This document shows positions 1-64,000 of a DNA stretch of 64,000 nucleotides, piece after piece. A model generated the notes under the pieces. The model worked only from the letters and a program-made list of their open reading frames with translations, searched no databases and had not been told where the DNA came from. A program made the position numbers and the translations under genes. How positions within the stretch are numbered: the stretch's first letter is position 1; each line of letters opens with the position of its first letter. Source of the stretch: Candidatus Poribacteria bacterium (lineage in GTDB: Bacteria > Poribacteria > WGA-4E > WGA-3G); the NCBI GenBank assembly GCA_963663765.2, contig CAXXUA010000015.1, forward strand, positions 64,001 through 128,000, written 5' to 3'.

Positions 1-115
1 TACGCAGTTTTCTTGATTTAATCAAGAATTATGATGAAAATGATGCATTTATCAGCGTTTTTATGGGTTTACAGCGCGCTTACAAAGCACGCCTACAGTT
101 TTTACGTAAGTCCTG
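1..115. mobile_element. MITE family A copy, left TIR cut by window edge
   Basis: Ends in CGTAAGTCCTG; body matches the other family A copies, with REP hairpin gcgcgcttacaaagcacgcctac. Confidence 0.8.
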
Positions 116-181
116 ATAGTCATACAGCAAGTCCTGGTGTGTAAATATTTTAGCAATTGTTAGTTCATTACTAAATATTAG

Positions 182-303
182 CAGGACTTACGTAGTTTTC
201 ATGGTTTGATGAAGAATTATGACGAGAATGGTGTAAATTTCAGCATATTTTCGGTTTCCAGCGCGCTTACAAAGCGCGCCTACCGTTGGGTGCGTAAGTC
301 CTG
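182..303. mobile_element. MITE family A (TIR CAGGACTTACG, 5-bp TSD)
   Basis: CAGGACTTACG...CGTAAGTCCTG flanked by ATTAG at 177-181 and 304-308. Confidence 0.9.
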
Positions 304-467
304 ATTAGATTTGAGTTTTAGTAGGCAGAGAGTGTCCACAATCTTTATAGGGATACCCAAAACCCACAAGGACGTTATACACTGATCAGACAGTATGAAT
401 GGAATCTAAGATTAAAATAATGAAAAAAATAAAACTAAACCTTATATAGGCAGATGAAATAATATCC

Positions 468-508
468 TTGAAAAACATAGAAAAATATACTATAATTCTA
501 TTAGAATT
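468..508 (+). promoter_or_regulatory. Sigma70-type promoter with overlapping palindromic operator candidate
   Basis: TTGAAA-17-TATAAT (468-496); perfect palindrome AATTCTA-T-TAGAATT at 494-508, upstream of the regulator gene. Confidence 0.55.
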
Positions 509-531
509 CATTTTTATAAGAGGTTGTTCTT

Positions 532-1194
532 GTGAATTGCGAAATCAGCGAAACCCGTATGCGAATCCTACAGTTATTAAAGATGCGCTGTAGCATGAGT
601 GTGAGTGAACTGACAGAGGCTTTGAATATTAGTGCTATGGGGATTAGACAACATCTTTCTATTCTTGAGGAAGAAGGTCTTGTAGAATATCAACGTGTAA
701 AACAGGGACGTGGACGGCCGCATCATCGTTATACATTAACAGAAGAAGCGAACAGTCTTTTCCCTACCACTTATGCTAATTTTGCAGTTGGTTTGATGCA
801 AGAGGTAGCAAAGTTCAATGGTCCAGGTTTCATCAATAAAGTTTTTCGTAGTCGTATGAAATCGCAATTACAGATGTATCAACAACGACTGACTGGCAAA
901 GACTTACTTGATCGCATAAAAGAACTTACCCAGATACGTGATGAAGAAGGTTATATGGCTCGTTATGAAGAGAAGGATGAAGAATTTGTGCTGATAGAAC
1001 ATAATTGCCCAATTGCTGCGATTGCTCAGGAATATCCTCATGTTTGTGAGATAGAATTAGCCCTTTTTCGGCAATCATTAGGTACAAAAGTGTATCGCGT
1101 AGAACATCTGATGCAGGGTAGTCACAGATGTAGTTACTGCATTCCAAAATCTGAAAGTAAAAATCAGAATTTGCAGTCACTTTCAATTAAATAA
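532..1194 (+). CDS. SufR-like HTH transcriptional regulator (Fe-S sensing type)
   Basis: N-terminal wHTH with GRGRP motif; C-terminal EHNCPI...HVCEIE...CSY cysteines. Confidence 0.8.
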   Translation: MNCEISETRMRILQLLKMRCSMSVSELTEALNISAMGIRQHLSILEEEGLVEYQRVKQGRGRPHHRYTLTEEANSLFPTTYANFAVGLMQEVAKFNGPGFINKVFRSRMKSQLQMYQQRLTGKDLLDRIKELTQIRDEEGYMARYEEKDEEFVLIEHNCPIAAIAQEYPHVCEIELALFRQSLGTKVYRVEHLMQGSHRCSYCIPKSESKNQNLQSLSIK

Positions 1195-1217
1195 TCCAAC
1201 CAGAATTAAGGATTTCG

Positions 1218-1832
1218 TTGAATCCAAAGGTTACTGCAATGTCCGATGAGAAAGGCAGACGTGACTTTTTCAAGGAAGCTTTCCAGCAGATCATGAAACC
1301 TGTGGCGGAATTCGTTGACGACAGAATCGGCGATCAGGATCCTGTATATGATCTCAACCGTGTTATATTGAGACCACCGGGGGCTTTACCTGAACCTGAA
1401 TTTTTAGATAAATGTCTTCGGTGTGGTAATTGTGTAAAAAACTGTCCTGCTGATGCTATTCTACCCCTACAACACCGTGATCCTACTTTAGCAAATACCC
1501 CATTTATTGACCCTGATGAACAACCTTGTGTGATCTGTGATTCGTTGGCGTGTATGTTTGTTTGTCCGAGTGGTGCATTACAAACTGTGCTTGCTGAGGA
1601 CATTAGAATGGGCCTTGCGATATTCAATGTTGACACATGTCTGCGGTCAAATTCGGTTGATTGTACCTATTGTGTGGATAGTTGTCCTATTGGCAATTCC
1701 GCGATTAAGCTCACACCTGATGGAATGGTAGAAGTGATTGAACCTGGATGTACTGGATGCGGGGTTTGTCAGTACGCATGTCCGACAGATCCGAAGTCCA
1801 TTGTGGTAGAACCGTATACACTTTCCGCTTAA
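1218..1832 (+). CDS. 4Fe-4S polyferredoxin, NapF/NapG/MauM-like
   Basis: RRDFF, LRPPGA, CLRCGNCVKNCP, CTGCGVCQYACP motifs. Confidence 0.85.
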   Translation: MNPKVTAMSDEKGRRDFFKEAFQQIMKPVAEFVDDRIGDQDPVYDLNRVILRPPGALPEPEFLDKCLRCGNCVKNCPADAILPLQHRDPTLANTPFIDPDEQPCVICDSLACMFVCPSGALQTVLAEDIRMGLAIFNVDTCLRSNSVDCTYCVDSCPIGNSAIKLTPDGMVEVIEPGCTGCGVCQYACPTDPKSIVVEPYTLSA

Positions 1833-1836
1833 CGTC

Positions 1837-2367
1837 ATGGTATTTATTACCCAGATTCTGTTACAAACTCCAGTAAACCCTCAAAGTCTCCGCGATATCA
1901 AACCCCCTTTGGAAATTACCGAAAACCTCCTCTCCTATTACTTTATTGGTGTTTTCTTGCTGGTAATTGTTGGTGGTGTAATTTGGTTGTATCAGAAAAA
2001 ACGCAATTATAGGAAACCGTCTACTATAGTTGATGAAGTTATTCCGCGTCCACCCCATGAAATTGCACTTGAGAAGTTGAGAATGCTTGAGTCTTCTTCG
2101 TATGATATGTTTACTTTCCATAAGCGTATTTCCTATGTCATTCGTGAGTATATTGCGCTACGCTTCCAGATACCGGCATTGGAACTGACTACTACTGGTA
2201 TTGTACAATGGATGAACCGGAAACAGATTGATGATTCAATCATTGAACGTACACATGAGTTTTTTATCAATTGCGACCATGTTAAGTTTGCAAGACATCA
2301 ACCTAAATCCACTGAAGCAGAAACAAGAATGGTTGACGCTATGCGGTTTATTAATGAAACGAAATAA
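1837..2367 (+). CDS. Single-pass membrane protein, BatD/DUF4381-like
   Basis: LRDIKPP, one TM helix, PHEIALEKL, ALELTT, DHVKFA motifs. Confidence 0.65.
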   Translation: MVFITQILLQTPVNPQSLRDIKPPLEITENLLSYYFIGVFLLVIVGGVIWLYQKKRNYRKPSTIVDEVIPRPPHEIALEKLRMLESSSYDMFTFHKRISYVIREYIALRFQIPALELTTTGIVQWMNRKQIDDSIIERTHEFFINCDHVKFARHQPKSTEAETRMVDAMRFINETK

Positions 2368-2530
2368 CATTGAATAATTTTGTTAACGAATATTTCAAAC
2401 AATGTCACTCAAAGAATTGTCCAAATTATAGTTCTCAGATCAGGCGCTGTGGATTTCTAAAGAATGGGAACAGTTGACAATGATAAGACACGGTGGCTCA
2501 GTTCTACAACGCATGATGTCTCATTTGCTG

Positions 2531-3562
2531 TTATTCGTTTAGGTCCCATAATCGGAGTGTACCGTCCTCACAGCCACTTGCGAGTGTGTTACCATCCGGA
2601 TGATACGCTATTGACCGGACAATATCCGTATGTCCTGTGAGTGTGCGAATAAGATTACGCGAATTGACATCCCATAAAATGATTGTATTGTCATGACTTC
2701 CACTTGCGAGTACGTTGCCATTCGGACTAAACATTATTGACTCAACACCATCCGTATGCCCTGTGAGTGTGTGGAGATGTGTACCCGTTTCAGGATCCCA
2801 TATACGGATGGTATCGTCAGTACTGCTACTGAAGATTGAGTTTCCATCCGGACTATATGTTACTGTAGTGACAAAACTCTCATGCCCTGTGAGTGTGCGA
2901 AGATGTGTACCCGTTTTCACATCCCATAACCTTATGGTGCGGTCAAAACTACCACTGACGAGTATGTTACCATCCTGACTAAACGCTACGGACGACACTC
3001 CGGCCGTATGTCCTGTAAGTGTGTGTAGATGTGCACCTGTCATAGGATCCCATAAACGTATGGTGTTATCACCACTACCACTGGCGAGAGTTGCACCATC
3101 CTGACTAAATGCAATGCTAATAACCCCATCCGTATGTCCTATGAGTGTGCGTAAATGCGCACCCGTGTTAGGATCCCATAGCCTGACGGTTTTATCCCAA
3201 CTGCAACTGGCGAGTGTGTTCCCATCAGGATGAAACGTTACGGTCAAAACATTGTGCGTGTGTGCTGTGAGTGTGTGGATCACTGTACCTGTGTTTGTAT
3301 TCCATAACCTAACAGTGTAGTCCCTACTTCCACTGGCGAGTATTGTTCCATCAGGACTAAATGTTACGGACGAAACACTGTCCTCGTGCCTGTCGATTAT
3401 TCCAGTGAAAATTTCATCGGGTGGTGTTGGTTGTTGTGTTTCATCGGGTGGTGTCGGTTGTTGTGTTTCATCGGGTGGTGTTGTGTCAACACTATCATCC
3501 GCACCACAACCCATAATAGTAATGGAGAACAGAAAGGTGATTATATAGATAATTCTTTTCAT
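2531..3562 (-). CDS. WD40-repeat lipoprotein (7-blade propeller)
   Basis: Lipobox-like IMGC; seven GH..V.S..FSPDG..LASGS.D.T.RLWD repeats. Confidence 0.92.
   Translation of the reverse strand: MKRIIYIITFLFSITIMGCGADDSVDTTPPDETQQPTPPDETQQPTPPDEIFTGIIDRHEDSVSSVTFSPDGTILASGSRDYTVRLWNTNTGTVIHTLTAHTHNVLTVTFHPDGNTLASCSWDKTVRLWDPNTGAHLRTLIGHTDGVISIAFSQDGATLASGSGDNTIRLWDPMTGAHLHTLTGHTAGVSSVAFSQDGNILVSGSFDRTIRLWDVKTGTHLRTLTGHESFVTTVTYSPDGNSIFSSSTDDTIRIWDPETGTHLHTLTGHTDGVESIMFSPNGNVLASGSHDNTIILWDVNSRNLIRTLTGHTDIVRSIAYHPDGNTLASGCEDGTLRLWDLNE
3412..3482 (-). repeat. 27-bp coding tandem repeat (TPPDETQQP x ~2.6) in WD40 linker
   Basis: tttcatcgggtggtgt units start at 3412, 3439 and 3466. Confidence 0.85.
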
Positions 3563-4083
3563 ATTTTTTCCTTTTTTGTTTCAAATCTATTGAAGATAAT
3601 AAACGTTGCTATAACACGGTCATTATGTCAATTTAGAGTTACACGTTCCACCATATAAGACACAAGGATGAAGTTCCTGTTGCACTTTCCCAGCTATATT
3701 TCAGATATTTTCCATGTCAGAACGGAAAAAATTTTCAACACACAAGATGAGATACACATGAATCCGCACACCAGGAGTTATTTGAAGATAAATACAAAAG
3801 GTACATACACGAATATAAAAAACATAGAGTGTTCTAACATATCAAACCTCAAAACAAACCACTGAATGTCATGAGTAGTTCATTTAATGTTCTGCTGGAG
3901 AAACTAAAAGTCATAATAATGAATTTGGGAATGCTTGTCAAGTGTATTATTTTGGTCTGACAGCAGGTTTATTTTTTGTGAATGAAAATTATCAGGACTC
4001 ACGCAAAAACGGTAGATAGAGAATTTGGGTTGAAAACCCCTCCTACAAGAGTACACAATAATTGAATATCTCTGATCAGTAGT

Positions 4084-4698
4084 GGGTGCGTAAAGTTTTT
4101 GCACAGAGGTACTAACTTTTGTTCTCTTTAGTCCCGTAGGGACGCAATGTTTATAGAAAGACGTTATCACATCCCCTCTCTTTAGTTCCGTAGGAACGGC
4201 ATAGAAGGATAAACATATCGTCCCTACCAAATCAACGCCAAATGCGCGTATGGCATTTGTCGGGACTAAAAAGACGTGGGGATATGTATTTCTATAAACA
4301 TATCGTCCCTACGGGACTGAAGAATATGGTTAATATTAACAATATTTCTTTATATTGACACCTAATGAAGTTTGACCATCAAAATCGGTAGTTGTATTCG
4401 TAGGGGTTGGGTTCCCCAACCCGTTTGTTTCTTGAGTTTGCGTAGATCATTTGGGGAAACCACGCCGCGACGAATACACAACTTGAACGTCAAAACTCAT
4501 TAGGACTCTGTGTCCACAATCTCTCATTTAATCAGTTGCGGCGGGGCGCAGAGACTCGGGGAATGCCTAAAGAAGCATGCGCGTATGGCATGCTCCATGA
4601 TTCATACCCGGGGAATGCCAAAAGGCATTCATACCTTTGATTTCTTGATTTCGCCCTACAATGGAGAGTGGGATGTTGTGCAAAAACTTTACACACCC
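4084..4698. mobile_element. Non-autonomous ISKra4-type element containing nested REP/MITE units
   Basis: GGGTGCGTAAAGTTTTTG...CAAAAACTTTACACACCC match the TIRs of the IS at 24335-25792; 9-bp TSD ATCAGTAGT at 4075-4083 and 4699-4707. Confidence 0.88.
4361..4504. mobile_element. MITE family F with internal REP doublet
   Basis: CCTAATGAAGTTTGAC...GTCAAAACTCATTAGG inverted ends enclosing gtaggggttgggttccccaacccg. Confidence 0.6.
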
Positions 4699-4997
4699 AT
4701 CAGTAGTGAATATGACTTGATTTATACTGATTACAGTGTTATAATGCAAAAAAGTATAACATACAAAGTGACCATGTTTTAGATTCACATAGGTTACATT
4801 TTAGAATTTATTTGGGTTTCATAAACTTTTTGGTCTGTATCGTAAACGAACAGATCATACGTATCGTTATCTGTAGAAATCAACAATAGCATAGTAAACT
4901 GTAAACGAAAAAAGGGTGTATTTCAAAAACTCATTGGTGTGGGTCTTGATAGATAAAGAAGAGAACATGAGAATAACAAGCAAGTGAGGAATAAATT

Positions 4998-5777
4998 ATG
5001 AAACGCGCAATACATGGCACAATCTTAATTGTAGTGGTGTTATTGTTTTTTCTTGGAATCATGAGTAAGGAAAGTGACGCAGAAGTTACAAGTTTGAAAA
5101 TAGAGATTTCGGATGTCGTGAGTTTTAGGGATGCAATACAGATTAGACGTTTGCTTGCTCCGTGGGCAGACCCAGAAGATATTACCTTCCATACGCCTAT
5201 AGGTAAGAATGGGAAGAAAAGAGTGTTTACGACAGTCGTTGAAATAAAACCGAGATCTGGAGTATCTAAATACCGTGAGACACATACTTTTGATGTCTAC
5301 AACATTACGCGTCAGTTGAGGGATTCACGTTATCGGGGTCGGCACGGATTAGGACAAGTTCGACTTTTGAAGACTGAAGCAGAAATCAGAGGTGACATGT
5401 TTACACATCCTGGTTTCTCACGTGGCGGTATACGAGAAATACCTGCTTGGGCGCGTTGGAGACCGCAGACTTCCGAGATACATCATGCTTTAAGTGTAGG
5501 TCGTAGCGGACAGAATTTCGTCTTTAAGTCAACTCCTGAATTTGATCAACTTCGGCATGATGTTGTGAATAATAATAATAATAAGGTAGAAATACAGGGT
5601 GAGATTACCGGTTTTGATGGTCCGTATCCGATCATGCGTGTTCGTAGATATAAAGTCGGTTTTCGCGCCAAACAGCAATCTAAACCTACTGAATCACAAC
5701 CGATGAATGGTGAGCAACCCTCTGAGGAGCAAAAACCGAAGTACGACTATATTGAATTTAATCAACCAGATCGGTAG
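4998..5777 (+). CDS. Hypothetical exported protein
   Basis: GAGGA RBS, hydrophobic N-terminal signal/anchor, 259-aa ORF. Confidence 0.7.
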   Translation: MKRAIHGTILIVVVLLFFLGIMSKESDAEVTSLKIEISDVVSFRDAIQIRRLLAPWADPEDITFHTPIGKNGKKRVFTTVVEIKPRSGVSKYRETHTFDVYNITRQLRDSRYRGRHGLGQVRLLKTEAEIRGDMFTHPGFSRGGIREIPAWARWRPQTSEIHHALSVGRSGQNFVFKSTPEFDQLRHDVVNNNNNKVEIQGEITGFDGPYPIMRVRRYKVGFRAKQQSKPTESQPMNGEQPSEEQKPKYDYIEFNQPDR

Positions 5778-5792
5778 TAATGGCCTTTTACG

Positions 5793-6067
5793 CAGGACTT
5801 TCGCAGTTATCTTGATTTAATCAAGATATGTGATGAAAATGATGTAATTATCAGCATTTTTATGGGTTTTCAGAACGCTTTCAAAGCACCAAATCAAGAA
5901 ATCAACGGTATGAATGCCTTTTGACATTCCCCGGGTATGAATGCCTTTTGACATTCCCCGGGTATGAATGCCTTTTGACATTCCCCGGGTATGAATGCCT
6001 TTTGACATTCCCCGGGTATGAATGCCTTTTAGGCATTCACCGCCTACCGTTTCTGCGAAAAATCTTG
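5793..6067. mobile_element. MITE family A copy expanded by a 27-bp tandem repeat
   Basis: CAGGACTTTCGCAG left end and degenerate right end; ggtatgaatgccttttgacattccccg units at 5907, 5934, 5961, 5988 and 6015. Confidence 0.8.
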
Positions 6068-6117
6068 GTATTATTCTGTGTATTTTGGTTATAGACTCAC
6101 AGTGTGACGGAATAGTT

Positions 6118-7269
6118 TTATGCTTGAAAGCCACCAGTGTTAAACAAGACAATTTGATCAGAAGGATTGATTATACCTTTTTCCAATAGTGGATTGAGTG
6201 CAGCGACTGTAGCTGCACCTTCTGGACAAGTGAGTAAACCTTCTGTTGTAGGCAGTACTTGCATAGCATTGTGTATTGCATTGTCCGAGACTGCAATTGC
6301 AGCCCCCTTACTCTTGCGAACTGCTTCTAATATCAGAAAGTCCCCGATCGCTTGTGGTACTCGCAAACCGCTTGCGATTGTTTGTGCATCTATCCACGGT
6401 TCAGCAGTTTGCATATCCTTTTCCCATGCCTTTACAATAGGTGCACAACCCGCTGCTTGAACAGAGATGAATCGTGGTCTTTTTTTGCCTATCCAACCGA
6501 TTGCTTCCAATTCGTTAAACGCTTTCCACATTCCAACTATTCCTGTACCGCCACCTGTTGGGTATACGATAACATCAGGTAGTTTCCAACCAAGTTGTTC
6601 CGCGAGTTCAAACCCCATTGTTTTTTTACCTTCCACACGATATGGTTCTTTTAGCGTGGAAACATCAAACCATCCGTTATCTTCTTTTCTTTCAGCAACT
6701 ATCTTACCTGCATCTGTGATGAGACCATCAATCAAGGTAACATTTGCCCTCGCAAGTTGACATGTCTTTATATTAAAGGAGGGTGTATCCTTAGGCATAA
6801 ATATGTGTGCGGGAATACCAGCACATGCAGCATAAACTGACAAGGCAGTTGCTGCGTTTCCAGCAGATGGTATCGCTAAGTTTTTAATTTCAAGCTCTTT
6901 TGCTTTTGAGACAGCCATCGCCAAGCCTCGTGCCTTGAAACTACCAGTCGGTAAACGGGATTCATCTTTGATCCAAAGTTCTGGCAAACCGAGTTGATTA
7001 CCCAGTCTTTTTGCATGAACAAGAGGTGTAATCGTTTCAGCAAGAGATACTATGTTTGTAGTATTACAGATTGGTAGAAGTTCGCGATAACGCCAGAATG
7101 ATGGTTCTCTGGCAAGGAGTGAATTGGGTTTCCAAGTATTCGTTAATTCATCAAGATTATATCGCGCAAACAACGGTTTTCCACATGAATAGCAAACGTT
7201 TTGGGGTTTCTCATGAGGATAGATTTCTTTACATTTGCTACATTCAAGATGTTGTAAATAGTGCTTCAT
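6118..7269 (-). CDS. thrC: Threonine synthase (PLP-dependent)
   Basis: CSKC/CYSC N-terminus, PTGSFKARG (PLP lysine), PSAGNA, YPTGGGTG, CPEGAA. Confidence 0.88.
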   Translation of the reverse strand: MKHYLQHLECSKCKEIYPHEKPQNVCYSCGKPLFARYNLDELTNTWKPNSLLAREPSFWRYRELLPICNTTNIVSLAETITPLVHAKRLGNQLGLPELWIKDESRLPTGSFKARGLAMAVSKAKELEIKNLAIPSAGNAATALSVYAACAGIPAHIFMPKDTPSFNIKTCQLARANVTLIDGLITDAGKIVAERKEDNGWFDVSTLKEPYRVEGKKTMGFELAEQLGWKLPDVIVYPTGGGTGIVGMWKAFNELEAIGWIGKKRPRFISVQAAGCAPIVKAWEKDMQTAEPWIDAQTIASGLRVPQAIGDFLILEAVRKSKGAAIAVSDNAIHNAMQVLPTTEGLLTCPEGAATVAALNPLLEKGIINPSDQIVLFNTGGFQA

Positions 7270-7330
7270 GCTAAGTATTACTTGGGTGTAATTGAAACTG
7301 TCAGAGTTGAGTGAGATCACCACTGATTTC

Positions 7331-8425
7331 TTATTCTGCAGTCAATGATGTCCCTGTTTCTGGATGGAATAGATGGATTTTGTCAACATCAAAACTGACT
7401 GTCAATGATGTGTTGTTTTGTGGTAATGTTGATTGGTTCGTTTGTACAACAAAACTGTTTTTCTCAGTTCGTAGATAGAGGATGGTGTGATTTCCAAGTG
7501 GTTCAACAAGTTCTACATGCGCTTGAATCTGATTGTTACCATTACCGTTAACATGTATGTCCTCTGGACGGATGCCGAGTGTAACTGAGTTTTCTGAAAG
7601 TTTACTTAGACAAGATTGCATTGCATGATTCATATCTACCGTAAACTCCTCAATCCTCAGTTTAGAAGTGCCTCCGTTTTTTTCAATGTGAGTGTTAATC
7701 AAGTTCATCGGTGGCGTGCCGATAAAACCAGCAACGAATTTGTTAGCGGGTTTGTGATATAGTCTACTTGGTTTCGCAATCTGTTGGATTTTCCCCTCAT
7801 TGAGCACGACAATCTGATCTCCCATCGTCATTGCTTCAACTTGGTCGTGTGTGACATAAACAATCGTAGCATTGAGCCGGTCATGTAGACGACTAATTTC
7901 CATCCGCATTTGAACACGTAGCTTTGCATCAAGGTTGCTGAGTGGTTCATCAAATAAGAACACTTTTGGTTGTCGAACGATTGCTCTACCGACAGCGACC
8001 CGTTGACGTTCACCACCTGATAGTTTTTTCGGTTTGCGGTTCAATAAGTGCGTTATACTAAGTATTTCTGCTGCTTCATTTACACGTTGATCAATTTCGG
8101 TTTTAGGATATTTGCGGAGTTTCAATCCAAACGCCATGTTCTTGTATACCGTCATATGCGGATAGAGTGCATAGTTCTGGAAGACCATAGCGATATCTCT
8201 ATCTTTCGGGGGGATGTCATTAACGTGTTCGTCATCAATATAGATATCGCCTGAGGTAATCTCCTCAAGTCCAGCGATCATTCGCAAAATCGTGGATTTA
8301 CCACACCCCGATGGACCGACAAGTACAGTAAACGATTCATCGGGAATGTGGATACCTGCTTTATCAACAGCAAGAACATCACCATCATATATTTTTGTGA
8401 TGTCTTTCAATATGACTTGTGCCAT
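7331..8425 (-). CDS. Sugar ABC transporter ATP-binding protein, MalK/UgpC type
   Basis: GPSGCGKS, LSGGERQR, FLFDEPLSNLD, C-terminal TOBE region. Confidence 0.95.
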   Translation of the reverse strand: MAQVILKDITKIYDGDVLAVDKAGIHIPDESFTVLVGPSGCGKSTILRMIAGLEEITSGDIYIDDEHVNDIPPKDRDIAMVFQNYALYPHMTVYKNMAFGLKLRKYPKTEIDQRVNEAAEILSITHLLNRKPKKLSGGERQRVAVGRAIVRQPKVFLFDEPLSNLDAKLRVQMRMEISRLHDRLNATIVYVTHDQVEAMTMGDQIVVLNEGKIQQIAKPSRLYHKPANKFVAGFIGTPPMNLINTHIEKNGGTSKLRIEEFTVDMNHAMQSCLSKLSENSVTLGIRPEDIHVNGNGNNQIQAHVELVEPLGNHTILYLRTEKNSFVVQTNQSTLPQNNTSLTVSFDVDKIHLFHPETGTSLTAE

Positions 8426-8483
8426 TGTTCATCCTTTAGCAGATTTCTTGCGTTGAGAAATACGTAAATATGGGTCGGAAGAT

Positions 8484-8936
8484 CTACTTTTCTGCATTAA
8501 ACATCAAAGGTGTAAGAACAATGATAAATGGGATAATGAATATCAATGAATTTCTTGAGAGAAACGTTAATATATTGTCTTTTTTTCTCATTTTGATACG
8601 GTCAAAGATATCACCGCCGGGAGCAAGGACCTTAGATTTACCAACCCTCTCACCATACCCATCCTTAGAATAACTTACTGTGTAACGGCCAGCAGGTAAA
8701 TTCGCTAATTTGTACTCACCCTTTTTATCAGTTTGGGTAGTATATTCTTTTTCTGTCGCTAAAGATACAACTGTAACATTAACTCCGGGAATTGGATTTA
8801 ATTCAGGAGTTGTATCAACGACTGCACCTCTTATTGTTCCCCCGTTTACAGCCTTTACTTGTGCTGTCGTACTGCTATTTCCTAACAATATTATAAAAGC
8901 AACTAACATCAAGCTAGTAGCGTTACGAATAATCAT
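8484..8936 (-). CDS. Carboxypeptidase regulatory-like domain membrane protein
   Basis: Signal peptide; GTIRGAVVD...PIPGVNV...TDKKGEY...LPAGRYTV; C-terminal TM helix. Confidence 0.8.
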   Translation of the reverse strand: MIIRNATSLMLVAFIILLGNSSTTAQVKAVNGGTIRGAVVDTTPELNPIPGVNVTVVSLATEKEYTTQTDKKGEYKLANLPAGRYTVSYSKDGYGERVGKSKVLAPGGDIFDRIKMRKKDNILTFLSRNSLIFIIPFIIVLTPLMFNAEK

Positions 8937-10594
8937 TCTGTTTTCTCCTCCTGCTCATTTTCTGAGGTTATTTCTTGCTTTTCTGTTTCAGTTGAATTTG
9001 GTTGTTTTGCGAGGTTTTCCTTCACCAATTCTGCAACTGCAGTTTCAACATCAAAACCCCCGATACTCGCTGTTCGAATAGTACCTTCACCGTCAATCAG
9101 AAAAGCAGTTGGAATTCCTTTGACCCCAAATTCAGTTCTCACTTTACGGTCTTCGTCCCAATAATGAACCCACCCAAGTTCCTCTTTCTTAATGTAATCT
9201 TCAAGAGGTTGTTTAGTCTTATCAAGACTGATTCCGATAATCTGAAATTTCTGATCTTTGTGTTCTTGGAATGTCTTTTTGAGTTTTGGCATTTCTGCGA
9301 TACAGGGACCACACCATGTAGCCCAAAAATCAAGTAGTACAACTTGTCCACGATAGTCTTTCATTGATAGTTTATTGCCACTGATGTCCTTCACTTCTAA
9401 ATCAGGAACTTTTTTTCCAACCCATGCTTGCATTTTTTCCCTAAGTTGTTGCATTGAAATCGGATTCTGGGTTGTAGTTTCTTTTTTCTGTATCTTTAGT
9501 GCAGGTACTGACTTCATTTGTGTGCCTTTTGTAGGTAATTTGGATTCTGAGATAGCCGGTTTCGTAATATTCTCTTTCACCAATTTTGCGACTTCAGTTC
9601 CGAGTGCATCCCCACTAAGATTAGCTTTTCGGACAACACCTTTACCATCAATGAGAAACATTGATGGGATATCACTCACTTTATACTGCTGTGCAATTGA
9701 TTGGTTATGATCCCAATAATGTATCCAATTAAGACCTTCTTTTTTAATAAACGTATCAAGTTTTGTCTTTGAACTATCTAAACTAATCCCAATTATCTCG
9801 AATTTTTGATCTTTGTGTTTTTCATAAGTACGTTTCACGTTGGGTAATTCTGCGATGCATGGTCCACACCATGTAGCCCAAAAATCAAGGAGTATCACTT
9901 TTCCGCGATATTTTTCTAATGAGAGTTCTTTACCTTTTAGGTCTTTTACTTTAAAATCAGGTGCAGGTTTGCCTATTAAATTACTATTAGGACCTGCACT
10001 GACACCATCAGGTGTTGCCAATTTCCCATTTCTTTCAGACCTTTCCAGTATAAGAATCTGTTTTGCCTGCTTTGCATAAGATTTAGACCCAAATTTTGGG
10101 TGTTCTATCAGTTTGTTATAGATTTCATCAGCTTTATCGTGTTTACTCAGTTTGTCAAAAGCTAATCCTAATTCTAACAGACTGGGTTGGACATAGCGTG
10201 CATCAGGATGGTCTTTGATAAGTTTTTCAAAAGCCTTGATACCTTCTTTCACAAGTTCCATTCGGATATATCCGTTGCCAAGATAATAATATACCTCGTC
10301 AACACGTTTGTATTTAGGGAACATTGTGACGAAATTGTTTGCCTTATTAACTAAAACTGCTAAATCTTCAGGATCGTTTTCATTATTCAGTTTTTTGTAT
10401 ATAGCTTTTATTTCTTGATATGCAAAATTAATTTCTGCAGAAACTGCTTCTGTCTTTTCTGAAGTAGGTTCTGCGTGTATGGAATTGTTACTTAATCCAA
10501 TAGCCATAAGAATCACAAGTAAACTTAAACCTTTTACACATGAATTACACACATATTTTCTAATTTCGGTTGTTTTATAATGTAAATCCATCAT
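8933..10594 (-). CDS. TPR + tandem TlpA/redoxin-domain protein
   Basis: Signal, TPR helices, two DFWATWCGPC thioredoxin-like domains. Confidence 0.9.
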   Translation of the reverse strand: MMDLHYKTTEIRKYVCNSCVKGLSLLVILMAIGLSNNSIHAEPTSEKTEAVSAEINFAYQEIKAIYKKLNNENDPEDLAVLVNKANNFVTMFPKYKRVDEVYYYLGNGYIRMELVKEGIKAFEKLIKDHPDARYVQPSLLELGLAFDKLSKHDKADEIYNKLIEHPKFGSKSYAKQAKQILILERSERNGKLATPDGVSAGPNSNLIGKPAPDFKVKDLKGKELSLEKYRGKVILLDFWATWCGPCIAELPNVKRTYEKHKDQKFEIIGISLDSSKTKLDTFIKKEGLNWIHYWDHNQSIAQQYKVSDIPSMFLIDGKGVVRKANLSGDALGTEVAKLVKENITKPAISESKLPTKGTQMKSVPALKIQKKETTTQNPISMQQLREKMQAWVGKKVPDLEVKDISGNKLSMKDYRGQVVLLDFWATWCGPCIAEMPKLKKTFQEHKDQKFQIIGISLDKTKQPLEDYIKKEELGWVHYWDEDRKVRTEFGVKGIPTAFLIDGEGTIRTASIGGFDVETAVAELVKENLAKQPNSTETEKQEITSENEQEEKTE

Positions 10595-10676
10595 ATCCCT
10601 CCAATAGTTGATTGTAAGAAATTGTGTTGTTTGTTGCCTAATTGGATGTTTTCAACAATTTCATTTTTCAATTGAT

Positions 10677-11684
10677 TTAATTTCGAGCATTTTCTTCTAT
10701 GAGTTGAGCAACAGCAGATGGAAGAGCACCTCCTTTGAGGTTTGTTTTGCGGACAATCCCATCGGTATCTATTAGAAAATTCGTTGGAATTTGCCTGACT
10801 CTATACATATTTGCAATCTGTCCATCTTTATCGTGATAGTGTAATCCTTTTATTGCATTTTCTCTAATGAAATCCTTTATATGTTCACTTTTTTTATCTG
10901 TAATTATACCAATAATCTGGAAATTCTGATTATTATATTTAGTATAGGTTTGATTGATAACAGGTATTTCCTTGATAAATCGGTCAGACCATGTTGCCCA
11001 GAAATATAGTAGAACAACGTGACCACGAAGTTGTGCTAACGATACTGTTTGACCCTTTGAATTTTCTATTTGAAAATCCAGAACAGGTTTATCAACAAAA
11101 TTCTCAGGATTGAATGCATCGGACAAGTCTGTTAATGCGTCTCTTCTGTCTATTAGAGAAGTTTCAAGCAATTGCTGCGCACCTTCAGCATATTTAGTTG
11201 CACTGTATTTGGGGTCAAGAACAAGTTTCTTGTAGGCTTCATCTGCTTTTTCATGTCTTCCAACGGTATCGTAAGCTATTCCCAAAGTTAGTAGACTTGG
11301 ACCAATTGATGGAGAACTTGGATAATCATTTATAAACGTTTCAAGGACCTCGACTGCTTCTGGTACGCGATCAGACTGGAGCAAGGCTGTACCAAGTATG
11401 AAGTATACCTCATCCACCTTGATAGATAAAGGTTGTGTCTTAATAAACTCCCTTGATTTCTCAATTAACATTTCAGCAACCGCACTTTCGCTGGAGTTTA
11501 ACAGATCTTTCTCAAGGACTTTAATTTCATTATACCTATCAATAGCACGGACGGTTGATGACTTTGTTGTTTCAGAGGCATTGTACGAACTTGTGACACA
11601 GGAACATAACAGTATCAAATTTGTGATGACTGCTAAATGATATAACCAACTATTTATCTTTCTTATCTTTTTTAGGTTATACAT
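10677..11684 (-). CDS. TPR + redoxin-fold lipoprotein lacking CxxC
   Basis: LLCSC lipobox-like; TPR; YFWATWSDRF in place of DFWATWCGPC. Confidence 0.82.
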   Translation of the reverse strand: MYNLKKIRKINSWLYHLAVITNLILLCSCVTSSYNASETTKSSTVRAIDRYNEIKVLEKDLLNSSESAVAEMLIEKSREFIKTQPLSIKVDEVYFILGTALLQSDRVPEAVEVLETFINDYPSSPSIGPSLLTLGIAYDTVGRHEKADEAYKKLVLDPKYSATKYAEGAQQLLETSLIDRRDALTDLSDAFNPENFVDKPVLDFQIENSKGQTVSLAQLRGHVVLLYFWATWSDRFIKEIPVINQTYTKYNNQNFQIIGIITDKKSEHIKDFIRENAIKGLHYHDKDGQIANMYRVRQIPTNFLIDTDGIVRKTNLKGGALPSAVAQLIEENARN

Positions 11685-11728
11685 TGTAAGCCTATAATGT
11701 GTATAATATCATTCAACAAGCATAGATA

Positions 11729-12319
11729 TTATATTGCGTTTGAATAAGAATAAGCGAGTAACAACTTTATTTCCGCTACTTGTACTTGTTGCAAAAAACG
11801 GGTTACGTCAGAGTTGGTATTATTTTCGGCTGCCTCACACCAATCAATAAATTGATATGGGTCCCAATGTTCTGCTTTTTCAATAACTTGTGCGATCTGA
11901 TTGAGTTTATCGGATGGATTTGACTGTTCTTTGGCAATAGCAATTGCACGTTCACGAAGATCCGGAAAAATTGAATGTGTACCAACTCTCCCAAACCAAT
12001 ACTTAGCATTGCTGTAATCCGGTTCACGACGATGCATGATACCGTGCCAATAACTGCCAGTGTTATTACTTAATCCTTGTGAGATGTTGTGTGAATCATT
12101 TATAGCATCATTCCAGATGAGTAATCCACTTTTGAGTGCACCACCAAAGACTTCGTCCTTCACCGTTTGCCCTTGGAATAGATCATCAAGTGATGTGGCT
12201 AAGAGTTCCTCATTTAATTCATCACTCCAAGCGTTAGTTGCTACAAGTGGGGGTAGAGGGTTACCTGCTTCTAATTTTTCAATGACTTCGTTTATTGCTG
12301 ATGTGTATGTTACATCCAT
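11729..12319 (-). CDS. Conserved hypothetical protein
   Basis: AGGAG RBS; motif SHNISQ...GSYWHGIMHRREPDYSNAKYWF. Confidence 0.75.
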   Translation of the reverse strand: MDVTYTSAINEVIEKLEAGNPLPPLVATNAWSDELNEELLATSLDDLFQGQTVKDEVFGGALKSGLLIWNDAINDSHNISQGLSNNTGSYWHGIMHRREPDYSNAKYWFGRVGTHSIFPDLRERAIAIAKEQSNPSDKLNQIAQVIEKAEHWDPYQFIDWCEAAENNTNSDVTRFLQQVQVAEIKLLLAYSYSNAI

Positions 12320-12339
12320 AAGAAAACTCCTTTTTTACA

Positions 12340-12521
12340 CAGGACTTACGTAAAAACGGTAGGTGGTGAATGCCTAAATGGTATTCATACCGTTGGTTTC
12401 TTAATTTCTTGATTTCTTGATTTGGTGCTTTGTAAGCGCGCTGGAAACCCTTAATAATGTTGATAATTACATCATTTTCATCACAATTCTTGATTAAATC
12501 AAGTAAACTGCGTAAGTCCTG
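12340..12521. mobile_element. MITE family A carrying the hairpin module
   Basis: TIRs present; TSD TTACA at 12335-12339 and 12522-12526. Confidence 0.9.
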
Positions 12522-12591
12522 TTACAATTGAATGTGTTGAATTTAGTTTAGCATTTTTTTCTATAGATTTCAAGTGATAATGTTTCTGTGG

Positions 12592-13263
12592 CATAGGTAT
12601 TCAATTGTCACGAAGTATCTTTATTAGAGGACATTTCAACAATAGAATCCCAATAGATTATACATGATTTTTATTGTTCTCAAAACAAGAAGCACAACAA
12701 AACCACACCACCATAAGGTATAATATAACCCATACACAGAAAATAAATTCCAAACTTTTGGTCTTGTACAAATAAGGTGCACCAAAATGACAGACAGACA
12801 GACAAATCAAAGAACAAAAAAGCAGCTGACAAGTCCAAAACAGATACAAAAATACACTGTAAAAAACGATAATAAATCCACAGGACTTACGCAGTTTTCA
12901 CGATCCAATCAAGAATTAAGACGAAAACGATGTAATTTACAGCATTTTTTAGAGTTCCGGCGCGCTTACAAAGCACGCCTACCGTTGGGTGCGTAAGTCC
13001 TGATCCATTTAGTTGTTTTTTAAAATTACGTAAATTCAAAAAACCTTCATAAACCTATATCACAACAGTATCGAGAACATTTATGTAAAAAAACGCGCAA
13101 AAAACAACTAAAAATTTCCACAATGAGGACAGGATACACAAAATAGAGGTACTCAATTGTAGATTATTCACACACGCTAACATTATGATATTTCTGTAGA
13201 GGGAGAAAATTGGGGTAGTAAACTCCTACGACAAGAGTAAATTTCGACAATTGAATGTCTCTG
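12592..13263. mobile_element. Composite non-autonomous element, family C ends
   Basis: CATAGGTATTCAATTGTC...GACAATTGAATGTCTCTG with 9-bp TSD TTTCTGTGG at 12583-12591 and 13264-13272. Confidence 0.72.
12881..13002. mobile_element. MITE family A nested in the family C element
   Basis: Perfect 13-bp TIRs CAGGACTTACGCA; TSD ATCCA on both sides. Confidence 0.92.
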
Positions 13264-13333
13264 TTTCTGTGGATATTGATTGGTTCAAAACTTTGTTGAT
13301 AAACAACTAAATGCGTGATAAACTAATGTCACA

Positions 13334-13825
13334 ATGGCACACGAAAAGATCTATCAAACTAAAGAGCTTGCTGTACTACTGGATGACTTGAAATCCAAGG
13401 GGAAAGTAGTCGTCACAACTAACGGCTGTTTTGATGTGCTGCATTTAGGACATTTGCGTTATCTCCAAGTTGCACGCCAACTTGGAGACCTGCTTGTCGT
13501 AGCAATCAATAGTGATAGTTCTGTACGTGAACTGAAAGGTGTAAATCGTCCGCTTGTACCCGAAACAGAACGTGCTGAAATGCTTGCAGGATTGGAATGC
13601 GTAGATTATGTTGTCATATTTCCAGAGTTAACACCAGTGAAAGTACTTGCTGATCTCAAGCCAATTATACATGTTAAAGGTGGTAACTATGAATTAGAAG
13701 AACTTGTCGAAAGAAAAGTCGTTGAAGCAAACGGTGGAAAAGTCGTTATTGGCTTAAATGTCCCTGGTAAATCAACAACGAACATAATTGATTTAATAAT
13801 CGAACGGTATGGAAATTCATTGTAG
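13334..13825 (+). CDS. rfaE2: D-glycero-beta-D-manno-heptose 1-phosphate adenylyltransferase (HldC/RfaE domain II)
   Basis: TNGCFDVLHLGH, NSDSSVRELKG, KGGNY, GKSTT. Confidence 0.88.
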   Translation: MAHEKIYQTKELAVLLDDLKSKGKVVVTTNGCFDVLHLGHLRYLQVARQLGDLLVVAINSDSSVRELKGVNRPLVPETERAEMLAGLECVDYVVIFPELTPVKVLADLKPIIHVKGGNYELEELVERKVVEANGGKVVIGLNVPGKSTTNIIDLIIERYGNSL

Positions 13826-13867
13826 ACATTTTAAATTTATTTAATGTCTATTAAATTATGTCTCATT

Positions 13868-14281
13868 AGCTTCGGAGATCTGGTAGGAGCAACCTCCCGA
13901 TCGCGAACGGAAAGTCGCTCCCACAGAAGATGTGTATAATTATTTCAATAATTCACCATAAATAATCTTGCATCGTTGAGTATAAGTGTACGGGGTTATT
14001 CAGTTTTCCTAATTTTTGGATTTTTGAAAAAGAAACCCTGCGGTAGGAGCGACCTCCCGGTCGCGATTTTCTAAAGCTTCGGAGATCTGGTAGGAGCGAC
14101 CTCTCGATTGCGAACGGAAAGTCGCTCCCACAGAAGATGTGTATAATTATTTCAATAATTCACCATAAATAATCTTGCATCGTTGAGTATAAGTGTACGG
14201 GGTTATTCAGTTTTCCTAATTTTTGGATTTTTGAAAAAGAAACCCTGCGGTAGGAGCGACCTCCCGGTCGCGATTTTCTAA
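13868..14281. repeat. 207-bp direct tandem duplication of stacked REP/MITE fragments
   Basis: agcttcggagatctggtagg begins at 13868 and 14075; the two copies are near-identical. Confidence 0.88.
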
Positions 14282-14317
14282 GGAAACAGCAAAAATGCCA
14301 AAAACTGAATAACCCTG
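14198..14317. mobile_element. MITE family B (TIR CAGGGTTATTCAGTTTT, 9-bp TSD)
   Basis: 120 bp; REP core gtaggagcgacctcccggtcgc; TSD ATAAGTGTA at 14189-14197 and 14318-14326. Confidence 0.88.
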
Positions 14318-14465
14318 ATAAGTGTAGTTATAAACTGAAAAAAGTGCTATAATTTCTAGCATGGACGATTGTCTTTTGAAGATTTTGATTTGTATTTTCT
14401 TGATTAAGGACATTTGACCTATTTGTTCAAGTATTTTTACAAAGGTATTGATTAGAAGGAGACTT

Positions 14466-15665
14466 ATGAAATATAGAAACATCTCAATTTGCGTTTTGGT
14501 ATTGGCAATTTCTGCTATTTTAATATTTTTATCAGGTTGTGAAAGTATCCCAGATATAATGGATACTACAACGTCCCCAATGGACACCACAAAGGAAGAA
14601 ATCACAGTTGGTATCGTATTTCCTATGTCAGGTAGGCTTGAATTTTCATTTGGTTATCCGATGCATCGCACACTACAAATTGCCCTTAGAGAGGTTAATT
14701 ATTCAAAACTAACAAAAGTTAAGCTTAAGTTTATCTATGAGGATGATCAAAGCACCGTGGAAGGTGCGATAAATGCCTACAATAAACTAATTCATGAAGA
14801 CAAGGTTTCTATTATTCTTGGACCAGCAACTTCATCTGCAGCCAAAGAAACCTTCCCGATTGCGCAGGAAAATCAGGTTGTTGCGATTAGTCCGACATCC
14901 GCAGCCCGTGGACTCAGTGCAATAGGTGATTATGTTTTCCGTATAGCTCTTACCACTGATGTTTTGGTTCCGAATGGTGTTGAAAAAACGCATGCAATTC
15001 TTGGATATCAAAAGGTAGCAACGTTATATGATGAAACCGATGCGTTTTCAATTGATGGTGACGCAGCTACACAAGAAGCACTCGCTGCCAATGGAGTTAA
15101 TATTCTTCTAACTGAAACATTTCGTGGAGGTGAAACTGTTGATTTTTCTGAACTACTCACGCGGATTAATGAATTGAATCCTGATGCTATCTTTGTTTCT
15201 TCCTTACCGGGGGAAAAGTCTGAAATACTTATCAAAGGTCATGAACTCGGTATAACTGCTCCATTTATCATGCGAACGTTAACAGATGAGGATGTGGAAG
15301 CAGCTGGTGAAGCAGCGGAAGGTGCTATCACATTTGTTGGATGGGGTTCTAATGTAGATACGCCGGGAAATCAAACATTTATTCAAGAATATGGAAATTG
15401 CCAACCCTATGAAGATTGTGCAGTTGGATTTCCTGGACCGAAACCGAACAACTATGCTGCGCGCACTTATGCTGCGCTTTATGTCTTAGCAGAAGCAATT
15501 GAAAATGCAGTATCAACAGATACAGCAGATATTCGAGACGCACTCGCGAATATAAGTGATTATGATACCATTTTAGGTCAGTTCTCTTTTGATGAAAACG
15601 GAGACGCTGTTTATGATCCGAAAATTCTGATTGTCAAGAATGGTGAATTGGTCCTGTTTGAATAG
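14466..15665 (+). CDS. Branched-chain amino acid-type ABC substrate-binding lipoprotein (LivJ/LivK family)
   Basis: AAGGAG RBS, LSGC lipobox, YEDDQS, ILGPATSS, GDYVFR, FSFDENGD. Confidence 0.9.
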   Translation: MKYRNISICVLVLAISAILIFLSGCESIPDIMDTTTSPMDTTKEEITVGIVFPMSGRLEFSFGYPMHRTLQIALREVNYSKLTKVKLKFIYEDDQSTVEGAINAYNKLIHEDKVSIILGPATSSAAKETFPIAQENQVVAISPTSAARGLSAIGDYVFRIALTTDVLVPNGVEKTHAILGYQKVATLYDETDAFSIDGDAATQEALAANGVNILLTETFRGGETVDFSELLTRINELNPDAIFVSSLPGEKSEILIKGHELGITAPFIMRTLTDEDVEAAGEAAEGAITFVGWGSNVDTPGNQTFIQEYGNCQPYEDCAVGFPGPKPNNYAARTYAALYVLAEAIENAVSTDTADIRDALANISDYDTILGQFSFDENGDAVYDPKILIVKNGELVLFE

Positions 15666-15746
15666 AGTTTGGTAGATCTATTTCAATCTACCGTTGGGTT
15701 CGTAAGTCCTACTATTATTTTGACAATAAATAACCAAAAGGAATTC

Positions 15747-16601
15747 ATGCAAGAATCCTTAGATCAATTTTACACTAAGCAAGAAATAGCAGTATCATGT
15801 TGGAAGCATTTTACTGATACGGTTTGCACACTCAACAGAGATGTCAACGACCTATTTTTTGTTGAACCTTCTGCCGGTACTGGTGCGTTTTTCAAACTCT
15901 TACCTCCAGAACGTAGGTTTGGGATAGATATCGCACCAAAATGTGATGAGGTAAAACCGCAAGATTTTTTTCAATTCTCTGATTTTCCTGCACATCCTAA
16001 AAATACAGTGATTATCGGCAACCCGCCTTTTGGTAAACGTGGTAAATTAGCAATGGCTTTTTTTAATCATGCTGCACGTTTTGCAGATATCGTTGCTTTT
16101 ATTGTACCTCTTACTTTTAGAAAATATACAGTTCACAAGAACCTTGATCCGAGTTTGCGATATATTAGTAAATTAATATTGCCGAGGGATGCGTTTGTGC
16201 TTGATAATGGAAACCCTTTCTCTGTCAATACAGAATTTCAAATATGGACACGCTTGTTGAGTGAACATCAGAATTTACGAGAACTTAGACCATTACCAAT
16301 TTCACATCAAGATTTTCAGTTATGGCAGTATAACAACACACCGGAATCTCTTAAAGTCTTTCATAATACATTTGATTTCGCTGTCCCGTGCCAAGGATGG
16401 CAAGATTATACTCGTAAGGAAACAGATGAAAAAAAATGCGAACGAAGCAAACAGTGGATCCTCTTGAAAGCAATTAATTCATCAGTTTTAGATCGGTTGA
16501 AGCACATTGATTATGAACGTTTGGCACGTGAATGTGCTACAGCAATTCCTGGTTTTAGAAAAGCTGACCTTGTGAAGGAATATTCAGAACTCTATGAGTA
16601 A
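15747..16601 (+). CDS. Orphan SAM-dependent amino-DNA methyltransferase-like protein
   Basis: LDQFYT, motif I VEPSAGTGAF, motif IV IGNPPFG; the ORF-track 5' extension overlaps a MITE remnant at 15688-15711. Confidence 0.8.
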   Translation: MQESLDQFYTKQEIAVSCWKHFTDTVCTLNRDVNDLFFVEPSAGTGAFFKLLPPERRFGIDIAPKCDEVKPQDFFQFSDFPAHPKNTVIIGNPPFGKRGKLAMAFFNHAARFADIVAFIVPLTFRKYTVHKNLDPSLRYISKLILPRDAFVLDNGNPFSVNTEFQIWTRLLSEHQNLRELRPLPISHQDFQLWQYNNTPESLKVFHNTFDFAVPCQGWQDYTRKETDEKKCERSKQWILLKAINSSVLDRLKHIDYERLARECATAIPGFRKADLVKEYSELYE

Positions 16602-16621
16602 AGTCAATGATCTGATTTAAG

Positions 16622-16790
16622 TAGGACTTACGCACCCAACGGTAGGCGGGGAATGCCTAAATGCGAATGCGCGTATGGCATTCGCCATGATTCATACCGT
16701 TGATTTGGCGCAGGAAACCGAAAAAATGCTGAAAATTACCCCATTTTCGTCATAATTCTTCATCAAATCATGAAAACTGCGTAAGTCCTG
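16622..16790. mobile_element. MITE family A with doubly nested hairpin module
   Basis: TAGGACTTACGCA...TGCGTAAGTCCTG; TSD TTAAG on both sides. Confidence 0.9.
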
Positions 16791-16849
16791 TTAAGTATTT
16801 AGCATGAATCAATGAATTTTGTGGAATAGACATTCAGCATTGATAATTG

Positions 16850-17977
16850 CTACCTTCCAAACCGTTCTAACCGATACGGATTAAACCACTCCACACGTGC
16901 ACCATCAAGAATTTCCATTGTTGCCATCTCCCCTACTAAGGGAGCTAAAGTAACCCCACTGTGCATTAAAGCAATATACAGGTTAGGCACAGTTTTTGTA
17001 TATCCGAGTATTGGAAAACCATCAAGTGGCATCGGTCTATATCCAACAGGTGTAGGAATTGCCTCTGCAGTCCCTATAGCAGGTAGATAGGTTTTTGCTT
17101 GAGCAAGCAGCGAATCCGCATGTTTTTGTGAATCATCACGGTTAATTCCTTCTTGAGTTCCTTGTCCTATTCTGAGTGTGCCATCTGCTAATTGCCGTAG
17201 ATGTAGGTGTTGATGATTATCATTCACCGACGGAGCGTGAATGATAGCTACATTGTGTAAGACATTCGCACAAGGACTTGTCTTAATTACTATGCCGGGA
17301 CTGCGTTGTTGTGGTATGTGAACACCTACCAGAGCAGCAAGTTCAGTTGTCTTAACACCGGCTGCAAACAAAACCACATCACACTCAAAATCATCACCAT
17401 AAGTTACAACTGAAACAATTCTGCCTTTCTTGACGACAAAGTCTCTAACATGGAGCATGTTGTACACTGCAGCTCCGTTATCCATCGCACGATCCAAACA
17501 AGCAGTTATGAACTATTTTGTTTCTATGTGTATATCTGCTTCTGAATATGAGGCAGCTTCTACAGTCCCTGGGCTTAATTTTGGTTCGAATTCCAGCATT
17601 TCATCAGAATTGATAAGTCTGCATGGATATCCCCATTTTTGAAGTTTCTGAATTCGGTGTTGTAGTTCTGCAGCGCGTTCTTTATTATTCTCCCATCGCA
17701 TTTCGCCACCAGAATGTATTCCAATATCAACATTGAGTTGATGTGCGATCCTATACCACATATCTAACGCACACCGATTAAGGGCATGATAATTACGGGG
17801 GTCTTTCCCGAAAGCATTCACCCATGCAAACGAGTGTGCTGATGCAACCCCTTCTGATCCACTATCACGAATAATAGATATGTTGCAACCAAATCGTTTT
17901 GAAAGATTATATGCAATAACTGCACCGATAACACCTGCTCCGATTATAACGATTTTTTTGTTTTTTGCTGATGTCAT
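16850..17977 (-). pseudogene. FAD-dependent DAO-family oxidoreductase interrupted by an in-frame TAG
   Basis: IIGAGVIG in the 5' ORF and GYRPMPLDG/HSGVTLAP in the 3' ORF; same frame, single TAG at 17513-17515. Confidence 0.8.
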
Positions 17978-18059
17978 CTTTAGTATAATTCTCTGATTCT
18001 AAGTAGAATGGGTATGCATGTGGTTGGAATGATAAAATTCCTTAGCAATAATTACTGGA

Positions 18060-18686
18060 CTAACGATGTGCTACAACAATAAATCCTGTCAATCCTGTCA
18101 ACAGCATTTGAAAACCTGTTTGATAAAATAACAAAAGAAAAGGTTGACAAAGAGAAATCAAACCGAGAGCTATCAATCCGATGGTGATTCGTTCACATAA
18201 TACCTTGTGTGAATTGGCAATTGAAAAAACAATAATGCTGGGAAGTAGCATAGGAAGTGCTGAAGCGTTGAGAGCTGGTATCGCGGATTGATAGAGGAAA
18301 CCGATCCCGATCAGGGTTCCAACTGCGGAGACAATCGTAGCCATTCGTGTTGCTGTGGTTGTCATACCAAACGCAATTGCACCTGCGAATAAGAGATGCA
18401 AAGCAGAACCGCTCAGGATTGATGGAACAGGTAGATATAGAAAACACAATCCAATAATCATTCCTATACCAGAAATAAGTGCGATTCGTTGTTTGTTATT
18501 AAAACTAACACTTGCAAGGATCGCGCTTATACTCATAAGCAGAAATGATAAACCTTTTAGTAGCACGTTGAGTTGTTTGATATTCTGAGACGTTCCAAAT
18601 ATATTTTCTAAGCTGAGATATAGAACGACTATGCTAATAAGTATAAAAGTGATGGATAATACCTGATTTCGTTTCCGTTTTTCCAT
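18060..18686 (-). CDS. Hypothetical polytopic membrane protein
   Basis: Highly hydrophobic 208-aa ORF with AAGGA RBS. Confidence 0.7.
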   Translation of the reverse strand: MEKRKRNQVLSITFILISIVVLYLSLENIFGTSQNIKQLNVLLKGLSFLLMSISAILASVSFNNKQRIALISGIGMIIGLCFLYLPVPSILSGSALHLLFAGAIAFGMTTTATRMATIVSAVGTLIGIGFLYQSAIPALNASALPMLLPSIIVFSIANSHKVLCERITIGLIALGLISLCQPFLLLFYQTGFQMLLTGLTGFIVVAHR

Positions 18687-18768
18687 AATTCCTTTTACAT
18701 TTTGTTGATTAGCATTACCAACGTATTAGCATTTGTAGGTGCATGGTTTAGAATAATTACTAAAATGC

Positions 18769-19203
18769 TCATTTGCCAATTTTAAACAAACGGTCTTTCC
18801 ATGATTTTGATTGTTCGTCTTGCAAGTTGTTGATCTGTACTCGCAAATCGGCTCTTTCTTCTTGCAAGGATTTTACCTTGTCTTTGAGTGTAACGATTTC
18901 TACTTCCAATTTTTCATTGTTTTCACGAAGATAAGCAATGTGAATGATTTGACAGATTAGGTTCTCAATAATATCGTTTGTGGGTATATTGAAACTCAGT
19001 TGTGTAATCAATGGAGCTAAACCGTCAATCCGTAACTGAAGAATTGGTTTTGATTCTTCTGTCTCAGTATCATCTGAAGGTGCAGCGACAATTCTCAGAA
19101 AAGGTTCAATTTCCAGAGGTTTTCGTTCTAAAGTTTGTTTTATTATATCTTCATCAACACCGATGATTTCGGCAATATCAGAAGGATTCATATAGAGTTC
19201 CAT
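18769..19203 (-). CDS. Hypothetical protein, HTH-like N-terminus and coiled coil
   Basis: MNPSDIAEIIGV start; heptad-rich C-terminus ending SWKDRLF. Confidence 0.65.
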   Translation of the reverse strand: MELYMNPSDIAEIIGVDEDIIKQTLERKPLEIEPFLRIVAAPSDDTETEESKPILQLRIDGLAPLITQLSFNIPTNDIIENLICQIIHIAYLRENNEKLEVEIVTLKDKVKSLQEERADLRVQINNLQDEQSKSWKDRLFKIGK

Positions 19204-19296
19204 GTTATATACCCTAAGTTGATAGAATTATCTTATGTAATAGGCCACAGAAGTGAAGTCAAAATGTGTACTTAATCATAAAGGTCAATGGGCTGT

Positions 19297-19911
19297 TTAG
19301 GCTTGAACAGAATCTCTTTTAAGAACACGGATCATGTGTCGGAAATAACTGAAAAAGGAGATGAAGACAAAAATTATCGCTATACACAAACTATAGAACT
19401 CAATATTTTCTGGTAAAGGTTTATTCATGGAACGAAAAACATATAAAATAACCGTAATAGATAAAAGGAAACTGGTACATTTCCCCCATAAATTAGACCG
19501 TGTAATCATCTTTGCTTTGTAAGCGAGATATGCGTTCCCAATCACAATTGCAACATCACGAAGCACAACAAGGACAAATGCCCACATAGGAAATTCAGAG
19601 GTAGTTAGGACGAGTGCAAAGATGCCTGCGCCGAGTGCACATTTGTCAGCTATAGGGTCGAGAATATAACCCAATTCTGAATGTTGATTTAGGATACGGG
19701 CAAAAAAACCGTCTAATAAATCAGAAATAACCGCAATAGCCCCTACTAAAATTGCCAGTTTATAGTTCTCTTGGCAAATTGACCAAAAAAGGACAGGTAC
19801 AATCAGCAATCGAAAAGTAGAGATCATATTGCTGATGTATAGGAAATCTCTTGGTGAGATTTGGATTGTCCGCGTATCTGTGAATTGGTGTATAGATGCC
19901 TTAAGTGCCAT
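19297..19911 (-). CDS. CDP-alcohol phosphatidyltransferase (PgsA-like)
   Basis: SDLLDGFFAR...LGYILDPIADK signature. Confidence 0.9.
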   Translation of the reverse strand: MALKASIHQFTDTRTIQISPRDFLYISNMISTFRLLIVPVLFWSICQENYKLAILVGAIAVISDLLDGFFARILNQHSELGYILDPIADKCALGAGIFALVLTTSEFPMWAFVLVVLRDVAIVIGNAYLAYKAKMITRSNLWGKCTSFLLSITVILYVFRSMNKPLPENIEFYSLCIAIIFVFISFFSYFRHMIRVLKRDSVQA

Positions 19912-20061
19912 GATCCTATTTGACAAATTGTTGTCATTATATATTTTCAATGTTACCAAAACCAATACTGGTGTATAACAGTTTTGGAACAACATTATAC
20001 GAAGTCATTACCTTATATTGATGTAATCCTCCGCACAGATCTTATTCTGATATTTTGTAAT

Positions 20062-20715
20062 TCAATTATTTCGTGCAGCTAATTGGAAAGCTATCTGTTG
20101 ATTTAGTTTTTTCAATATTTCAATTTCACGTCTAAGGAGTTCATCAAATGAGGTAATTTCTAATAGTGTCTGTTTTTCATCAAGAGATATGCGCAATCGC
20201 GTTCCGATACGGTATGCTAAGTGTTGTGGATGTTCTGGGTTTTCATCTGGCGGCTGCCATGTAAACATAAGGTGACTGGATAAAGTTTCATATTCAATAT
20301 ATAGTTCACGTGTTTCAGCTGCAATTTCCTTTAATCTTGGATCGGGTTCCGTATCCAAAGAATCAAGCATTCGGATACGTGCAACTAAGAACGAATGTTC
20401 GTCATTAAGATCCAATATTTCAAAACGTGTGTGTCCCGTTGTCATGATATTCATACGACCGTCTGGAAACCGATTAACATCGATTAAGTCAACCGCAGTT
20501 CCGATATTGCAGGGGACCGCCGTTTCTTCTACCTCTTCACCTTCTTTGATCATAACAACCCCGAATGAGGAATCGTTTCTGATACAATACTTCATCATTT
20601 CACGGTATCGTTGTTCAAAAATATGTAGCGGTAAAGATCCACCTGGGAATAGCACAACATTCAATGGAAAAATAGGTAGTTCTTGTTCTTCTGTGTGTTT
20701 TGTATCAACTTGCAT
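20062..20715 (-). CDS. Lon protease N-terminal (substrate-binding) domain protein
   Basis: LPIFPLNVVLFPG..LPLHIFEQRY; GAGGTG RBS before MQVD. Confidence 0.88.
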   Translation of the reverse strand: MQVDTKHTEEQELPIFPLNVVLFPGGSLPLHIFEQRYREMMKYCIRNDSSFGVVMIKEGEEVEETAVPCNIGTAVDLIDVNRFPDGRMNIMTTGHTRFEILDLNDEHSFLVARIRMLDSLDTEPDPRLKEIAAETRELYIEYETLSSHLMFTWQPPDENPEHPQHLAYRIGTRLRISLDEKQTLLEITSFDELLRREIEILKKLNQQIAFQLAARNN

Positions 20716-20906
20716 TTTAAACACCTCATCTGAAGGTGTAATAATCGTATTTTTCACCATTTAGTCGTTTATTATAGAGATTATGGTTTTGCGTTAACAG
20801 AATTAGAAGGTGTATATTTATTTTTACACAAAACATTGAAAATGTCAAGGTTATAATTGCAAAAATATGTAAAGTACCTGAAAAATATTGACCTTGAATC
20901 AGCATT

Positions 20907-21089
20907 GGGTGTGTAAAGTCTGGGTTACTGTACGTAGGGGCGGGGTCTCCCCAGCCGAACAGAGGCTTTATGTGGGCGAGGAGACCCCGCCCCTACGATG
21001 TCCACAGTCCCCTAACGTCAAGTAATTTTTGATAGAAACTGGACAGCCTTCTTCTAATATCAGAGTTTCTACAAAAACTTTACAAACCC
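20907..21089. mobile_element. Degenerate ISKra4-end MITE with REP doublet
   Basis: GGGTGTGTAAAGT...AAAACTTTACAAACCC enclosing cgtaggggcggggtctcc / ggagaccccgcccctacg; no TSD seen. Confidence 0.65.
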
Positions 21090-21098
21090 TGAAATGTT

Positions 21099-21446
21099 CA
21101 GGGTTATTCAGTTTTAAGAGTTTTCTGTTATTGAGATTTACTGAAAGTTAATACACTGGTTCATTTTCCTAGCCGAACTTTATGCATCAATTTTAGATTA
21201 TTGAAATATGAACATCGCTCTATAGTCCCGTAGGGACGATATGTTTATAGACAACGATTTATTTTCAGGTCTTTAGTCCCGTAGGGACGATATGATTATC
21301 TTTCTATGCCGTTCCTACGGAACTCAAGGGAGGTATGCAACATTATTCTATAAACATATCGTCCCTACGGGACTAAAGTTAAATATAAGATACCAAAATA
21401 TAACATTATCGTAATAGTAAAAATAAATGAAAACTGAATTACCCTG
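21099..21446. mobile_element. Family B-ended element containing a long REPIN-like hairpin
   Basis: CAGGGTTATTCAGTTTT...AAAACTGAATTACCCTG; internal tagtcccgtagggacg / cgtccctacgggacta pairs, as at 4126-4322. Confidence 0.75.
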
Positions 21447-21453
21447 CTTATCC

Positions 21454-21966
21454 CAGGGTAATTCAGTTTTAAGAATCTATCCTTATGCCAGTAAACTTTG
21501 GGTTAAGATTAGTGGTTATATAGGATTTTCTGGTATTCTTAATTTTGGTCTGAACTAGGATTTTCATGATTAGTAGATTATCAATATATTTCTCATCAGA
21601 TCCTATTCCAAAAGAGGGCATAAACACATCATCAGGACTTACGCACCCAGTGGTAGGCGGTGAATGCCTAAACGGCATTCATACCCGGGGAATGCCAAAC
21701 GGCATTCATACCGTTGATTTCTTGATTTGGTGCTTTGTAAGCGCGCCGGAAACCTAAAAACTTCTGAAAATTGCATCGTTTTCGTCTTAATTCTTGATTG
21801 GATCATGAAAACTGCGTAAGTCCTGCACATATCAAAAACCCTTGACGAGGTAAAACCTGAAAATCTGGTAATCCTGAAAATCCTGGTTTAGAAAAAGAAC
21901 GGGTTAACTCAAGGATTAACAACTGTGATAGAATTTACTCAATAAATTGAAAACTGAATAACCCTG
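21454..21966. mobile_element. Family B-ended element with nested family A MITE (21633-21825)
   Basis: TIRs; CTTATCC on the left and CCCTTATCC on the right (partial 9-bp TSD); internal CAGGACTTACGCA...TGCGTAAGTCCTG. Confidence 0.78.
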
Positions 21967-22047
21967 CCCTTATCCTACCCGATCTTTCCTTTTCTATAAG
22001 TTTCTGGTATAATAAACCTATTCAGTTTCAAAAAGGAGAAACCCAAG

Positions 22048-22508
22048 TTGAACAAAAGATTAGTATCGTTCTTGCTTATCGTATTGTTAATCCTAACAGT
22101 AACTTCAATATGTTCTGCTGCCGACCAGTTCGTTGTGCGAGTTTTATATTTTCAACCGAAAGTTGCAGAACCCGTAAATCATCAAAAATACGACACAATC
22201 ATCAAAAATATACAAACGTTCTTCAGGCAAGAAATGATCCGTCTTGATTTCGGTGATAAGACCTTCCGCATTGAAACAGACAACAGTGACGATTTGCTCA
22301 TTCATACTGTCCACGGTCGACATCCGGGAGATCACTACACAGGGGAAGTCTTCAACACATACTACCAAAAAATAGCAAAAGAGATACCTTTTGGACTCAA
22401 CAACACAACAAACAGATGGGAACAGGATAACATCTACATTATCCTACTTGGCGGTGTTGAGATCGTAAACGACGGGTTGGGGTCTCCTTGGGGAGGGACT
22501 TGGGGTTC
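22048..22508 (+). pseudogene. Truncated secreted protein (5' portion only)
   Basis: AGGAG RBS and signal peptide; after GSPWGGTWG the frame runs antisense into the convergent gene. Confidence 0.55.
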
Positions 22509-23015
22509 TCAGGTGTCTTCGGTATCGCCTTCTTTTTTCTTGCTATCATTCACAGATCCGCGCACAAACTCTGTTAGTAATTGCGCATTTCCTCCACCAC
22601 AATCAGACAAGTTCACGACAACGGCTTGAGCAGACTGCCTTGCACTTTCTTCACCTTCAATCTCAGCATCACGATAGAACGGGTCTTGTATCTTGAGCAA
22701 CCACTGGAACGCACCGATGTCTTCCTTTTTCTCTGCGATTTCGTGAATCCTGCTCAGATACCCAGCTTCCACATTCGTGCGAGCAACCTCCACACGAAGA
22801 TACAACTCCAATTCCCGTTTCTGTTTGGTATTGAGATCGCCTTTCCTTATCTTTCCATCTTCAAGCTGTTTCTGGTAGTCTTCTCCATCTCTCAACCAGT
22901 TCCGAAGCGTTTGATAAGTGATCCCACAAGAGGCCGCAATGCGATACAGCGGAAGTTTAGACACCTCTACAGCAGTCATGATTCGTTCTGCGATAGTCAC
23001 CGTAAGTTTATTCAT
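22509..23015 (-). CDS. Phage terminase small subunit-like HTH protein
   Basis: HTH IAASCGITYQTLRNW; helical region with EDIGAFQWLLK; TG-N-TATAAT just upstream of the ATG (leaderless). Confidence 0.6.
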   Translation of the reverse strand: MNKLTVTIAERIMTAVEVSKLPLYRIAASCGITYQTLRNWLRDGEDYQKQLEDGKIRKGDLNTKQKRELELYLRVEVARTNVEAGYLSRIHEIAEKKEDIGAFQWLLKIQDPFYRDAEIEGEESARQSAQAVVVNLSDCGGGNAQLLTEFVRGSVNDSKKKEGDTEDT

Positions 23016-23033
23016 GCTTATATTATAGCACAT

Positions 23034-23058
23034 AAAAAAGCCGCCAACGCATGGCAGC
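23034..23058 (-). terminator. Intrinsic terminator
   Basis: Minus strand GCTGCCA-tgcgt-TGGCGGC followed by TTTTTT. Confidence 0.65.
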
Positions 23059-23105
23059 TCTGAATTCTGTTTTCACAACTATATTTTAGATACAGATATT
23101 TGCTT

Positions 23106-23225
23106 CAGGATTATTCAGTTTTCCTAATTTTTGGATTTTTCCAAAAAGAACCCCGCGGTAGGAACGACCCCCCGGTCGCGATTTTCTCACAAATCGACTA
23201 AAATGCTTAAAACTAAATAACCCTG
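23106..23225. mobile_element. MITE family B copy
   Basis: 120 bp, near-identical to 14198-14317 and the 53984 units; no TSD retained. Confidence 0.85.
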
Positions 23226-23354
23226 GCAGGATGTATCTCTTCATGAATACCAAAGACAGCATGCTCATGATGTGCTGCCAATACTAATACCTTGTCTTCA
23301 AGATACGGTTCAAGCGACCAATTTGGAAGTTGTATGTATTTATCCAATGTCTTC

Positions 23355-24166
23355 TTTTTGTTAATAGGGTACTAAAATTTTGAAAAACGCAAACATCCGA
23401 TAAAGCCTATGCCTACGCTATTGAGACCACATCACAGATATTTACTTTTTTAGGTTTTTAGGTTCTTAGAAGTTACCTCTCTGCCGATTTTTGTTGATAG
23501 GGTACTAAATTGAAATAGACGCAGACATACATAAAAGCCTTTACCTACGCCATTGAGACCGCATCACAGTTATTCTCATTTTTAGGTTTTTAGTAGTTGC
23601 CTCTCTGCCGTTTTTTGTTGATAGGGTACTAAAATTGAAATAGACGCAGACATACAAAAAACCCTTTGCCTACGCTATTGAGACCACATCACAGTTATTC
23701 CCTTTTTTATGTTTTTAGAAGTTGTCTCTCTGCCGTTTTTTGTTGATAGGGTATTAAAATGAAATAGACGCAGACATACATAAAACCTTTTGCCTACGCT
23801 ATTGAGACCACATCCCAGATATTTTCTTTTTTATGTTTTTAGAAGTTACCTCTTTCCCGTTTTTTGTTGATAGGGTACTAAAATTGAAATAGACATAAAC
23901 ATACATAAAACCCATTGCCTACGCTATTGAGACGACATGCCAGTTATTCCCTTTTTTATGTTTTTAGAAGTTACCTCTTTCCCGTTTTTTGTTGATAGGG
24001 TACTAAAATTGAAATAGACGCAGACATACATAAAACCCATTACCTACGCTATTGAGACCACATCACAGATATTTTCTATTTTATGTTTTTAGAACTTACA
24101 TCTCTGCCGTTTTTTGAGATGTTCAGTCACAATGGAGCACTAAAATTAATATAGACGCAGACATAT
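23355..24166. repeat. Non-coding tandem array of ~125-bp units (6 full + 1 partial)
   Basis: atagggta at 23364, 23497, 23621, 23746, 23870 and 23995; gcctacgctattgagaccacatc core; no ORF of 60 aa or more. Confidence 0.92.
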
Positions 24167-24334
24167 CAAGTTTTCATAAAAACATTGCTGATTTCTTTGA
24201 AAATGATTTCGGAATTGGCAAAAAATAATTCAATGGCAACTGTCATGAATAACTGCGATACACTAATAGGTCTCTCGGTTTTAGAAGTCCAGAAGTCATC
24301 CAATGCAAAACAGTTGATCAGCATTTATTTGATT

Positions 24335-25792
24335 GGGTGTGTAAAGTTTTTGTCACAAGAATGTACTGAATACAGATCTTGCTTAGTATTAGGTTAAATG
24401 GTATCCTTCTAAAAAACACTTTTTTATCAGAGAGGATACCAATGTTTAGTATATCATTAGCAAGTTGTGAAGTCGAAGAGTTTAGAGAAGATGCAATCCA
24501 TTTTGTAGAAAAGATCAATAATGTTTTACACACCCTTAGTTCAGACAGTCTTTATGTAGACGCTATGGAGATAATAGCCTTAGAGACGATGCGTTCGTTA
24601 GGTCAAATGATGTTAGAAATGGGTGTTCTCAAACATTCCGTTGAACAAGTTTCTGGATCTGTTGAATGTCCACAATGTCAACAAGCGTGTCGTCCGTATC
24701 GTAAAAGAGAACGCCGTATTACGACGCTATGTGGTGTTATTCGTGTTGACCGTTGGGTGTATCGTTGTGCTTCGGGTCATTATCATTTTCCGTGGGATAC
24801 GAAAGAAAAGTTGAAAGGTCAATACACACATCGTGTAGCTGAAGTGATGTGTCGTATGTCTGCGCGTCTTGACTTCAGGGAGGCAGCAGAGGAGTTGTTT
24901 CGTCAAGGGATAGAAGTCAGTCATACGACCCTCAATCAAAATGTGCGTGAATGGTCAAAAGCGTTGCGGGATTCACAACAAGTGGAAACACAAAAACTTG
25001 AGGCAAATCAGCGTTGGTATGTGAGTTGTGATGGATGCCACACCAACTCACAAGAGGGGTGGAAAGAAACCAAAGTTGGTTGTATTTATAGAGATTATCC
25101 ACAACCTCCAAATAGTTCTGGTGCGACACCGAGTGCGAGAACACCAAGCATTCGTTATGTTGCGGAGCGTGAGAATGCTGCTCATTTCGGTAAAGCGTTG
25201 TATAAGTTAGCAACGCAGAGCGGCATCTATCAAGAAGATATAGGCACGCAAGAGGTCGTGTTTATCGGAGATGGAGCGGCGTGGATATGGAACTTAGCGG
25301 CTGAATACTTCCCGAATGCTGTAGAGATTGTGGATTACATGCATGCCAAATCACATCTTTATGATGTGGCTAAAGTTGCCTTTGGTGAGACAGAAACAGA
25401 AGACGTAGAAACTTGGGTCACAGAGACAGAACCCTTTCTTTTTGATGGCAACATTCCAGAAGTTGTCTCACGTATCCGTGCTTTAGCCACACAGCACCCA
25501 GACGTTTGTGAGATTTTAGTAAGAGAAACAGGTTATTTTGAAAAACACGCGAAACGGATGCAATATAAAACGTTTAGAGATAAGGGGTATCAGGTTGGGA
25601 GTGGTGTGATTGAGAGTGCGTGTAAACATGTTGTGGGACAAAGGTGTAAACAAGCTTCTATGAGATGGGAGAAACCGGGTATTAATGCTGTTCTAAGTTG
25701 GAGATGTCTGTTGAAGAATAATGCCTGGGACAGATATTGGTATCCAGACACAAAAGCCGCATAACACTTAGTGACAAAAACTTTACACACCC
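24335..25792 (+). mobile_element. Intact ISKra4-family IS
   Basis: Perfect 22-bp TIR GGGTGTGTAAAGTTTTTGTCAC; 9-bp TSD TATTTGATT. Confidence 0.93.
24442..25764 (+). CDS. ISKra4-family (UPF0236-like) DDE transposase
   Basis: CPQC zinc ribbon, SCDG, IGDGAAWIW, VDYMHA, GSGVIESACK...RCKQASMRW. Confidence 0.92.
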   Translation: MFSISLASCEVEEFREDAIHFVEKINNVLHTLSSDSLYVDAMEIIALETMRSLGQMMLEMGVLKHSVEQVSGSVECPQCQQACRPYRKRERRITTLCGVIRVDRWVYRCASGHYHFPWDTKEKLKGQYTHRVAEVMCRMSARLDFREAAEELFRQGIEVSHTTLNQNVREWSKALRDSQQVETQKLEANQRWYVSCDGCHTNSQEGWKETKVGCIYRDYPQPPNSSGATPSARTPSIRYVAERENAAHFGKALYKLATQSGIYQEDIGTQEVVFIGDGAAWIWNLAAEYFPNAVEIVDYMHAKSHLYDVAKVAFGETETEDVETWVTETEPFLFDGNIPEVVSRIRALATQHPDVCEILVRETGYFEKHAKRMQYKTFRDKGYQVGSGVIESACKHVVGQRCKQASMRWEKPGINAVLSWRCLLKNNAWDRYWYPDTKAA

Positions 25793-25799
25793 TATTTGA

Positions 25800-25828
25800 T
25801 TGACACTATAAACTTTTTTTGCTATACT
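25800..25828 (+). promoter_or_regulatory. Sigma70-type promoter of the TRAP gene, abutting the IS right end
   Basis: TTGACA-17-TATACT with extended TG; the -35 overlaps the end of the TSD. Confidence 0.6.
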
Positions 25829-25966
25829 TGATAAAGATTGATTTCAATACAATTCAGGTACTGACGCATTTCGTATTAGGAATATCAGTGGTTGTCAGAT
25901 TTCCATTTGATTGTATTCGCTTATAAGACTCCATCCATAATATTTTAGAAAGCATCGTTTAATCTA

Positions 25967-27901
25967 TTGAAACATATAAAACAGATCCTTATCCTCCCAG
26001 TTGCAGCAGTTTTGTGTGTCTTTATTCTTGCTGAAGTCAACTATCCGTTGCTAAAACCTCAATCTGCGTTAGCACTTTTTGCGATGTTTGGGTTGATAGT
26101 AGTATTTTTGAAATATCCTCTACACCCAAGTCTTGCTGAAAACCTCATCTGTGACATTTTTGATTACTTTCTTGTGGGTAGTGTAATATTCTGCTTTGGT
26201 TACGTTGTAATTCAAACTGAACCGATTTTTGATCGGTTTTGGTTAAAAGGTGTATTTCTGGGCAACCGCGCCACAGATGAACACATACTGGATTTCTATG
26301 TCGGAGGATTCGGTCTTCTATTGATTTTAGAAGCAACCCGCCGCGCTATTGGTCTTACACTACCATTACTGGCTATAGCATTTCTTTTGTATGCATATTT
26401 CGGTCAGTTTTTGCCAAGTTGGTTGTTTCCACACCGTGGTTATTCTATACAACGAATAATCGGTTCAACATACTTACATGGAGGTGTCTTTGATGTAGCA
26501 CTACGAGTTATGTTCACCTATGTGTTTCTATTTGTACTGTTTGGTGCTTTTTTGGAACGGACAGGTGCTACGGCATATATCCTAAATTTAGCAAGACGTA
26601 TATTCGGAACGAGTTCGGGAAGTCCTGCTAAGGTTGCTGTAATTGGAAGCGGTATGATGGGTTCTCTCTCCGGTTCAGCTGTGGCGAACACTGCGACAAC
26701 TGGTACATTTACGATTCCATTGATGCGGAGTGTAGGTTTCCAACCGGCTATTGCGGGGGGAATTGAAGCAGCTGCGAGTTCAGGGGGTGCATTAGTGCCG
26801 CCTATTATGGGGGCAGCTGCTTATATGATGTTGGAAATCGTTCAGCCTCCTGTCACCTATTTGGCAATCATCAGAGCAGCACTCATACCAGCAATACTAT
26901 ATTATACAGGACTGCTGCTCATGGTTCATTTTTATGCAAAACGATCCGTTAACCCATCCACTAACTCTGTCTACACAGTGGAACCAACCGAAGTAAATGG
27001 GAAATTAGAAGAACAAGTTTTGGACACGTCACAACACCCAGAAAGAGAACAAGATCAAGAGCATGCAAAAGTACACTCACCCAAAGAGAAACTTCCAAAG
27101 ATGCAAGGAATAGTTTTCTTTGCTGCGTTTCTAACATTGATTCTATTCCTACTCCTGGGTGCAACACCGTTTCGTGCGGTCAGTTGGAGTTTATTGGTCA
27201 TTATAATCGTTAGTCTATTTCATTCAAAAACCCGTGTGGGAGTTAAAGGTGTACTAAAAGCGATGGAAAACGCCGGACATAGTGGTGTTTCCCTAATAGC
27301 TGCTGCATCATGTGTCGGAATTATCCTTGGTGTTGTTACATTCACTGGCGTAGGATCAAAACTTCCAAGTGCACTCTTATCGCTTGCTGAAACAAACTTG
27401 ATTCTTGCATTATTATTACTGATGGTCTCTACTATCATATTGGGCATGGGTCTTCCGTCCTCAGTGTGTTATCTATTGATGGCAATTCTGATTGGAGAGG
27501 AGCTTACTGACTTAGGTGTCGTTCCGCTTGCTGCTCATTTTTTTATTTTTTATTTTGGTATGATGTCTATGGTCACACCACCGGTTGCGCTTGCAGCATA
27601 TACTGCTGCAGCGATTGCGGACTCTAACATCATGCAGACGGCGTTTGCTGCGTTTCGGTTTGCACTTGTAGGGTTTGCTCTACCTTATGCTTTTGTGTTA
27701 CGACCAGAACTCTTATTACTCGGAGGAGATGGGGGTGATCCTGAAATCTGGCGAGTTATTATGACCGTATCACTTACTTTAGGAGGAACAGTCGTCCTTG
27801 CGATGAGTGTCGCAGGATATGCTTTCAGGAACTTACGTTATTGGGAAAGGTTTGCGATGTTTTTTGCAGCAATGCTGCTCTTTTTTATTCCTCTCCCATA
27901 A
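25967..27901 (+). CDS. TRAP transporter fused permease (4TM/12TM)
   Basis: LEATRR, SPAKVAV, GSAVAN, IEAAASSGG, GMGLP, VTPPVALAAY. Confidence 0.93.
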   Translation: MKHIKQILILPVAAVLCVFILAEVNYPLLKPQSALALFAMFGLIVVFLKYPLHPSLAENLICDIFDYFLVGSVIFCFGYVVIQTEPIFDRFWLKGVFLGNRATDEHILDFYVGGFGLLLILEATRRAIGLTLPLLAIAFLLYAYFGQFLPSWLFPHRGYSIQRIIGSTYLHGGVFDVALRVMFTYVFLFVLFGAFLERTGATAYILNLARRIFGTSSGSPAKVAVIGSGMMGSLSGSAVANTATTGTFTIPLMRSVGFQPAIAGGIEAAASSGGALVPPIMGAAAYMMLEIVQPPVTYLAIIRAALIPAILYYTGLLLMVHFYAKRSVNPSTNSVYTVEPTEVNGKLEEQVLDTSQHPEREQDQEHAKVHSPKEKLPKMQGIVFFAAFLTLILFLLLGATPFRAVSWSLLVIIIVSLFHSKTRVGVKGVLKAMENAGHSGVSLIAAASCVGIILGVVTFTGVGSKLPSALLSLAETNLILALLLLMVSTIILGMGLPSSVCYLLMAILIGEELTDLGVVPLAAHFFIFYFGMMSMVTPPVALAAYTAAAIADSNIMQTAFAAFRFALVGFALPYAFVLRPELLLLGGDGGDPEIWRVIMTVSLTLGGTVVLAMSVAGYAFRNLRYWERFAMFFAAMLLFFIPLP

Positions 27902-27993
27902 ATTACTTTTGAAGATTGAAATTACACTGCTTGCAAGTGTTTTTGTCTTATACTATAATGATAAGAATTGTTTCTATCATATTAGCAATGATT

Positions 27994-28220
27994 ATACCAA
28001 TTCAAATAAATCTTGTCTCATTAAGGAATTCTACTGTTTACTGGCAGTGGGTTACTCTCTTCGGTAGGAGCGACCCGGGGAATGTCATACGCGCATTCAT
28101 ACCCGGGGAATGCCTAAATGGCATTCATACCGTTGATTTCTTGATTTGCCGGTCGCGACCGGGAGGTCGCTCCTACCAGAGTTCCGCTGCTAATGAGACA
28201 TTATCACATGAAAATGGTAT
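27994..28220. mobile_element. MITE family D (ATACCAATT ends), REP doublet interrupted by the hairpin module
   Basis: Inverted copy of 32080-32235 plus insert 28076-28148. Confidence 0.78.
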
Positions 28221-28324
28221 TAGTTTAGACAAGCCTAATGTGAATGTTCTTTTTGCTGATAAATGATGTTCCATTTTAAAGACTATACAATTTAGGAATT
28301 TATTGATTATACTGGTGAATAGTT

Positions 28325-28510
28325 ATGAATACTGCGCTCAGGAGGATTTTATATAGTTTATTAGTTGTTCTATATGTTCTGCATAACGACTTTTGGTTTT
28401 GGGGAACATCTACAATAGTTTTGGGATTACCAATCGGATTACTTTATCATATAGTGTTCTGTATTGCTGCATCTTTACTCATGTTTTCGTTAGTCAAATA
28501 TGTCATGTGA
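28325..28510 (+). CDS. Small 2-TM partner of SSS symporter (DUF3311-like)
   Basis: LHNDFWFW...LGLPIGLLYH, directly upstream of the SSS gene. Confidence 0.75.
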   Translation: MNTALRRILYSLLVVLYVLHNDFWFWGTSTIVLGLPIGLLYHIVFCIAASLLMFSLVKYVM

Positions 28511-28549
28511 GTACGAGATTAATAGCATGTCATTCAAAAGGTTGAAGGA

Positions 28550-30010
28550 ATGATTCTTGTCGTCATCATAATCTATCTTGCCTTAGTGTTAAGTCTTGGT
28601 ATACTGAGTCACAGGTTTTTCCGTAATACAGGCGAAGACTATTTTGTAGCAAGTCGTAGCATTAGTTGGTTTATGTTGTTGATGTCACTTTTTGGTACAC
28701 ACATGACAGCCTTTTCCATTCTTGGTGCGTCAGGTGAAGCTTACCGCAAGGGTATTGGTGTTTTTGCGTTGATGGCGTCCTCCTCTGCGATTATTGTTCC
28801 GTGCGTTTTCCTTTTTATTGGCACAAGACTGTGGAAACTTGGCAAAAAATTTGGATATATGACGCAGGTACAATACTTCCGTGAACGTTGGGAATCAGAT
28901 GGGTTAGGTTTATTACTATTCATCGTCTTAGTGCTCTTACTCATTCCCTACCTCTTAATTGGCGTAATGGGTGGCGGAGACACATTAGCAAAAATAACAG
29001 ACAACACAATCCCTCAATGGTTGGGTGGACTACTAATCTGTGGTGTTGTTCTATGTTATGTAACATATAGTGGTATGCGTGGAACAGCATGGGTTAATAC
29101 GTTTCAAACACTTATATTCATGGTACTTGGGGGAGTTACATTTTTCGTCATCATGCATCGCATGGGAGGTATTTCCACTGCTCTTGCTAATGTAGACACA
29201 AGTCTATTGATGCAAAAAGATCACATTAAACCTTTGCAACTTTTAACCTATACCTGCATTCCACTTTCAGTTGGGATGTTTCCGCACATCTTTTCACACT
29301 GTCTAACTGCAAAAGATGTCAGTACGTTCCGCTATCCAATTATTTTTTATCCTCTATGTATCGCAATTGTGTGGGTACCGAGTGTATTACTTGGTATAGT
29401 TGGAAATGTAGATTTTCCTAATTTAGAAGGTGGCGAAGTCAATTCCGTACTCATAAAGCTGATTCACCAACATGCTCCTGGTGTATTAGCGGGTTTGTTA
29501 GGAGCAGGTGTTTTTGCAGCAATTATGTCTTCGTTAGATTCACAAACACTCTCGTTGGGTAGTATGTTCACAAACGACATCATTCGTCCGATCCTGAAAA
29601 AAAGAGGACAAAAACAGATTTCTGATAAACAACATGTATGGATTGGACGTCTATTCGTGATAGTTATACTTAGTATCACCTATATTATTTCTTTAATCGC
29701 AAAACCGAGTATATTTAAGCTGGGTATATGGTCATTTACAGGTTACTCAGGACTTTTTCCCATCGTGGTTGCAGCACTATTCTGGAAGGGTAGCACAAAG
29801 TCTGGTGTTTTTGCATCAATTATATCTGTTGTTGTCCTATGGCTTTATTTCTTTTTACGATATTGGAATACTACTGGTTATACTGTGGGGGGAATCGGTA
29901 TTATGCCTGTGACAGTTTTAATCTTAGTTTCCTCCATAACTCTGATAATTGTTTCTCTGTTTACGAAACCACCAACTTCAGAAACAATCGGTAAGTATTT
30001 TATCAATTGA
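28550..30010 (+). CDS. Sodium:solute symporter family protein
   Basis: EDYFVASR, SGMRGTAW, FAAIMSSLDSQ. Confidence 0.93.
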   Translation: MILVVIIIYLALVLSLGILSHRFFRNTGEDYFVASRSISWFMLLMSLFGTHMTAFSILGASGEAYRKGIGVFALMASSSAIIVPCVFLFIGTRLWKLGKKFGYMTQVQYFRERWESDGLGLLLFIVLVLLLIPYLLIGVMGGGDTLAKITDNTIPQWLGGLLICGVVLCYVTYSGMRGTAWVNTFQTLIFMVLGGVTFFVIMHRMGGISTALANVDTSLLMQKDHIKPLQLLTYTCIPLSVGMFPHIFSHCLTAKDVSTFRYPIIFYPLCIAIVWVPSVLLGIVGNVDFPNLEGGEVNSVLIKLIHQHAPGVLAGLLGAGVFAAIMSSLDSQTLSLGSMFTNDIIRPILKKRGQKQISDKQHVWIGRLFVIVILSITYIISLIAKPSIFKLGIWSFTGYSGLFPIVVAALFWKGSTKSGVFASIISVVVLWLYFFLRYWNTTGYTVGGIGIMPVTVLILVSSITLIIVSLFTKPPTSETIGKYFIN

Positions 30011-30065
30011 TAACTTAAGGGGAGATTTGCAGGTATACATATTTTTCTTTGCGAATAGTATTAAT

Positions 30066-31355
30066 ATGAAAGTTGCTTATATAACAGCTGGGGCTGCAGG
30101 CATGTATTGCGGTACCTGCATCCATGACAACACTGTCGCATCCGTTCTCAAAAAACAGGGGCATAATGTTGACCTAATTCCTACATATACGCCTACACGG
30201 ACGGACGAAGAAAATGTAAGTTTAAATCGGGTATTTTATGGGGGGATTAACGTATATCTTCAACAAAAGATTTCGCTGTTTCGTCATACACCTTGGACAT
30301 TAGATAGAATGTTGGACAGTCCGAGTTTGCTTAATGGATTGACTCGTTTCAGTTCCTCTACTGATGCACGGGATTTAGGTGAATTGACAGTCTCAATGTT
30401 ACGTGCGGAGGAAGGTTATCAAAAGAAGGAATTGTCGAAATTAGTCAAATGGCTGAAAGAACACGACAGACCGGATATCGTATATTTAACGAATTCCATG
30501 CTACTTGGTATGGCAAGAGAAATTAAGAAAGCATTGAATGTACCTGTCGTCTGTGCATTGCAAGGTGAGGACATATTTCTAAGAGGTTTGATTGAACCAT
30601 ACAAAGCAACAGCTCTATCACTGCTTGCAGAACGCGCTTCTGATGCAGATGGATTTGTCGCGCCTTGTAATTACTATGCACAATTCATGGCAGAGGCGTA
30701 CCTGAAAGTACCCGTTGATACGATTCACATTGTTCCACTCGGTTTGAAATTAGAGGGGCATGGAAATGTGATAGATAAACCGGGACCGCCACCTTTCATC
30801 ATAGGGTATTTAGCGCGTATTTGCCCTGAAAAAGGATTACATTTATTGGTAAACGCTTTTTATACATTGACAAAGGAGTTAGGAACAGATAATGTTGAAC
30901 TTCATGTCGCAGGTTATCTTGGTAAGAAGGATGAACCCTATTTTGAGGAGTTGGTTAATCAGATTCACGCATGGGGTTTATCAGATAGTTTTGTACATCA
31001 CGGAGAAGTCACACGATCTGAAAAGATTGATTTTCTTAATCGTCTACATGTATTTTCTGTTCCTACAGTTTACCGTGAATCAAAAGGATTATCCATTTTA
31101 GAAGCACTTGCGAATGGGGTGCCAGTCGTTCAACCAAAACATGGCTCATTTCCAGAAATGATTAAAGCCACCGAGGGAGGTATTTTAGTGGATCCAGAAT
31201 CCGTTGGTGCATTGGCTGAAGGAATACTCCAACTCTATAGAGATTCTGAAAGACGAAGACACTTGGGCAAAACAGGTAAGGCAAATGTTCATCAAAAGTT
31301 AAGCGATAAACAGATCGCACGACAGTTATTGGATGTTTTTGAACAGTATATATAG
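30066..31355 (+). CDS. Glycosyltransferase family 4 protein
   Basis: AGAAGMYCGTC N-terminus; ARICPEKG; ESKGLSILEALANGVPVV. Confidence 0.9.
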   Translation: MKVAYITAGAAGMYCGTCIHDNTVASVLKKQGHNVDLIPTYTPTRTDEENVSLNRVFYGGINVYLQQKISLFRHTPWTLDRMLDSPSLLNGLTRFSSSTDARDLGELTVSMLRAEEGYQKKELSKLVKWLKEHDRPDIVYLTNSMLLGMAREIKKALNVPVVCALQGEDIFLRGLIEPYKATALSLLAERASDADGFVAPCNYYAQFMAEAYLKVPVDTIHIVPLGLKLEGHGNVIDKPGPPPFIIGYLARICPEKGLHLLVNAFYTLTKELGTDNVELHVAGYLGKKDEPYFEELVNQIHAWGLSDSFVHHGEVTRSEKIDFLNRLHVFSVPTVYRESKGLSILEALANGVPVVQPKHGSFPEMIKATEGGILVDPESVGALAEGILQLYRDSERRRHLGKTGKANVHQKLSDKQIARQLLDVFEQYI

Positions 31356-31454
31356 AAATCGGATATATATTGTTATTCGGTTTTAAGGTCTTTTCATACG
31401 AAATTATAGACCTTTAATAGGTTTCTGGAGAATTTAAAACGGAGGTGAGAATTA

Positions 31455-31976
31455 ATGGTAAAAACATGGATCATATTTGTTGTATTAACTGTTTCTGCAT
31501 GGGGACTATACGGTGTTTTGCTTCATAAAGGGATAAATGCTATGACAGATACTACAGTGGATGCTGATGAGGATGCAGCCCCAAGACGTTATAAATCGTT
31601 TCTATTTGTTGGTATTGCGTATCTTTTGGTAGCAGTAATCGGTTCCGCGGTGATGCTTTACTTCACAGGAGCTGAATGGACGTTTACTGGACAAGGAGTA
31701 AAATGGTCATTCCTTGCTGGGGTTGTTGGAGCAGTCGGTGCGTTTGGTGTATTACTTGCGTTTGGTGCTAATGGCAAACCTGCTGTTGTCATGTCTATCG
31801 TTTTCGCTGGTGCTCCGATTGTGAATGCTGTCGTTGCGATCCTGTCGCATCCACCCAAAGGTGGTTGGGGTGCGGTTCGTTGGCAATTTGTTTTAGGTAT
31901 ATTGCTTGCAGCAACCGGTGGATGTTTAGTAACATTTTTCAGACCTGGAGCAAACCCTCCTGGTACATCGCCATAG
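31455..31976 (+). CDS. DMT/EamA-like small membrane protein
   Basis: GGAGG RBS; about five TM helices; WGLYG, VMSIVFAGAPIVN. Confidence 0.72.
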   Translation: MVKTWIIFVVLTVSAWGLYGVLLHKGINAMTDTTVDADEDAAPRRYKSFLFVGIAYLLVAVIGSAVMLYFTGAEWTFTGQGVKWSFLAGVVGAVGAFGVLLAFGANGKPAVVMSIVFAGAPIVNAVVAILSHPPKGGWGAVRWQFVLGILLAATGGCLVTFFRPGANPPGTSP

Positions 31977-32079
31977 AAAGGTCTCATCTCAGGTATTTAA
32001 GACTATAGGATTTGATTAATTACTTGACAACCTAATTTTTCTGTCAGCACAAAATACATCCAACAATGAGTTCAACATA

Positions 32080-32235
32080 ATACCAATTCCATGTGATAAT
32101 GTCTCATTAACAGCGGAAATCTGGTAGGAGGGACCTCCCGGTCGCGACCGGGAGGTCCCTCCTACCGAAGAGAGTAACCCCCTGCCAGTAAACAGTAGAA
32201 TTCCTTAATGAGACAAGACTTATTTGAATTGGTAT
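32080..32235. mobile_element. MITE family D with intact REP doublet
   Basis: ATACCAATTC...GAATTGGTAT; perfect palindrome ggtaggagggacctcccggtcgcgaccgggaggtccctcctacc. Confidence 0.8.
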
Positions 32236-32293
32236 AATACTATCCTTTTCTCATAATTTAGTATCTAATAGTTAGGAAAAGGAGAACTTATTC

Positions 32294-32878
32294 ATGAGTG
32301 CAGTTGAGTTGAAAGATGCAGACGATGCCAAACTAATAATTGCAGTGTTGGCGGGTAATCTCAAAGCATTTGATGAATTAGTCTTTCGTTATCAGCGCGC
32401 CATGCTAACTGTCGCACAACAGATCGTGCGTAATCCAACAGATGCAGAAGACATTGTACAAGATGCTTTTCTTTTGGCATTTGAAGCACTACCCCAACTT
32501 GATAATCTGGAACGGTTCGGTTCCTGGCTCTATTCAATTACGCGAAACCGCGCACTGCGTTTTATGAAAAGAGCAAATAGAATTCAGTTACATGAAGATG
32601 TAGATGCAGAGTTACAGATACAAGCTAACCCAAAAACTTCTGACCCAGCACAAATAGTAGAACGACAATCCACCCAGCAAATTGTGCAAGATGCAATAAC
32701 TTCGTTACCATCTGAATTCCAAGAAGTTATCAAACTCTATTATTGGGTAGAAATGCCACAGAAACGTATCGCAGAATTCTTATCGCTACCCCTAACCACA
32801 GTAAAATGGCGACTTCACAAAGCAAAAGATTTGCTAAAATTGATATTAGAAAAACGCGGGTATGAAAATGTGTTATAG
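32294..32878 (+). CDS. ECF RNA polymerase sigma factor
   Basis: DAEDIVQDAF, FGSWLYSITRN, region 4 IAEFLSLPLTTVKWRLHKAK. Confidence 0.93.
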   Translation: MSAVELKDADDAKLIIAVLAGNLKAFDELVFRYQRAMLTVAQQIVRNPTDAEDIVQDAFLLAFEALPQLDNLERFGSWLYSITRNRALRFMKRANRIQLHEDVDAELQIQANPKTSDPAQIVERQSTQQIVQDAITSLPSEFQEVIKLYYWVEMPQKRIAEFLSLPLTTVKWRLHKAKDLLKLILEKRGYENVL

Positions 32879-32942
32879 AACGGGTAGTTCGTTGCTTGAG
32901 AATTAGGATATATTGAACATTCAACATATAGAGGAATCACAC

Positions 32943-34325
32943 ATGGAACAGGAACGACAACAAGAACTTCGTGGGCTTTTTCAGATGCTTCAGGAAACCG
33001 CTGAAATTGCTGAGGACGCACTACTAACAGAGACCTATAACAATAGCGAAAGCAGATGTATTTCACAATTCAATAAGGTATTGAAACGTCTGATTGAGTT
33101 AGACGCTGTACCAAAAGACCTCTTTGATCCATTAGAAGAGGATTCCAAATTTAACGAAATCAGTATTGCATGTACTCATCTTGCTGCATATCTCAGTGAG
33201 GGGTTAGGAATATCATCCAATTTGAAGGAGATGATGACAAACTTTCTTGGGAAAAAATTCATTGACAACATCAGTGAAGAGTTGAAAGAGGGAAGTATTG
33301 GCGAGTTAATTCGGAATGCAATGCCTGAGTTCTTGACAGAAACAAAATTGGACGACATCAATGAATCGTTTAATGTGAGTCCTGATGGCAAGTTGATACT
33401 TGATACAGATTTCGGTACAATTGACGTTCAGACATCAGATAACGATGTTGTCAAAGTTGTTGTTCATCGGTCTGCACAACTTAAGACTGATAGACCCGCA
33501 GTTCAGATTCTCAAAGATTTTCACGTAGACTTCAATCAACAAAGCAATGACATAAATATTAATGCTAAGTTTAAAGAAGGGAAAAGTTATTGGAAAAAGA
33601 CAACCGACCGTTTAGATATACACTTTGAAATTACAGTTCCCAAGGCATTTCAAGGTGTCTTCTTGAAAACTGCTGGTGGAGACATTTCTGTTAAGGACAT
33701 AACCGGAACGATTCAAAGTCATACTAATACAGGGGATCTTCAGTTTGAAAATACTACAGGACATCTCATTGGACATACTGGGAATGGTAATGTCCGTCTG
33801 ACTAAGTGTTTCGGAGAGACACATGTTGAATCATTACGCGGTAATATTGACATAAAAGAAAATAAAGGTGTTGTTAATGTGACTACATCAAGTGGAAACG
33901 TAAAGTGTTCTGATGTCGTTGGCACAATCAATGTAGAGACATCAGGTGGAAGTATTAAACTCGTTAGATGTAAAGGAGAAGCACATGTTGAGACTTTAGG
34001 TGGTAATATAAACCTTCAAAACGAGGGGACAGTTACAGCAAAAACTTTTGGCGGCTCAATCAAAGCAGATATATTAGGACAACTCAAAGAAGATTCAAGA
34101 TTAGAATCATCTGGAGGAGATATCACTGTGTCACTTATGTCGGACATACAAGCAAGAGTTGATGCTAAGTGTAGCGGTGGCAAGGTTTTTTCAGATCTGC
34201 CAAAAGTAAAGGTTGACCAATCTTCTCCTCAAAATAACCAAATGTATGTGATCCTAAATGCTGACGGACCTCTCCTAAAACTCCGAAGTATCGGTGGAGA
34301 TATACATTTAAAATGTCGAAACTGA
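32943..34325 (+). CDS. DUF4097 beta-strand repeat protein with helical N-terminal domain
   Basis: GAGGA RBS; repeated T..G.I motifs (KTAGGDI, ETSGGSI, ESSGGDI); no signal peptide. Confidence 0.82.
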   Translation: MEQERQQELRGLFQMLQETAEIAEDALLTETYNNSESRCISQFNKVLKRLIELDAVPKDLFDPLEEDSKFNEISIACTHLAAYLSEGLGISSNLKEMMTNFLGKKFIDNISEELKEGSIGELIRNAMPEFLTETKLDDINESFNVSPDGKLILDTDFGTIDVQTSDNDVVKVVVHRSAQLKTDRPAVQILKDFHVDFNQQSNDININAKFKEGKSYWKKTTDRLDIHFEITVPKAFQGVFLKTAGGDISVKDITGTIQSHTNTGDLQFENTTGHLIGHTGNGNVRLTKCFGETHVESLRGNIDIKENKGVVNVTTSSGNVKCSDVVGTINVETSGGSIKLVRCKGEAHVETLGGNINLQNEGTVTAKTFGGSIKADILGQLKEDSRLESSGGDITVSLMSDIQARVDAKCSGGKVFSDLPKVKVDQSSPQNNQMYVILNADGPLLKLRSIGGDIHLKCRN

Positions 34326-34475
34326 TATAAATCACCTTTCATATTTTTCTTGCTTAATATATTGTTACTTTGTTATAATGATTGTCAAATATGGATTCGT
34401 CTGATCGTTCAAGATATTAGATATTGAACGTTGGTAGAGATAAAATGCGTAACAGAATCAAAAGGAGTTACAGTG

Positions 34476-35798
34476 ATGAAACGTCTGTCAATATGTTTTT
34501 TGCTATTAGCCCTTGTAGTTATTTTGGGTTGTGGAAATCAACCTAAATCCCTAACAATTGTATGGGCAGAATGGGAACCTGCAAACTACTTAGAAACACT
34601 ATCTAAAGATTTTACTACAGAAACAGGAATCGCAGTAGAAGTGGTACAAATACCGTGGCCTCAATTTGAAAACAAAATTGACAATTCCTTTACAGGGAAA
34701 AGCGATCTTTACGATATCGTAATTGGAGATAGTCAATGGTTGGGTAAGAACTCTGTTGGAGGACACTATGTTGACTTGACCGAATGGATAAATGAGAATA
34801 TTGATGTTGATGCTATCTATGGTCCTGCAATGACGGCTTTTGCAGAATACCCGAAAGGGAGTAGTAACTACTGGGCATTACCAGCAGAAGTGGATGCGGC
34901 AGGATATGTCTATAGAAAGGATCTATTTGAAGACGAGAATGAAATGGCAGCATTCCAAGAGAAATATGGCTATGCGCTTGCTCCACCGAAGACTTATGAC
35001 CAACTACGTGATATAGCAGAATTTTTTACACGTCCAGATGATGACCTTTACGGTCTTGCTACTTGGTACAGTAAAAGTTACGATGGCATTACCATGGGAT
35101 TTCAACAGGTCATGTGGAGTTACGGTGCATCGTATGGAGATCCTGACACGAAAAAAGTTGATGGGTATATAAATTCTGAAGATGCTGTGAAAGCACTTGA
35201 ATTTTACAAAAGTTTGCTGGAATTTGCTCCAAAAGACGCACCGAACTACTATTGGCCTGAAACAGCAGCCGCCTATAATGCAGGAAAAGTTGCTATGGCA
35301 ATGAACTATTTTGCCTTTTTCCCAGGAGTTGTTAACCCTGAAACTAATCCCATCTCTCATGACAAAAGCGGTTTTTTTATCGCTCCTGAAGGACCAAAAG
35401 GACATTATATTAGTATCGGTGGACAAGGAATGTCAGTATCATCTTATTCCAAAAAAATGGATACTGCAAAGCAATATATGAAGTGGTTTATGCAAAAGTC
35501 AGTACAAGAAAAATGGGCAGAATTAGGCGGTTTCACTCCCCTGAAAGAAGTACTGGAATCTGATACATTCAAAAAAGCTACACCCTATAATGAAACATTT
35601 GCTGCAAGTTTCCCATACCTACGTGATTTCTGGGCAGTTCCTGAATACTCTAAACTTTTAACGGTTTGTCAAACGAACTGGAGTGAAGCGATCTCTGGCA
35701 TCAAGACTCCACAAGAAGCTCTTGACACGATAGCACAGAAACATGAAGAGATCTTTGCTGAGGCAGAAAAGAAAAAAGCAGAAGCAGCAGAAAAATAA
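34476..35798 (+). CDS. Sugar ABC transporter substrate-binding lipoprotein
   Basis: AAGGAG RBS, ILGC lipobox, YVYRKDLF, GKVAM. Confidence 0.92.
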   Translation: MKRLSICFLLLALVVILGCGNQPKSLTIVWAEWEPANYLETLSKDFTTETGIAVEVVQIPWPQFENKIDNSFTGKSDLYDIVIGDSQWLGKNSVGGHYVDLTEWINENIDVDAIYGPAMTAFAEYPKGSSNYWALPAEVDAAGYVYRKDLFEDENEMAAFQEKYGYALAPPKTYDQLRDIAEFFTRPDDDLYGLATWYSKSYDGITMGFQQVMWSYGASYGDPDTKKVDGYINSEDAVKALEFYKSLLEFAPKDAPNYYWPETAAAYNAGKVAMAMNYFAFFPGVVNPETNPISHDKSGFFIAPEGPKGHYISIGGQGMSVSSYSKKMDTAKQYMKWFMQKSVQEKWAELGGFTPLKEVLESDTFKKATPYNETFAASFPYLRDFWAVPEYSKLLTVCQTNWSEAISGIKTPQEALDTIAQKHEEIFAEAEKKKAEAAEK

Positions 35799-35953
35799 GG
35801 TGGTACTTACATACACTTATTATTGAGTTTTTCAATTCCAATATGTTGAGGGTTGGGTACAGTATTATAAACCCAACCCATTTACATTTACACCTTTTTT
35901 CAAATTCAAGTTGGAAATTACCTTCTGATTCTTATGATTTTTCACAATAGAAA

Positions 35954-36856
35954 ATGCAAATAGTTCGTTTTTCGCGCGGGATGAGCGATTATAAGTTGAA
36001 AATGGCATTTATCATGCCAACGATGGTGTTGCTCATCTTAATGAACATCTTTCCCCTTTTATGGTCGCTTTTTCTGAGTTTTCATGATTACCAAGCTTCC
36101 ATGCCACAGGCACCTAAATATATTGGTTTAGAGAATTATATTGATGTCCTCACAGACCCTGATATCTGGGGGTATTTCCGCACTACAGCATATTTTGTTC
36201 TCTTAGCGGTAACTGTGCAATTCCTAATTGGATTTGGATTAGCACTCCTGTTAAATCGTAACTTTCCTGCAAAAGGTCTGGTCACAACACTCCTACTACT
36301 ACCGATGATGTTATCTCCAGTCGTTGTCGGCCTGTTTTGGCAGTTCATTTTGGCATCAGATAACGCAGGATTACTAAACTTTCTTCTTAGTCCAATCCTA
36401 AAACAACCAATTGAGTGGACGACCAAACCAAGTATCGCAATGTTAGCTGTTGTCATTGTTGATACATGGATGTGGTCACCTTTTATGATGTTGATTGCGT
36501 TAGCAGGACTGAGTGCAATTCCGAAATACCTATATGAAGCAGCAGATGTAGATAGAGCCTCAACATGGTTCAAATTCCGTTCGATTACGTTACCATTAGT
36601 ATCACCTTTGCTATTGATCGCTTTGTTATTCCGCACAATGGATGCATTTAAGATGTTTGATATTGTGTATGTCCTTACTAATGAAGGGGGACCAGGAACT
36701 GTTACTGAAACTGTGTCAATGAATCTTTATAGAATCGCATTTCGTTATTTTGATACCGGTAAAGCATGTGCTATGGCATATATTCTGCTGATAATAATCG
36801 TAGCATTGAGCAATATCTATGTAAAATATCTCAATAGAGTGAAGAGTGAGGTATAG
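35954..36856 (+). CDS. Sugar ABC transporter permease (MalF-type)
   Basis: YIGLENY, LYEAADVD EAA loop, GGPG. Confidence 0.93.
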   Translation: MQIVRFSRGMSDYKLKMAFIMPTMVLLILMNIFPLLWSLFLSFHDYQASMPQAPKYIGLENYIDVLTDPDIWGYFRTTAYFVLLAVTVQFLIGFGLALLLNRNFPAKGLVTTLLLLPMMLSPVVVGLFWQFILASDNAGLLNFLLSPILKQPIEWTTKPSIAMLAVVIVDTWMWSPFMMLIALAGLSAIPKYLYEAADVDRASTWFKFRSITLPLVSPLLLIALLFRTMDAFKMFDIVYVLTNEGGPGTVTETVSMNLYRIAFRYFDTGKACAMAYILLIIIVALSNIYVKYLNRVKSEV

Positions 36857-36862
36857 TTCATT

Positions 36863-38182
36863 ATGGCAATCGTTTCAAGACTTAAACAACTCATTATATA
36901 CATTATATCAGTTATTCTGCGACCTATAATGTGGCTTTACCATAGACGTAGGATCATCATTTACTACTCAATGATGGCTTTAATTGCCATTGCGATAATC
37001 TTTGCTGTTGTCACCTACCTACTACCAATATATTGGATCGTGGTAACATCGGTGAAAACACTACCAGATATTAACACTATCGTCCCCAAATTTCTGTTTA
37101 AAATCTCTTTTGAAAACTATCAGAAACTATTGCCTGAAGGGAATTTGCCTATTGTAGCTTATCTGTATATAGGAGTAATAATATTTGGTCTCATCTTATT
37201 TGCTATTTGTTCTTTTGCAGCAAAGATTTTACCACGACGTTTTTTACTTCGCAACATCGGTACCGTCTGGAACGTTCTATTTATTTTGATCTGTCTCTAC
37301 GGCTTTTTTAGTACGCAGCCCAACCCACGATTAAGAGTAGATGTCCGTTTTCATTATTTTACACTCATCATCTGTTGTATTGTTTCATATTTGTTAGTTA
37401 TCCCTTGGAAGAAATCCTATTCTAATCTTCATAATGTCATAGAGGGTACAATTCAGGATAACAAGGAGAAATTTGCATTTGCGATCCCTGTCATCTTTGC
37501 AGCAATCGGTATATGTGTTTCTTTAGCAAACGGAGGTTCAAAGTATTTTTATCAGCTACTGAACAGCATAATTATTGGTGGTGGTAGTACAGTTCTCGCT
37601 GTATGTTTAGGTACAATTTCTGCTTATGCATTTTCGCGTTTCAATATAGTTGGCAAGGACGATCTTCTTTTTTTTATTCTCAGCACACGAATGCTGCCTC
37701 CAGTCGTAGTAGTCATTCCAATCTATCTGATGTATAGAACACTTCAATTACAGGATACACATTTCGGTCTGATACTACTTTATACGACATTCAATGTTTC
37801 ATTTGCGGTTTGGCTTATGAAAGGGTTTATTGATGAAATACCGAGAGAATATGAGGATGCTGCCCTCGTTGATGGATATACACGATTTCAGACTTTTATA
37901 AAAGTTGTTCTTCCTCAATCAGTAACAGGAATCGCAGCAACCGCAGTCTTCTGCTTAATTACAGCCTGGAATGAGTTTGCATTTGCTCTTGTTCTAACAG
38001 AGGTTGGTGGTATAGCAGTAACAACACCACCCTCTATAACAAGTGCGACAGGTACAGCAGGTATAGAATGGGGAAAAATTGCTGCATCAACCTTCATTTT
38101 TCTGCTGCCAGTTGCCATTTTCACTTTTCTAATGCGGAGACACCTACTGCGCGGTGTCACTTTCGGTGCCGTGAAGAAATAA
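36863..38182 (+). CDS. Sugar ABC transporter permease (MalG-type) with extra TM insertion
   Basis: PIYWIVVTSVK...FENY, then a ~140-aa hydrophobic insert, then LNS...AYAFSRF and EYEDAALVDG. Confidence 0.9.
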   Translation: MAIVSRLKQLIIYIISVILRPIMWLYHRRRIIIYYSMMALIAIAIIFAVVTYLLPIYWIVVTSVKTLPDINTIVPKFLFKISFENYQKLLPEGNLPIVAYLYIGVIIFGLILFAICSFAAKILPRRFLLRNIGTVWNVLFILICLYGFFSTQPNPRLRVDVRFHYFTLIICCIVSYLLVIPWKKSYSNLHNVIEGTIQDNKEKFAFAIPVIFAAIGICVSLANGGSKYFYQLLNSIIIGGGSTVLAVCLGTISAYAFSRFNIVGKDDLLFFILSTRMLPPVVVVIPIYLMYRTLQLQDTHFGLILLYTTFNVSFAVWLMKGFIDEIPREYEDAALVDGYTRFQTFIKVVLPQSVTGIAATAVFCLITAWNEFAFALVLTEVGGIAVTTPPSITSATGTAGIEWGKIAASTFIFLLPVAIFTFLMRRHLLRGVTFGAVKK

Positions 38183-38335
38183 CAATAATTGTCAATTGCA
38201 GTACAATCCCCATTACCATATCAGCTAATACCTTCTTTATCAATTCAAGGAAATAATTGCATAAATTCATACACAATTAATGATAAAATCATGCCATAAG
38301 TGCATCCACAAATGAGTAGATATGGAGGTAATAAG

Positions 38336-39790
38336 ATGGCAAAAAAAAGAAAGACCAAAAGAACAAAAATAGCCTTAGAAGAATGCACACTTCAGATGCA
38401 AGCACACATTCAAAGGATTGGTTTATCTTCTGTTGATGACTATAGAAATTGGTGTACTCGCCATAATTTTAGTCGTGGTCTGGAGAAAAATTATCGTCAA
38501 CGCCAAAAAGAACTTAGTTATGCATCCGCAATGATAGCATCTGATATAATGGCGAATGAGAAGAAAATTCGTAACCTGAAAACGGTGATCCCAAAAATCT
38601 ATAACGGTGAACTAAACAGTGAGAAAGTAAGGAACAACACTGCAATAGAAATCGAACAGGCATTTCAAAGAAGCGAATCCAAGAAAACACTTCTGCAACT
38701 ATTGTTATACATTGAGGATAACTCCGACCTCTTAGAGGAGGCTGTATATGTCAAGGGAATTGAAGCAATAGCAAACTGTTCTGAAAATTGGATTCGACCA
38801 CTGCAGACATGGCGTGCTAAAAGTCATAACCGAACTCGGCAGTTTTCTGAACTCCTTCGCCATCTTTTCGTTTCTTATAATATTCCTTCGTTCATGGATA
38901 ACGTTTGGTTAGCAGAAAACGAAACCCATCATAATTGGTATATTCATATCGGTGCCGGTCAGAACATCAGAACAGCACCAGACATACCCGTAGTTCTCAC
39001 GAAAAAGATGGCACACCATTTTCTCAATGCTCCCAAAAAATATAATGTTGATGAGGCAATACGATGGGGACAAGTACACGCGCTCGAAGGCGATAGGCGC
39101 TTAATGGATGCCTTACGTGGAACACAACTTATTGAAGATTATCCTCACGACGACTTCTGGTTGAGTGTCATCCGTTTCTTCATCGCAAATCCAATGTTAG
39201 ATGTTAATCATGTGCATCCTATAATTGATTTTATTTGGAACCAGAAATTCCAAAACCAGCAGGTTTTTGTCGGTAGAGGTGTAATAGAAGAGATGGATCC
39301 ACCACAACCCAACTTTACTATGAAGGGACGAACACCAGACACATTGCTCCGTCAAGTCAATGATTGGCACCAAGAACTCGGTAGAGAAACACGAGGTGGG
39401 GATCTTCAGTGGTCACGTTCAGATATCAGTGAATTCTATCATCGCGAAGGAAGCAAGGAAAAACGCAACTTAAAATACTGGTATATACGGGAACTTCTTA
39501 GCACAAAAGAACTCGTTGCTGAAGGTAGAGCGTTGAAACACTGTGTCAGTTCTTACGCAAAGTCATGCTATGCCGGAAATATATCTATTTGGACATTAGA
39601 ATCTGAAGAAGATGAAAACGGAAGAAACAAGAATCTAACAATTGAAATCTCACGAACTGCAAACGTAATTCGTCAAGTACGGGGTAAAATGAATAGATTA
39701 CCAACACAGAAAGAAAAATACCTGTTAGAACTTTGGGCAGCAAAGGAAAAACTAAAATTTGCTGGATATCTCCAGTTTGAACAGGGGTAA
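38336..39790 (+). CDS. PcfJ-like domain protein
   Basis: GGAGG RBS; C-terminal RELLSTKELVAEGRALKHCVSSY...QVRGKMNR. Confidence 0.8.
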   Translation: MAKKRKTKRTKIALEECTLQMQAHIQRIGLSSVDDYRNWCTRHNFSRGLEKNYRQRQKELSYASAMIASDIMANEKKIRNLKTVIPKIYNGELNSEKVRNNTAIEIEQAFQRSESKKTLLQLLLYIEDNSDLLEEAVYVKGIEAIANCSENWIRPLQTWRAKSHNRTRQFSELLRHLFVSYNIPSFMDNVWLAENETHHNWYIHIGAGQNIRTAPDIPVVLTKKMAHHFLNAPKKYNVDEAIRWGQVHALEGDRRLMDALRGTQLIEDYPHDDFWLSVIRFFIANPMLDVNHVHPIIDFIWNQKFQNQQVFVGRGVIEEMDPPQPNFTMKGRTPDTLLRQVNDWHQELGRETRGGDLQWSRSDISEFYHREGSKEKRNLKYWYIRELLSTKELVAEGRALKHCVSSYAKSCYAGNISIWTLESEEDENGRNKNLTIEISRTANVIRQVRGKMNRLPTQKEKYLLELWAAKEKLKFAGYLQFEQG

Positions 39791-39889
39791 TACATACATT
39801 TGATATCACTATCTGCTATGTGTTATACTACCAATACTATAGTAAATAAAGTATCTCTATTACTATTGAACCGTAAAGGAGGTTACCCG

Positions 39890-40120
39890 ATGGAAAACCC
39901 AACGACGATTGAAGATATAGTCAAACGATTAGACAAACTTACACCTTGGCAACAGAAACAGATTTTGAATTCTGTTCTGTCCTTTTTAGGAGAACCCATA
40001 AGAGGCACTTCGGGCAAGGAATTACTGAAATTTGTAGGTCTGTTTCCGCCAGAAGACCTTGAACAAATAAAACAAGCGATTGAGGAGGACTGCGGGAAGA
40101 TCTATGAATCAGAATGGTAA
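39890..40120 (+). CDS. Putative VapB-type antitoxin
   Basis: AGGAGG RBS; 76 aa with acidic C-terminus; overlaps the PIN gene. Confidence 0.72.
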   Translation: MENPTTIEDIVKRLDKLTPWQQKQILNSVLSFLGEPIRGTSGKELLKFVGLFPPEDLEQIKQAIEEDCGKIYESEW

Positions 40121-40499
40121 TTTGCTTTTAGATACTAACATCGTGATTGAGATGTTTCGCGGTAACAGGACGATCCGTGAAAAATTGAAAAATAGTTATA
40201 ACGTTTTCTTGGCTTCACCTGTGATTGGCGAACTCTACTATGGTGCGCGGAAATCTGACAGAATTTTAGAGAACCTTCGCAGAATTAACACTTTTGTAGA
40301 TGAACACATTTCTCTTTCTTGTGATTTAGAAACCGCCCAGCGGTACGGTATTATCAAAAACCAACTGCAACGGAAAGGTCGTCTCATTCCAGATAACGAT
40401 ATCTGGATTGCAGCAATTGTGATGCAGCATGGATTAATTTTGGTTACAAGAGATGCACATTTTAATGAAGTTGAAGCTTTACCGATAGAAAATTGGTAG
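40104..40499 (+). CDS. vapC: VapC PIN-domain toxin
   Basis: LLDTNIVI, GELYYG, NDIWIAA, LVTRDAHF. Confidence 0.92.
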   Translation: MNQNGNLLLDTNIVIEMFRGNRTIREKLKNSYNVFLASPVIGELYYGARKSDRILENLRRINTFVDEHISLSCDLETAQRYGIIKNQLQRKGRLIPDNDIWIAAIVMQHGLILVTRDAHFNEVEALPIENW

Positions 40500-40506
40500 A
40501 TACATT

Positions 40507-40596
40507 ATACCAAATTAACGTAATTTATCTTTTTTCAACGGTAGGTGCGGTTTCCTAACCGCACACTTAGCAAGACGACTCACGTTAATTGGGTAT
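40507..40596. mobile_element. Small MITE with REP core
   Basis: ATACCAAATTAACGT...ACGTTAATTGGGTAT enclosing gtaggtgcggtttcctaaccgcac. Confidence 0.7.
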
Positions 40597-40693
40597 TATA
40601 GGGTGCGTCAATTCCTACTACAACCAATAAATCAAAAAAATAGACGAGCTCAAGAAACCCGCCTATTTCATAACAGAAACACAGATTTCAAAA

Positions 40694-41737
40694 TTAATTC
40701 TTCTCTCGATATTCCTGCAATAGTGCTCTAATTTTGTCAAGGAATGCTTGCGAGTAGATATCACCAACCAAGGCATTTTGCGTTTCGACCGCAATAGCAT
40801 CCCAAGTTTCAAGTGCATCTTCATCAAACTCAACGATCTTAATGCCACCTTTTGTTGTCAATGCTTCAATTGCTTTGTCGTTATCTTTCCGGATTTCCAG
40901 AATCATTTTGTCCTGATATTTGTCCCCTACGTCACGTAAAGTCTCTTGCTGTGTAGGTGTAAGTTCATCATACTTTTTCTTAGTGATGACTGTTGCACCA
41001 ACACCAATACTTACCGGCAGGTTGGTCATATATTTAAATTTCTCGTGCCACTGCAACGCGACAGTTACATACGGGGATGCAGTCACTGCATTGAGTTGAC
41101 CTGAATAGAGTGAAGAATTGACTTGTGTAACCTCTCTCGGAACAGTTGCGATGTTTGCTTTCTTGTAAAATGTCTGAGCGATTTTGTCACTTGTTCGCGC
41201 CCACATCTTGACTTTCGGTGATTGCAAGTCAGCAATCGTACTTATTGGATGATTACTGAAGATATAGTAGAAACCAATATCTCCCATACCGATGAGAACA
41301 TAACCTGCATCCAAAAAGGCTTTATCCAAATCTTCGCGGAGAAAGTCACGAACATAGTCAAGTTCTTCGTAGTTTTTAAATAGACGTGGGAGTTGAAAAA
41401 TAAGTACCTCTTTCTGTATTTCGCCGAGTCCATTTGCTGTCATAGCCCCCGCATGAAGCAGCCCAGCACGCATCTTGCGAATAACATCAATTTCGTCTCC
41501 TTGAATACCGTTTGCGTAGAATCTGAATTTGATATTATCACCGGTTTTTGCTTTTAGTTCTTTTGCCATTGCATCGAAATTCTTCATCCAAGTAGAGCCT
41601 TTCGGTGCAAGCGTAGCAAACTTAATAGGATCAACAGCCCAAGTAGATTGCGGTAAACATACCATACTCACAATGACTAATAGCACACTCGCTAAAATTG
41701 CGGTGTGAATTCTATTGCTTGTTTTTTTATCGCTCAT
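40694..41737 (-). CDS. dctP: TRAP substrate-binding protein DctP (TatP-like)
   Basis: Signal peptide, IKFATLAPKGSTW, QGDEIDVIRKMR; adjacent to the T-component gene. Confidence 0.88.
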   Translation of the reverse strand: MSDKKTSNRIHTAILASVLLVIVSMVCLPQSTWAVDPIKFATLAPKGSTWMKNFDAMAKELKAKTGDNIKFRFYANGIQGDEIDVIRKMRAGLLHAGAMTANGLGEIQKEVLIFQLPRLFKNYEELDYVRDFLREDLDKAFLDAGYVLIGMGDIGFYYIFSNHPISTIADLQSPKVKMWARTSDKIAQTFYKKANIATVPREVTQVNSSLYSGQLNAVTASPYVTVALQWHEKFKYMTNLPVSIGVGATVITKKKYDELTPTQQETLRDVGDKYQDKMILEIRKDNDKAIEALTTKGGIKIVEFDEDALETWDAIAVETQNALVGDIYSQAFLDKIRALLQEYREKN

Positions 41738-41750
41738 ATTCAGTGTCTCC

Positions 41751-42644
41751 TTATTGCATATCTAAGTCAAAAAGTGTATCAGCCTGGGAGAGTAACCTTT
41801 GTGCGCGTGACTTTGCCAATGACGTCGCGGCTTCCTCTCCAGGATTCACATCATCTGGTGCGTCAATAATCTCTTGCAAAGATTTCTTGAAGAGTTCAAC
41901 ATCTTGTTTTGGATAAGCATAGTAACGTGCCAAATAGAATTTACTCATCAAGAACTTACCATCGTTTAACTCATCAACACGTTCAATGTGTTCTTTTGCT
42001 TTATCGGGGTCACCTCCAATAGCAGGTGACCGATCCCCATAATAGACAGCATAGAACAGATGTGCGCTGCCGAAATAGAATTTTTCATCTAATTCCAGGA
42101 CACGCCGCATCATCAATTCCACGCGATTGAGATCAATGATTTGCATAGGGTCATCCTTCTGCAAACTAATACCACGTGCAATTGAGTAAGCTGCCCAAAA
42201 CAACGGTTCTACATCCTTCTTTCTTAGTTGCTGAAGAGCAGTTTCAAACACATCTTTGTCAATAACTCTTCCTTTCTTGAAAATTTTGTTTGATTTTGCC
42301 AGTGCCTTGAAAGCATACATTTCTGAACGTTGATAGTGATAGATTGCTTGTTCACGCATCTTATCAGCGGTTTCAGTGTCACCTGCGAGTTCTGCTTCTT
42401 CCATTCTATCTTCGCGAAAACCACTGTATGATGAATGTGCACGAGCAGTTTTTACAATCAGAGACTTATTTCCTAATTTAGACAACCTTTCAAGTGTCTT
42501 TAAGTTTTTCTCAAGGGTGGTTTCGACCACCTCTAAGTTACTCTCCTGTTGAATTTTGGATAGTTTGCTTAAACCACATCCACCAAAAACGAAAGTTAAC
42601 AGGAGTAAAAGGACTAATCGCAAACAGATCGTCTTATATTTCAT
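41751..42644 (-). CDS. TRAP transporter T-component lipoprotein (TatT)
   Basis: FGGC lipobox; LFWAA, RVLELDEKFYFGSAH, GGDPDKAKEH. Confidence 0.82.
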   Translation of the reverse strand: MKYKTICLRLVLLLLLTFVFGGCGLSKLSKIQQESNLEVVETTLEKNLKTLERLSKLGNKSLIVKTARAHSSYSGFREDRMEEAELAGDTETADKMREQAIYHYQRSEMYAFKALAKSNKIFKKGRVIDKDVFETALQQLRKKDVEPLFWAAYSIARGISLQKDDPMQIIDLNRVELMMRRVLELDEKFYFGSAHLFYAVYYGDRSPAIGGDPDKAKEHIERVDELNDGKFLMSKFYLARYYAYPKQDVELFKKSLQEIIDAPDDVNPGEEAATSLAKSRAQRLLSQADTLFDLDMQ

Positions 42645-42765
42645 CAGATTATAATTACCTCCTATTTGGAAAAATGCTTGTTATTGAACATTGTCCGTTA
42701 ATGATAAAGATAAGAGAACGCAACCAAAATTTCTATAGTCAATGTATATATATATATATAATTCC

Positions 42766-43863
42766 TCATTGTTCCTTAGACATAAATGGCAGATCAACAA
42801 CAGTCGCGTTAACGCGTTCCATGGAAGTTTCAACTTGTACCTTACTACCGGGTTCTGTGACTACCATTCGGACGTATGCTAACGCAATCGGTTTAGAAAG
42901 TGTTGGAGAGTAAACAGAACTTGTTACCCAACCGATCTCTTTGTCTTCGTAAAAAATTGATGCGTTTTGTTGTATTGGTTTTTCTGCATCAATTACAAGC
43001 CCGCGTAACAATCGGTTCGGATGTCCACGATACTTCATTCTTGCTATTATCTCTTGTCCGATATAACACCCTTTTTCAAAGTCAATTGCATGTTCTAATT
43101 CTGCCTCAAGCGGTATGACAGAATCGGTTAGTTCAGCTCCGTATCTTGGAGTTCCCGCTTCAATCCGCAGCGTTTCAACTGTATCCCATCCGATAGGGAC
43201 GACACCATCTCTATCTGGTATTAAAATTTCCCATAGCCACTCCAATGCGTTTGCGGAAGTATATAGATGAAACCCACATTCACTAACTGAATTGGTTCGG
43301 ACACAACCTATCCATTGATTCTCAAGTTCACACGAACGTGAGTGGTATTCTGGTAATGTAGTGAGTTCTTCAATACTCAAAGCAGACTGTACAAGTTCAG
43401 GTGAATTCGGTCCGTAAACACCAATTGTTCCGACATTCTCAGTTACTACCGAAAGTTCTACGTCATCAGCAATAATATACTTGTCCAATTCCGCAAATAC
43501 TTGCCCTACGTTTTCAGGTGCAGTACTGACATAGATTTTGTCATTAAATACATAGACCTTCAAATCCCCTATGATTTTGCCGCGGTTTGTTAGCAGTGTC
43601 GAATAATTGCCCTCCCCAACCGCAAGGTTTTCGACATCGTTTGAGATGAGTCTATGCAAGTATTTCGCGCGGTCTTCCCCTGTCAAACACATGGTGCCAA
43701 GATATGATACATCTGCAATACCGACATCATTCCTCACAGCAGCATGTTCTGAAATGGGATCGGTAAACTTTGTTGGTAGTTTCCAATCTTGGTGTCGGAC
43801 ATCAAAGGTCGCGCCGAGTTTACTATGTATGCTATAAAGTGGTGTGGTTTTTATTCCTTTCAT
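42766..43863 (-). CDS. YgfZ/GcvT-family folate-binding protein
   Basis: TPLYSIH, EHAAVR, LRIEAG, EKGCYIGQE. Confidence 0.9.
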   Translation of the reverse strand: MKGIKTTPLYSIHSKLGATFDVRHQDWKLPTKFTDPISEHAAVRNDVGIADVSYLGTMCLTGEDRAKYLHRLISNDVENLAVGEGNYSTLLTNRGKIIGDLKVYVFNDKIYVSTAPENVGQVFAELDKYIIADDVELSVVTENVGTIGVYGPNSPELVQSALSIEELTTLPEYHSRSCELENQWIGCVRTNSVSECGFHLYTSANALEWLWEILIPDRDGVVPIGWDTVETLRIEAGTPRYGAELTDSVIPLEAELEHAIDFEKGCYIGQEIIARMKYRGHPNRLLRGLVIDAEKPIQQNASIFYEDKEIGWVTSSVYSPTLSKPIALAYVRMVVTEPGSKVQVETSMERVNATVVDLPFMSKEQ

Positions 43864-43891
43864 ATTTTCCTCTATTTCCTTTACCACAAAA

Positions 43892-46800
43892 TCAAAACAT
43901 TCGTTCCAAACGCCAAATAAGTCTCGGAGTACGTTGTGAGGCTTCGACGCTGAGAGGAATGGCAATTTCAAATGATGTACTTACAGGTTGTGCGTCTCCA
44001 GGTGGAGTAATAAAAAATGCTGACCCAAAACCAATTGCGGTTTTAAAGTCGTTTAGTGAGAAATCGGCAAATATTTTTTCCTCATACCACCATATTCTTC
44101 CTGTATCCAGAAACACGGTTAATGCCCAACCCACATAAGTATCAGTAGATGGATCAATACGGATCTCATTGAAAAGTCTGTATTCTATGTTAAGTAAAAG
44201 CCGTCTATCTCCAGCAAATTCATTAGTATTGTAACCGCGTATGTTTGAGGATCCACCAAGAAAAAGTAAACGTTGCCTTGGTAAAGGGGAATCAGAATAA
44301 TCTCCTGAGAGACGGAAGTTCAACTGATGTGGTCCATAGAGCTGATTATACTTTACTAATTCTATGTTGTAAAAGTTATATATAAATTTACCACCAAGAA
44401 CTCCTCCAGCTTTTTCAAATCCAATGTGCCCTCTCAACCCTCGTTTTGTTCGTTCATTCGGCAGAATTAATAGATGACTTCCGACATTCTGTTGACGTTT
44501 GAACGTGGATTTTTTGTCACGCGTATCAAAAGTATAACCTATGGACATCGCTTTTAAATGTCCGGTATCAATTCTGGCATTTCCTCGTTTGATAAGATTC
44601 CGATCAAGATAACTCCAGTCCGTAGTTTTCTTCAAGTTCTCATGATCTTCCTGAGTGAATTGAATCCGCACCAATGATGATGTTCCATAGGATTGTGCCA
44701 TCCATATCTGTTCTCCCTGCCGTTGATAAAAATCATCATGAGCAGTGCCATAGAATGAAGCACCCAGATTGCTTTCAGCTGAACGGAGACGGTAAGCGTT
44801 CGTACTCAAATCAGTTAGTTTGAATAGACCAACACCTATTGCCAAAGGATAACGTTCAAAAAAACTCTTTTCAACGCCGAAACTATAGTTTAGAATTTTG
44901 CTGGAAAATCCACGACTGAATGACCCGAACAGTTGTTCAGCACCGGTATAGTGTGTGGTAAGTGATCCACCGACTCCGAGTAACAACCCATGCACACGAT
45001 TGTAGGCGAGTATAGGATACCATCCAGGATTAAAAAAATGTGTTTCTTCAATATCAACAACAAGTACGTTTTTACCACCTTCGCGTTGTACATACCAGTC
45101 ACGAACGGACTTAAAAACATCGTTATCTTTGCTAAGTTTCTTCTGAAAATTATTGATTTTGGTGCGTCCCATTGCATGATAATAAACACCTTCAGTACCA
45201 ATATCAAGTGCGGATGACAGTTCAGATTGTTGAATTCGACGATTGCCTGTAAAACGGATTTCATCTAAGGAACCTTCGTTGATGTTATACTGTAGCACGT
45301 CATTTTCAAACTGATGCGAAACCTTGACAAAAGGGAAACCACGATTTACATAAAAATCGTTTATCATCTGTTGTTTCAACTTTGCGTTTGACTCAGCTAT
45401 ATAGCCATCTGATAGGTCAACCCATCTTTTTATGAAAAGGGAAGGAAAATTCTTATTTCCGTTGATGGTTACCTCATTTGCAAACTTTACTGGAGCTTCG
45501 GTTAGAACGATTTGGAGCGTGACTTCCGTATCATCAGATAGTTCGCTGGCTTGTGAATTTTCCGCTTCAATAGCTGCCACTACAGTCTTCAATTGCACCT
45601 CCTCAAACAGGTCGGAGTGGTCTAATTCTGCAATCAGTTTTGTTATCTGTTCGTTTGAGATGGTATCTCCTACATTTATCGGAACTTGTTCTAACACTAC
45701 CTCGGTTGGTATTGTTGTGTTTCCCTCAACTTCAATTGCTGTAATTTTATACTTTTCAGATAGCCTATAAGTCTCTAATGAAGCATCTTTTGCCTTGACT
45801 AATTTGATTGATCCCATCGCCTCTTTCCAATGTGGCCACCACTGAAACTCCTCATCATATAGTGGTAACCAATAACTAAATTCTTGAAAAAGGACAGTGT
45901 TCAAATTATCAACATATTCTTCCTTATATTGTGCTTTGCGGTGCAAATTTAGAAGCCAAGTATCTGTCTCCTGTATTTTTTCATCCTTTCGAGGAACAGC
46001 AATTTCAAAACTCCAGTAATTGGTGTTTATTTTCGTTGCGACTTTTGCACCAGAATTCCAAGTATTATCCGCCTTAAACGATTTCGCAGAATCATCAAAT
46101 TCTTCTCGTTGAACACCATTGGGAGCATACCTATAATGCGGATATCCTACCGTATGAACATGTTGGTCAAAGAATCCACCAATAGGATTGACAATTAGGT
46201 GAAAGTAATCCTCCGTTTCTGGATTCATATCAATGAGGATTTCAATGCACTCATCTATCCAAATAGGTGAATCAAGTTGTGTTTGTGAAACACGTGGAAT
46301 GTGTGAATCCTGTATATACACCCTTGCACCGATATAAAGGTTTTCATCGTCCCACATCAAACTAACATCAGTTGGGTTCTCAGCTGTTTCTGTGCCTATA
46401 GGGTTTTGAAATGCTGACAAAGCAATTGATTCTAACCATGCCTTTTCGCTTAAATTACCGTCAATTTTAGGAGAGAACATAGTAAATGGAATAGGTCGTA
46501 CAAAGTCAGATACGGTTTCTTCCTGTGAATTTTCTGTATTATTTTCTTGTGGAGTGGTATTGATTCGCGGATTTTTTAGGATTTGAATAGTCTCTGTAGC
46601 AGTTAATCGCAGAAGCGGTCCACCGCCATTAATAGTGCCGGCATTATCTTCAATTTCTGCAGGTATACTAATAATATATTGTTGCTTTTCATTCGCTAAC
46701 TCAACATCTGCTGGGTAGTTTGTGGGTAACAATAAATCAATTTTTCCTCCAAGTGCAGTTAAATCCAGTGGCGCAGCAAGGTCATCAAGTACTGTGAGAT

Positions 46801-47446
46801 TGATTGATCCGTTATCAGTCTTTATCTCGTTTTGTCCTGGAGTCAACAGAATCTTACCATTAATGCGCCCCTTTTTCACATGCACTTGGTAAGTTCCTAA
46901 AGTCTCATCAAGTTCAATGTTTCCTGATTCTGTGGTAACTTTTATATTTCCACGGATATGATGCAGGAATACATCTCCATTTTTTACATTAAGTTGAACA
47001 GAGACATCGGGCGGTGTTTTAATTTCATAATTAAATTTAAGCTTTTCTTTAATTTCACGGGTGTCTTGGTATTCTACTTTACCCTTTGACAAATCTACTG
47101 GCAGCTGCGAACTTAACTGAAGTGTTCCATCTGTAATTTCACCGGATAATGATATGTTTTCAAGATATGATTTTGATAAGATTGGGTGTTGAACCAGAAC
47201 GTGTTTCTCAAGATTAACGCTAATTGTGTCTTTTTCCGCTTCCTTACTATCTAATGCGATTATTCTTATGTCTCCCGGTAAATCTGATTCCAGCTTAATT
47301 TTGTAAACATCAACAAAACTGAAGGTCTGCGTAGCAACTTTGGTGTCTGTGTTTTCATCATTTACTGCTTCTATAGACTGCACAGAGAAACACATTCCAA
47401 GCAGCATAAACCATAATAGCAAAAGATTATTTTCTATTTTAATCAT
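43892..47446 (-). CDS. Omp85-family protein with DUF4097-like, CBM9-like and POTRA domains
   Basis: Signal; beta-repeat region; PKIDGNLSEKAW...WDDENLY; IEVEGNTTI and IRFTGNRRI POTRA starts; LGGSSNIRGY loop 6; terminal Phe. Confidence 0.82.
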   Translation of the reverse strand: MIKIENNLLLLWFMLLGMCFSVQSIEAVNDENTDTKVATQTFSFVDVYKIKLESDLPGDIRIIALDSKEAEKDTISVNLEKHVLVQHPILSKSYLENISLSGEITDGTLQLSSQLPVDLSKGKVEYQDTREIKEKLKFNYEIKTPPDVSVQLNVKNGDVFLHHIRGNIKVTTESGNIELDETLGTYQVHVKKGRINGKILLTPGQNEIKTDNGSINLTVLDDLAAPLDLTALGGKIDLLLPTNYPADVELANEKQQYIISIPAEIEDNAGTINGGGPLLRLTATETIQILKNPRINTTPQENNTENSQEETVSDFVRPIPFTMFSPKIDGNLSEKAWLESIALSAFQNPIGTETAENPTDVSLMWDDENLYIGARVYIQDSHIPRVSQTQLDSPIWIDECIEILIDMNPETEDYFHLIVNPIGGFFDQHVHTVGYPHYRYAPNGVQREEFDDSAKSFKADNTWNSGAKVATKINTNYWSFEIAVPRKDEKIQETDTWLLNLHRKAQYKEEYVDNLNTVLFQEFSYWLPLYDEEFQWWPHWKEAMGSIKLVKAKDASLETYRLSEKYKITAIEVEGNTTIPTEVVLEQVPINVGDTISNEQITKLIAELDHSDLFEEVQLKTVVAAIEAENSQASELSDDTEVTLQIVLTEAPVKFANEVTINGNKNFPSLFIKRWVDLSDGYIAESNAKLKQQMINDFYVNRGFPFVKVSHQFENDVLQYNINEGSLDEIRFTGNRRIQQSELSSALDIGTEGVYYHAMGRTKINNFQKKLSKDNDVFKSVRDWYVQREGGKNVLVVDIEETHFFNPGWYPILAYNRVHGLLLGVGGSLTTHYTGAEQLFGSFSRGFSSKILNYSFGVEKSFFERYPLAIGVGLFKLTDLSTNAYRLRSAESNLGASFYGTAHDDFYQRQGEQIWMAQSYGTSSLVRIQFTQEDHENLKKTTDWSYLDRNLIKRGNARIDTGHLKAMSIGYTFDTRDKKSTFKRQQNVGSHLLILPNERTKRGLRGHIGFEKAGGVLGGKFIYNFYNIELVKYNQLYGPHQLNFRLSGDYSDSPLPRQRLLFLGGSSNIRGYNTNEFAGDRRLLLNIEYRLFNEIRIDPSTDTYVGWALTVFLDTGRIWWYEEKIFADFSLNDFKTAIGFGSAFFITPPGDAQPVSTSFEIAIPLSVEASQRTPRLIWRLERMF

Positions 47447-47774
47447 AGATTTCTTGAATAAGTTGATTTGGATAGGGACATTAGAATGTAAATGTGAAAA
47501 AGGGGTTGATATGGAATTTAACAATATCACATAAAATTGTAGAGTATAATACAGAGACTCTAATTGAGCGCGCTTCTATTAAAAATGACTTGACACTATT
47601 AACATATTACTTTATACTTAATACAAAAGTCAAGTTGTTTGTTGGATTAGGATGTATATACTACTTAAATGTCGTCTCATTTTAAGTGGAATACTAATCA
47701 GAAAAGTTCAGTTTCAGAATTATACCTACTGCAATGTCCAATTATTTCTTGAATTAACCATTCATTGATAACAG

Positions 47775-48722
47775 ATGAACTACAGTATGTGGAAGTTTAA
47801 ATTTGGTTACATTGATAAAACCGGAAGTTTTGTCATTCCCCCCCGCTTTGATAAATTCTGTGACAACTTTAGTGAAGGATTAGCGGATGTAATGGTTGAT
47901 GACAAATTTGGCTTTATTGATAGAAATGGAGATTTTGTTATCCCCCCTCAATATGAGTGGGTACTTCCGTTTGCGCACGGCATAGCCGCGGTTTCCATAG
48001 AGGGGAAGTGCGGCTACATAGATAAATCGGGGACAATCGTTATACCGCCAATCTTTGAGAAGGTAGATGAGTTCTCCGATGGGCTTGCGTATGCCAAGAC
48101 TGCTACACAAGCGGGGTATATTGACCCTACTGGCGCGTGGGCATTAATCCCACCAGCAGATTATGAGGGATATCCCTTTTGCGACGGATTAGCCATAGTA
48201 TGTATCTGTGAAGAAGATGAACTGAACGAAGATGAATGTGTGGAAGAGTGCAACTGCGCATGTGAAGGATATATTGATAAAACCGGTGCGATAGCCATCC
48301 CGCCACAATTTAAAGAGGTAGACGATTTCTCTGAAGGTCTTGCACATGTTGAAACAGAGGACGGTGAGCATGTCTTTATTGATACGAAGGGAGACGTAGC
48401 ACTAAAATTTGATTTCGATTGTGATGTACTGTGGGATCACTCCTTTTCTGAAGGATTGGTTGCAGTAAGAATAGACGGTAAGTTTGGGTATGCCGATAAA
48501 ACTGGGAGGATTGTCATTGCTCCACAGTTTGATGAAGTTTATCAATTTACGGAAGGACTCGCTGGGGTTCGTACTGGTTCATGGTGGGGTTTCATTGACA
48601 AAACAGGAGAATGGGTGATTGAGCCGAAACCTTGGCACCCCTACAATTTTTTTGAGGGGTTGGCAGCTGTTGGAGTACGAGACTACAATATGAAAAAAAT
48701 TTATCCACAATCAAAAGCGTAA
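47775..48722 (+). CDS. WG/KWG-repeat protein, copy 1
   Basis: Repeated GYIDKTG..VIPP.F....FSEGLA units. Confidence 0.92.
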   Translation: MNYSMWKFKFGYIDKTGSFVIPPRFDKFCDNFSEGLADVMVDDKFGFIDRNGDFVIPPQYEWVLPFAHGIAAVSIEGKCGYIDKSGTIVIPPIFEKVDEFSDGLAYAKTATQAGYIDPTGAWALIPPADYEGYPFCDGLAIVCICEEDELNEDECVEECNCACEGYIDKTGAIAIPPQFKEVDDFSEGLAHVETEDGEHVFIDTKGDVALKFDFDCDVLWDHSFSEGLVAVRIDGKFGYADKTGRIVIAPQFDEVYQFTEGLAGVRTGSWWGFIDKTGEWVIEPKPWHPYNFFEGLAAVGVRDYNMKKIYPQSKA

Positions 48723-48747
48723 TTTATTGGGTAATCGTAAGGTAAAC

Positions 48748-49671
48748 ATGTCAAAATGGGGTTTCATTGATAAAACTGGGGATTTTGTTATTCCACCCTA
48801 CTTTGATAACTGCTGTTATAGATATAGTGAAGGATTAGCAGCGGTACAAGTTGATGGCAAATATGGCTTCATTGATAAAAACGGGGATTTTGCTATTCCG
48901 CCTCAATTTGAATGGACACAAACGTTTGCGTGCGGTAGAGCTGCCGTTTCCATAGTGGGAAAGTGCGGTTACATTGATAAATCGGGGACAATCGTTATAC
49001 CGCCAACCTTGAAGGAGGTAGATGCGTTTTCAGAGGGGCTTGCGTATGCGAAAACCGCTACACAAGAGGGGTATATTGACCCTACTGGCGCGTGGGCATT
49101 AATTACACCCTCACATTATTCTTGTGGGCATCCCTTTCGCGATGGATTAACCCAAGCAGAGTTTTGTGAAGAAGGTGAACTGAACGAAGATGAATGTGTG
49201 GAAGAGTGCAACTGGGCATGTGAAGGATATATTGATAAAACCGGTGCGGTAGCCATCCTGCCGCAATTTAAAGAGGCATTCAATTTTTCCGAGGGACTTG
49301 CCCATGTTGAAACAGAGGACGGTGAGTATGTCTTTATTGATACGAAGGGAGACGTAGCACTAAAATTTGATTTCGATTATGATACACTGTGGTGTCACTC
49401 CTTTTTAGAAGGATTGGTTGCAGTCAGAATAGACGGTCAATATGGGTATGCTGATAAAACGGGGAGGATTGTCATTGCCCCGCAGTTTGATAAAGTCTAT
49501 CGATTTACGGAAGGATTCGCTGGGGTTCGTACTGGTTCAAGGTGGGGTTTCATTGACAAAACAGGAGAATGGGTGATTGAGCCGAAACCTTGGCACCCCT
49601 TTGGCTTTTTTGAGGGGTTGGCAGCTGTTGCGGTACGAGACTACAATATGAAAAAAATTTATCCGCCATGA
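48748..49671 (+). CDS. WG/KWG-repeat protein, copy 2 (3' end altered by MITE)
   Basis: Tandem paralog of 47775-48722; stop codon supplied by the MITE end (catga). Confidence 0.92.
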   Translation: MSKWGFIDKTGDFVIPPYFDNCCYRYSEGLAAVQVDGKYGFIDKNGDFAIPPQFEWTQTFACGRAAVSIVGKCGYIDKSGTIVIPPTLKEVDAFSEGLAYAKTATQEGYIDPTGAWALITPSHYSCGHPFRDGLTQAEFCEEGELNEDECVEECNWACEGYIDKTGAVAILPQFKEAFNFSEGLAHVETEDGEYVFIDTKGDVALKFDFDYDTLWCHSFLEGLVAVRIDGQYGYADKTGRIVIAPQFDKVYRFTEGFAGVRTGSRWGFIDKTGEWVIEPKPWHPFGFFEGLAAVAVRDYNMKKIYPP

Positions 49672-49817
49672 CTTACGCAAAAACGGTAGGCGTGCTTTGT
49701 AAGCGCGCTGGAAACCCATAAAAACGCTGATAATTGCATCATTTTCATCATAATTCTTGATTAAATCAAGAAAACTGCGTAAGTCCTGATTAAAACAAGA
49801 AAACTGCGTAAGTCCTG
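49667..49817. mobile_element. MITE family A with duplicated 29-bp right end
   Basis: CATGACTTACGCA...GTAAGTCCTG twice (ends 49788 and 49817); TSD TCCGC/TCCAC. Confidence 0.88.
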
Positions 49818-49864
49818 TCCACAATCAAAAGTGTAATTTATTGGGTAATCGTGAAAGTAAAAAT

Positions 49865-49930
49865 ATGCCGAAATATTGCTACATTGATAAAAACGGCACT
49901 CTCGTTATCCCCTTCAGTTTGACCGTTGCG
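49865..49930 (+). pseudogene. Remnant of a third WG-repeat gene
   Basis: MPKYCYIDKNGTLVIP then the frame is lost; preceded by the same intergenic sequence as copy 2. Confidence 0.65.
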
Positions 49931-50070
49931 AATGTGTTAACATTACTCACATAATATGTTTGAATTGAGTAACCTACAATAAATATAATCGTTAACGTAC
50001 AGATAAGTAATAATATTTTATATAAAAGAGTACATCCCAACGTATTTGATGTCTCTGGAGTAAAATAGAT

Positions 50071-51114
50071 ATGTCCTATTCCCTGACAGAATATCGTTTC
50101 TCATTCGGTCCCTGGAATATACATGAGGGGGCAGACCCTTTTGGTCCTCCAGTGCGGGATGCCTTTAGCTTTGATGAAAAAGTTGACTTTTACCGAAAAC
50201 TCGGTTTTGTTGGCATACAATTTCATGATGATGATGTCGTGCCCGATATTGATGACAAGACCCACGCACAACTCATGTCCCGAGCCAAAGATGTAAAAAA
50301 ACTAATTGATAGTCACGGTCTAACTGCAGAAGTCATAGCACCACGTCTGTGGGAATCCCCAAAGACGATTGATGGTGCATTCACTTCAAATTCTAAAGAT
50401 GAAAGACATTACGCCATTGAACGTTCTAAACGGTGTGTAGACATTGCGAATGTACTTGAATGTAAAAATTTTGTGTTGTGGCTTGCCCGAGAAGGCACTT
50501 ATATACGTGAAACCAAGCACGCCGCAAATGCAGTCGGTCATATATTAGATGCAATTAATGTCCTACTTGACTATGATCCGGAGATTCGCATTTTGATTGA
50601 ACCGAAGCCGAATGAACCGATGGATATTGCTTATATCCCGACGATCGGTCATGCAATTGGTTTAGCTTATGCCAGCACAGACCCTGACCGTGTTGGTGGT
50701 TTGATTGAAAGCGCGCATGCTATCCTTGCAGGATTGGAACCTTCGGATGAAATGGGGTTTGCACTATACCATAAAAAACTTTGGAGTGTGCATCTTAATG
50801 ACCAGAACGGACTTAAATTTGATCAAGACAAAGCATTCGGTTCAGCGAATTTACGACGTGCTTTTAATCAAGTGCGAGTCCTTGAAGAAAACGGTTACGG
50901 TAAAAATGGAGAATTCGTTGGATTAGATGTTAAAGTGATGCGGACACAACCGCGCGAAATTTCTACAAAACATTTACTGAGCAGCCGCAAAACATTTCTT
51001 AACCTACTTGAAAAAGTACGGACATTAGACAAGAAAGTAGAACAGGAGTTTATCACAGCGAGAGATTACGAAGGTTTAGATTATTACATACTTGAACACC
51101 TACTCGGTGTATAA
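50071..51114 (+). CDS. Xylose isomerase-like TIM-barrel protein
   Basis: FSFGPWN, GADPFG, QFHDDD, WLAREG, IEPKPNEP, ESAH, HLNDQ. Confidence 0.85.
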   Translation: MSYSLTEYRFSFGPWNIHEGADPFGPPVRDAFSFDEKVDFYRKLGFVGIQFHDDDVVPDIDDKTHAQLMSRAKDVKKLIDSHGLTAEVIAPRLWESPKTIDGAFTSNSKDERHYAIERSKRCVDIANVLECKNFVLWLAREGTYIRETKHAANAVGHILDAINVLLDYDPEIRILIEPKPNEPMDIAYIPTIGHAIGLAYASTDPDRVGGLIESAHAILAGLEPSDEMGFALYHKKLWSVHLNDQNGLKFDQDKAFGSANLRRAFNQVRVLEENGYGKNGEFVGLDVKVMRTQPREISTKHLLSSRKTFLNLLEKVRTLDKKVEQEFITARDYEGLDYYILEHLLGV

Positions 51115-51167
51115 CTATTCCTAAATTATGCACTGAAACCGATCCTTCCTTTAATCAACTCAACCTA

Positions 51168-51213
51168 TTAACATGACACAAAGAACTATTTTAACATGAC
51201 ACAAAGAACTATT
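51168..51213. repeat. Perfect 23-bp tandem duplication
   Basis: ttaacatgacacaaagaactatt x2 directly upstream of the kinase RBS. Confidence 0.85.
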
Positions 51214-51230
51214 TAGGAAAGAACACACAC

Positions 51231-51899
51231 ATGAAATTGGACATGAAATCTTTATTTTATGACGAACCGTTATCTGAGGAGGTGACACCTTGTTACCGTT
51301 CAGTCGTCTTGGTCGGACCTCCGGGGGTCGGTAAGGGAACACAAGGAAAACTCCTCTCCAAAATCCCGGGGATTTTTCACATTTCCAGTGGTGATATGTT
51401 CCGGGAACTTGACGAAGAGTCCGAATTAGGTCAACTCTTCAATGAATATGCGACACGCGGTGCGTTAGTACCCGACGATATAACAGTCAAAACATGGCAG
51501 AAATATGTCAGAAAGAAAGTTGAACAAAAGATTTATAACCCAGCTACCGATTTACTCATACTTGACGGTATCCCCCGAAACATAGCACAGGTTGATCTAT
51601 TATCACCTTACATCAATGTTCTCATAGTTCTTTATATGGTTTGTGACGATCGCGAAGTTATGTTTAAACGAATTCAAGGCAGAGCCATCCAAGAAAAACG
51701 ACAAGACGATAAGGATGAATATGTTGTCCGTTATAGATGGGATTATTATAAGCGTTTTACCGAACCCATTATTGACTACTACCCACAAGACACAATTAGG
51801 ATTATTGACGCTGATGCTGTTCCTGCTGATGTGTTGCATCAAATATTAGGTGTTCTCGTTCCAATTCAGAAAAAGTGCTTTTCTCCACCTCTTGTTTAG
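51231..51899 (+). CDS. Adenylate kinase-family NMP kinase (short LID)
   Basis: GPPGVGKGTQ, HISSGDMFR, GALVPD, LDGIPR, RQDD. Confidence 0.88.
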   Translation: MKLDMKSLFYDEPLSEEVTPCYRSVVLVGPPGVGKGTQGKLLSKIPGIFHISSGDMFRELDEESELGQLFNEYATRGALVPDDITVKTWQKYVRKKVEQKIYNPATDLLILDGIPRNIAQVDLLSPYINVLIVLYMVCDDREVMFKRIQGRAIQEKRQDDKDEYVVRYRWDYYKRFTEPIIDYYPQDTIRIIDADAVPADVLHQILGVLVPIQKKCFSPPLV

Positions 51900-51936
51900 A
51901 ATGCCTTTATAGGAATCTTGTGCGTAAGCCATAATG

Positions 51937-53553
51937 TTAATCACTGCGACGATATATGCGGATCACTGGATGCGTCAAGGATTGCATGGGAAATGGTGCA
52001 TTTGAATCAGAAAAACTGAAAACAAAAAACTGTGGCACGCGACGAAAAGTTTTGTGTAATACATACCGCCTATCCTCACCTAACACACTATTGTAAAACA
52101 GGAAAGTGCCTTCTATATCAACATCTTCAAGCGGATACCAGTCAATCTCCTCATAATCTTGTGGATTGTTATGATATTTTTCAAAGACTTGCCAATTCGG
52201 TTGGATAATTAATACCCATTCAGCCTCTACATTTCCAACTTCCATATCTCTATCTAACTCAGGTAACAACCACGTAAATAAGACTTCTGGGGCGCGAGTT
52301 ATCGTATTCTCGTGAGGTATGTTCTCCGATACCCACTCAGAAACAACTTGTCCAGTCGGTTGAGTCAACATTACAGAAGCAAAGGCAACAGTATAAACAA
52401 GTGAATAAAACCATACCAGACTCCCATAAATTATACCGAGCCACCTATATATGGAAACTAAAAATACAGCAGCAAAAACCGAAAAAACAGGATAAAGAAT
52501 CAGCAAGTGGCGCGTGAAGGATACCTTGAAAGTCCCAATAAAAAGAAGATACGGAATCACAAAAGCAAGCAACATCAATCCATTCCATGCGTCTTTATTA
52601 GAAAACAAATTTACTAATGAAGATTGCTTAAGTGCCACTACTGATGTGGAAAGAACATAGAAAATACTCACGCCTACCAACAAAGCAAGCGGTACTCCAA
52701 GTCCCCATCTCAAAAGCGTCCAGATGTATAGAAACCTATTTACCCATCCTGTGTCTCCAGTGGAAAACAAACCGAAGTGTCCCAAATGATAGTGCTTGGC
52801 TTCGTACCAGAAGTCATTAAAAAAGTGATTCCATTGTGATGAAAACAGATCTAATAACCAATATGGGCAAATGAGCGTAAAAGTAATCGCTGCTAATCCG
52901 ACAACGGTAGCAAATTTCCGATAAAAGTTCTCAGATCTAATGAATACCAACAGAGATAAACCAACAAATACGGTTGTGAACTTTACTGCAACACCGATCC
53001 CCGCAATGATACCTAACCATACACATGTTCGTATAGTGAGTTGTCTATCTCGCGCAACGCACCAAAGAAATAGGGCCACACAAAAAGTTGCAGGAATATC
53101 AACAAGTGCAAAACGTGATTCGTTGGTAGCATGCAACATGGAAACTGCTAAAAAACCAGCAGCAATCTGACCCACGCGTTTGTTGAAACACTGACCACCA
53201 AGGCAATATGTAAACCAAATCGTACTTGTTGACAAAAGGACATTGATGAACCGGGCAATCCAAATCACTCGCGCCGCAGTCATATCAATACCACAGATTG
53301 ACAGTGCCTTTCCGACCAAAGCAATCAGATAGAACCATGCTGTTCCAGGCCAGTTGTAGATTTCTGGTGGTGCAGTGAAATTGATGAGATTTAGTACGTC
53401 TTCTGCAATTAGTGTTTCACGCGGATCGGGAGAGTTTGGTAGACCAACCCCTATACCAATGAGACGAAGTCCAAATCCAAGGACAAGAATCGCGGGTATT
53501 AAGAGAATTGTGGGTTTATGTGAGTTGTTTCTCAAGGAGATGAGGTATTTCAT
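51937..53553 (-). CDS. ArnT/PMT-like (GT-C) membrane glycosyltransferase
   Basis: LRLIGI...PDPRE, ARFINVLL, FALVDIP, VAVKF; many TM helices. Confidence 0.82.
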   Translation of the reverse strand: MKYLISLRNNSHKPTILLIPAILVLGFGLRLIGIGVGLPNSPDPRETLIAEDVLNLINFTAPPEIYNWPGTAWFYLIALVGKALSICGIDMTAARVIWIARFINVLLSTSTIWFTYCLGGQCFNKRVGQIAAGFLAVSMLHATNESRFALVDIPATFCVALFLWCVARDRQLTIRTCVWLGIIAGIGVAVKFTTVFVGLSLLVFIRSENFYRKFATVVGLAAITFTLICPYWLLDLFSSQWNHFFNDFWYEAKHYHLGHFGLFSTGDTGWVNRFLYIWTLLRWGLGVPLALLVGVSIFYVLSTSVVALKQSSLVNLFSNKDAWNGLMLLAFVIPYLLFIGTFKVSFTRHLLILYPVFSVFAAVFLVSIYRWLGIIYGSLVWFYSLVYTVAFASVMLTQPTGQVVSEWVSENIPHENTITRAPEVLFTWLLPELDRDMEVGNVEAEWVLIIQPNWQVFEKYHNNPQDYEEIDWYPLEDVDIEGTFLFYNSVLGEDRRYVLHKTFRRVPQFFVFSFSDSNAPFPMQSLTHPVIRIYRRSD

Positions 53554-53619
53554 GCTGACCTTAACGCGATACTCTTGTCCACAATTCTGTAGGAAGTTTT
53601 TCGTGCACTTGTGCAATCT

Positions 53620-53895
53620 GTGTATTCATAGGTGGTAATTCTAATTTCTTAAATATTGCTTCCCATCGTTGAGGTTGCGTTTTGTCTACTTAGCAAGGAA
53701 GAAACCCAAGATTTAAGTATAATTTTATAGCGGGTAATCGGTAATCATCTGTATTAAGTATATCACAAGTTAACCTATGTTCATGAAAATAATTGAGAAC
53801 AGCAAGTGAAATCCATTTGCTGAGTTTCTGTCCAGTGTGTTCACTCAGTACACCGACCATGTGGACATAGCCAATATATGTTTCATCACTCTTCG
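53620..53895 (-). pseudogene. GNAT acetyltransferase 3' remnant
   Basis: GYVHMVGVLSEHTGQKL...LNTDDYRLPAIKLYLNLGF; internal stop; 5' part missing next to the MITE array. Confidence 0.65.
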
Positions 53896-53983
53896 GGCAG
53901 GAGTCCTGCTGTTTTAACACGGGGATGAATGCACGTTCCTATCAAAGACATTCAATTATCGATGTTTGCTCCTAAGAGTGTAG

Positions 53984-54632
53984 CAGGGTTATTCAGTTTT
54001 CCTAATGTTTGGATTTTTCCAAAAATAACCCCGCGGTAGGAGCGACCTCCCGGTCGCGATTTTCTCAGGAAACGAGTAAAACTCCTAAAACTGAATAACC
54101 CTGCGCACTCAATCAGGGTTATTTAGTTTTCCTAATGTTTGGATTTTTCCAAAAATAACCCCGCGGTAGGAGCGACCTCCCGGTCGCGATTTTCTCAGGG
54201 AACGAGTAAAACTCCTAAAACTGAATAACCCTGCGCACTCAATCAGGGTTATTTAGTTTTCCTAATGTTTGGATTTTTCCAAAAATAACCCCGCGGTAGG
54301 AGCGACCTCCCGGTCGCGATTTTCTCAGGGAACGACTAAAACTCCTAAAACTGAATAACCCTGCGCACTCAATCAGGGTTATTCAGTTTTCCTAATGTTT
54401 GGATTTTTCCAAAAATAACCCCGCGGTAGGAGCGACCTCCCGGTCGCGATTTTCTCAGGGAACGACTAAAACTCCTAAAACTGAATAACCCTGCGCACTC
54501 AATCAGGGTTATTTAGTTTTCCTAATGTTTGGATTTTTCCAAAAATAACCCCGCGGTAGGAGCGACCTCCCGGTCGCGATTTTCTCAGAAAACGACTAAA
54601 ATGCCTAAAACTGAATATAACTGCCACTCAAT
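53984..54632. repeat. Tandem array of five family B MITEs (130-bp period)
   Basis: Units at 53984, 54114, 54244, 54374 and 54504; each 120 bp TIR-bounded with REP core; constant linker CGCACTCAAT. Confidence 0.95.
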
Positions 54633-54640
54633 ATACTTTC

Positions 54641-54669
54641 TTGACACCCATGCTCAACTATGCTAACCT
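54641..54669 (+). promoter_or_regulatory. Sigma70-type promoter for the AAA-nuclease operon
   Basis: TTGACA-17-TAACCT with TG extension; AAGGA RBS follows. Confidence 0.55.
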
Positions 54670-54702
54670 AAGAAAGTAAAAACATCCGATAAGGAAATTG
54701 AT

Positions 54703-56328
54703 ATGAGACGTTTCGGTACAACGGGTCCAGTACATCCTGAAAAGCATTATGTTGTCAGACGTTCTGAGGAGCTTGATGACTTCATTGCACGCGTCAAAGA
54801 TGGACGATATATCGTTATATTTGCCCCACGACAGACAGGTAAGACTACCTTTTTTCGCAATGCACTTGATGAAATTGCAGACAGCGATCCAGTTTACTTC
54901 CCAATTTCATTGAATTTTGAGGAATATGTTGGTGAATCTTTATCGGATTTCTACAACAATCTTACTCATGATTTAATTGATGAAATTGAATCAGTTTTGA
55001 AAAAAAGAGAATTGCTAACAACAAATACACTTCAAGGTCTAATAGAAAATTCTCAATTAACTAGCCACCAAACAATGCGTAGATTCTTTGGGGATTTAGA
55101 AGAAAATTTAAGAGTAGATTACGGTGTTTACCGTGTAATTCTAATAATAGACGAATTTGATGGTATCCCACAAGAGGTATTAGCAGGTTTTCTTCATTCA
55201 CTCCGTCGAATCTATGTTTCAAATTCCACATCAAAATGTCCTCACAGTGTCGGAATAGTCGGTGTAAAAAGTATTGCACAACTCAACTATGACCGATCAA
55301 TCTCTCCATTCAATATCCAAGATGAGTTTAACCTCCCAAATTTTACACTTGTACAGGTGAATGAACTCCTGCAACAGTACACGGAAGAAGTTGGTCAACA
55401 CTTTGAATCAGAAGTGATTGAATCTATCCATAAACAGACTGCAGGACAGCCTTTCCTTGTCAACCGACTGGCACAAATATTGACTGATGAAATGGACATA
55501 CCTAAGACCGAAACAATTACTTTGACGCATTTCACAACAGCACATAATAAACTAATTCATGAACGTAATACCAATATTGACCATCTAACAACAAATTTCC
55601 GTAGAAATCGACGCTTTGAAAAAATTCTGATGCGAATAACAGCCTTTGATGATGGTTTACCTTTCAACTTGCGTGATGACCAAATCAGTGAACTCGCAAC
55701 CTTTGGGGTAATAAAGCAAGGCGTGGACGGTATGTGTGAAATTGCTAATCCCATATACTTTTATTGTATTGTTCAAACATTTAAACCGACAATAAATGGT
55801 TTGGAGGAAGCATATCACCCAGAAGACACCAGAGACGGTTTTCTTGATTACCTATCAAATACTGGACATATTGATATGAACGCATTGCTTGATAATTTCA
55901 GAGATTTCATCGCTCGATCGGGATTTAATATATTACAGGTCCCTGACACACCCCAGGAATCTGTTGGACGCCATTTACTTCTTGCCTACCTTGAGCAGTT
56001 TGTTCTGTTAGTGGGTGGATTTATGCATATTGAAGTGCAAACAGGACACGGTAGATTGGACTTACTCATCACACACAAGCATCGAAAATACATCGTTGAG
56101 ACAAAAGTTTGGAGAGGAGAAATCAGTTATCAGAAAGGATTGAACCAACTTGCTTCATATCTAAGGTTAGAAAATGCAACCGAGGGGTACTATGTAGTCT
56201 TTGATCACCGCACAAATCCAGAACCACGCTCTGAAAACCATGAAATTGATGGCTATAATATACGAAGTTATGTAATACCTGTAATGCAGAAACGACCCTC
56301 AGTTGGGAGTCTTGACGTAAAAAAGTGA
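54703..56328 (+). CDS. AAA ATPase (AAA_35-like) with C-terminal PD-(D/E)XK nuclease domain
   Basis: Walker A APRQTGKT, Walker B LIIDEFD, SPFNI, GQPFLVN; C-terminal EVQTGHGRLDL...IVETK...QLASY. Confidence 0.88.
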   Translation: MRRFGTTGPVHPEKHYVVRRSEELDDFIARVKDGRYIVIFAPRQTGKTTFFRNALDEIADSDPVYFPISLNFEEYVGESLSDFYNNLTHDLIDEIESVLKKRELLTTNTLQGLIENSQLTSHQTMRRFFGDLEENLRVDYGVYRVILIIDEFDGIPQEVLAGFLHSLRRIYVSNSTSKCPHSVGIVGVKSIAQLNYDRSISPFNIQDEFNLPNFTLVQVNELLQQYTEEVGQHFESEVIESIHKQTAGQPFLVNRLAQILTDEMDIPKTETITLTHFTTAHNKLIHERNTNIDHLTTNFRRNRRFEKILMRITAFDDGLPFNLRDDQISELATFGVIKQGVDGMCEIANPIYFYCIVQTFKPTINGLEEAYHPEDTRDGFLDYLSNTGHIDMNALLDNFRDFIARSGFNILQVPDTPQESVGRHLLLAYLEQFVLLVGGFMHIEVQTGHGRLDLLITHKHRKYIVETKVWRGEISYQKGLNQLASYLRLENATEGYYVVFDHRTNPEPRSENHEIDGYNIRSYVIPVMQKRPSVGSLDVKK

Positions 56329-56337
56329 GGATTGAAA

Positions 56338-57099
56338 ATGCAATTCTGTACAGTGTGTAAGCAATTTGCTGACTATGAATATGATATTGCCCTGTCCAAT
56401 GGAAACCACTTACATTCTTCTTGTCTAATCAAGCTCCAAATGCGTGAAGATGAAATTGAGGTTAAACTACGAAGACGAAGCTCACAATTGATTCTGTCTC
56501 TCTTTGCAAAGTCTGAAGCTGTAGAAAGAGATGTTATATCTGAGGAAGAGGTGAGAAATTTATCAACTGAACTGACAAAAATAAAGAACACTTTAACTTC
56601 CATTTTTGACTTCTTTCCGATTTGTCCGCCGGATTGGGATGAACGTAAACGCTACCTTATCCAACTGAACGGTTCGATCTGTTTCAGTTGTGAAGAAGAA
56701 GGTGATGTTTTTCTGATACATGAGATTCCTTTATGTGAATACGGAACGAATGAGTTGGATAACCTTGAATTGATTTGTAAACCTTGTCATGAGAGTATGT
56801 ATGGTAAGAGTGATGTTTTTGGGAACTTTACCCTGAATTCGTCCCAATCAGAGTTTTCAGAGCAAGTGGCAGAAATCCAATCTGCTATGCACAACAATCA
56901 GAGAATTCGATTTGACTATAAAAAACCGAAAGCTAAGACGTGGATGACGCGCGTGGTTGTCCCAGAACGTTTACTAAATATTCCTAACAGTCGCGAGTCT
57001 GGTGAGACATTGTGCGTTGAGGGATACTGCGAATTGCGTCAAGCTAACCGGGTTTTTGCACTTGAACGGATGCAAGATTTAGAAGTAATAGAGGGTTAA
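56338..57099 (+). CDS. Zn-finger + HNH-like + WYL-domain protein
   Basis: CTVC...HSSC; CFSC...IHEIPL...GTNELDNLELICKPCH; IRFDY...TRVVVP...EGYCELRQANRVFALERM; GAGGA RBS overlaps the upstream stop. Confidence 0.82.
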   Translation: MQFCTVCKQFADYEYDIALSNGNHLHSSCLIKLQMREDEIEVKLRRRSSQLILSLFAKSEAVERDVISEEEVRNLSTELTKIKNTLTSIFDFFPICPPDWDERKRYLIQLNGSICFSCEEEGDVFLIHEIPLCEYGTNELDNLELICKPCHESMYGKSDVFGNFTLNSSQSEFSEQVAEIQSAMHNNQRIRFDYKKPKAKTWMTRVVVPERLLNIPNSRESGETLCVEGYCELRQANRVFALERMQDLEVIEG

Positions 57100-57271
57100 T
57101 CGGAATCGCTGATTTCGCGGATAAGACAGCAGCATTAGATGGCATGGTATGAGATAAGCTTTAACTAAGCAATACCACCTCAAGCAGGGACCAATCCATG
57201 TAACCTGTGATTCAGTCTAAACCGATGATATTAACCTGTATATTTCCGTGCGATGCTGTGCATTTCACATC

Positions 57272-58855
57272 TTATACGGTTTGCAAGTTGCTTATAGAAA
57301 GCAACCAGGGTTCATCTACCAAAGCACGCAAAAATATCCCGCGTGCGCCATTCAAGTCTCTGTCCATCTTGAGTCCCATGCTATCTTTTATTATCTTTCG
57401 TCCACCGAGTGATTTTCTAATCTCACCATTCCACGACACTGTTTTTGATGTGTATGCTTCACAGACATCAATGACGAGACATCCAGTCTCTTTCGCTTTG
57501 TGCTTTAGAAAATGTTTGAATCTGTAGTGCGACAGTGTCAACATTTGTCGGGCAGACTTCTTGTGTAGTTTGCGGTTTCCACGCATTACCATATCTGAAG
57601 TCTCAAAAGTAGGGAGTAGGATAATATCAAAGGTATCCACAAGGAAACGTGCTATTTTATGATGCAACTCGTCAACAAGATATCTGATACGTTTTCTGAT
57701 GCGATTTGCAGCACGTCTCATATTCTTGCGTGATTGTTGTGTCGCTTTTATTGCACGGGATAAAAGATTATCAAGGTATGAACAAAGTCTTTGAATCCGA
57801 TTGATAGCATGGTGTCCAAGCCATCCGAAACCACGCTCATGGAAATATGTGAGGAATGTTCTCACGCCAGGGTCTAAAGCAACAACACTTCCGTTTGGTT
57901 TTCGCTTCGGAGTTGTCACAGTATAGGAAACACAGAGATAGTATTTATCATTCTCTTTCACGAGGCGTGAGTCACAGATATTATCAGGTAACATCTCTGA
58001 CATTTTGAGATCACCAAGCACTGTGTGATAAACACCGCGAGGTTTTATAGCAGACTTTGGTATGAAAATACTATCTGATGGATGACGTTTGGATTTGAAA
58101 AAAACAGACTGATATTGACCTGTTTTCTTGCATTTTCGCTTTGCTTCTCGGACAGCAATACAAGCGTCACGGATAGCAACAGATTTCACTTGATACGGTG
58201 TTTCTTTGCTCCAATCAGGAAGATCGTGAAGAATACCTGTTTTTATCGCTTTCCAATTCGCTTTTGTGTCTGTTTCGTTCAACAAAGCAATTGTTTTATT
58301 ATAAGTAAAACGTGCTGTGCCAAACCACTGACGCAGTGTTTCACGTTGTTCTGTTGTCGGATAGACTCTTATCTTCTTTGATTTTGTCACGGTAACTTCG
58401 GAGTCCGTGCATTCTGTAACTGAAGACGTGCAGGATTGCGAGAAGATCCGACGTGAGTTCTTCTTGCGGACTGTGTTCTGTTTGATCGAGAACCACGAGT
58501 TCGCCACCGTTTTGTTCAATGAGGTATTGTATAAGGTCGATACCGAAGCGGGCGAGTCTATCCCGATGGGCAATAACAACTTTGAGCTTATCACCTTGCA
58601 TAAGCCGTTCCAATAAGGTTCTAAGCCCTTTTCTTTTGAAGTTGATTCCGCTTCCGATGTCTCGGATAACTTCTGCTTCAGGGTAGATACTTCGCATATA
58701 TTCAACTTGTCGTTCAAGGTCTTCTCTTTGCTTTGTGCTGGATACTCTGCAGTAGCAAACAGTTGCAATTGATTTGGATTTGCTTTTGATGTATCCGTCA
58801 ACATCATAGCGTCTGTGTCCGCCTCCTGTGCGGATAATATCAATCTTTCCTTCAT
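57272..58855 (-). CDS. tnpB: TnpB RNA-guided nuclease, rearranged-RuvC (pro-Fanzor-like) type
   Basis: KIRVYPT, WFGTARFTYN, ALDPGVRTF, IILLPTFE, VCEAYTSKT, DRDLNGARGI; GGAGG 7 nt before ATG 58855 (alternative GTG at 58390). Confidence 0.9.
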   Translation of the reverse strand: MKERLILSAQEADTDAMMLTDTSKANPNQLQLFATAEYPAQSKEKTLNDKLNICEVSTLKQKLSETSEAESTSKEKGLEPYWNGLCKVISSKLLLPIGIDSPASVSTLYNTSLNKTVANSWFSIKQNTVRKKNSRRIFSQSCTSSVTECTDSEVTVTKSKKIRVYPTTEQRETLRQWFGTARFTYNKTIALLNETDTKANWKAIKTGILHDLPDWSKETPYQVKSVAIRDACIAVREAKRKCKKTGQYQSVFFKSKRHPSDSIFIPKSAIKPRGVYHTVLGDLKMSEMLPDNICDSRLVKENDKYYLCVSYTVTTPKRKPNGSVVALDPGVRTFLTYFHERGFGWLGHHAINRIQRLCSYLDNLLSRAIKATQQSRKNMRRAANRIRKRIRYLVDELHHKIARFLVDTFDIILLPTFETSDMVMRGNRKLHKKSARQMLTLSHYRFKHFLKHKAKETGCLVIDVCEAYTSKTVSWNGEIRKSLGGRKIIKDSMGLKMDRDLNGARGIFLRALVDEPWLLSISNLQTV

Positions 58856-58928
58856 TTGCCAACCTCCGTAAATGGTCAGGTGTATAATCCAGCAGCTCAC
58901 TTGCTTTGCGCGCTGATACATAAGTCAT
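58341..58928 (-). CDS. tnpA: IS607 serine recombinase TnpA
   Basis: MerR-like HTH, RTGGGHRRY, YCRVSSTKQ, DIGSG, HRDRLARFG. Confidence 0.95.
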   Translation of the reverse strand: MTYVSARKASELLDYTPDHLRRLANEGKIDIIRTGGGHRRYDVDGYIKSKSKSIATVCYCRVSSTKQREDLERQVEYMRSIYPEAEVIRDIGSGINFKRKGLRTLLERLMQGDKLKVVIAHRDRLARFGIDLIQYLIEQNGGELVVLDQTEHSPQEELTSDLLAILHVFSYRMHGLRSYRDKIKEDKSLSDNRTT

Positions 58929-58934
58929 GTATAT

Positions 58935-58963
58935 AGTATCACATAAATATCAAGGAATGTCAA
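58935..58963 (-). promoter_or_regulatory. tnpA promoter, probably leaderless transcript
   Basis: TTGACA-17-GATACT with TG extension, 6 nt before the ATG; no RBS. Confidence 0.55.
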
Positions 58964-59274
58964 GAAATATGTAGATATTTAGATACTGTCACTCTACCCT
59001 CAATTCAGATAACACCTTGCAAAAACTTTTCATACCAGTTCAAACAATACCCTTGACCCACACATCAGCACCCGCTAAAATACACCTATGCAGAAACTCA
59101 ACCACCGACCCACAAACAGATCCGCGACGACTACGCCACGTTACAACAATACGTATATAGCTATAAGTTAGAGACTTAATAAACAATAATCAAGGAATTT
59201 CAACAGAGTTATTTTTCGTGAAATTTGAGTATTAGTTTACATTTCAACAATTTACCATATTGGCTGTCATGTAA

Positions 59275-60994
59275 CCTACACTCCGCAGTTATGGATCTGG
59301 AAAATAGACATTTTTTACTTCTATGCCTAAAATGTTGATGATTTGTGTGTGTATTTCATTTAAATTTAATATAGACCTTTGTATATGTTCGTTTTGTTCT
59401 ATCAATAATACATCAACGCCTTCAAACATTTGAAAAATACGCCTGAGTGTTGGTTTTTGCGTGGGTTTACCAACTTGGTTAGGTATTGTTTGTTCTTGTT
59501 TTTTTAGCTCTTGCCGAACCCATCGTTCGGCAAGAGCGTATACAAGTAAAGAAAGTCCCATCACCATCAGTAATGCCATAATCCGCTGGGGTTTTTCAAG
59601 ATATAGACTATCGGCAAAGAATAAGGGGTCTTTCAAAAACCGAAAACCGCGTTCTACAGACACGTTCTGTGCTTTATATGCTTCAAGGATAGTCGCATCG
59701 TCAAGTAAAGTTGTATCCAGTTCATTGGTAGCTAAGACAAATCGGCCTTTGCTGCGTTTGAGTTTTTCAATCGTTTCTATATCATCAATAACTTCACCTT
59801 CAACCCGATAACGAAAATGTGTCGGTTTATCTGTCTTTTTGGGGCGTCCCGATGTAGTGTAATGTGGAACAGAAATAATGGAGAAACGAAGTTTATGATA
59901 TTTCCATGACTTGGCAAGGACTGTTGCCGCAGCTGCCGCAGCTGTATCGGTCTCATACGTTTTATTTTGTAAACGATTGAGTGATGTTTGTGCAGTTGTC
60001 TGTGCTTTGTCAATCTTTTTTACTAAAGTTGCCACTTCACGATGATACGCAGTTTGTGAATAAACAACTAACCACCTTTGTGGAACATCCGCATAGGTGC
60101 TATCTACTGATAGATAACTATATCCATCAAGAGATGCTGGCTGCATATCTTCAGTCGAAATAGTTTGGTAGAGTTCTTTGACAGCTTTGAGTGTTTCCGG
60201 CACACGCGTAATAAAACGCACATCACGCAGCTTCGCAATGTTTTGTGCTGTATAAAGCGCACTATCCGCTACAAAATAAGGTGCATCACTGCCACGCAGT
60301 TGAGACAAATATTCTCGGATCGTGTTGGGAAAACTTGTTTTATCAGACTGATTTCCATCAAGTGCTTTGAACCATACAGGGAACTGAGACCGATAAGAAC
60401 AGAGAAGTTGAACTACCACTTGTTTGAGATCCGGACGCTGATCGCGACTATACCCGTGGGTAATGTGAATAGCGTGTTCATCAACTGTTTCGGTATCATA
60501 GTTCCCCTGAAAACTAAACGTGGTGCTATCCAGATGAACAAAACGATGGTCAATCTCATAAGTTGATAATGCTTTAGAAGCAACTGTTGCAAAAAGTTCG
60601 GTAACACCATTTTCATAAAGTGTATCTAAAGCACGCCCAAGACAATCGTCCGTGAAATCGGCAGCACAGAGATGAGGGCGTATCAATAGATCCACCGGTT
60701 TATTTGAAAAAAACTCAGGTGTCAAGTAGAGTGGGCGTGAGACAAAGCCTAAAGCATTCAAGATCATAGCAACAACAGATTCACCCACTGAAACTTTCCG
60801 TTTCGTTGGGGAAATAAAAGTATCAATAGTGTTTATCAAGTCAATACGATCACATACACCAGCTACTATTCCGAGGTGATCTAAACGTTGTGTTGTAAAA
60901 GTAGATTGAGTGATGATGTTATACTCCTTATATAAAGATATAAAGAGTATAACATAAATACTTAAAATCCGATTAAACAACTGCGGAGTGTAGG
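59275..60994 (-). mobile_element. Intact IS1634-family IS
   Basis: Perfect 16-bp TIR CCTACACTCCGCAGTT; 6-bp TSD ATGTAA. Confidence 0.93.
59289..60980 (-). CDS. IS1634-family DDE transposase (start uncertain)
   Basis: LDHLGIVAG, HLDSTTF, HGYSRDQRPDLKQ, GNQSDK, VADSALY, VERGFRFLKDP. Confidence 0.93.
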   Translation of the reverse strand: MFNRILSIYVILFISLYKEYNIITQSTFTTQRLDHLGIVAGVCDRIDLINTIDTFISPTKRKVSVGESVVAMILNALGFVSRPLYLTPEFFSNKPVDLLIRPHLCAADFTDDCLGRALDTLYENGVTELFATVASKALSTYEIDHRFVHLDSTTFSFQGNYDTETVDEHAIHITHGYSRDQRPDLKQVVVQLLCSYRSQFPVWFKALDGNQSDKTSFPNTIREYLSQLRGSDAPYFVADSALYTAQNIAKLRDVRFITRVPETLKAVKELYQTISTEDMQPASLDGYSYLSVDSTYADVPQRWLVVYSQTAYHREVATLVKKIDKAQTTAQTSLNRLQNKTYETDTAAAAAATVLAKSWKYHKLRFSIISVPHYTTSGRPKKTDKPTHFRYRVEGEVIDDIETIEKLKRSKGRFVLATNELDTTLLDDATILEAYKAQNVSVERGFRFLKDPLFFADSLYLEKPQRIMALLMVMGLSLLVYALAERWVRQELKKQEQTIPNQVGKPTQKPTLRRIFQMFEGVDVLLIEQNEHIQRSILNLNEIHTQIINILGIEVKNVYFPDP

Positions 60995-61019
60995 ATGTAA
61001 ATATCTTGTTCTTTTCTTT

Positions 61020-61130
61020 GGTAGGAGGGACCCCGGGAATGCCGTAAGGTATTCACACCGTTGATTTACTTGTCAGGACTGTTTTAATACATGGTCTCCA
61101 TACGGTCGCGACTAGCAGGTAGCTCCTACC
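61020..61130. repeat. Degenerate REP doublet carrying the hairpin module
   Basis: ggtaggagggacc...ggtcgcgac...ctcctacc with gaatgccgtaaggtattcacaccgttgattt inserted. Confidence 0.65.
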
Positions 61131-61200
61131 TGTGAAGTGGTAAATTAATTCCATTAATTACCATAAATGAAGAGTACTTGTTAAGACAATCTGTTTGTTC

Positions 61201-62061
61201 TTATTGAGTCATAAGATATTTTATTATCTGTGCAGCAACTTCAGCTTTTGGATCATTTTCGCGTTCTGTTTGAAAGACAATCGCTAATCTGCCACGATCC
61301 CCATCTCGTACAATAACAGGATCTGCTAAGGTCCCATGAGGATTCCCAGTATCGCTTGCAAGTATTTTTTCAGCATACCAATCATCTCCAAGTTCATCTA
61401 AAGGAAATGGTCTATCAGATCTAAAATGAACCATACTTGGAGCTAATCTACTACCTTCCGCTGTTACAAACATATCTATGTTGTGTTCATATACATTAAT
61501 CTCAATTTCAGGGAGGTCCATTAAGTTTTGCATAGCACCGCGCTCGTTGGCTGTGCTTTCCGTACTGTTATACCCAAAATAGTCCGCTTGATTCAAAATC
61601 GTGTCACCGTCTTTAGATTCAATCCAGTTTTCAACAACTGAACCATCGGGTTGGGCGTTTCCCGAGGGATAGATCGTAGAGGGTAGGGCACCGTAAAGTA
61701 TACAGACATTCACCAACCCATTGTCAGTTGATTGAACCATCCAATCTCTGACAACTTCCTTGCTTTCCGTTATCTCCACTTGAATATTCTCTGATTCTAA
61801 GAGAAATTTTGTCATTTCTGCTTCATTTTCTGCAGAATCTTGACTTATCCAAAACGTTTTACCTATAAAAATCAATACATCTATAGGACGGTCATTTGGC
61901 TCATCAGATATAATATCTGATGGTTTCTGCTCAACCACCTTTTCTGACAGTATTACATCCGGTGCAGGGAGATTCTGCTGTTGTTGTGTTTTATTACAAC
62001 TGGTAAAGGAGATCATACAACAAATTAAAGTAAATAGAACAAAATTCTGATATTTTTTCAT
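61201..62061 (-). CDS. Hypothetical lipoprotein
   Basis: AAGGA RBS, FTSC lipobox-like, 286-aa ORF. Confidence 0.72.
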   Translation of the reverse strand: MKKYQNFVLFTLICCMISFTSCNKTQQQQNLPAPDVILSEKVVEQKPSDIISDEPNDRPIDVLIFIGKTFWISQDSAENEAEMTKFLLESENIQVEITESKEVVRDWMVQSTDNGLVNVCILYGALPSTIYPSGNAQPDGSVVENWIESKDGDTILNQADYFGYNSTESTANERGAMQNLMDLPEIEINVYEHNIDMFVTAEGSRLAPSMVHFRSDRPFPLDELGDDWYAEKILASDTGNPHGTLADPVIVRDGDRGRLAIVFQTERENDPKAEVAAQIIKYLMTQ

Positions 62062-62184
62062 TTATTTTTTCCTTATTTTTATGTGTTTGGAATTATACTA
62101 TGCACTGATATATGGATGCAAATTTGATGTTGTAAAAAACATTTCACTTCATATATTCCTATGATGTGAGGATTGCGTTTTTTC

Positions 62185-62213
62185 TTGCCTTAGCATAATG
62201 CCAGTGGTATAAT
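62185..62213 (+). promoter_or_regulatory. Sigma70-type promoter for pyrK-bioB
   Basis: TTGCCT-17-TATAAT with TG extension. Confidence 0.6.
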
Positions 62214-62316
62214 AATGAACATTCGTATAGTATGGATACACAAAATCCGCATCCTAAATCTCAAAATTCTTGATTTTCATTATTTAACTGAATCGGTTTA
62301 AGACTATTACTGTGCT

Positions 62317-63114
62317 ATGAACACTTTTGATACACATACGCCTATCCTGTCAAACGAGAAAGTTGCAGAGGATCATTTCCTATTAAGTTGTGAGTGTTCT
62401 AAGATTGCTTTGTATGCACTACCAGGGCAGTTTGTCCATGTTCTGATTTCGCAAGGTTCTGATCTCTTACTTAGAAGACCATTTACTATCTATTCAGTAG
62501 ATGGTGAGGTAATAACTATGCTCTATCAGATAATCGGAGATGGAACACAAAGATTATCTGAAATGCCCATTGGTGCACCTATACGTGTACTTGGTCCGCT
62601 TGGAAATACGTTTGACTTGCGTAAGAATCCTGAACCTGCTATTTTAGTTGGTGGCGGTGCGGGTATTGCTTCCTTGATGTTGCTTGCTACGAACTTACGA
62701 AAACAGAATATTCAAACAATTGCTTTGATTGGAGCCCAACATAGTAGGCGCCTGTTAAGTATAAACGATCTGAAAGAAATTGGAGTTACGGTACATATTG
62801 CTACCGATGATGGAAGTGTTGGACACCACGGGTTTGTTACCACTCTACTAACTGATATTCTAAAAAATTATGACTTGAACAATCCAATAATCTATGCTTG
62901 CGGTCCCCTTGGCATGCTGGCTGCAACCTCAAAAATAACAACAGAATTCAATGTTCATACTCAGGTAGCTATGGAGAATCGAATGGGTTGTGCAATGGGG
63001 GTATGTCTTGGATGTGTTTGTCCAGTCCGAATTGATGACAATCTCATTGAGTATCAAAGAGTATGCACCGAGGGTCCCGTTTTTAACGCAACTGACATCG
63101 CTTGGGAAATATAG
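62317..63114 (+). CDS. pyrK: Dihydroorotate dehydrogenase electron transfer subunit
   Basis: PGQFV, LRRPF, GPLGN, GGGAG, TDDGSVG, ACGP, MGCAMGVCLGC...VCTEGPVF. Confidence 0.92.
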   Translation: MNTFDTHTPILSNEKVAEDHFLLSCECSKIALYALPGQFVHVLISQGSDLLLRRPFTIYSVDGEVITMLYQIIGDGTQRLSEMPIGAPIRVLGPLGNTFDLRKNPEPAILVGGGAGIASLMLLATNLRKQNIQTIALIGAQHSRRLLSINDLKEIGVTVHIATDDGSVGHHGFVTTLLTDILKNYDLNNPIIYACGPLGMLAATSKITTEFNVHTQVAMENRMGCAMGVCLGCVCPVRIDDNLIEYQRVCTEGPVFNATDIAWEI

Positions 63115-63138
63115 CAAACAAAAGAAGAAGATAAAAAA

Positions 63139-64000
63139 ATGAAACCAACATTCTATCAAAATCTAACTAAGACAAGTCTTGATGGCGAACTACTATCAGA
63201 GGATTCCTGTGAACTGATATTATCTTCATCAGAAGTGGGATTGTTACCACTCTTAGACGCAGCGTATCAAGTCCGTAAAACTTATTTTCAAAGGACAGTC
63301 CAACTGCATATACTCAATAACGCACAAAACGGCAAGTGTCCTGAAGATTGCCACTACTGCGTTCAAGCGAAGACCGCATCAACAGAACTTGACTCTTATG
63401 CATTGAAACCTGAATCCGAAATACTCGCAGAAGCAGCACATGCATATCAGTCTGGTGCATATCGTTACTGCATTGTGATGAGTGGGCGCGGACCAAGTCC
63501 AAAACGCGTGACCCAGTTGGCAGAGATAGTGCAAAAAGTTAAATCACGCTTTCCAATTGAGGTATGTCTATCTGTTGGTTTGCTTGACGAATCCGCTGCT
63601 CACACCTTGAAAAAAGCTGGTCTTGACAGGTTAAATCACAATCTCAACACTTCCGAATCACATTATCCAAATATTTGCACCACACACACCTATCAGGACA
63701 GAATGGACACTTTACATGCTGCACAAACTGCTGGACTCGCATGCTGTTCAGGAGTCATCGTTGGAATGGGAGAGAAAAATGAGGACTTGATTAAGGTAGC
63801 AAAAGAACTCCGTAGACTAAAGGTCGCATCAATACCTGTGAATTTCTTCCTTCCGATTGATGGAACAGAATTAAACAGTACTTTAAACAATATACAACTT
63901 GATCATAAGACACCTTTAACCCCAAACTACTGTTTACGAGTATTATGTTTATATAGACTTCTAAATCCAGGTGCTGAGATTCGTGTTGCTGCAGGTAGGG
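63139..64000 (+). CDS. bioB: Biotin synthase (radical SAM), runs off the window end
   Basis: Translated by hand: CPEDCHYCVQ, VCLSVG, NHNLNTS, CSGVIVGMGE, SIPVNF, IRVAAGR. Confidence 0.92.
   Translation, partial: MKPTFYQNLTKTSLDGELLSEDSCELILSSSEVGLLPLLDAAYQVRKTYFQRTVQLHILNNAQNGKCPEDCHYCVQAKTASTELDSYALKPESEILAEAAHAYQSGAYRYCIVMSGRGPSPKRVTQLAEIVQKVKSRFPIEVCLSVGLLDESAAHTLKKAGLDRLNHNLNTSESHYPNICTTHTYQDRMDTLHAAQTAGLACCSGVIVGMGEKNEDLIKVAKELRRLKVASIPVNFFLPIDGTELNSTLNNIQLDHKTPLTPNYCLRVLCLYRLLNPGAEIRVAAGR

Follow-up and report, generated by a model that had tools for sequence, protein, structure and literature searches.

A short hairpin module nested within the hairpin repeats of a Candidatus Poribacteria genome and its probable gain as a separate unit

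The intergenic DNA of a 6.35-Mb Candidatus Poribacteria MAG, from a sponge symbiont, holds hundreds of copies of a non-coding module of ~36 nt, without an ORF, that lies inside other short repeats. We class it as a variant among REP-like micro-elements, and the reading that we favor, by a modest balance of probability, is that hairpin repeats acquire the module as one piece, at fixed positions in or close to their loops, where it would be inserted into folded single-stranded DNA by an enzyme supplied in trans.

The parse of the module as GGGGAATGCC-loop-GGCATTCATACC, then GTTGATTT(CTTGATTT)n, proved to be real. Its 7-bp hairpin (GAATGCC/GGCATTC) is flanked by GGGG and ATACC, and after it comes the GTTGATTT tail, which can repeat as CTTGATTT; in the array notation used below, U is a hairpin unit and T is a [G/C]TTGATTT octamer. 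The bottom strand reads GGTATG plus the hairpin, just as the preliminary description had stated, and the tag is GGTATG, an unpaired GTAG being absent at the module's own foot; on the top strand many copies have GTAGGC on their left, but this is the host REP's own or is shared with it. Folding of the module as single-stranded DNA gave −7.0 kcal/mol against −3.0 ± 1.5 in shuffles, which indicates that the hairpin is kept, and two stem pairs show compensatory change: at one, the double change A-T was counted 26 times versus 15 G-T and 8 A-C single changes, and at the other, T-A was counted 51 times versus 10 T-G and 7 C-A. More than half of the units (379/653) are identical to one among six master sequences. 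With neither terminal inverted repeats nor a target site duplication, the module is not a TIR-bounded MITE. Identification as an intrinsic terminator was rejected (the T-rich tail begins 6 nt past the stem, and 137 copies have the same orientation as co-directional flanking genes versus 155 the opposite one), and likeness to integron attC, dif/Xer, or IS91 targets was dropped because the consensus motifs do not fit the module.

In the window, by which we mean the whole 64-kb stretch of DNA that was analyzed, the 20-mer GGCATTCATACCGTTGATTT has seven matches at ≤3 mismatches versus none in 100 shuffles. The preliminary description had placed the module at eight positions, seven of which do hold it, whereas the remaining one is a sister ("type 2") hairpin and not the same module. 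Its account of empty alleles in the window stands for both REP-A and family D (Table 1). A parser match at 41217–41241 arose by chance and was left out of the module set, as were the other 60 of 87 single units lacking a tail and having at least two mismatches.

Table 1. Filled and empty hairpin repeats in the window.
Feature	Position	Strand	Host or context
Sister (type 2) hairpin, closed form: CAAATGC-CATACGC-GCATTTG plus GCGTTGATTTG; same GTTGATTTG tail as the module	4228–4261	−	GTAGGGAC/GTCCC REP
Composite array: unit 4558–4609, its loop holding an inverted GCATGC-GCGTATG-GCATGC hairpin, then UTT at 4610–4651 (second unit 4610–4635, two tail octamers)	4558–4651	+	3′ arm of GGCGGGG/CCCCGCC hairpin, the GTAGGGCG REP on the other strand
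UUUUUTT: five units, two tail octamers	5891–6041	−	Site 1 (between GGTAGGC and GTGC) of REP-A hairpin within family A MITE
UTTTT: one unit, four tail octamers	12365–12423	+	REP-A site 1, family A MITE
One unit with inverted GCGAATGC-GCGTATG-GCATTCGC hairpin inside, one tail octamer	16648–16706	+	Family A MITE at 16617–16790
UUTT	21659–21728	+	REP-A site 1, family A MITE
UUTT	28077–28147	+	5′ arm of family D palindrome (GGTAGGAGCGACC...GGTCGCTCCTACC)
Degenerate UT: single unit and tail	61034–61067	+	Family D palindrome with another unrelated insert
Empty REP-A hairpin	262–285	−	Family A MITE copy 182–303
Empty REP-A hairpin	12960–12983	−	Family A MITE copy 12881–13002
Empty REP-A hairpin (GGTAGGCGTGCTTTGTAAGCGCGC)	49685–49708	+	Family A MITE copy
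Empty family D palindrome	32123–32166		

Across the genome, 504 arrays with 653 units form 462 blocks, nearly all of them intergenic; the 43 arrays found in proxy ORFs lie in repeat-born or edge ORFs. The early claim that the module occurs only inside GTAG-REPs holds in the window, where every copy interrupts a GTAG-tagged hairpin, but fails genome-wide: 33 of the 462 blocks lie in AATCCTG heptamer tracts, which makes "only" too strong, and others lie in non-GTAG hairpins or in unique-looking DNA. Most copies are nevertheless not outside REPs, with at least 337/462 blocks within GTAG-type REP hairpins, and GTAGG or CCTAC occurs within 40 nt of 319 blocks versus 103.0 ± 7.2 of 462 random non-ORF positions. 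The module stands apart from its hosts as a unit of its own, as had been supposed, since this genome holds it with constant ends in no fewer than 12 unrelated contexts, with further contexts in two other genomes (G024 and G016). Empty copies are abundant for all seven contexts tested, among them REP-A with its commonest spacer (383 empty copies), the type 2 loop (63), family D with a short spacer (847), the RAYT1-type REP (79), the GTAGGGCG REP (36), and the AATCC tract (66). The loop of the type 2 hairpin, after CATAC, is itself the insertion site of the main module in 59 other blocks.

The filled state was followed in the family A MITE, whose two sites are empty/empty in 131 of 240 copies, filled/empty in 69, empty/filled in 24, and filled/filled in 16. 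When 229 copies are placed on a backbone tree, 65 changes of filled state are required at site 1 and 34 at site 2, as against 64.2 ± 2.7 and 36.2 ± 1.6 in shuffles, whereas eight control backbone SNP columns require 3–29 changes versus 36.7–62.0 in shuffles. The filled state is therefore unlinked from the tree on which the control SNPs cluster, and the filled family A copies, which the preliminary description had allowed might go back to one ancestral insertion, do not descend from one; gain or loss has been recurrent. The host can also carry the module along. The family A MITE at 16617–16790, which unlike the module has a TIR (GGACTTACGCA) and is bordered on either side by TTAAGTA, is missing in its entirety, module included, from a contig of sequencing run X6, meaning that such composites do move, and this was the only gap bridged by Logan contigs of sequencing runs, which bridge no module alone. 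The closest genomes (G016 and G045) are about 82–90% identical in their genes; between genes they could not be aligned, and entire host MITEs are lacking where the sites correspond. These comparisons, in which the closest genomes are ~85% identical and short-read contigs break at repeats, revealed no site where the module by itself was polymorphic.

The joints between module and host lack a target duplication. Some are clean, as where GCCATAC followed by GCGCATTTGG becomes GCCATAC, the module (GGGG...GATTTG), and then GCGCATTTGG, while in others one to three target bases are replaced, as where GTAGG-AG-CGATC becomes GTAGG-C-[module]-CGATC or where AGG is replaced in G024. The left flanks end in ..AGGC, ..ATAC, ..ACC(C), or ..TCC(C), with C at −1 as the sole constant base. 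At REP-A site 2, 32/39 filled copies have G three nucleotides to the left, where 189/190 empty ones have A, a pattern more in line with copying from a donor flanked by GTAGGC than with precise cut-and-paste. The module also nests in itself, with 248 UT and 68 UUTT arrays but merely four UUT, and multi-unit arrays are direct tandems (UU, UT-UT, UUTT), not inverted doublets of the REPIN kind. Among the 55 of 68 UUTT arrays that were listed, the subtype resident in the context takes the first position in 8/8 cases for type 2, 3/3 for the RAYT1-type REP, and 7/8 for REP-A site 2, and the second unit is of variable subtype.

Such joints bear on the possibility, rather unlikely in our view, that no dedicated enzyme exists and that the module spreads when replication or repair switches templates, or converts short tracts, between hairpin repeats, the copying being guided by microhomology (GTAGG or ACC to the left of the module, the TTGATTT tail to its right). 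The left bases do change with the module, not only from AGC to GGC at REP-A site 2 but also at two other hosts, where GTAGGC stands in place of GTAGGAG or GTAGGAGG; the few left-flank types resemble the junctions within arrays (..AGGC, ..ACC(C), ..ATAC); a UUTT array already present could have served as donor for the inserted block and the G-to-C change that set UUTT apart from UT; the inverted hairpins in module loops re-use the resident 3′ arm in the manner of fold-back synthesis; and genomes without a Y1 match hold 120–186 copies. At least 12 contexts have unrelated flanks, however, and homology-dependent conversion cannot have produced the copy that was filled first in each; homology on the right is in many cases one base long, and conversion alone leaves the retention of an exact 20-mer in two genera unexplained.

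If the module is instead inserted as a unit, as we favor, its gain sites would lie in the loops, or a few bases from the loops, of other hairpin repeats, module copies included, in target DNA that is probably single-stranded and folded for a short time; catalysis would be in trans, by an enzyme that may recognize the hairpin and its CATAC/GTATG flank, and after insertion the module would also be carried along passively as the MITE or REP around it multiplies. The textbook choice for such insertion would be an HUH tyrosine enzyme (RAYT or IS200 type), but the gene data here lend it no support. The window holds no RAYT, as had been noted, and contigs C3, C4, C5, and C10 carry the genome's six Y1_Tnp matches. 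The suggested link to a RAYT flanked by the module found no support: the genome's own two RAYT genes are flanked by other REP families, RAYT-1 (NF047646, 121 bits) by GTAGGAGGGAACTCC REPs and RAYT-2, which is broken and lies at a contig end, by REP-A arrays. No module unit lies within 1.5 kb of RAYT at any of the 30 loci examined out of 66 matches in 40 genus genomes, and genomes richer in module copies do not have more RAYT matches (rho −0.18, n = 38). G024, G001, and G010, which hold 186, 120, and 136 module copies, respectively, gave no Y1_Tnp match at E ≤ 0.001. The IS110 genes that had also been proposed find no counterpart in this genome, which has no PF01548 match, and the end hairpins of its three IS605 copies (CCCCATGC.../CCCCTGCC...) are unrelated to the module. 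Megablast of the genes beside modules revealed no enrichment of transposases or of multi-copy families except tandem paralogue clusters (a small secreted/membrane protein and WD40 lipoproteins); TnpB-only elements adjoin modules in 3/27 cases. The orientation of the module relative to local GC skew is biased (293 versus 204, 59%), but because the bias is weak and common to empty hosts it is uninformative as a mark of single-strand transposition. It is conceivable, though we think it unlikely, that the module and its sister hairpins move without an HUH/Y1 transposase, through a conserved host enzyme or replication-coupled copying into hairpin loops; if so, a self-nesting mobile unit of this mechanistic kind would be undescribed in bacteria.

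The module is conserved across two genera: the 20-mer (≤1 mismatch) occurs in 37/37 genus genomes, whose coding DNA is ~67–90% identical, and in 50/57 genomes of the sister genus. This presence in 87/94 genomes would suit a site useful to the host, such as a protein-binding or RNA element, that is kept by selection, its mobility being old and its copies maintained rather than moving, and the compensatory stem changes, the copies in genomes without a Y1 match, and some enrichment in divergent intergenic regions (115/452 arrays versus 459/3047 of all intergenic gaps) point the same way, as might the 8-nt repeat tail, which by analogy resembles an iterated binding site. We consider such a role quite improbable, given that genomes of a single genus hold anything from 2 to 468 copies, that most copies lie in other selfish repeats and not at fixed gene-relative positions, that orientation to flanking genes is without preference (155 versus 137), that a tail starting 6 nt past the stem is unlike a textbook intrinsic terminator, and that Rfam has zero families at gathering score in the 64-kb window. 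Scarcely credible is a purely passive passenger, with one ancestral insertion per host family and filled copies made by host multiplication, which the context-specific subtypes (loop CTTAATG in 46/68 type 2 units and CAATAG in 18/24 of the RAYT1-type REP) and the whole MITE missing with its module in X6 would favor, but which is already contradicted for family A by the presence of all four combinations of its two sites and by the unclustered filled state beside strongly clustered control SNPs, and which fits poorly with common subtypes (CTAAATG and CAAAAG) found in nearly every context.

Our literature search found no description of these Poribacteria repeats, and the module as an independently gained unit can be set beside several known systems. 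Like the GTAG-tagged REP/REPIN elements with RAYT transposases (Bertels & Rainey 2011, PMC3116915; Di Nocera et al. 2013, PMC3733652), it is a short extragenic hairpin repeat with hundreds of copies and tandem clusters, whose stem is preceded on the 5′ side by a conserved unpaired motif (GGTATG here, on the bottom strand, and GGTAGG in the host REPs). Di Nocera et al. 2013 (PMC3733652) also describe REPs inside other palindromes, namely GTAG-15 of A. variabilis and GTAG-23 of T. roseum, the latter with hundreds of empty targets. In contrast to those systems, the module has a GTAT tag, direct tandems instead of inverted doublets, an octamer-repeat tail, and no module-flanked RAYT, and three genomes carry it in 120–186 copies without a Y1 match. 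Similar in behavior are SDR4–6 of Nostocaceae, repeats of <40 nt that Elhai et al. in 2008 reportedly found to act as mobile units and that are said to insert precisely into another short repeat; no transposase is known for them. The module differs from SDRs in phylum and target and probably in sequence, and as its host is Candidatus Poribacteria and not Nostocaceae, it at most works like SDRs. SDR5, according to passages in citing papers (PMC4390886, PMC5861425), inserts between bases three and four of HIP1. With REP-targeting insertion sequences the module shares REP hairpins as preferred, position-specific targets, while these elements are kilobase-sized and encode their own transposase, unlike a non-coding unit of 36 nt. 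IS1397 is one of them, and ISPsy8, ISPa11, ISPpu9/10, and ISRm22 are others (Tobes & Pareja 2006, PMC1525189). The module has one hairpin and not the two different ends of IS200/IS605, and at its target sites we found C at −1 but no fixed tetra- or pentanucleotide. IS200/IS605 elements and their hairpin-ended miniatures move in a hairpin-dependent manner to positions next to a short fixed sequence, without target duplication, and possibly form head-to-tail arrays, and the module is like them in its lack of target duplication, its hairpin, and its possible head-to-tail arrays.

If truly gained on its own, the module would be among the smallest known mobile DNA units, and it would target folded hairpins and not plain sequence. 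Given its enzyme, an activity that inserts DNA at hairpins without duplicating the target would also be interesting as a tool. With hundreds of filled and empty sites in one genome, the module offers a clean natural system for the spread of REP-like repeats, in which it can be asked whether RAYTs are really needed. The nesting of repeats within repeats also explains how the intergenic DNA of Poribacteria is built and why short-read assemblies break there.

The module, a non-coding element of ~36 nt made up of a hairpin unit (U) and an octamer tail (T), is well supported as a separate micro-element that has been gained repeatedly. Its parts follow the order GGGGAATGCC-loop-GGCATTCATACC, then GTTGATTT, then 0 to 5 extra CTTGATTT octamers, usually with a final G. 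A 20-mer across the unit-tail joint, which was used as the search probe, gave 7 matches in the window at ≤3 mismatches versus 0 in 100 shuffles. As single-stranded DNA the unit forms a 7-bp stem on either strand, with energies of -7.0 and -7.3 kcal/mol against ~-3.0 ± 1.5 for shuffles. Across the 653 units of the genome-wide census, paired substitutions outnumber single ones at two pairs of the stem (A-T 26 versus G-T 15 and A-C 8; T-A 51 versus T-G 10 and C-A 7), with units of shared descent included in these tallies. The individual features discussed below are located in the following table.

Positions of the features described in the window, in its genome (G000, fetched loci L005 and L006), and in the related genome G024
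Sequence	Positions	Strand	Feature
Window	4228-4261	minus	Sister hairpin carrying the same tail; eighth place cited for the module in the preliminary description
Window	4572-4600		Inverted hairpin inside a module loop, re-using the resident 3' arm (GGCAT)
Window	16662-16690		Inverted hairpin inside a module loop, re-using the resident 3' arm (GGCAT)
Window	16617-16790		Whole family A MITE (TIR GGACTTACGCA...TGCGTAAGTCC), with TTAAGTA on both sides
Window	5800-5830		Octamer CTTGATT(T/A) in family A subterminal palindrome TTCTTGATTAAATCAAGAA
Window	49745-49775		Octamer CTTGATT(T/A) in family A subterminal palindrome TTCTTGATTAAATCAAGAA
Window	20935-21000		Another long GC-rich palindromic REP (GTAGGGGCGGGGTCTCCCC...GGAGACCCCGCCCCTAC), without module
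G000, contig C4	L005 2470-2790		RAYT-1 REP arrays; source of long spurious ORFs encoding repeated peptide motifs
G000, contig C10	L006 840-1632		RAYT-2, in the last 1.6 kb of the contig
G000, contig C13	577044-578234		One of 27 copies in G000 of a TnpB-only (IS1341-like) element
G024, contig C1 (single contig)	4351000-4465000		Module-dense island of ~115 kb with ~35 of the 89 exact 20-mer matches

The assembly containing the window (6.35 Mb, 15 contigs, G+C ~41%) was parsed as a whole into hairpin units and tail octamers, which gave 565 candidate arrays. Arrays were regarded as bona fide when they had a tail, at least two units, or ≤1 mismatch in 19 anchor bases, and 504 of the 565 were retained, forming 462 blocks with 653 units. 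Of these units, 379 match one of six master sequences exactly. Arrays lie in intergenic DNA: although 80% of the genome is covered by stop-free frames of ≥150 codons, just 80 of the 565 raw arrays have their midpoint in such a frame. Proxy genes contain 43 of the 504 bona fide arrays, each in a short ORF that arose from repeats or at the edge of an ORF; spurious repeat ORFs account for most cases of a module inside an ORF. At ≤1 mismatch the 20-mer was found in every genome sampled from the genus (37 of 37; 2 to 468 matches each, most in G000), although coding DNA identity inside the genus is just 67-90%. At the same threshold it occurred in 50 of 57 genomes of the sister genus, in none of five genomes from three other genera of the family, and as a single copy in one of 51 genomes of other families. 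Public records containing the 20-mer bear the title Candidatus Poribacteria or uncultured Poribacteria MAG, with one "uncultured bacterium" record as the exception, and the host organism of the module is therefore a sponge symbiont.

The 462 blocks were sorted into contexts by flank sequence, as listed below. In the class "other", many blocks are double-filled copies of REP-A, the GTAG-type hairpin of the family A MITE; five or more additional families and some sites that look unique are also included.

Host contexts of the module blocks
Context	Blocks
REP-A hairpin, site 1 (between GGTAGGC and GTGCTTTGTAAGCGCGC)	178
REP-A hairpin, site 2 (between TTTGTAGGC and GCGCTGGAA)	27
Loop of the sister type 2 hairpin in GTAGGGAC REP	59
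Family D palindrome	32
GTAGGGCG REP, module oppositely oriented	23
REP type flanking RAYT-1	18
AATCCTG heptamer tracts	33
Other	92

The proposal that the module occurs only inside GTAG-REPs holds in the window but fails genome-wide, where at least 337 of the 462 blocks lie in GTAG-tagged hairpins and the heptamer tracts also serve as hosts. GTAGG or CCTAC is present within 40 nt of 319 blocks, compared with 103.0 ± 7.2 of 462 positions drawn at random outside ORFs, which is a real enrichment but not exclusivity. Direct reading of the sequences places the insertion points of host hairpins in the loop or a few bases from it. Module orientation shows a weak bias relative to local GC skew (293 versus 204), which is the same in empty hosts, and no bias relative to flanking genes.

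Most copies in the window are hosted by family A, a MITE of ~115 nt with terminal inverted repeats. The MITE itself is polymorphic between strains, because a contig from sequencing run X6, which matches at ~98% elsewhere, joins window positions 16616 and 16791 and lacks the whole copy between them. The tail octamer of the module also occurs in the family A subterminal palindrome, which may be chance. The genome has 263 family A copies; both module sites were parsable in 240 of them, and these include all four combinations of sites 1 and 2: empty/empty (131), filled/empty (69), empty/filled (24) and filled/filled (16). A backbone tree was built from 229 copies after the modules and the junction base had been stripped out. 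On this tree the filled state required 65 changes at site 1 (64.2 ± 2.7 with shuffled labels) and 34 at site 2 (36.2 ± 1.6), while eight control backbone SNP columns, each excluded from its own tree, required 3-29 (shuffled, 36.7-62.0). The control SNPs cluster, so the tree carries signal, while the filled state behaves like the shuffles and thus does not follow the lineage of the MITE. Descent of the filled copies from one ancestral insertion, the outcome that would have undermined the preliminary description, is thus rejected for family A; the result is compatible with re-insertion and with short-tract conversion alike.

Empty copies, like those reported earlier, are plentiful in all seven contexts that were tested. 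Several joints are clean and without duplication, the insert being GGGG...GATTT(G), as at REP-A site 1, in the type 2 loop, between GAGACCC and CGCCCTAC, and, in G024, between GTAGGAGGGAACTCC and GATTCCCGAC. At other joints one to three target bases are replaced, as in the change of GTAGG-AG-CGATC into GTAGG-C-module-CGATC or, in G024, of GTAGG-AGG-GAACTCC into GTAGG-C-module-GAACTCC. Across contexts, C at position -1 is the sole constant base. At REP-A site 2, 32 of 39 filled copies have GGC as the triplet left of the module, against AGC in 189 of 190 empty ones. This means either that the target must have GGC or that a few bases of a GTAGGC donor flank move along with the module.

The numbers of units and tails in an array rise together: UT (248) and UUTT (68) are common and UUT is rare (just 4), with UTT and UTTT accounting for 91 and 18 arrays. 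In the listed UUTT arrays (55 of 68), the first unit is of the context's resident subtype in 8/8 cases in type 2, 3/3 in the RAYT-1-type REP, 7/8 at REP-A site 2 and 16/20 at site 1, while the subtype of the second unit is variable. UUTT would be formed if a second unit-plus-tail entered a resident element at its CATACC joint, but it could equally arise by the copying of an existing UUTT donor. The tail is common to sister hairpins, with 128 tails after CATTTGGC in type 2 and 12-14 copies in type 3. In addition, 54 + 22 module loops genome-wide contain an inverted hairpin whose own loop is GCGTATG, and the arm re-use tabulated for the window is a feature of these hairpins, which look more like products of fold-back copying than of clean insertion.

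Movement by a RAYT, a candidate named in the preliminary description, is unsupported by the enzyme survey. RAYT-1, the sole intact RAYT gene in G000 (NF047646, 121 bits; cut-off, 80), is flanked by GTAGGAGGGAACTCC REP arrays. The other, RAYT-2, carries a frameshift and is truncated where the contig ends. REP-A, the main module host, appears to be its cognate REP because roughly ten REP-A units (CAGGCGTGCTTTGTAAGCGCGC), one of them filled, are arrayed upstream of the gene. A search of 40 genomes of the genus gave 66 RAYT matches, and none of the 30 fetched as loci had a module unit within 1.5 kb, one showing a tail-like match. The number of RAYT matches did not rise with the module count (rho -0.18, p 0.28, n = 38). 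No Y1_Tnp was detected at E ≤ 0.001 in G024 (one contig), G001 and G010, assemblies that are 92-97% complete and have 186, 120 and 136 matches to the 20-mer, respectively; at that completeness a Y1 gene could have been missed. Nor was an IS110 domain, the other candidate considered, found in G000. IS605 is present there as three intact copies with tnpA and tnpB and one disrupted by another insertion sequence, and the copies end in hairpins unrelated to the module. Among multi-copy gene families beside modules, none was enriched except tandem paralogue clusters. G000 also has transposase families of 25 and 14 members.

A literature search found no published description of REP-like repeats of Poribacteria. 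Di Nocera et al. (2013, PMC3733652) define GTAG- and CGTC-tagged REPs and also describe REPs nested in other palindromes, with empty targets numbering in the hundreds in one species. Tobes and Pareja (2006, PMC1525189) report the targeting of REPs by insertion sequences, and Bertels and Rainey (2011, PMC3116915) define REPINs, tie them to RAYTs and looked for excised REPINs by deep sequencing. The module works like REPs and REPINs but lacks their tag, doublet form and cognate RAYT. It also works like SDR5 of Nostocaceae, whose precise insertion inside HIP1 is described in PMC4390886 and PMC5861425, citing Elhai et al. (2008). We rate the module as a kind of REP-like miniature element, and what moves it as the interesting question.

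Follow-up and report, generated by a model that had tools for sequence, protein, structure and literature searches.

Bacterial pro-Fanzors have been proposed as the ancestors of the Fanzor genome editors of eukaryotes. They have been described in cyanobacteria as the TnpB2 nucleases of IS607 elements with a serine-recombinase TnpA, and are defined by a DPG motif at RuvC-I and a RuvC-II Glu that has moved C-terminally (Yoon et al., Nucleic Acids Res 2023, PMC10711439). The best solved relative of the nuclease described here, by both sequence and fold, is the Fanzor2 of Acanthamoeba polyphaga mimivirus (ApmFz2, L79; PDB 9b0l). The account of this protein in PMC11832414 calls its N-terminal domain unique to Fanzor2 and treats it as a Fanzor2 acquisition: RuvC-R completes the RuvC fold and touches the guide RNA, the thumb (residues 109-130) clasps the target DNA beside the TAM, and the head is a nuclear localization signal. 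We analyzed a 64,000-nucleotide stretch of a Candidatus Poribacteria genome (the window), on whose minus strand all features below lie. It is highly probable that the window carries a dual-coded pro-Fanzor. Frame 0 of a 515-nt stretch would give the serine-recombinase transposase TnpA, and frame +1, entered at ATG 58855 behind a GGAGG, would give residues 1-155 of an RNA-guided nuclease of 527 aa. No description of such tnpA/nuclease dual coding was found in the literature searched; in the main text of PMC10711439, the words 'N-terminal', 'overlap', and 'frame' are absent, and neither the 155-residue domain nor dual coding is described there.

Classical IS607 elements resemble this one in gene order and kind of transposase, and in four of five their tnpB lies in frame +1 to tnpA. 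These five, which include H. pylori IS607 and C. jejuni ISChh1, were drawn from eight plasmid IS607 regions; Nostoc H1, Allochromatium H3, and Lactobacillus H16 were left out because they have no full tnpB beside tnpA. The first-pass annotation held that tnpA and tnpB usually overlap only briefly, and this is true of the five elements examined, whose annotated overlaps are 38, 14, 0, 26, and 0 nt. Upstream of the annotated start, their tnpB frame stays open for only 1-18 codons, and the +1 frame of tnpA is closed in every one, by 13-30 stops.

The element in the window spans 1,777 bp (57222-58998), its bounds being those of the stretch common to five copies in the genome. The copies are 99-100% identical, their flanking sequence differs outside 57222-58998, and all share the ends GG...CGG, the left end starting with GG at 58998 and the right end closing ...TATCATCGG at 57222. 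IS607 ends carry GG. Other features of IS607 membership are also present, namely a serine-recombinase TnpA with an N-terminal HTH, a same-strand tnpB that lies 3' of tnpA, and multiple copies whose ends are identical and have no terminal inverted repeats; no inverted repeat of at least 18 nt was found in 56900-59400, including between the two flanks. The locus looks like an active insertion sequence of the IS607 family, belonging to its pro-Fanzor kind.

A consensus scan found a promoter-like site at 58935-58963 (TTGACA, a 17-nt spacer, and a TG-extended GATACT; 10/12 matches), although such a match alone is weak evidence, as the region holds eight promoter-like sites against 5.1 +/- 2.6 in shuffled sequence. 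Since this site stops 6 nt short of the tnpA ATG, the tnpA message may be leaderless or nearly so. At the other end, the 50 nt from the tnpB stop to the right end (57222-57271) are identical or nearly identical in the five copies, and their terminal TATCGG is also found in cyanobacterial relatives. This stretch would be the expected 3' part of a guide-RNA scaffold, with the guide read from the flank beyond 57222. An Rfam scan of 56900-59300 at E<=1 matched no family; it returned two chance-level rows, NsiR1 and mir-254, both far under their gathering scores.

The tnpA gene (58341-58928) encodes 195 aa, with a Pfam Resolvase match over residues 57-178 (E 6.6e-19) and weak MerR/HTH_17 matches, under Pfam's own cut-offs, over residues 5-43. 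In frame +1 to tnpA, the only stop is TGA 58927-58925, which overlaps the tnpA ATG, and the frame is then open to 57274-57272; the other alternative frame has 16 stops across tnpA. To gauge chance, the TnpA protein was held fixed while synonymous codons were either permuted within tnpA or drawn from the usage of the window. Thirty-nine dipeptide sites in TnpA are able to create a +1 stop. Permutation gave a mean of 6.5 stops in frame +1 and drawing gave 12.4, and none of the 20,000 trials in either test was free of stops. The open +1 frame across tnpA is beyond chance. The first-pass annotation had described the tnpB frame as stop-free over nearly all of tnpA and had thought a chance origin unlikely, and both statements are confirmed.

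The long tnpB frame gives 527 aa and a stop (57272-58855). Its ATG (58855-58853) lies 7 nt downstream of a Shine-Dalgarno-like GGAGG (58863-58867), which in the tnpA frame encodes Arg-Arg of the HTH motif LRRLANEG. As had been noted earlier, the ATG, the spacing of the box, the protein length, and the 515 nt of dual coding (58341-58855) can all be read directly in the sequence; over those 515 nt, frame 0 is tnpA and frame +1 is the nuclease N-terminal domain together with the first residues of the core. Relatives have AGGAG or AGGAA at the position of the box, and many of those in Poribacteria have a stop two codons ahead of the equivalent ATG, with the AGGA(G/A) box upstream. The long form from ATG 58855 is supported as the conserved reading, and we infer translation from this ATG. 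An earlier ATG at 58921, which the ORF lister chose (549 aa), was rejected, being confined to the closest relatives; synonymous constraint is also absent from tnpA codons 1-20.

The DPG motif and the shifted catalytic Glu make the predicted 527-aa nuclease a pro-Fanzor. Asp328 (57872-57874), in the DPG motif of RuvC-I (VALDPGVRTF), is invariant in 54 of 54 sequences, among which P329 and G330 are at least 90% conserved. Glu466 (57458-57460), the shifted RuvC-II Glu just before the TNB segment (VCEAYTSKT), is likewise invariant (54/54), and the position of the classical RuvC-II Glu has no majority residue in the consensus of the 54. In the full-length profile alignment to 9b0l, Glu466 falls in a conserved E-x-Y/L-T-S/T-K-T block; the catalytic Glu of 9b0l is residue 467 (PMC11832414). 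At RuvC-III, R499 and Asp500 (57356-57358) of the RD motif are both invariant (54/54). The triad D328/E466/D500 thus stands beside D324/E467/D501 of ApmFz2. The Fanzor2 class takes in nucleases encoded by eukaryotes or by the viruses that infect them, which this one is not; its closest loci are in Poribacteria genome assemblies (up to 94% identity), and we therefore do not file the element as Fanzor2.

The zinc finger sets the bacterial nuclease apart from ApmFz2, which is viral. A motif given for the TnpB/Fanzor superfamily runs D ... [TS][TS]-x-x-[C4 zinc finger] ... RD (Bao and Jurka 2013, PMC3627910). Here the D, TS, and RD are present and the motif is incomplete, because the segment EAYTSKT...MDRD has no cysteine and so lacks the four of the zinc finger. 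Among 59 bacterial loci, 53 have no cysteine in the segment and six have one. The segment nonetheless matches Cas12f1-like_TNB in Pfam (E 8.8e-14), so the TNB fold is probably kept without zinc. Membership of the TnpB/Fanzor superfamily rests on Pfam and fold matches.

The Pfam matches (HTH_OrfB_IS605, OrfB_IS605, and Cas12f1-like_TNB) span only the last two thirds of the nuclease. An AlphaFold2 model, in which 122 of 527 residues have pLDDT <50, suggests how the remainder is built. Residues 1-78 (58622-58855) form a leader that is predicted to be disordered (pLDDT <50) and is weakly constrained (synonymous-site ratio 1.1-1.2). Residues 79-97 (EPYWNGLCKVISSKLLLPI; 58565-58621), written over TnpA LERLMQGDKLKVVIAHR, contain a predicted helix (84-92, mean pLDDT ~86); in 48 bacterial sequences L93 and P96 of this region are invariant and K76, P80, Y81, W82, C86, S91, and L95 are at least 90% conserved. 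Residues 119-128 (NSWFSIKQNT; 58472-58501), over TnpA GELVVLD, contain a predicted strand (123-128), and their Trp121 is invariant in 54 of 54 full-length sequences, the same as the catalytic residues. Residues 129-155 (VRKKNSRR...; 58391-58471) are a basic, Ser/Thr-rich linker of low pLDDT, with seven Lys/Arg in 129-160, and by analogy the linker may sit at the position of the Fanzor2 thumb.

Among solved structures, the nuclease matches 9b0l best, at E 2.4e-25 when searched as a single sequence and at 2.7e-80 when searched as a profile. The full-length profile alignment begins at residue 76 and puts the NSWFS motif against NSWYE of 9b0l. VIA-align places residues 78-517 of the model on 53-518 of the 9b0l chain (Z 28.0), beginning at the first ordered residue of that chain, whereas every other TnpB or Cas12f structural row begins near model residue 154. 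Like ApmFz2, the nuclease would have an N-terminal domain ahead of the TnpB core, in which a disordered head is combined with short ordered parts. Profiles of the domain by itself, one bacterial (A2) and one bacterial and viral (A4), did not find 9b0l among the solved structures at E<=10. These searches give us no ground to assert homology to the ApmFz2 domain at the sequence level, and the link rests on position, the full-length profile alignment, and predicted structure. By position and predicted structure, this domain probably corresponds to the N-terminal domain of mimivirus Fanzor2. As a query of its own, the extension retrieved 498 proteins at E<=1e-3, one of which is a 671-aa EukProt protein of the fungus Amoeboradix gromovi (E 9.7e-11).

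Does the alternative frame stay open across homologous tnpA genes, as the first-pass annotation asked? The bacterial set comprised 85 loci, five of them the genome's own copies and 80 from Poribacteria, cyanobacteria, and one Lysobacterales MAG, with TnpB identity of 48-100%. Outside Poribacteria, the nearest relatives are the cyanobacteria Moorena, Okeania, Anabaenopsis, and Calothrix. At least 140 open codons precede the TnpB core in 74 of the 85, so the frame is widely kept, and nine of the 11 loci without it have a partial or split TnpA match. The same loci bear on whether the long protein could instead be a fusion, made by ribosomes that initiate at the tnpA ATG and then move to the tnpB frame by a +1 shift. 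The OrfAB proteins of IS1 or IS3 are examples of fusion by frameshift. The +1 frame of this copy is open from the second tnpA codon, and one locus, L035, has the first ~80 TnpA residues in frame with the extension. We consider a fusion very improbable, given that the +1 frame of most relatives opens only shortly before the conserved ATG, that tnpA codons 1-20 are free of synonymous constraint, and that L035 stands alone and has a split TnpA match, so that an indel is the likelier cause.

Synonymous variation gives a second view of an internal start at ATG 58855. Across the dual-coding stretch, synonymous sites are conserved above expectation. The observed/expected ratio in tnpA is 0.83-0.87 before the ATG; constraint appears only downstream of it and peaks under the two motifs that are ordered in the AlphaFold2 model, at 2.03 under the PYW..ISSKLLLP helix motif and 2.07 under the SWFS strand motif. 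Synonymous variation in tnpA, the second point on which the annotation had asked for evidence, is suppressed, with the ratio peaking at about 2.0. In a pairwise test of this element against 11 loci with TnpA identity of 55-62%, identity in frame +1 was 0.34-0.47 against 0.25-0.31 expected (z 2.3 to 6.8 in the 11 comparisons), and the non-overlapped tnpB core gave z -1.0 to 2.9. Frame +2 was likewise above its expected identity (z 0.9 to 5.3), as any nucleotide-level constraint would predict.

Conserved TnpA motifs account for part of the similarity in frame +1; LFATAE, for example, is written over the YCRVSS active site.

Could both forms be made, the long one from ATG 58855 and a classical 372-aa TnpB from GTG 58390, with differing activities or ratios? 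This GTG (58388-58390) is where classical IS607 tnpB genes begin, and most Poribacteria loci, including the five own copies, have GTG at core -2 or ATG at -1/-2. We think it unlikely that the short form is made as well. No GGAGG-like box lies ahead of GTG 58390 when the sequence is read directly, the codon belongs to the Poribacteria lineage and is not a start in most cyanobacterial relatives, and Trp121, which the short form would lack, is as invariant as the catalytic residues. Moreover, 20 of the 74 relatives lack any ATG, GTG, or TTG around the classical start, so only the long protein is possible there.

The long reading extends to viral collections. A smaller alignment (A3), used as a profile query, retrieved loci from IMG/VR, which were not de-duplicated; single long proteins used as queries (P0158, P0094, P0129, P0090, and P0104) gave no matches in viral contigs, and P0158 gave none in metagenome contigs. 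The domain-only profile matches the nuclease ORF in 55 of the 79 viral loci, many of them labelled GVMAG, and 47 of these 55 have a TnpA-like ORF beneath the domain, the nuclease frame being +1 and free of stops. The first-pass annotation had suggested a resemblance of the extension to the N-termini of Fanzor2 and giant-virus IS607 nucleases, and the 55 loci and the fit of the model to 9b0l from chain residue 53 support it. The profile search that it proposed had a mixed outcome: viral Fanzor2-type loci were matched and the solved 9b0l was not found by domain-only profiles. The giant-virus nucleases differ from the bacterial one in length (~520-780 aa, as stop-to-stop ORFs), in mid-protein insertions, in keeping the zinc-finger cysteines, and in being AT-rich.

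Viral locus L093 is one example. Its tnpA has 37% GC, with no stops in frame +1 against 20 in frame +2; synonymous permutation gave a mean of 6.1 stops in frame +1 and none of 1,000 trials at zero, and L093 is the exception among the zero-stop counts run alongside it, which used loci pre-selected for an open frame. The TnpA motifs and the domain motifs of L093 stand in the same codon-for-codon register as in the window. Seven viral loci keep PFW..WLP and/or SWFS, and their would-be tnpA frame has 4-17 stops. From these seven sequences, the domain motifs appear to be under protein-level selection without tnpA.

These viral loci also weigh on whether the short TnpB is the only real product, the open frame and its constraint being products of codon bias or of a signal in the RNA or DNA of tnpA (a tnpB promoter, for example, or a structure). 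There is a promoter-like TTGGCA, 17 nt, and TATTAT inside tnpA (58862-58834), and the excess identity of frame +2 would fit such a signal. We give this explanation almost no credence, since permutation preserves the codon bias of the gene and yet left none of 20,000 trials open, the frame is open in the AT-rich L093, and the motifs persist in viral genes that have lost tnpA. Constraint that peaks under two motifs that fold in the model, and 20 loci with no start codon for a short form, likewise argue against it.

How might such a domain have arisen? The resolvase frame is universal in IS607 and the +1 frame is closed in all five classical elements, a distribution that fits an origin by overprinting and supports the earlier suggestion that the domain arose in this way on tnpA. 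The domain would be the younger of the two readings and would therefore have arisen by overprinting tnpA. We lean toward the view that, for the pro-Fanzor/Fanzor2 lineage as a whole, the domain arose de novo over an ancestral IS607 tnpA, before the lineage reached giant viruses and eukaryotes. In cyanobacterial relatives, the head of the leader is lysine-rich and written over the DNA-binding helix of TnpA, and it may later have been used as a nuclear localization signal.

If the contacts resemble those of Fanzor2, the domain, with its disordered leader (1-78), helix in PYW..ISSKLLLP, strand in SWFSIK, and basic linker, would brace the RuvC lobe and help to hold or open the target. The nuclease, with a guide RNA from the 3' end, might then cleave empty sites and thereby allow the element to be retained or copied. 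Contigs from RNA libraries (four runs from two studies) cover 57257-58995 and none passes the element ends; such contigs show no strand, ends, start, or protein, DNA carry-over is possible, and the RNA sets X2 and X3, whose contigs are largely the same, may be one data set.

The data indicate that a Fanzor2-type N-terminal domain is already present in bacteria, coded by a transposase gene in another frame. Dual coding ties the nuclease and the transposase together codon by codon, and evolutionary rates of tnpA in the pro-Fanzor clade are unreadable unless the second frame is considered. Surveys of pro-Fanzors, and constructs, that begin at the classical TnpB start would leave out 155 residues, the invariant Trp among them. 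The arrangement also offers an experimental handle, as mutations can be silent in one frame and disruptive in the other. If our reading is true, this would be a rare, datable case in which overprinting in a cellular mobile element, rather than in a small virus, gave rise to a working enzyme domain.

The IS607-family element occupies 1,777 bp on the minus strand (57222-58998) and is present in the genome as five near-identical copies (99-100% identity). The copies share exactly the stretch 57222-58998, which starts with GGTAGAG and finishes with TATCATCGG, and their flanks differ. A search for inverted repeats of at least 18 nt in 56900-59400 found none. The element encodes a 195-aa TnpA (58928-58341, minus strand; Pfam Resolvase, E 6.6e-19, with weak MerR-type HTH matches) and, on the same strand in frame +1 to tnpA, a long ORF that ends at 57272. 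Among the relatives found in public genomes, its TnpB is nearest to Poribacteria assemblies (up to 94% identity), followed by Cyanobacteria (~55-61%). The usual Pfam TnpB domains begin only at residue 179 when the ORF is read as 549 aa, which makes residues 1-155 of the 527-aa form extra.

The element lies between short dispersed repeats of ~55-80 nt (59204-59274 and 57103-57182). These have about 26 and 6 same-genome matches, respectively, at 80-93% identity among the 40 matches listed, and neither is an inverted copy of the other. A 563-aa IS4-type transposase (59289-60980, minus strand; DUF4277 and DDE_Tnp_1) is encoded 290 nt from the left end. The right end is 122 nt downstream of a gene (56332-57099, plus strand) whose 255-aa product has a WYL domain and matches HNH weakly. 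This gene adjoins one for a 541-aa AAA_35 ATPase (54703-56328, plus strand) with a PD-(D/E)XK_9 match just under the Pfam cut-off, and the two may form a defence-like or regulatory pair.

The first-pass annotation held that the tnpB frame is open across tnpA, with its own Shine-Dalgarno sequence, and that this would be unlikely by chance. The observation is confirmed. The only stop in the +1 frame is the TGA within the tnpA start (ATGA), after which none occurs until tnpB ends; over tnpA, 16 stops interrupt the +2 frame. From ATG 58855, which has GGAGG 7 bases upstream (58867-58863), the product is 527 aa and has 515 nt in common with tnpA. When the gene's own synonymous codons were permuted with the TnpA protein fixed, the +1 frame acquired a mean of 6.5 stops, and when codons were drawn from window usage it acquired 12.4. 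Since 0 of 20,000 trials were stop-free under either null, the open frame is not chance.

The open frame is also found in homologous tnpA genes. We measured it in 85 loci, comprising the five copies in this genome and 80 relatives, the best of the 132 found, and the tnpB frame was open for at least 140 codons upstream of the core (the classical TnpB part) in 74. In nine of the 11 exceptions (L021, L025, L044, L051, L057, L071, L072, L073, L076, L081, and L088), the TnpA match is partial or split, or the locus sits at a contig edge. The other two have full TnpA matches, yet L021 has four stops in the tnpB frame and the tnpB match of L025 is disrupted. Synonymous permutation of 62 open loci gave expected means of 2.0-6.7 stops; as these loci were chosen for being open, only the size of the expectation is informative. 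In contrast to the window element, the +1 frame is closed in classical IS607. In five such elements from plasmids (Selenomonas, C. jejuni ISChh1, Acinetobacter, H. pylori, and Alteromonas), 13-30 stops interrupt the +1 frame across tnpA, and the tnpB frame extends open just 1-18 codons upstream of the annotated start. Three other IS607 regions had no full tnpB and were excluded from this set. Separately, in one Poribacteria locus (L035, 1964-2540) a single uninterrupted reading of 190 codons joins the first ~80 TnpA residues to the nuclease extension. Its TnpA match is split over two frames, and the resemblance to a TnpA-nuclease fusion is probably due to an indel.

Is the second frame under selection? 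The window element was compared with 14 relatives, three further picks being skipped as absent from the gene set. Eleven of the 14 have 55-62% TnpA identity to it, and in these pairs the +1 frame across tnpA is 0.34-0.47 identical, against 0.25-0.31 under the synonymous-permutation null (z 2.3 to 6.8). Applied to the tnpB core, where there is no overlap, the test gave z of -1.0 to 2.9 for these pairs. Thus, tnpB is saturated at synonymous sites, whereas tnpA is not. The same pairs have excess identity in the +2 frame (z 0.9 to 5.3), which is below the +1 excess in 10 of 11; a +2 excess would be the outcome of any nucleotide-level constraint. A non-coding signal, one of three rival readings, is unlikely. 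Suppression of synonymous variation varies along homologous tnpA genes (24 sequences, 224 pairs below 70% protein identity). The ratio of observed to expected synonymous-site identity is 0.83-0.87 at tnpA codons 1-20 and 1.1-1.2 at codons 21-80, rising to 2.03 at codons 111-120 (second frame KVISSKLLLP) and 2.07 at codons 141-150 (VANSWFSIKQ). Thus, constraint starts at ATG 58855 and is strongest, at about 2.0, under two short motifs.

Start-site conservation bears on which nuclease is made. In many Poribacteria relatives a stop two codons before the equivalent of ATG 58855 closes the frame, and an AGGAG or AGGAA box lies upstream of that ATG; the earlier in-frame ATG 58921 is found in the closest relatives only. 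An additional short form, itself a rival reading, may also be made in the Poribacteria lineage, which, window element included, retains a GTG two codons before the core. Conservation does not extend to the classical start. In the interval from the SWF motif to the eighth codon of the core, 38 of the 74 open loci lack an ATG, and 20 lack ATG, GTG, and TTG alike; the long form is therefore the only possible nuclease in those 20. A frameshift fusion, another of the three rival readings, is unlikely. Translation of the long form from ATG 58855 is our prediction from sequence. The tnpA ATG is preceded, at a distance of 6 nt, by a promoter-like site (TTGACA, 17 nt, TG-GATACT), a consensus match of a kind not enriched in the region. 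tnpA may be nearly leaderless, while the nuclease has a Shine-Dalgarno box. RNA-library contigs from two studies cover 57257-58995, among them an 850-nt one reaching across the whole of tnpA into the first part of the core; this fits transcription without proving it and is silent on translation. The sample of run X1 contains variant copies, since 3 nt at 58345 and 4 nt at 58124 are each missing from one of its contigs (depth ~5-6).

The extra N-terminal part has many relatives. In a search of 1.84 billion representative proteins, the 177 residues upstream of the core by themselves matched 498 at E<=1e-3, of which 101 reached E<=1e-10. Many of the matches are 500-700-aa proteins with the stretch N-terminal, and a 671-aa protein of the fungus Amoeboradix gromovi (EukProt) carries it at its N-terminus (E 9.7e-11). 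Seven columns are invariant among 54 aligned full-length sequences: W121, N186, D328, E466, T469, R499, and D500. W121, in the extra part, is as invariant in this set as the catalytic residues. D328 lies in a DPG motif (VALDPGV), and E466 stands directly before the TNB segment. The available text of PMC10711439 (Yoon et al.) defines pro-Fanzors by a DPG motif and a shifted glutamate, and the window nuclease shares both marks with that description. Its TNB/zinc-finger segment (EAYTSKT...MDRD, 57356-57460, residues 466-500) has no cysteines. Among the 59 bacterial loci in which the segment was found, 53 have none and six have one; longer relatives (570-700 aa), mostly viral or eukaryote-like, nearly all retain 4-6. 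This looks like a zinc-less pro-Fanzor subclade. One 706-aa relative (P0023) carries an insertion of ~140 residues, placed after a duplicated KSKKI-like motif and separating its N-terminal domain from the TnpB core.

The extension had been proposed to resemble Fanzor2 N-termini, and comparison with solved structures supports this in part. The best solved relative is the mimivirus Fanzor2 (L79, PDB 9b0l; single-sequence E 2.4e-25, full-length profile E 2.7e-80). The full-length alignment continues from the core into the N-terminal part, pairing SWFS with NSWYE at chain residues 82-86. Against this link, domain-only profiles, bacterial or bacterial plus viral, did not find 9b0l at E<=10, so the domain correspondence rests on position, the full-length alignment, and the predicted fold. 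The AlphaFold2 model of the 527-aa form (mean pLDDT 76.3) is disordered at residues 1-78 and confident in the core from 155; between them are a helix (84-92, block pLDDT ~86) and strands (113-115 and 123-128), with low confidence at 98-118 and 133-153. Foldseek ranked 9b0l first (E 8.8e-24). VIA-align paired model 78-517 with chain 53-518 (Z 28.0, 411 residues, rmsd 4.9), whereas all other TnpB or Cas12f alignments start at model residue 146-159. As described in the available text of PMC11832414, residues 53-130 of this protein (ApmFz2) are an N-terminal domain absent from all other TnpB structures. There, residues 65-91 complete the RuvC fold and contact the guide RNA, 109-130 grip target DNA beside the TAM, and 1-53 are a disordered nuclear localisation signal.

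Dual coding extends to viral contigs. In L093, a 43-kb IMG/VR contig (29% GC), the first 206 codons of a 680-aa nuclease relative overlap a 221-aa Resolvase and HTH ORF, with the nuclease in frame +1. The motif register over TnpA is identical in the two elements: TnpA NFKRKGL lies under KEKGLEPYW in the window and KEKGFYPFW in L093, RDRLxRFG under LLLPIGID and LWLPLETD, and VVLD/MVLD under SWFSIK and SWFSIQ. Scanning with a 12-sequence alignment gave 79 viral loci before any de-duplication, many of them with a GVMAG label, and the domain-only profile matched the nuclease ORF in 55 of these. For 47 of the 55, the nuclease is in frame +1 to a TnpA-like ORF beneath the domain, and the frame of that ORF is stop-free under the match in 46; in L163 the best match is a short stretch that begins upstream of the TnpA match and has 3 stops there. 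Eight lack an overlapped tnpA, one at a contig edge and seven with 4-17 stops in the would-be tnpA frame. Without an overlapped tnpA, L103, L161, and L172 retain both motifs, P(F/Y)W..(L/W)(F/W)(I/L/M)P and SWF, and L108 and L116 retain the first. Loss of the transposase frame has thus not removed the domain, which is retained at the protein level. Of the 79 viral loci, 24 have no N-terminal-domain profile match; six of these have a TnpA-like match, and several are cut by contig ends.

How did the domain arise? The suggestion that it arose by overprinting on tnpA is supported by frame distribution: the resolvase frame is common to all IS607 and the second frame is closed in classical ones, so the domain is the younger reading. 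Fanzors acquired N-terminal extensions according to the available text of PMC10432273, and that of PMC11832414 terms the N-terminal domain unique to Fanzor2. The available text of PMC3627910, PMC10711439 and its preprint, PMC11832414, PMC10530073, PMC10432273, and PMC13565253 does not mention a nuclease-tnpA overlap. Full-text searches of the available literature returned nothing on overprinting together with TnpB or on a Fanzor N-terminal extension overlapping TnpA. Altogether, our work supports the interpretation of this element as a pro-Fanzor IS607 in which the N-terminal domain of the nuclease is conserved and overprinted. Its nuclease would begin inside tnpA, and the extra 155 residues, which comprise a leader, a pair of ordered motifs, and a linker rich in basic residues, are predicted to play the part that RuvC-R and the thumb play in Fanzor2.
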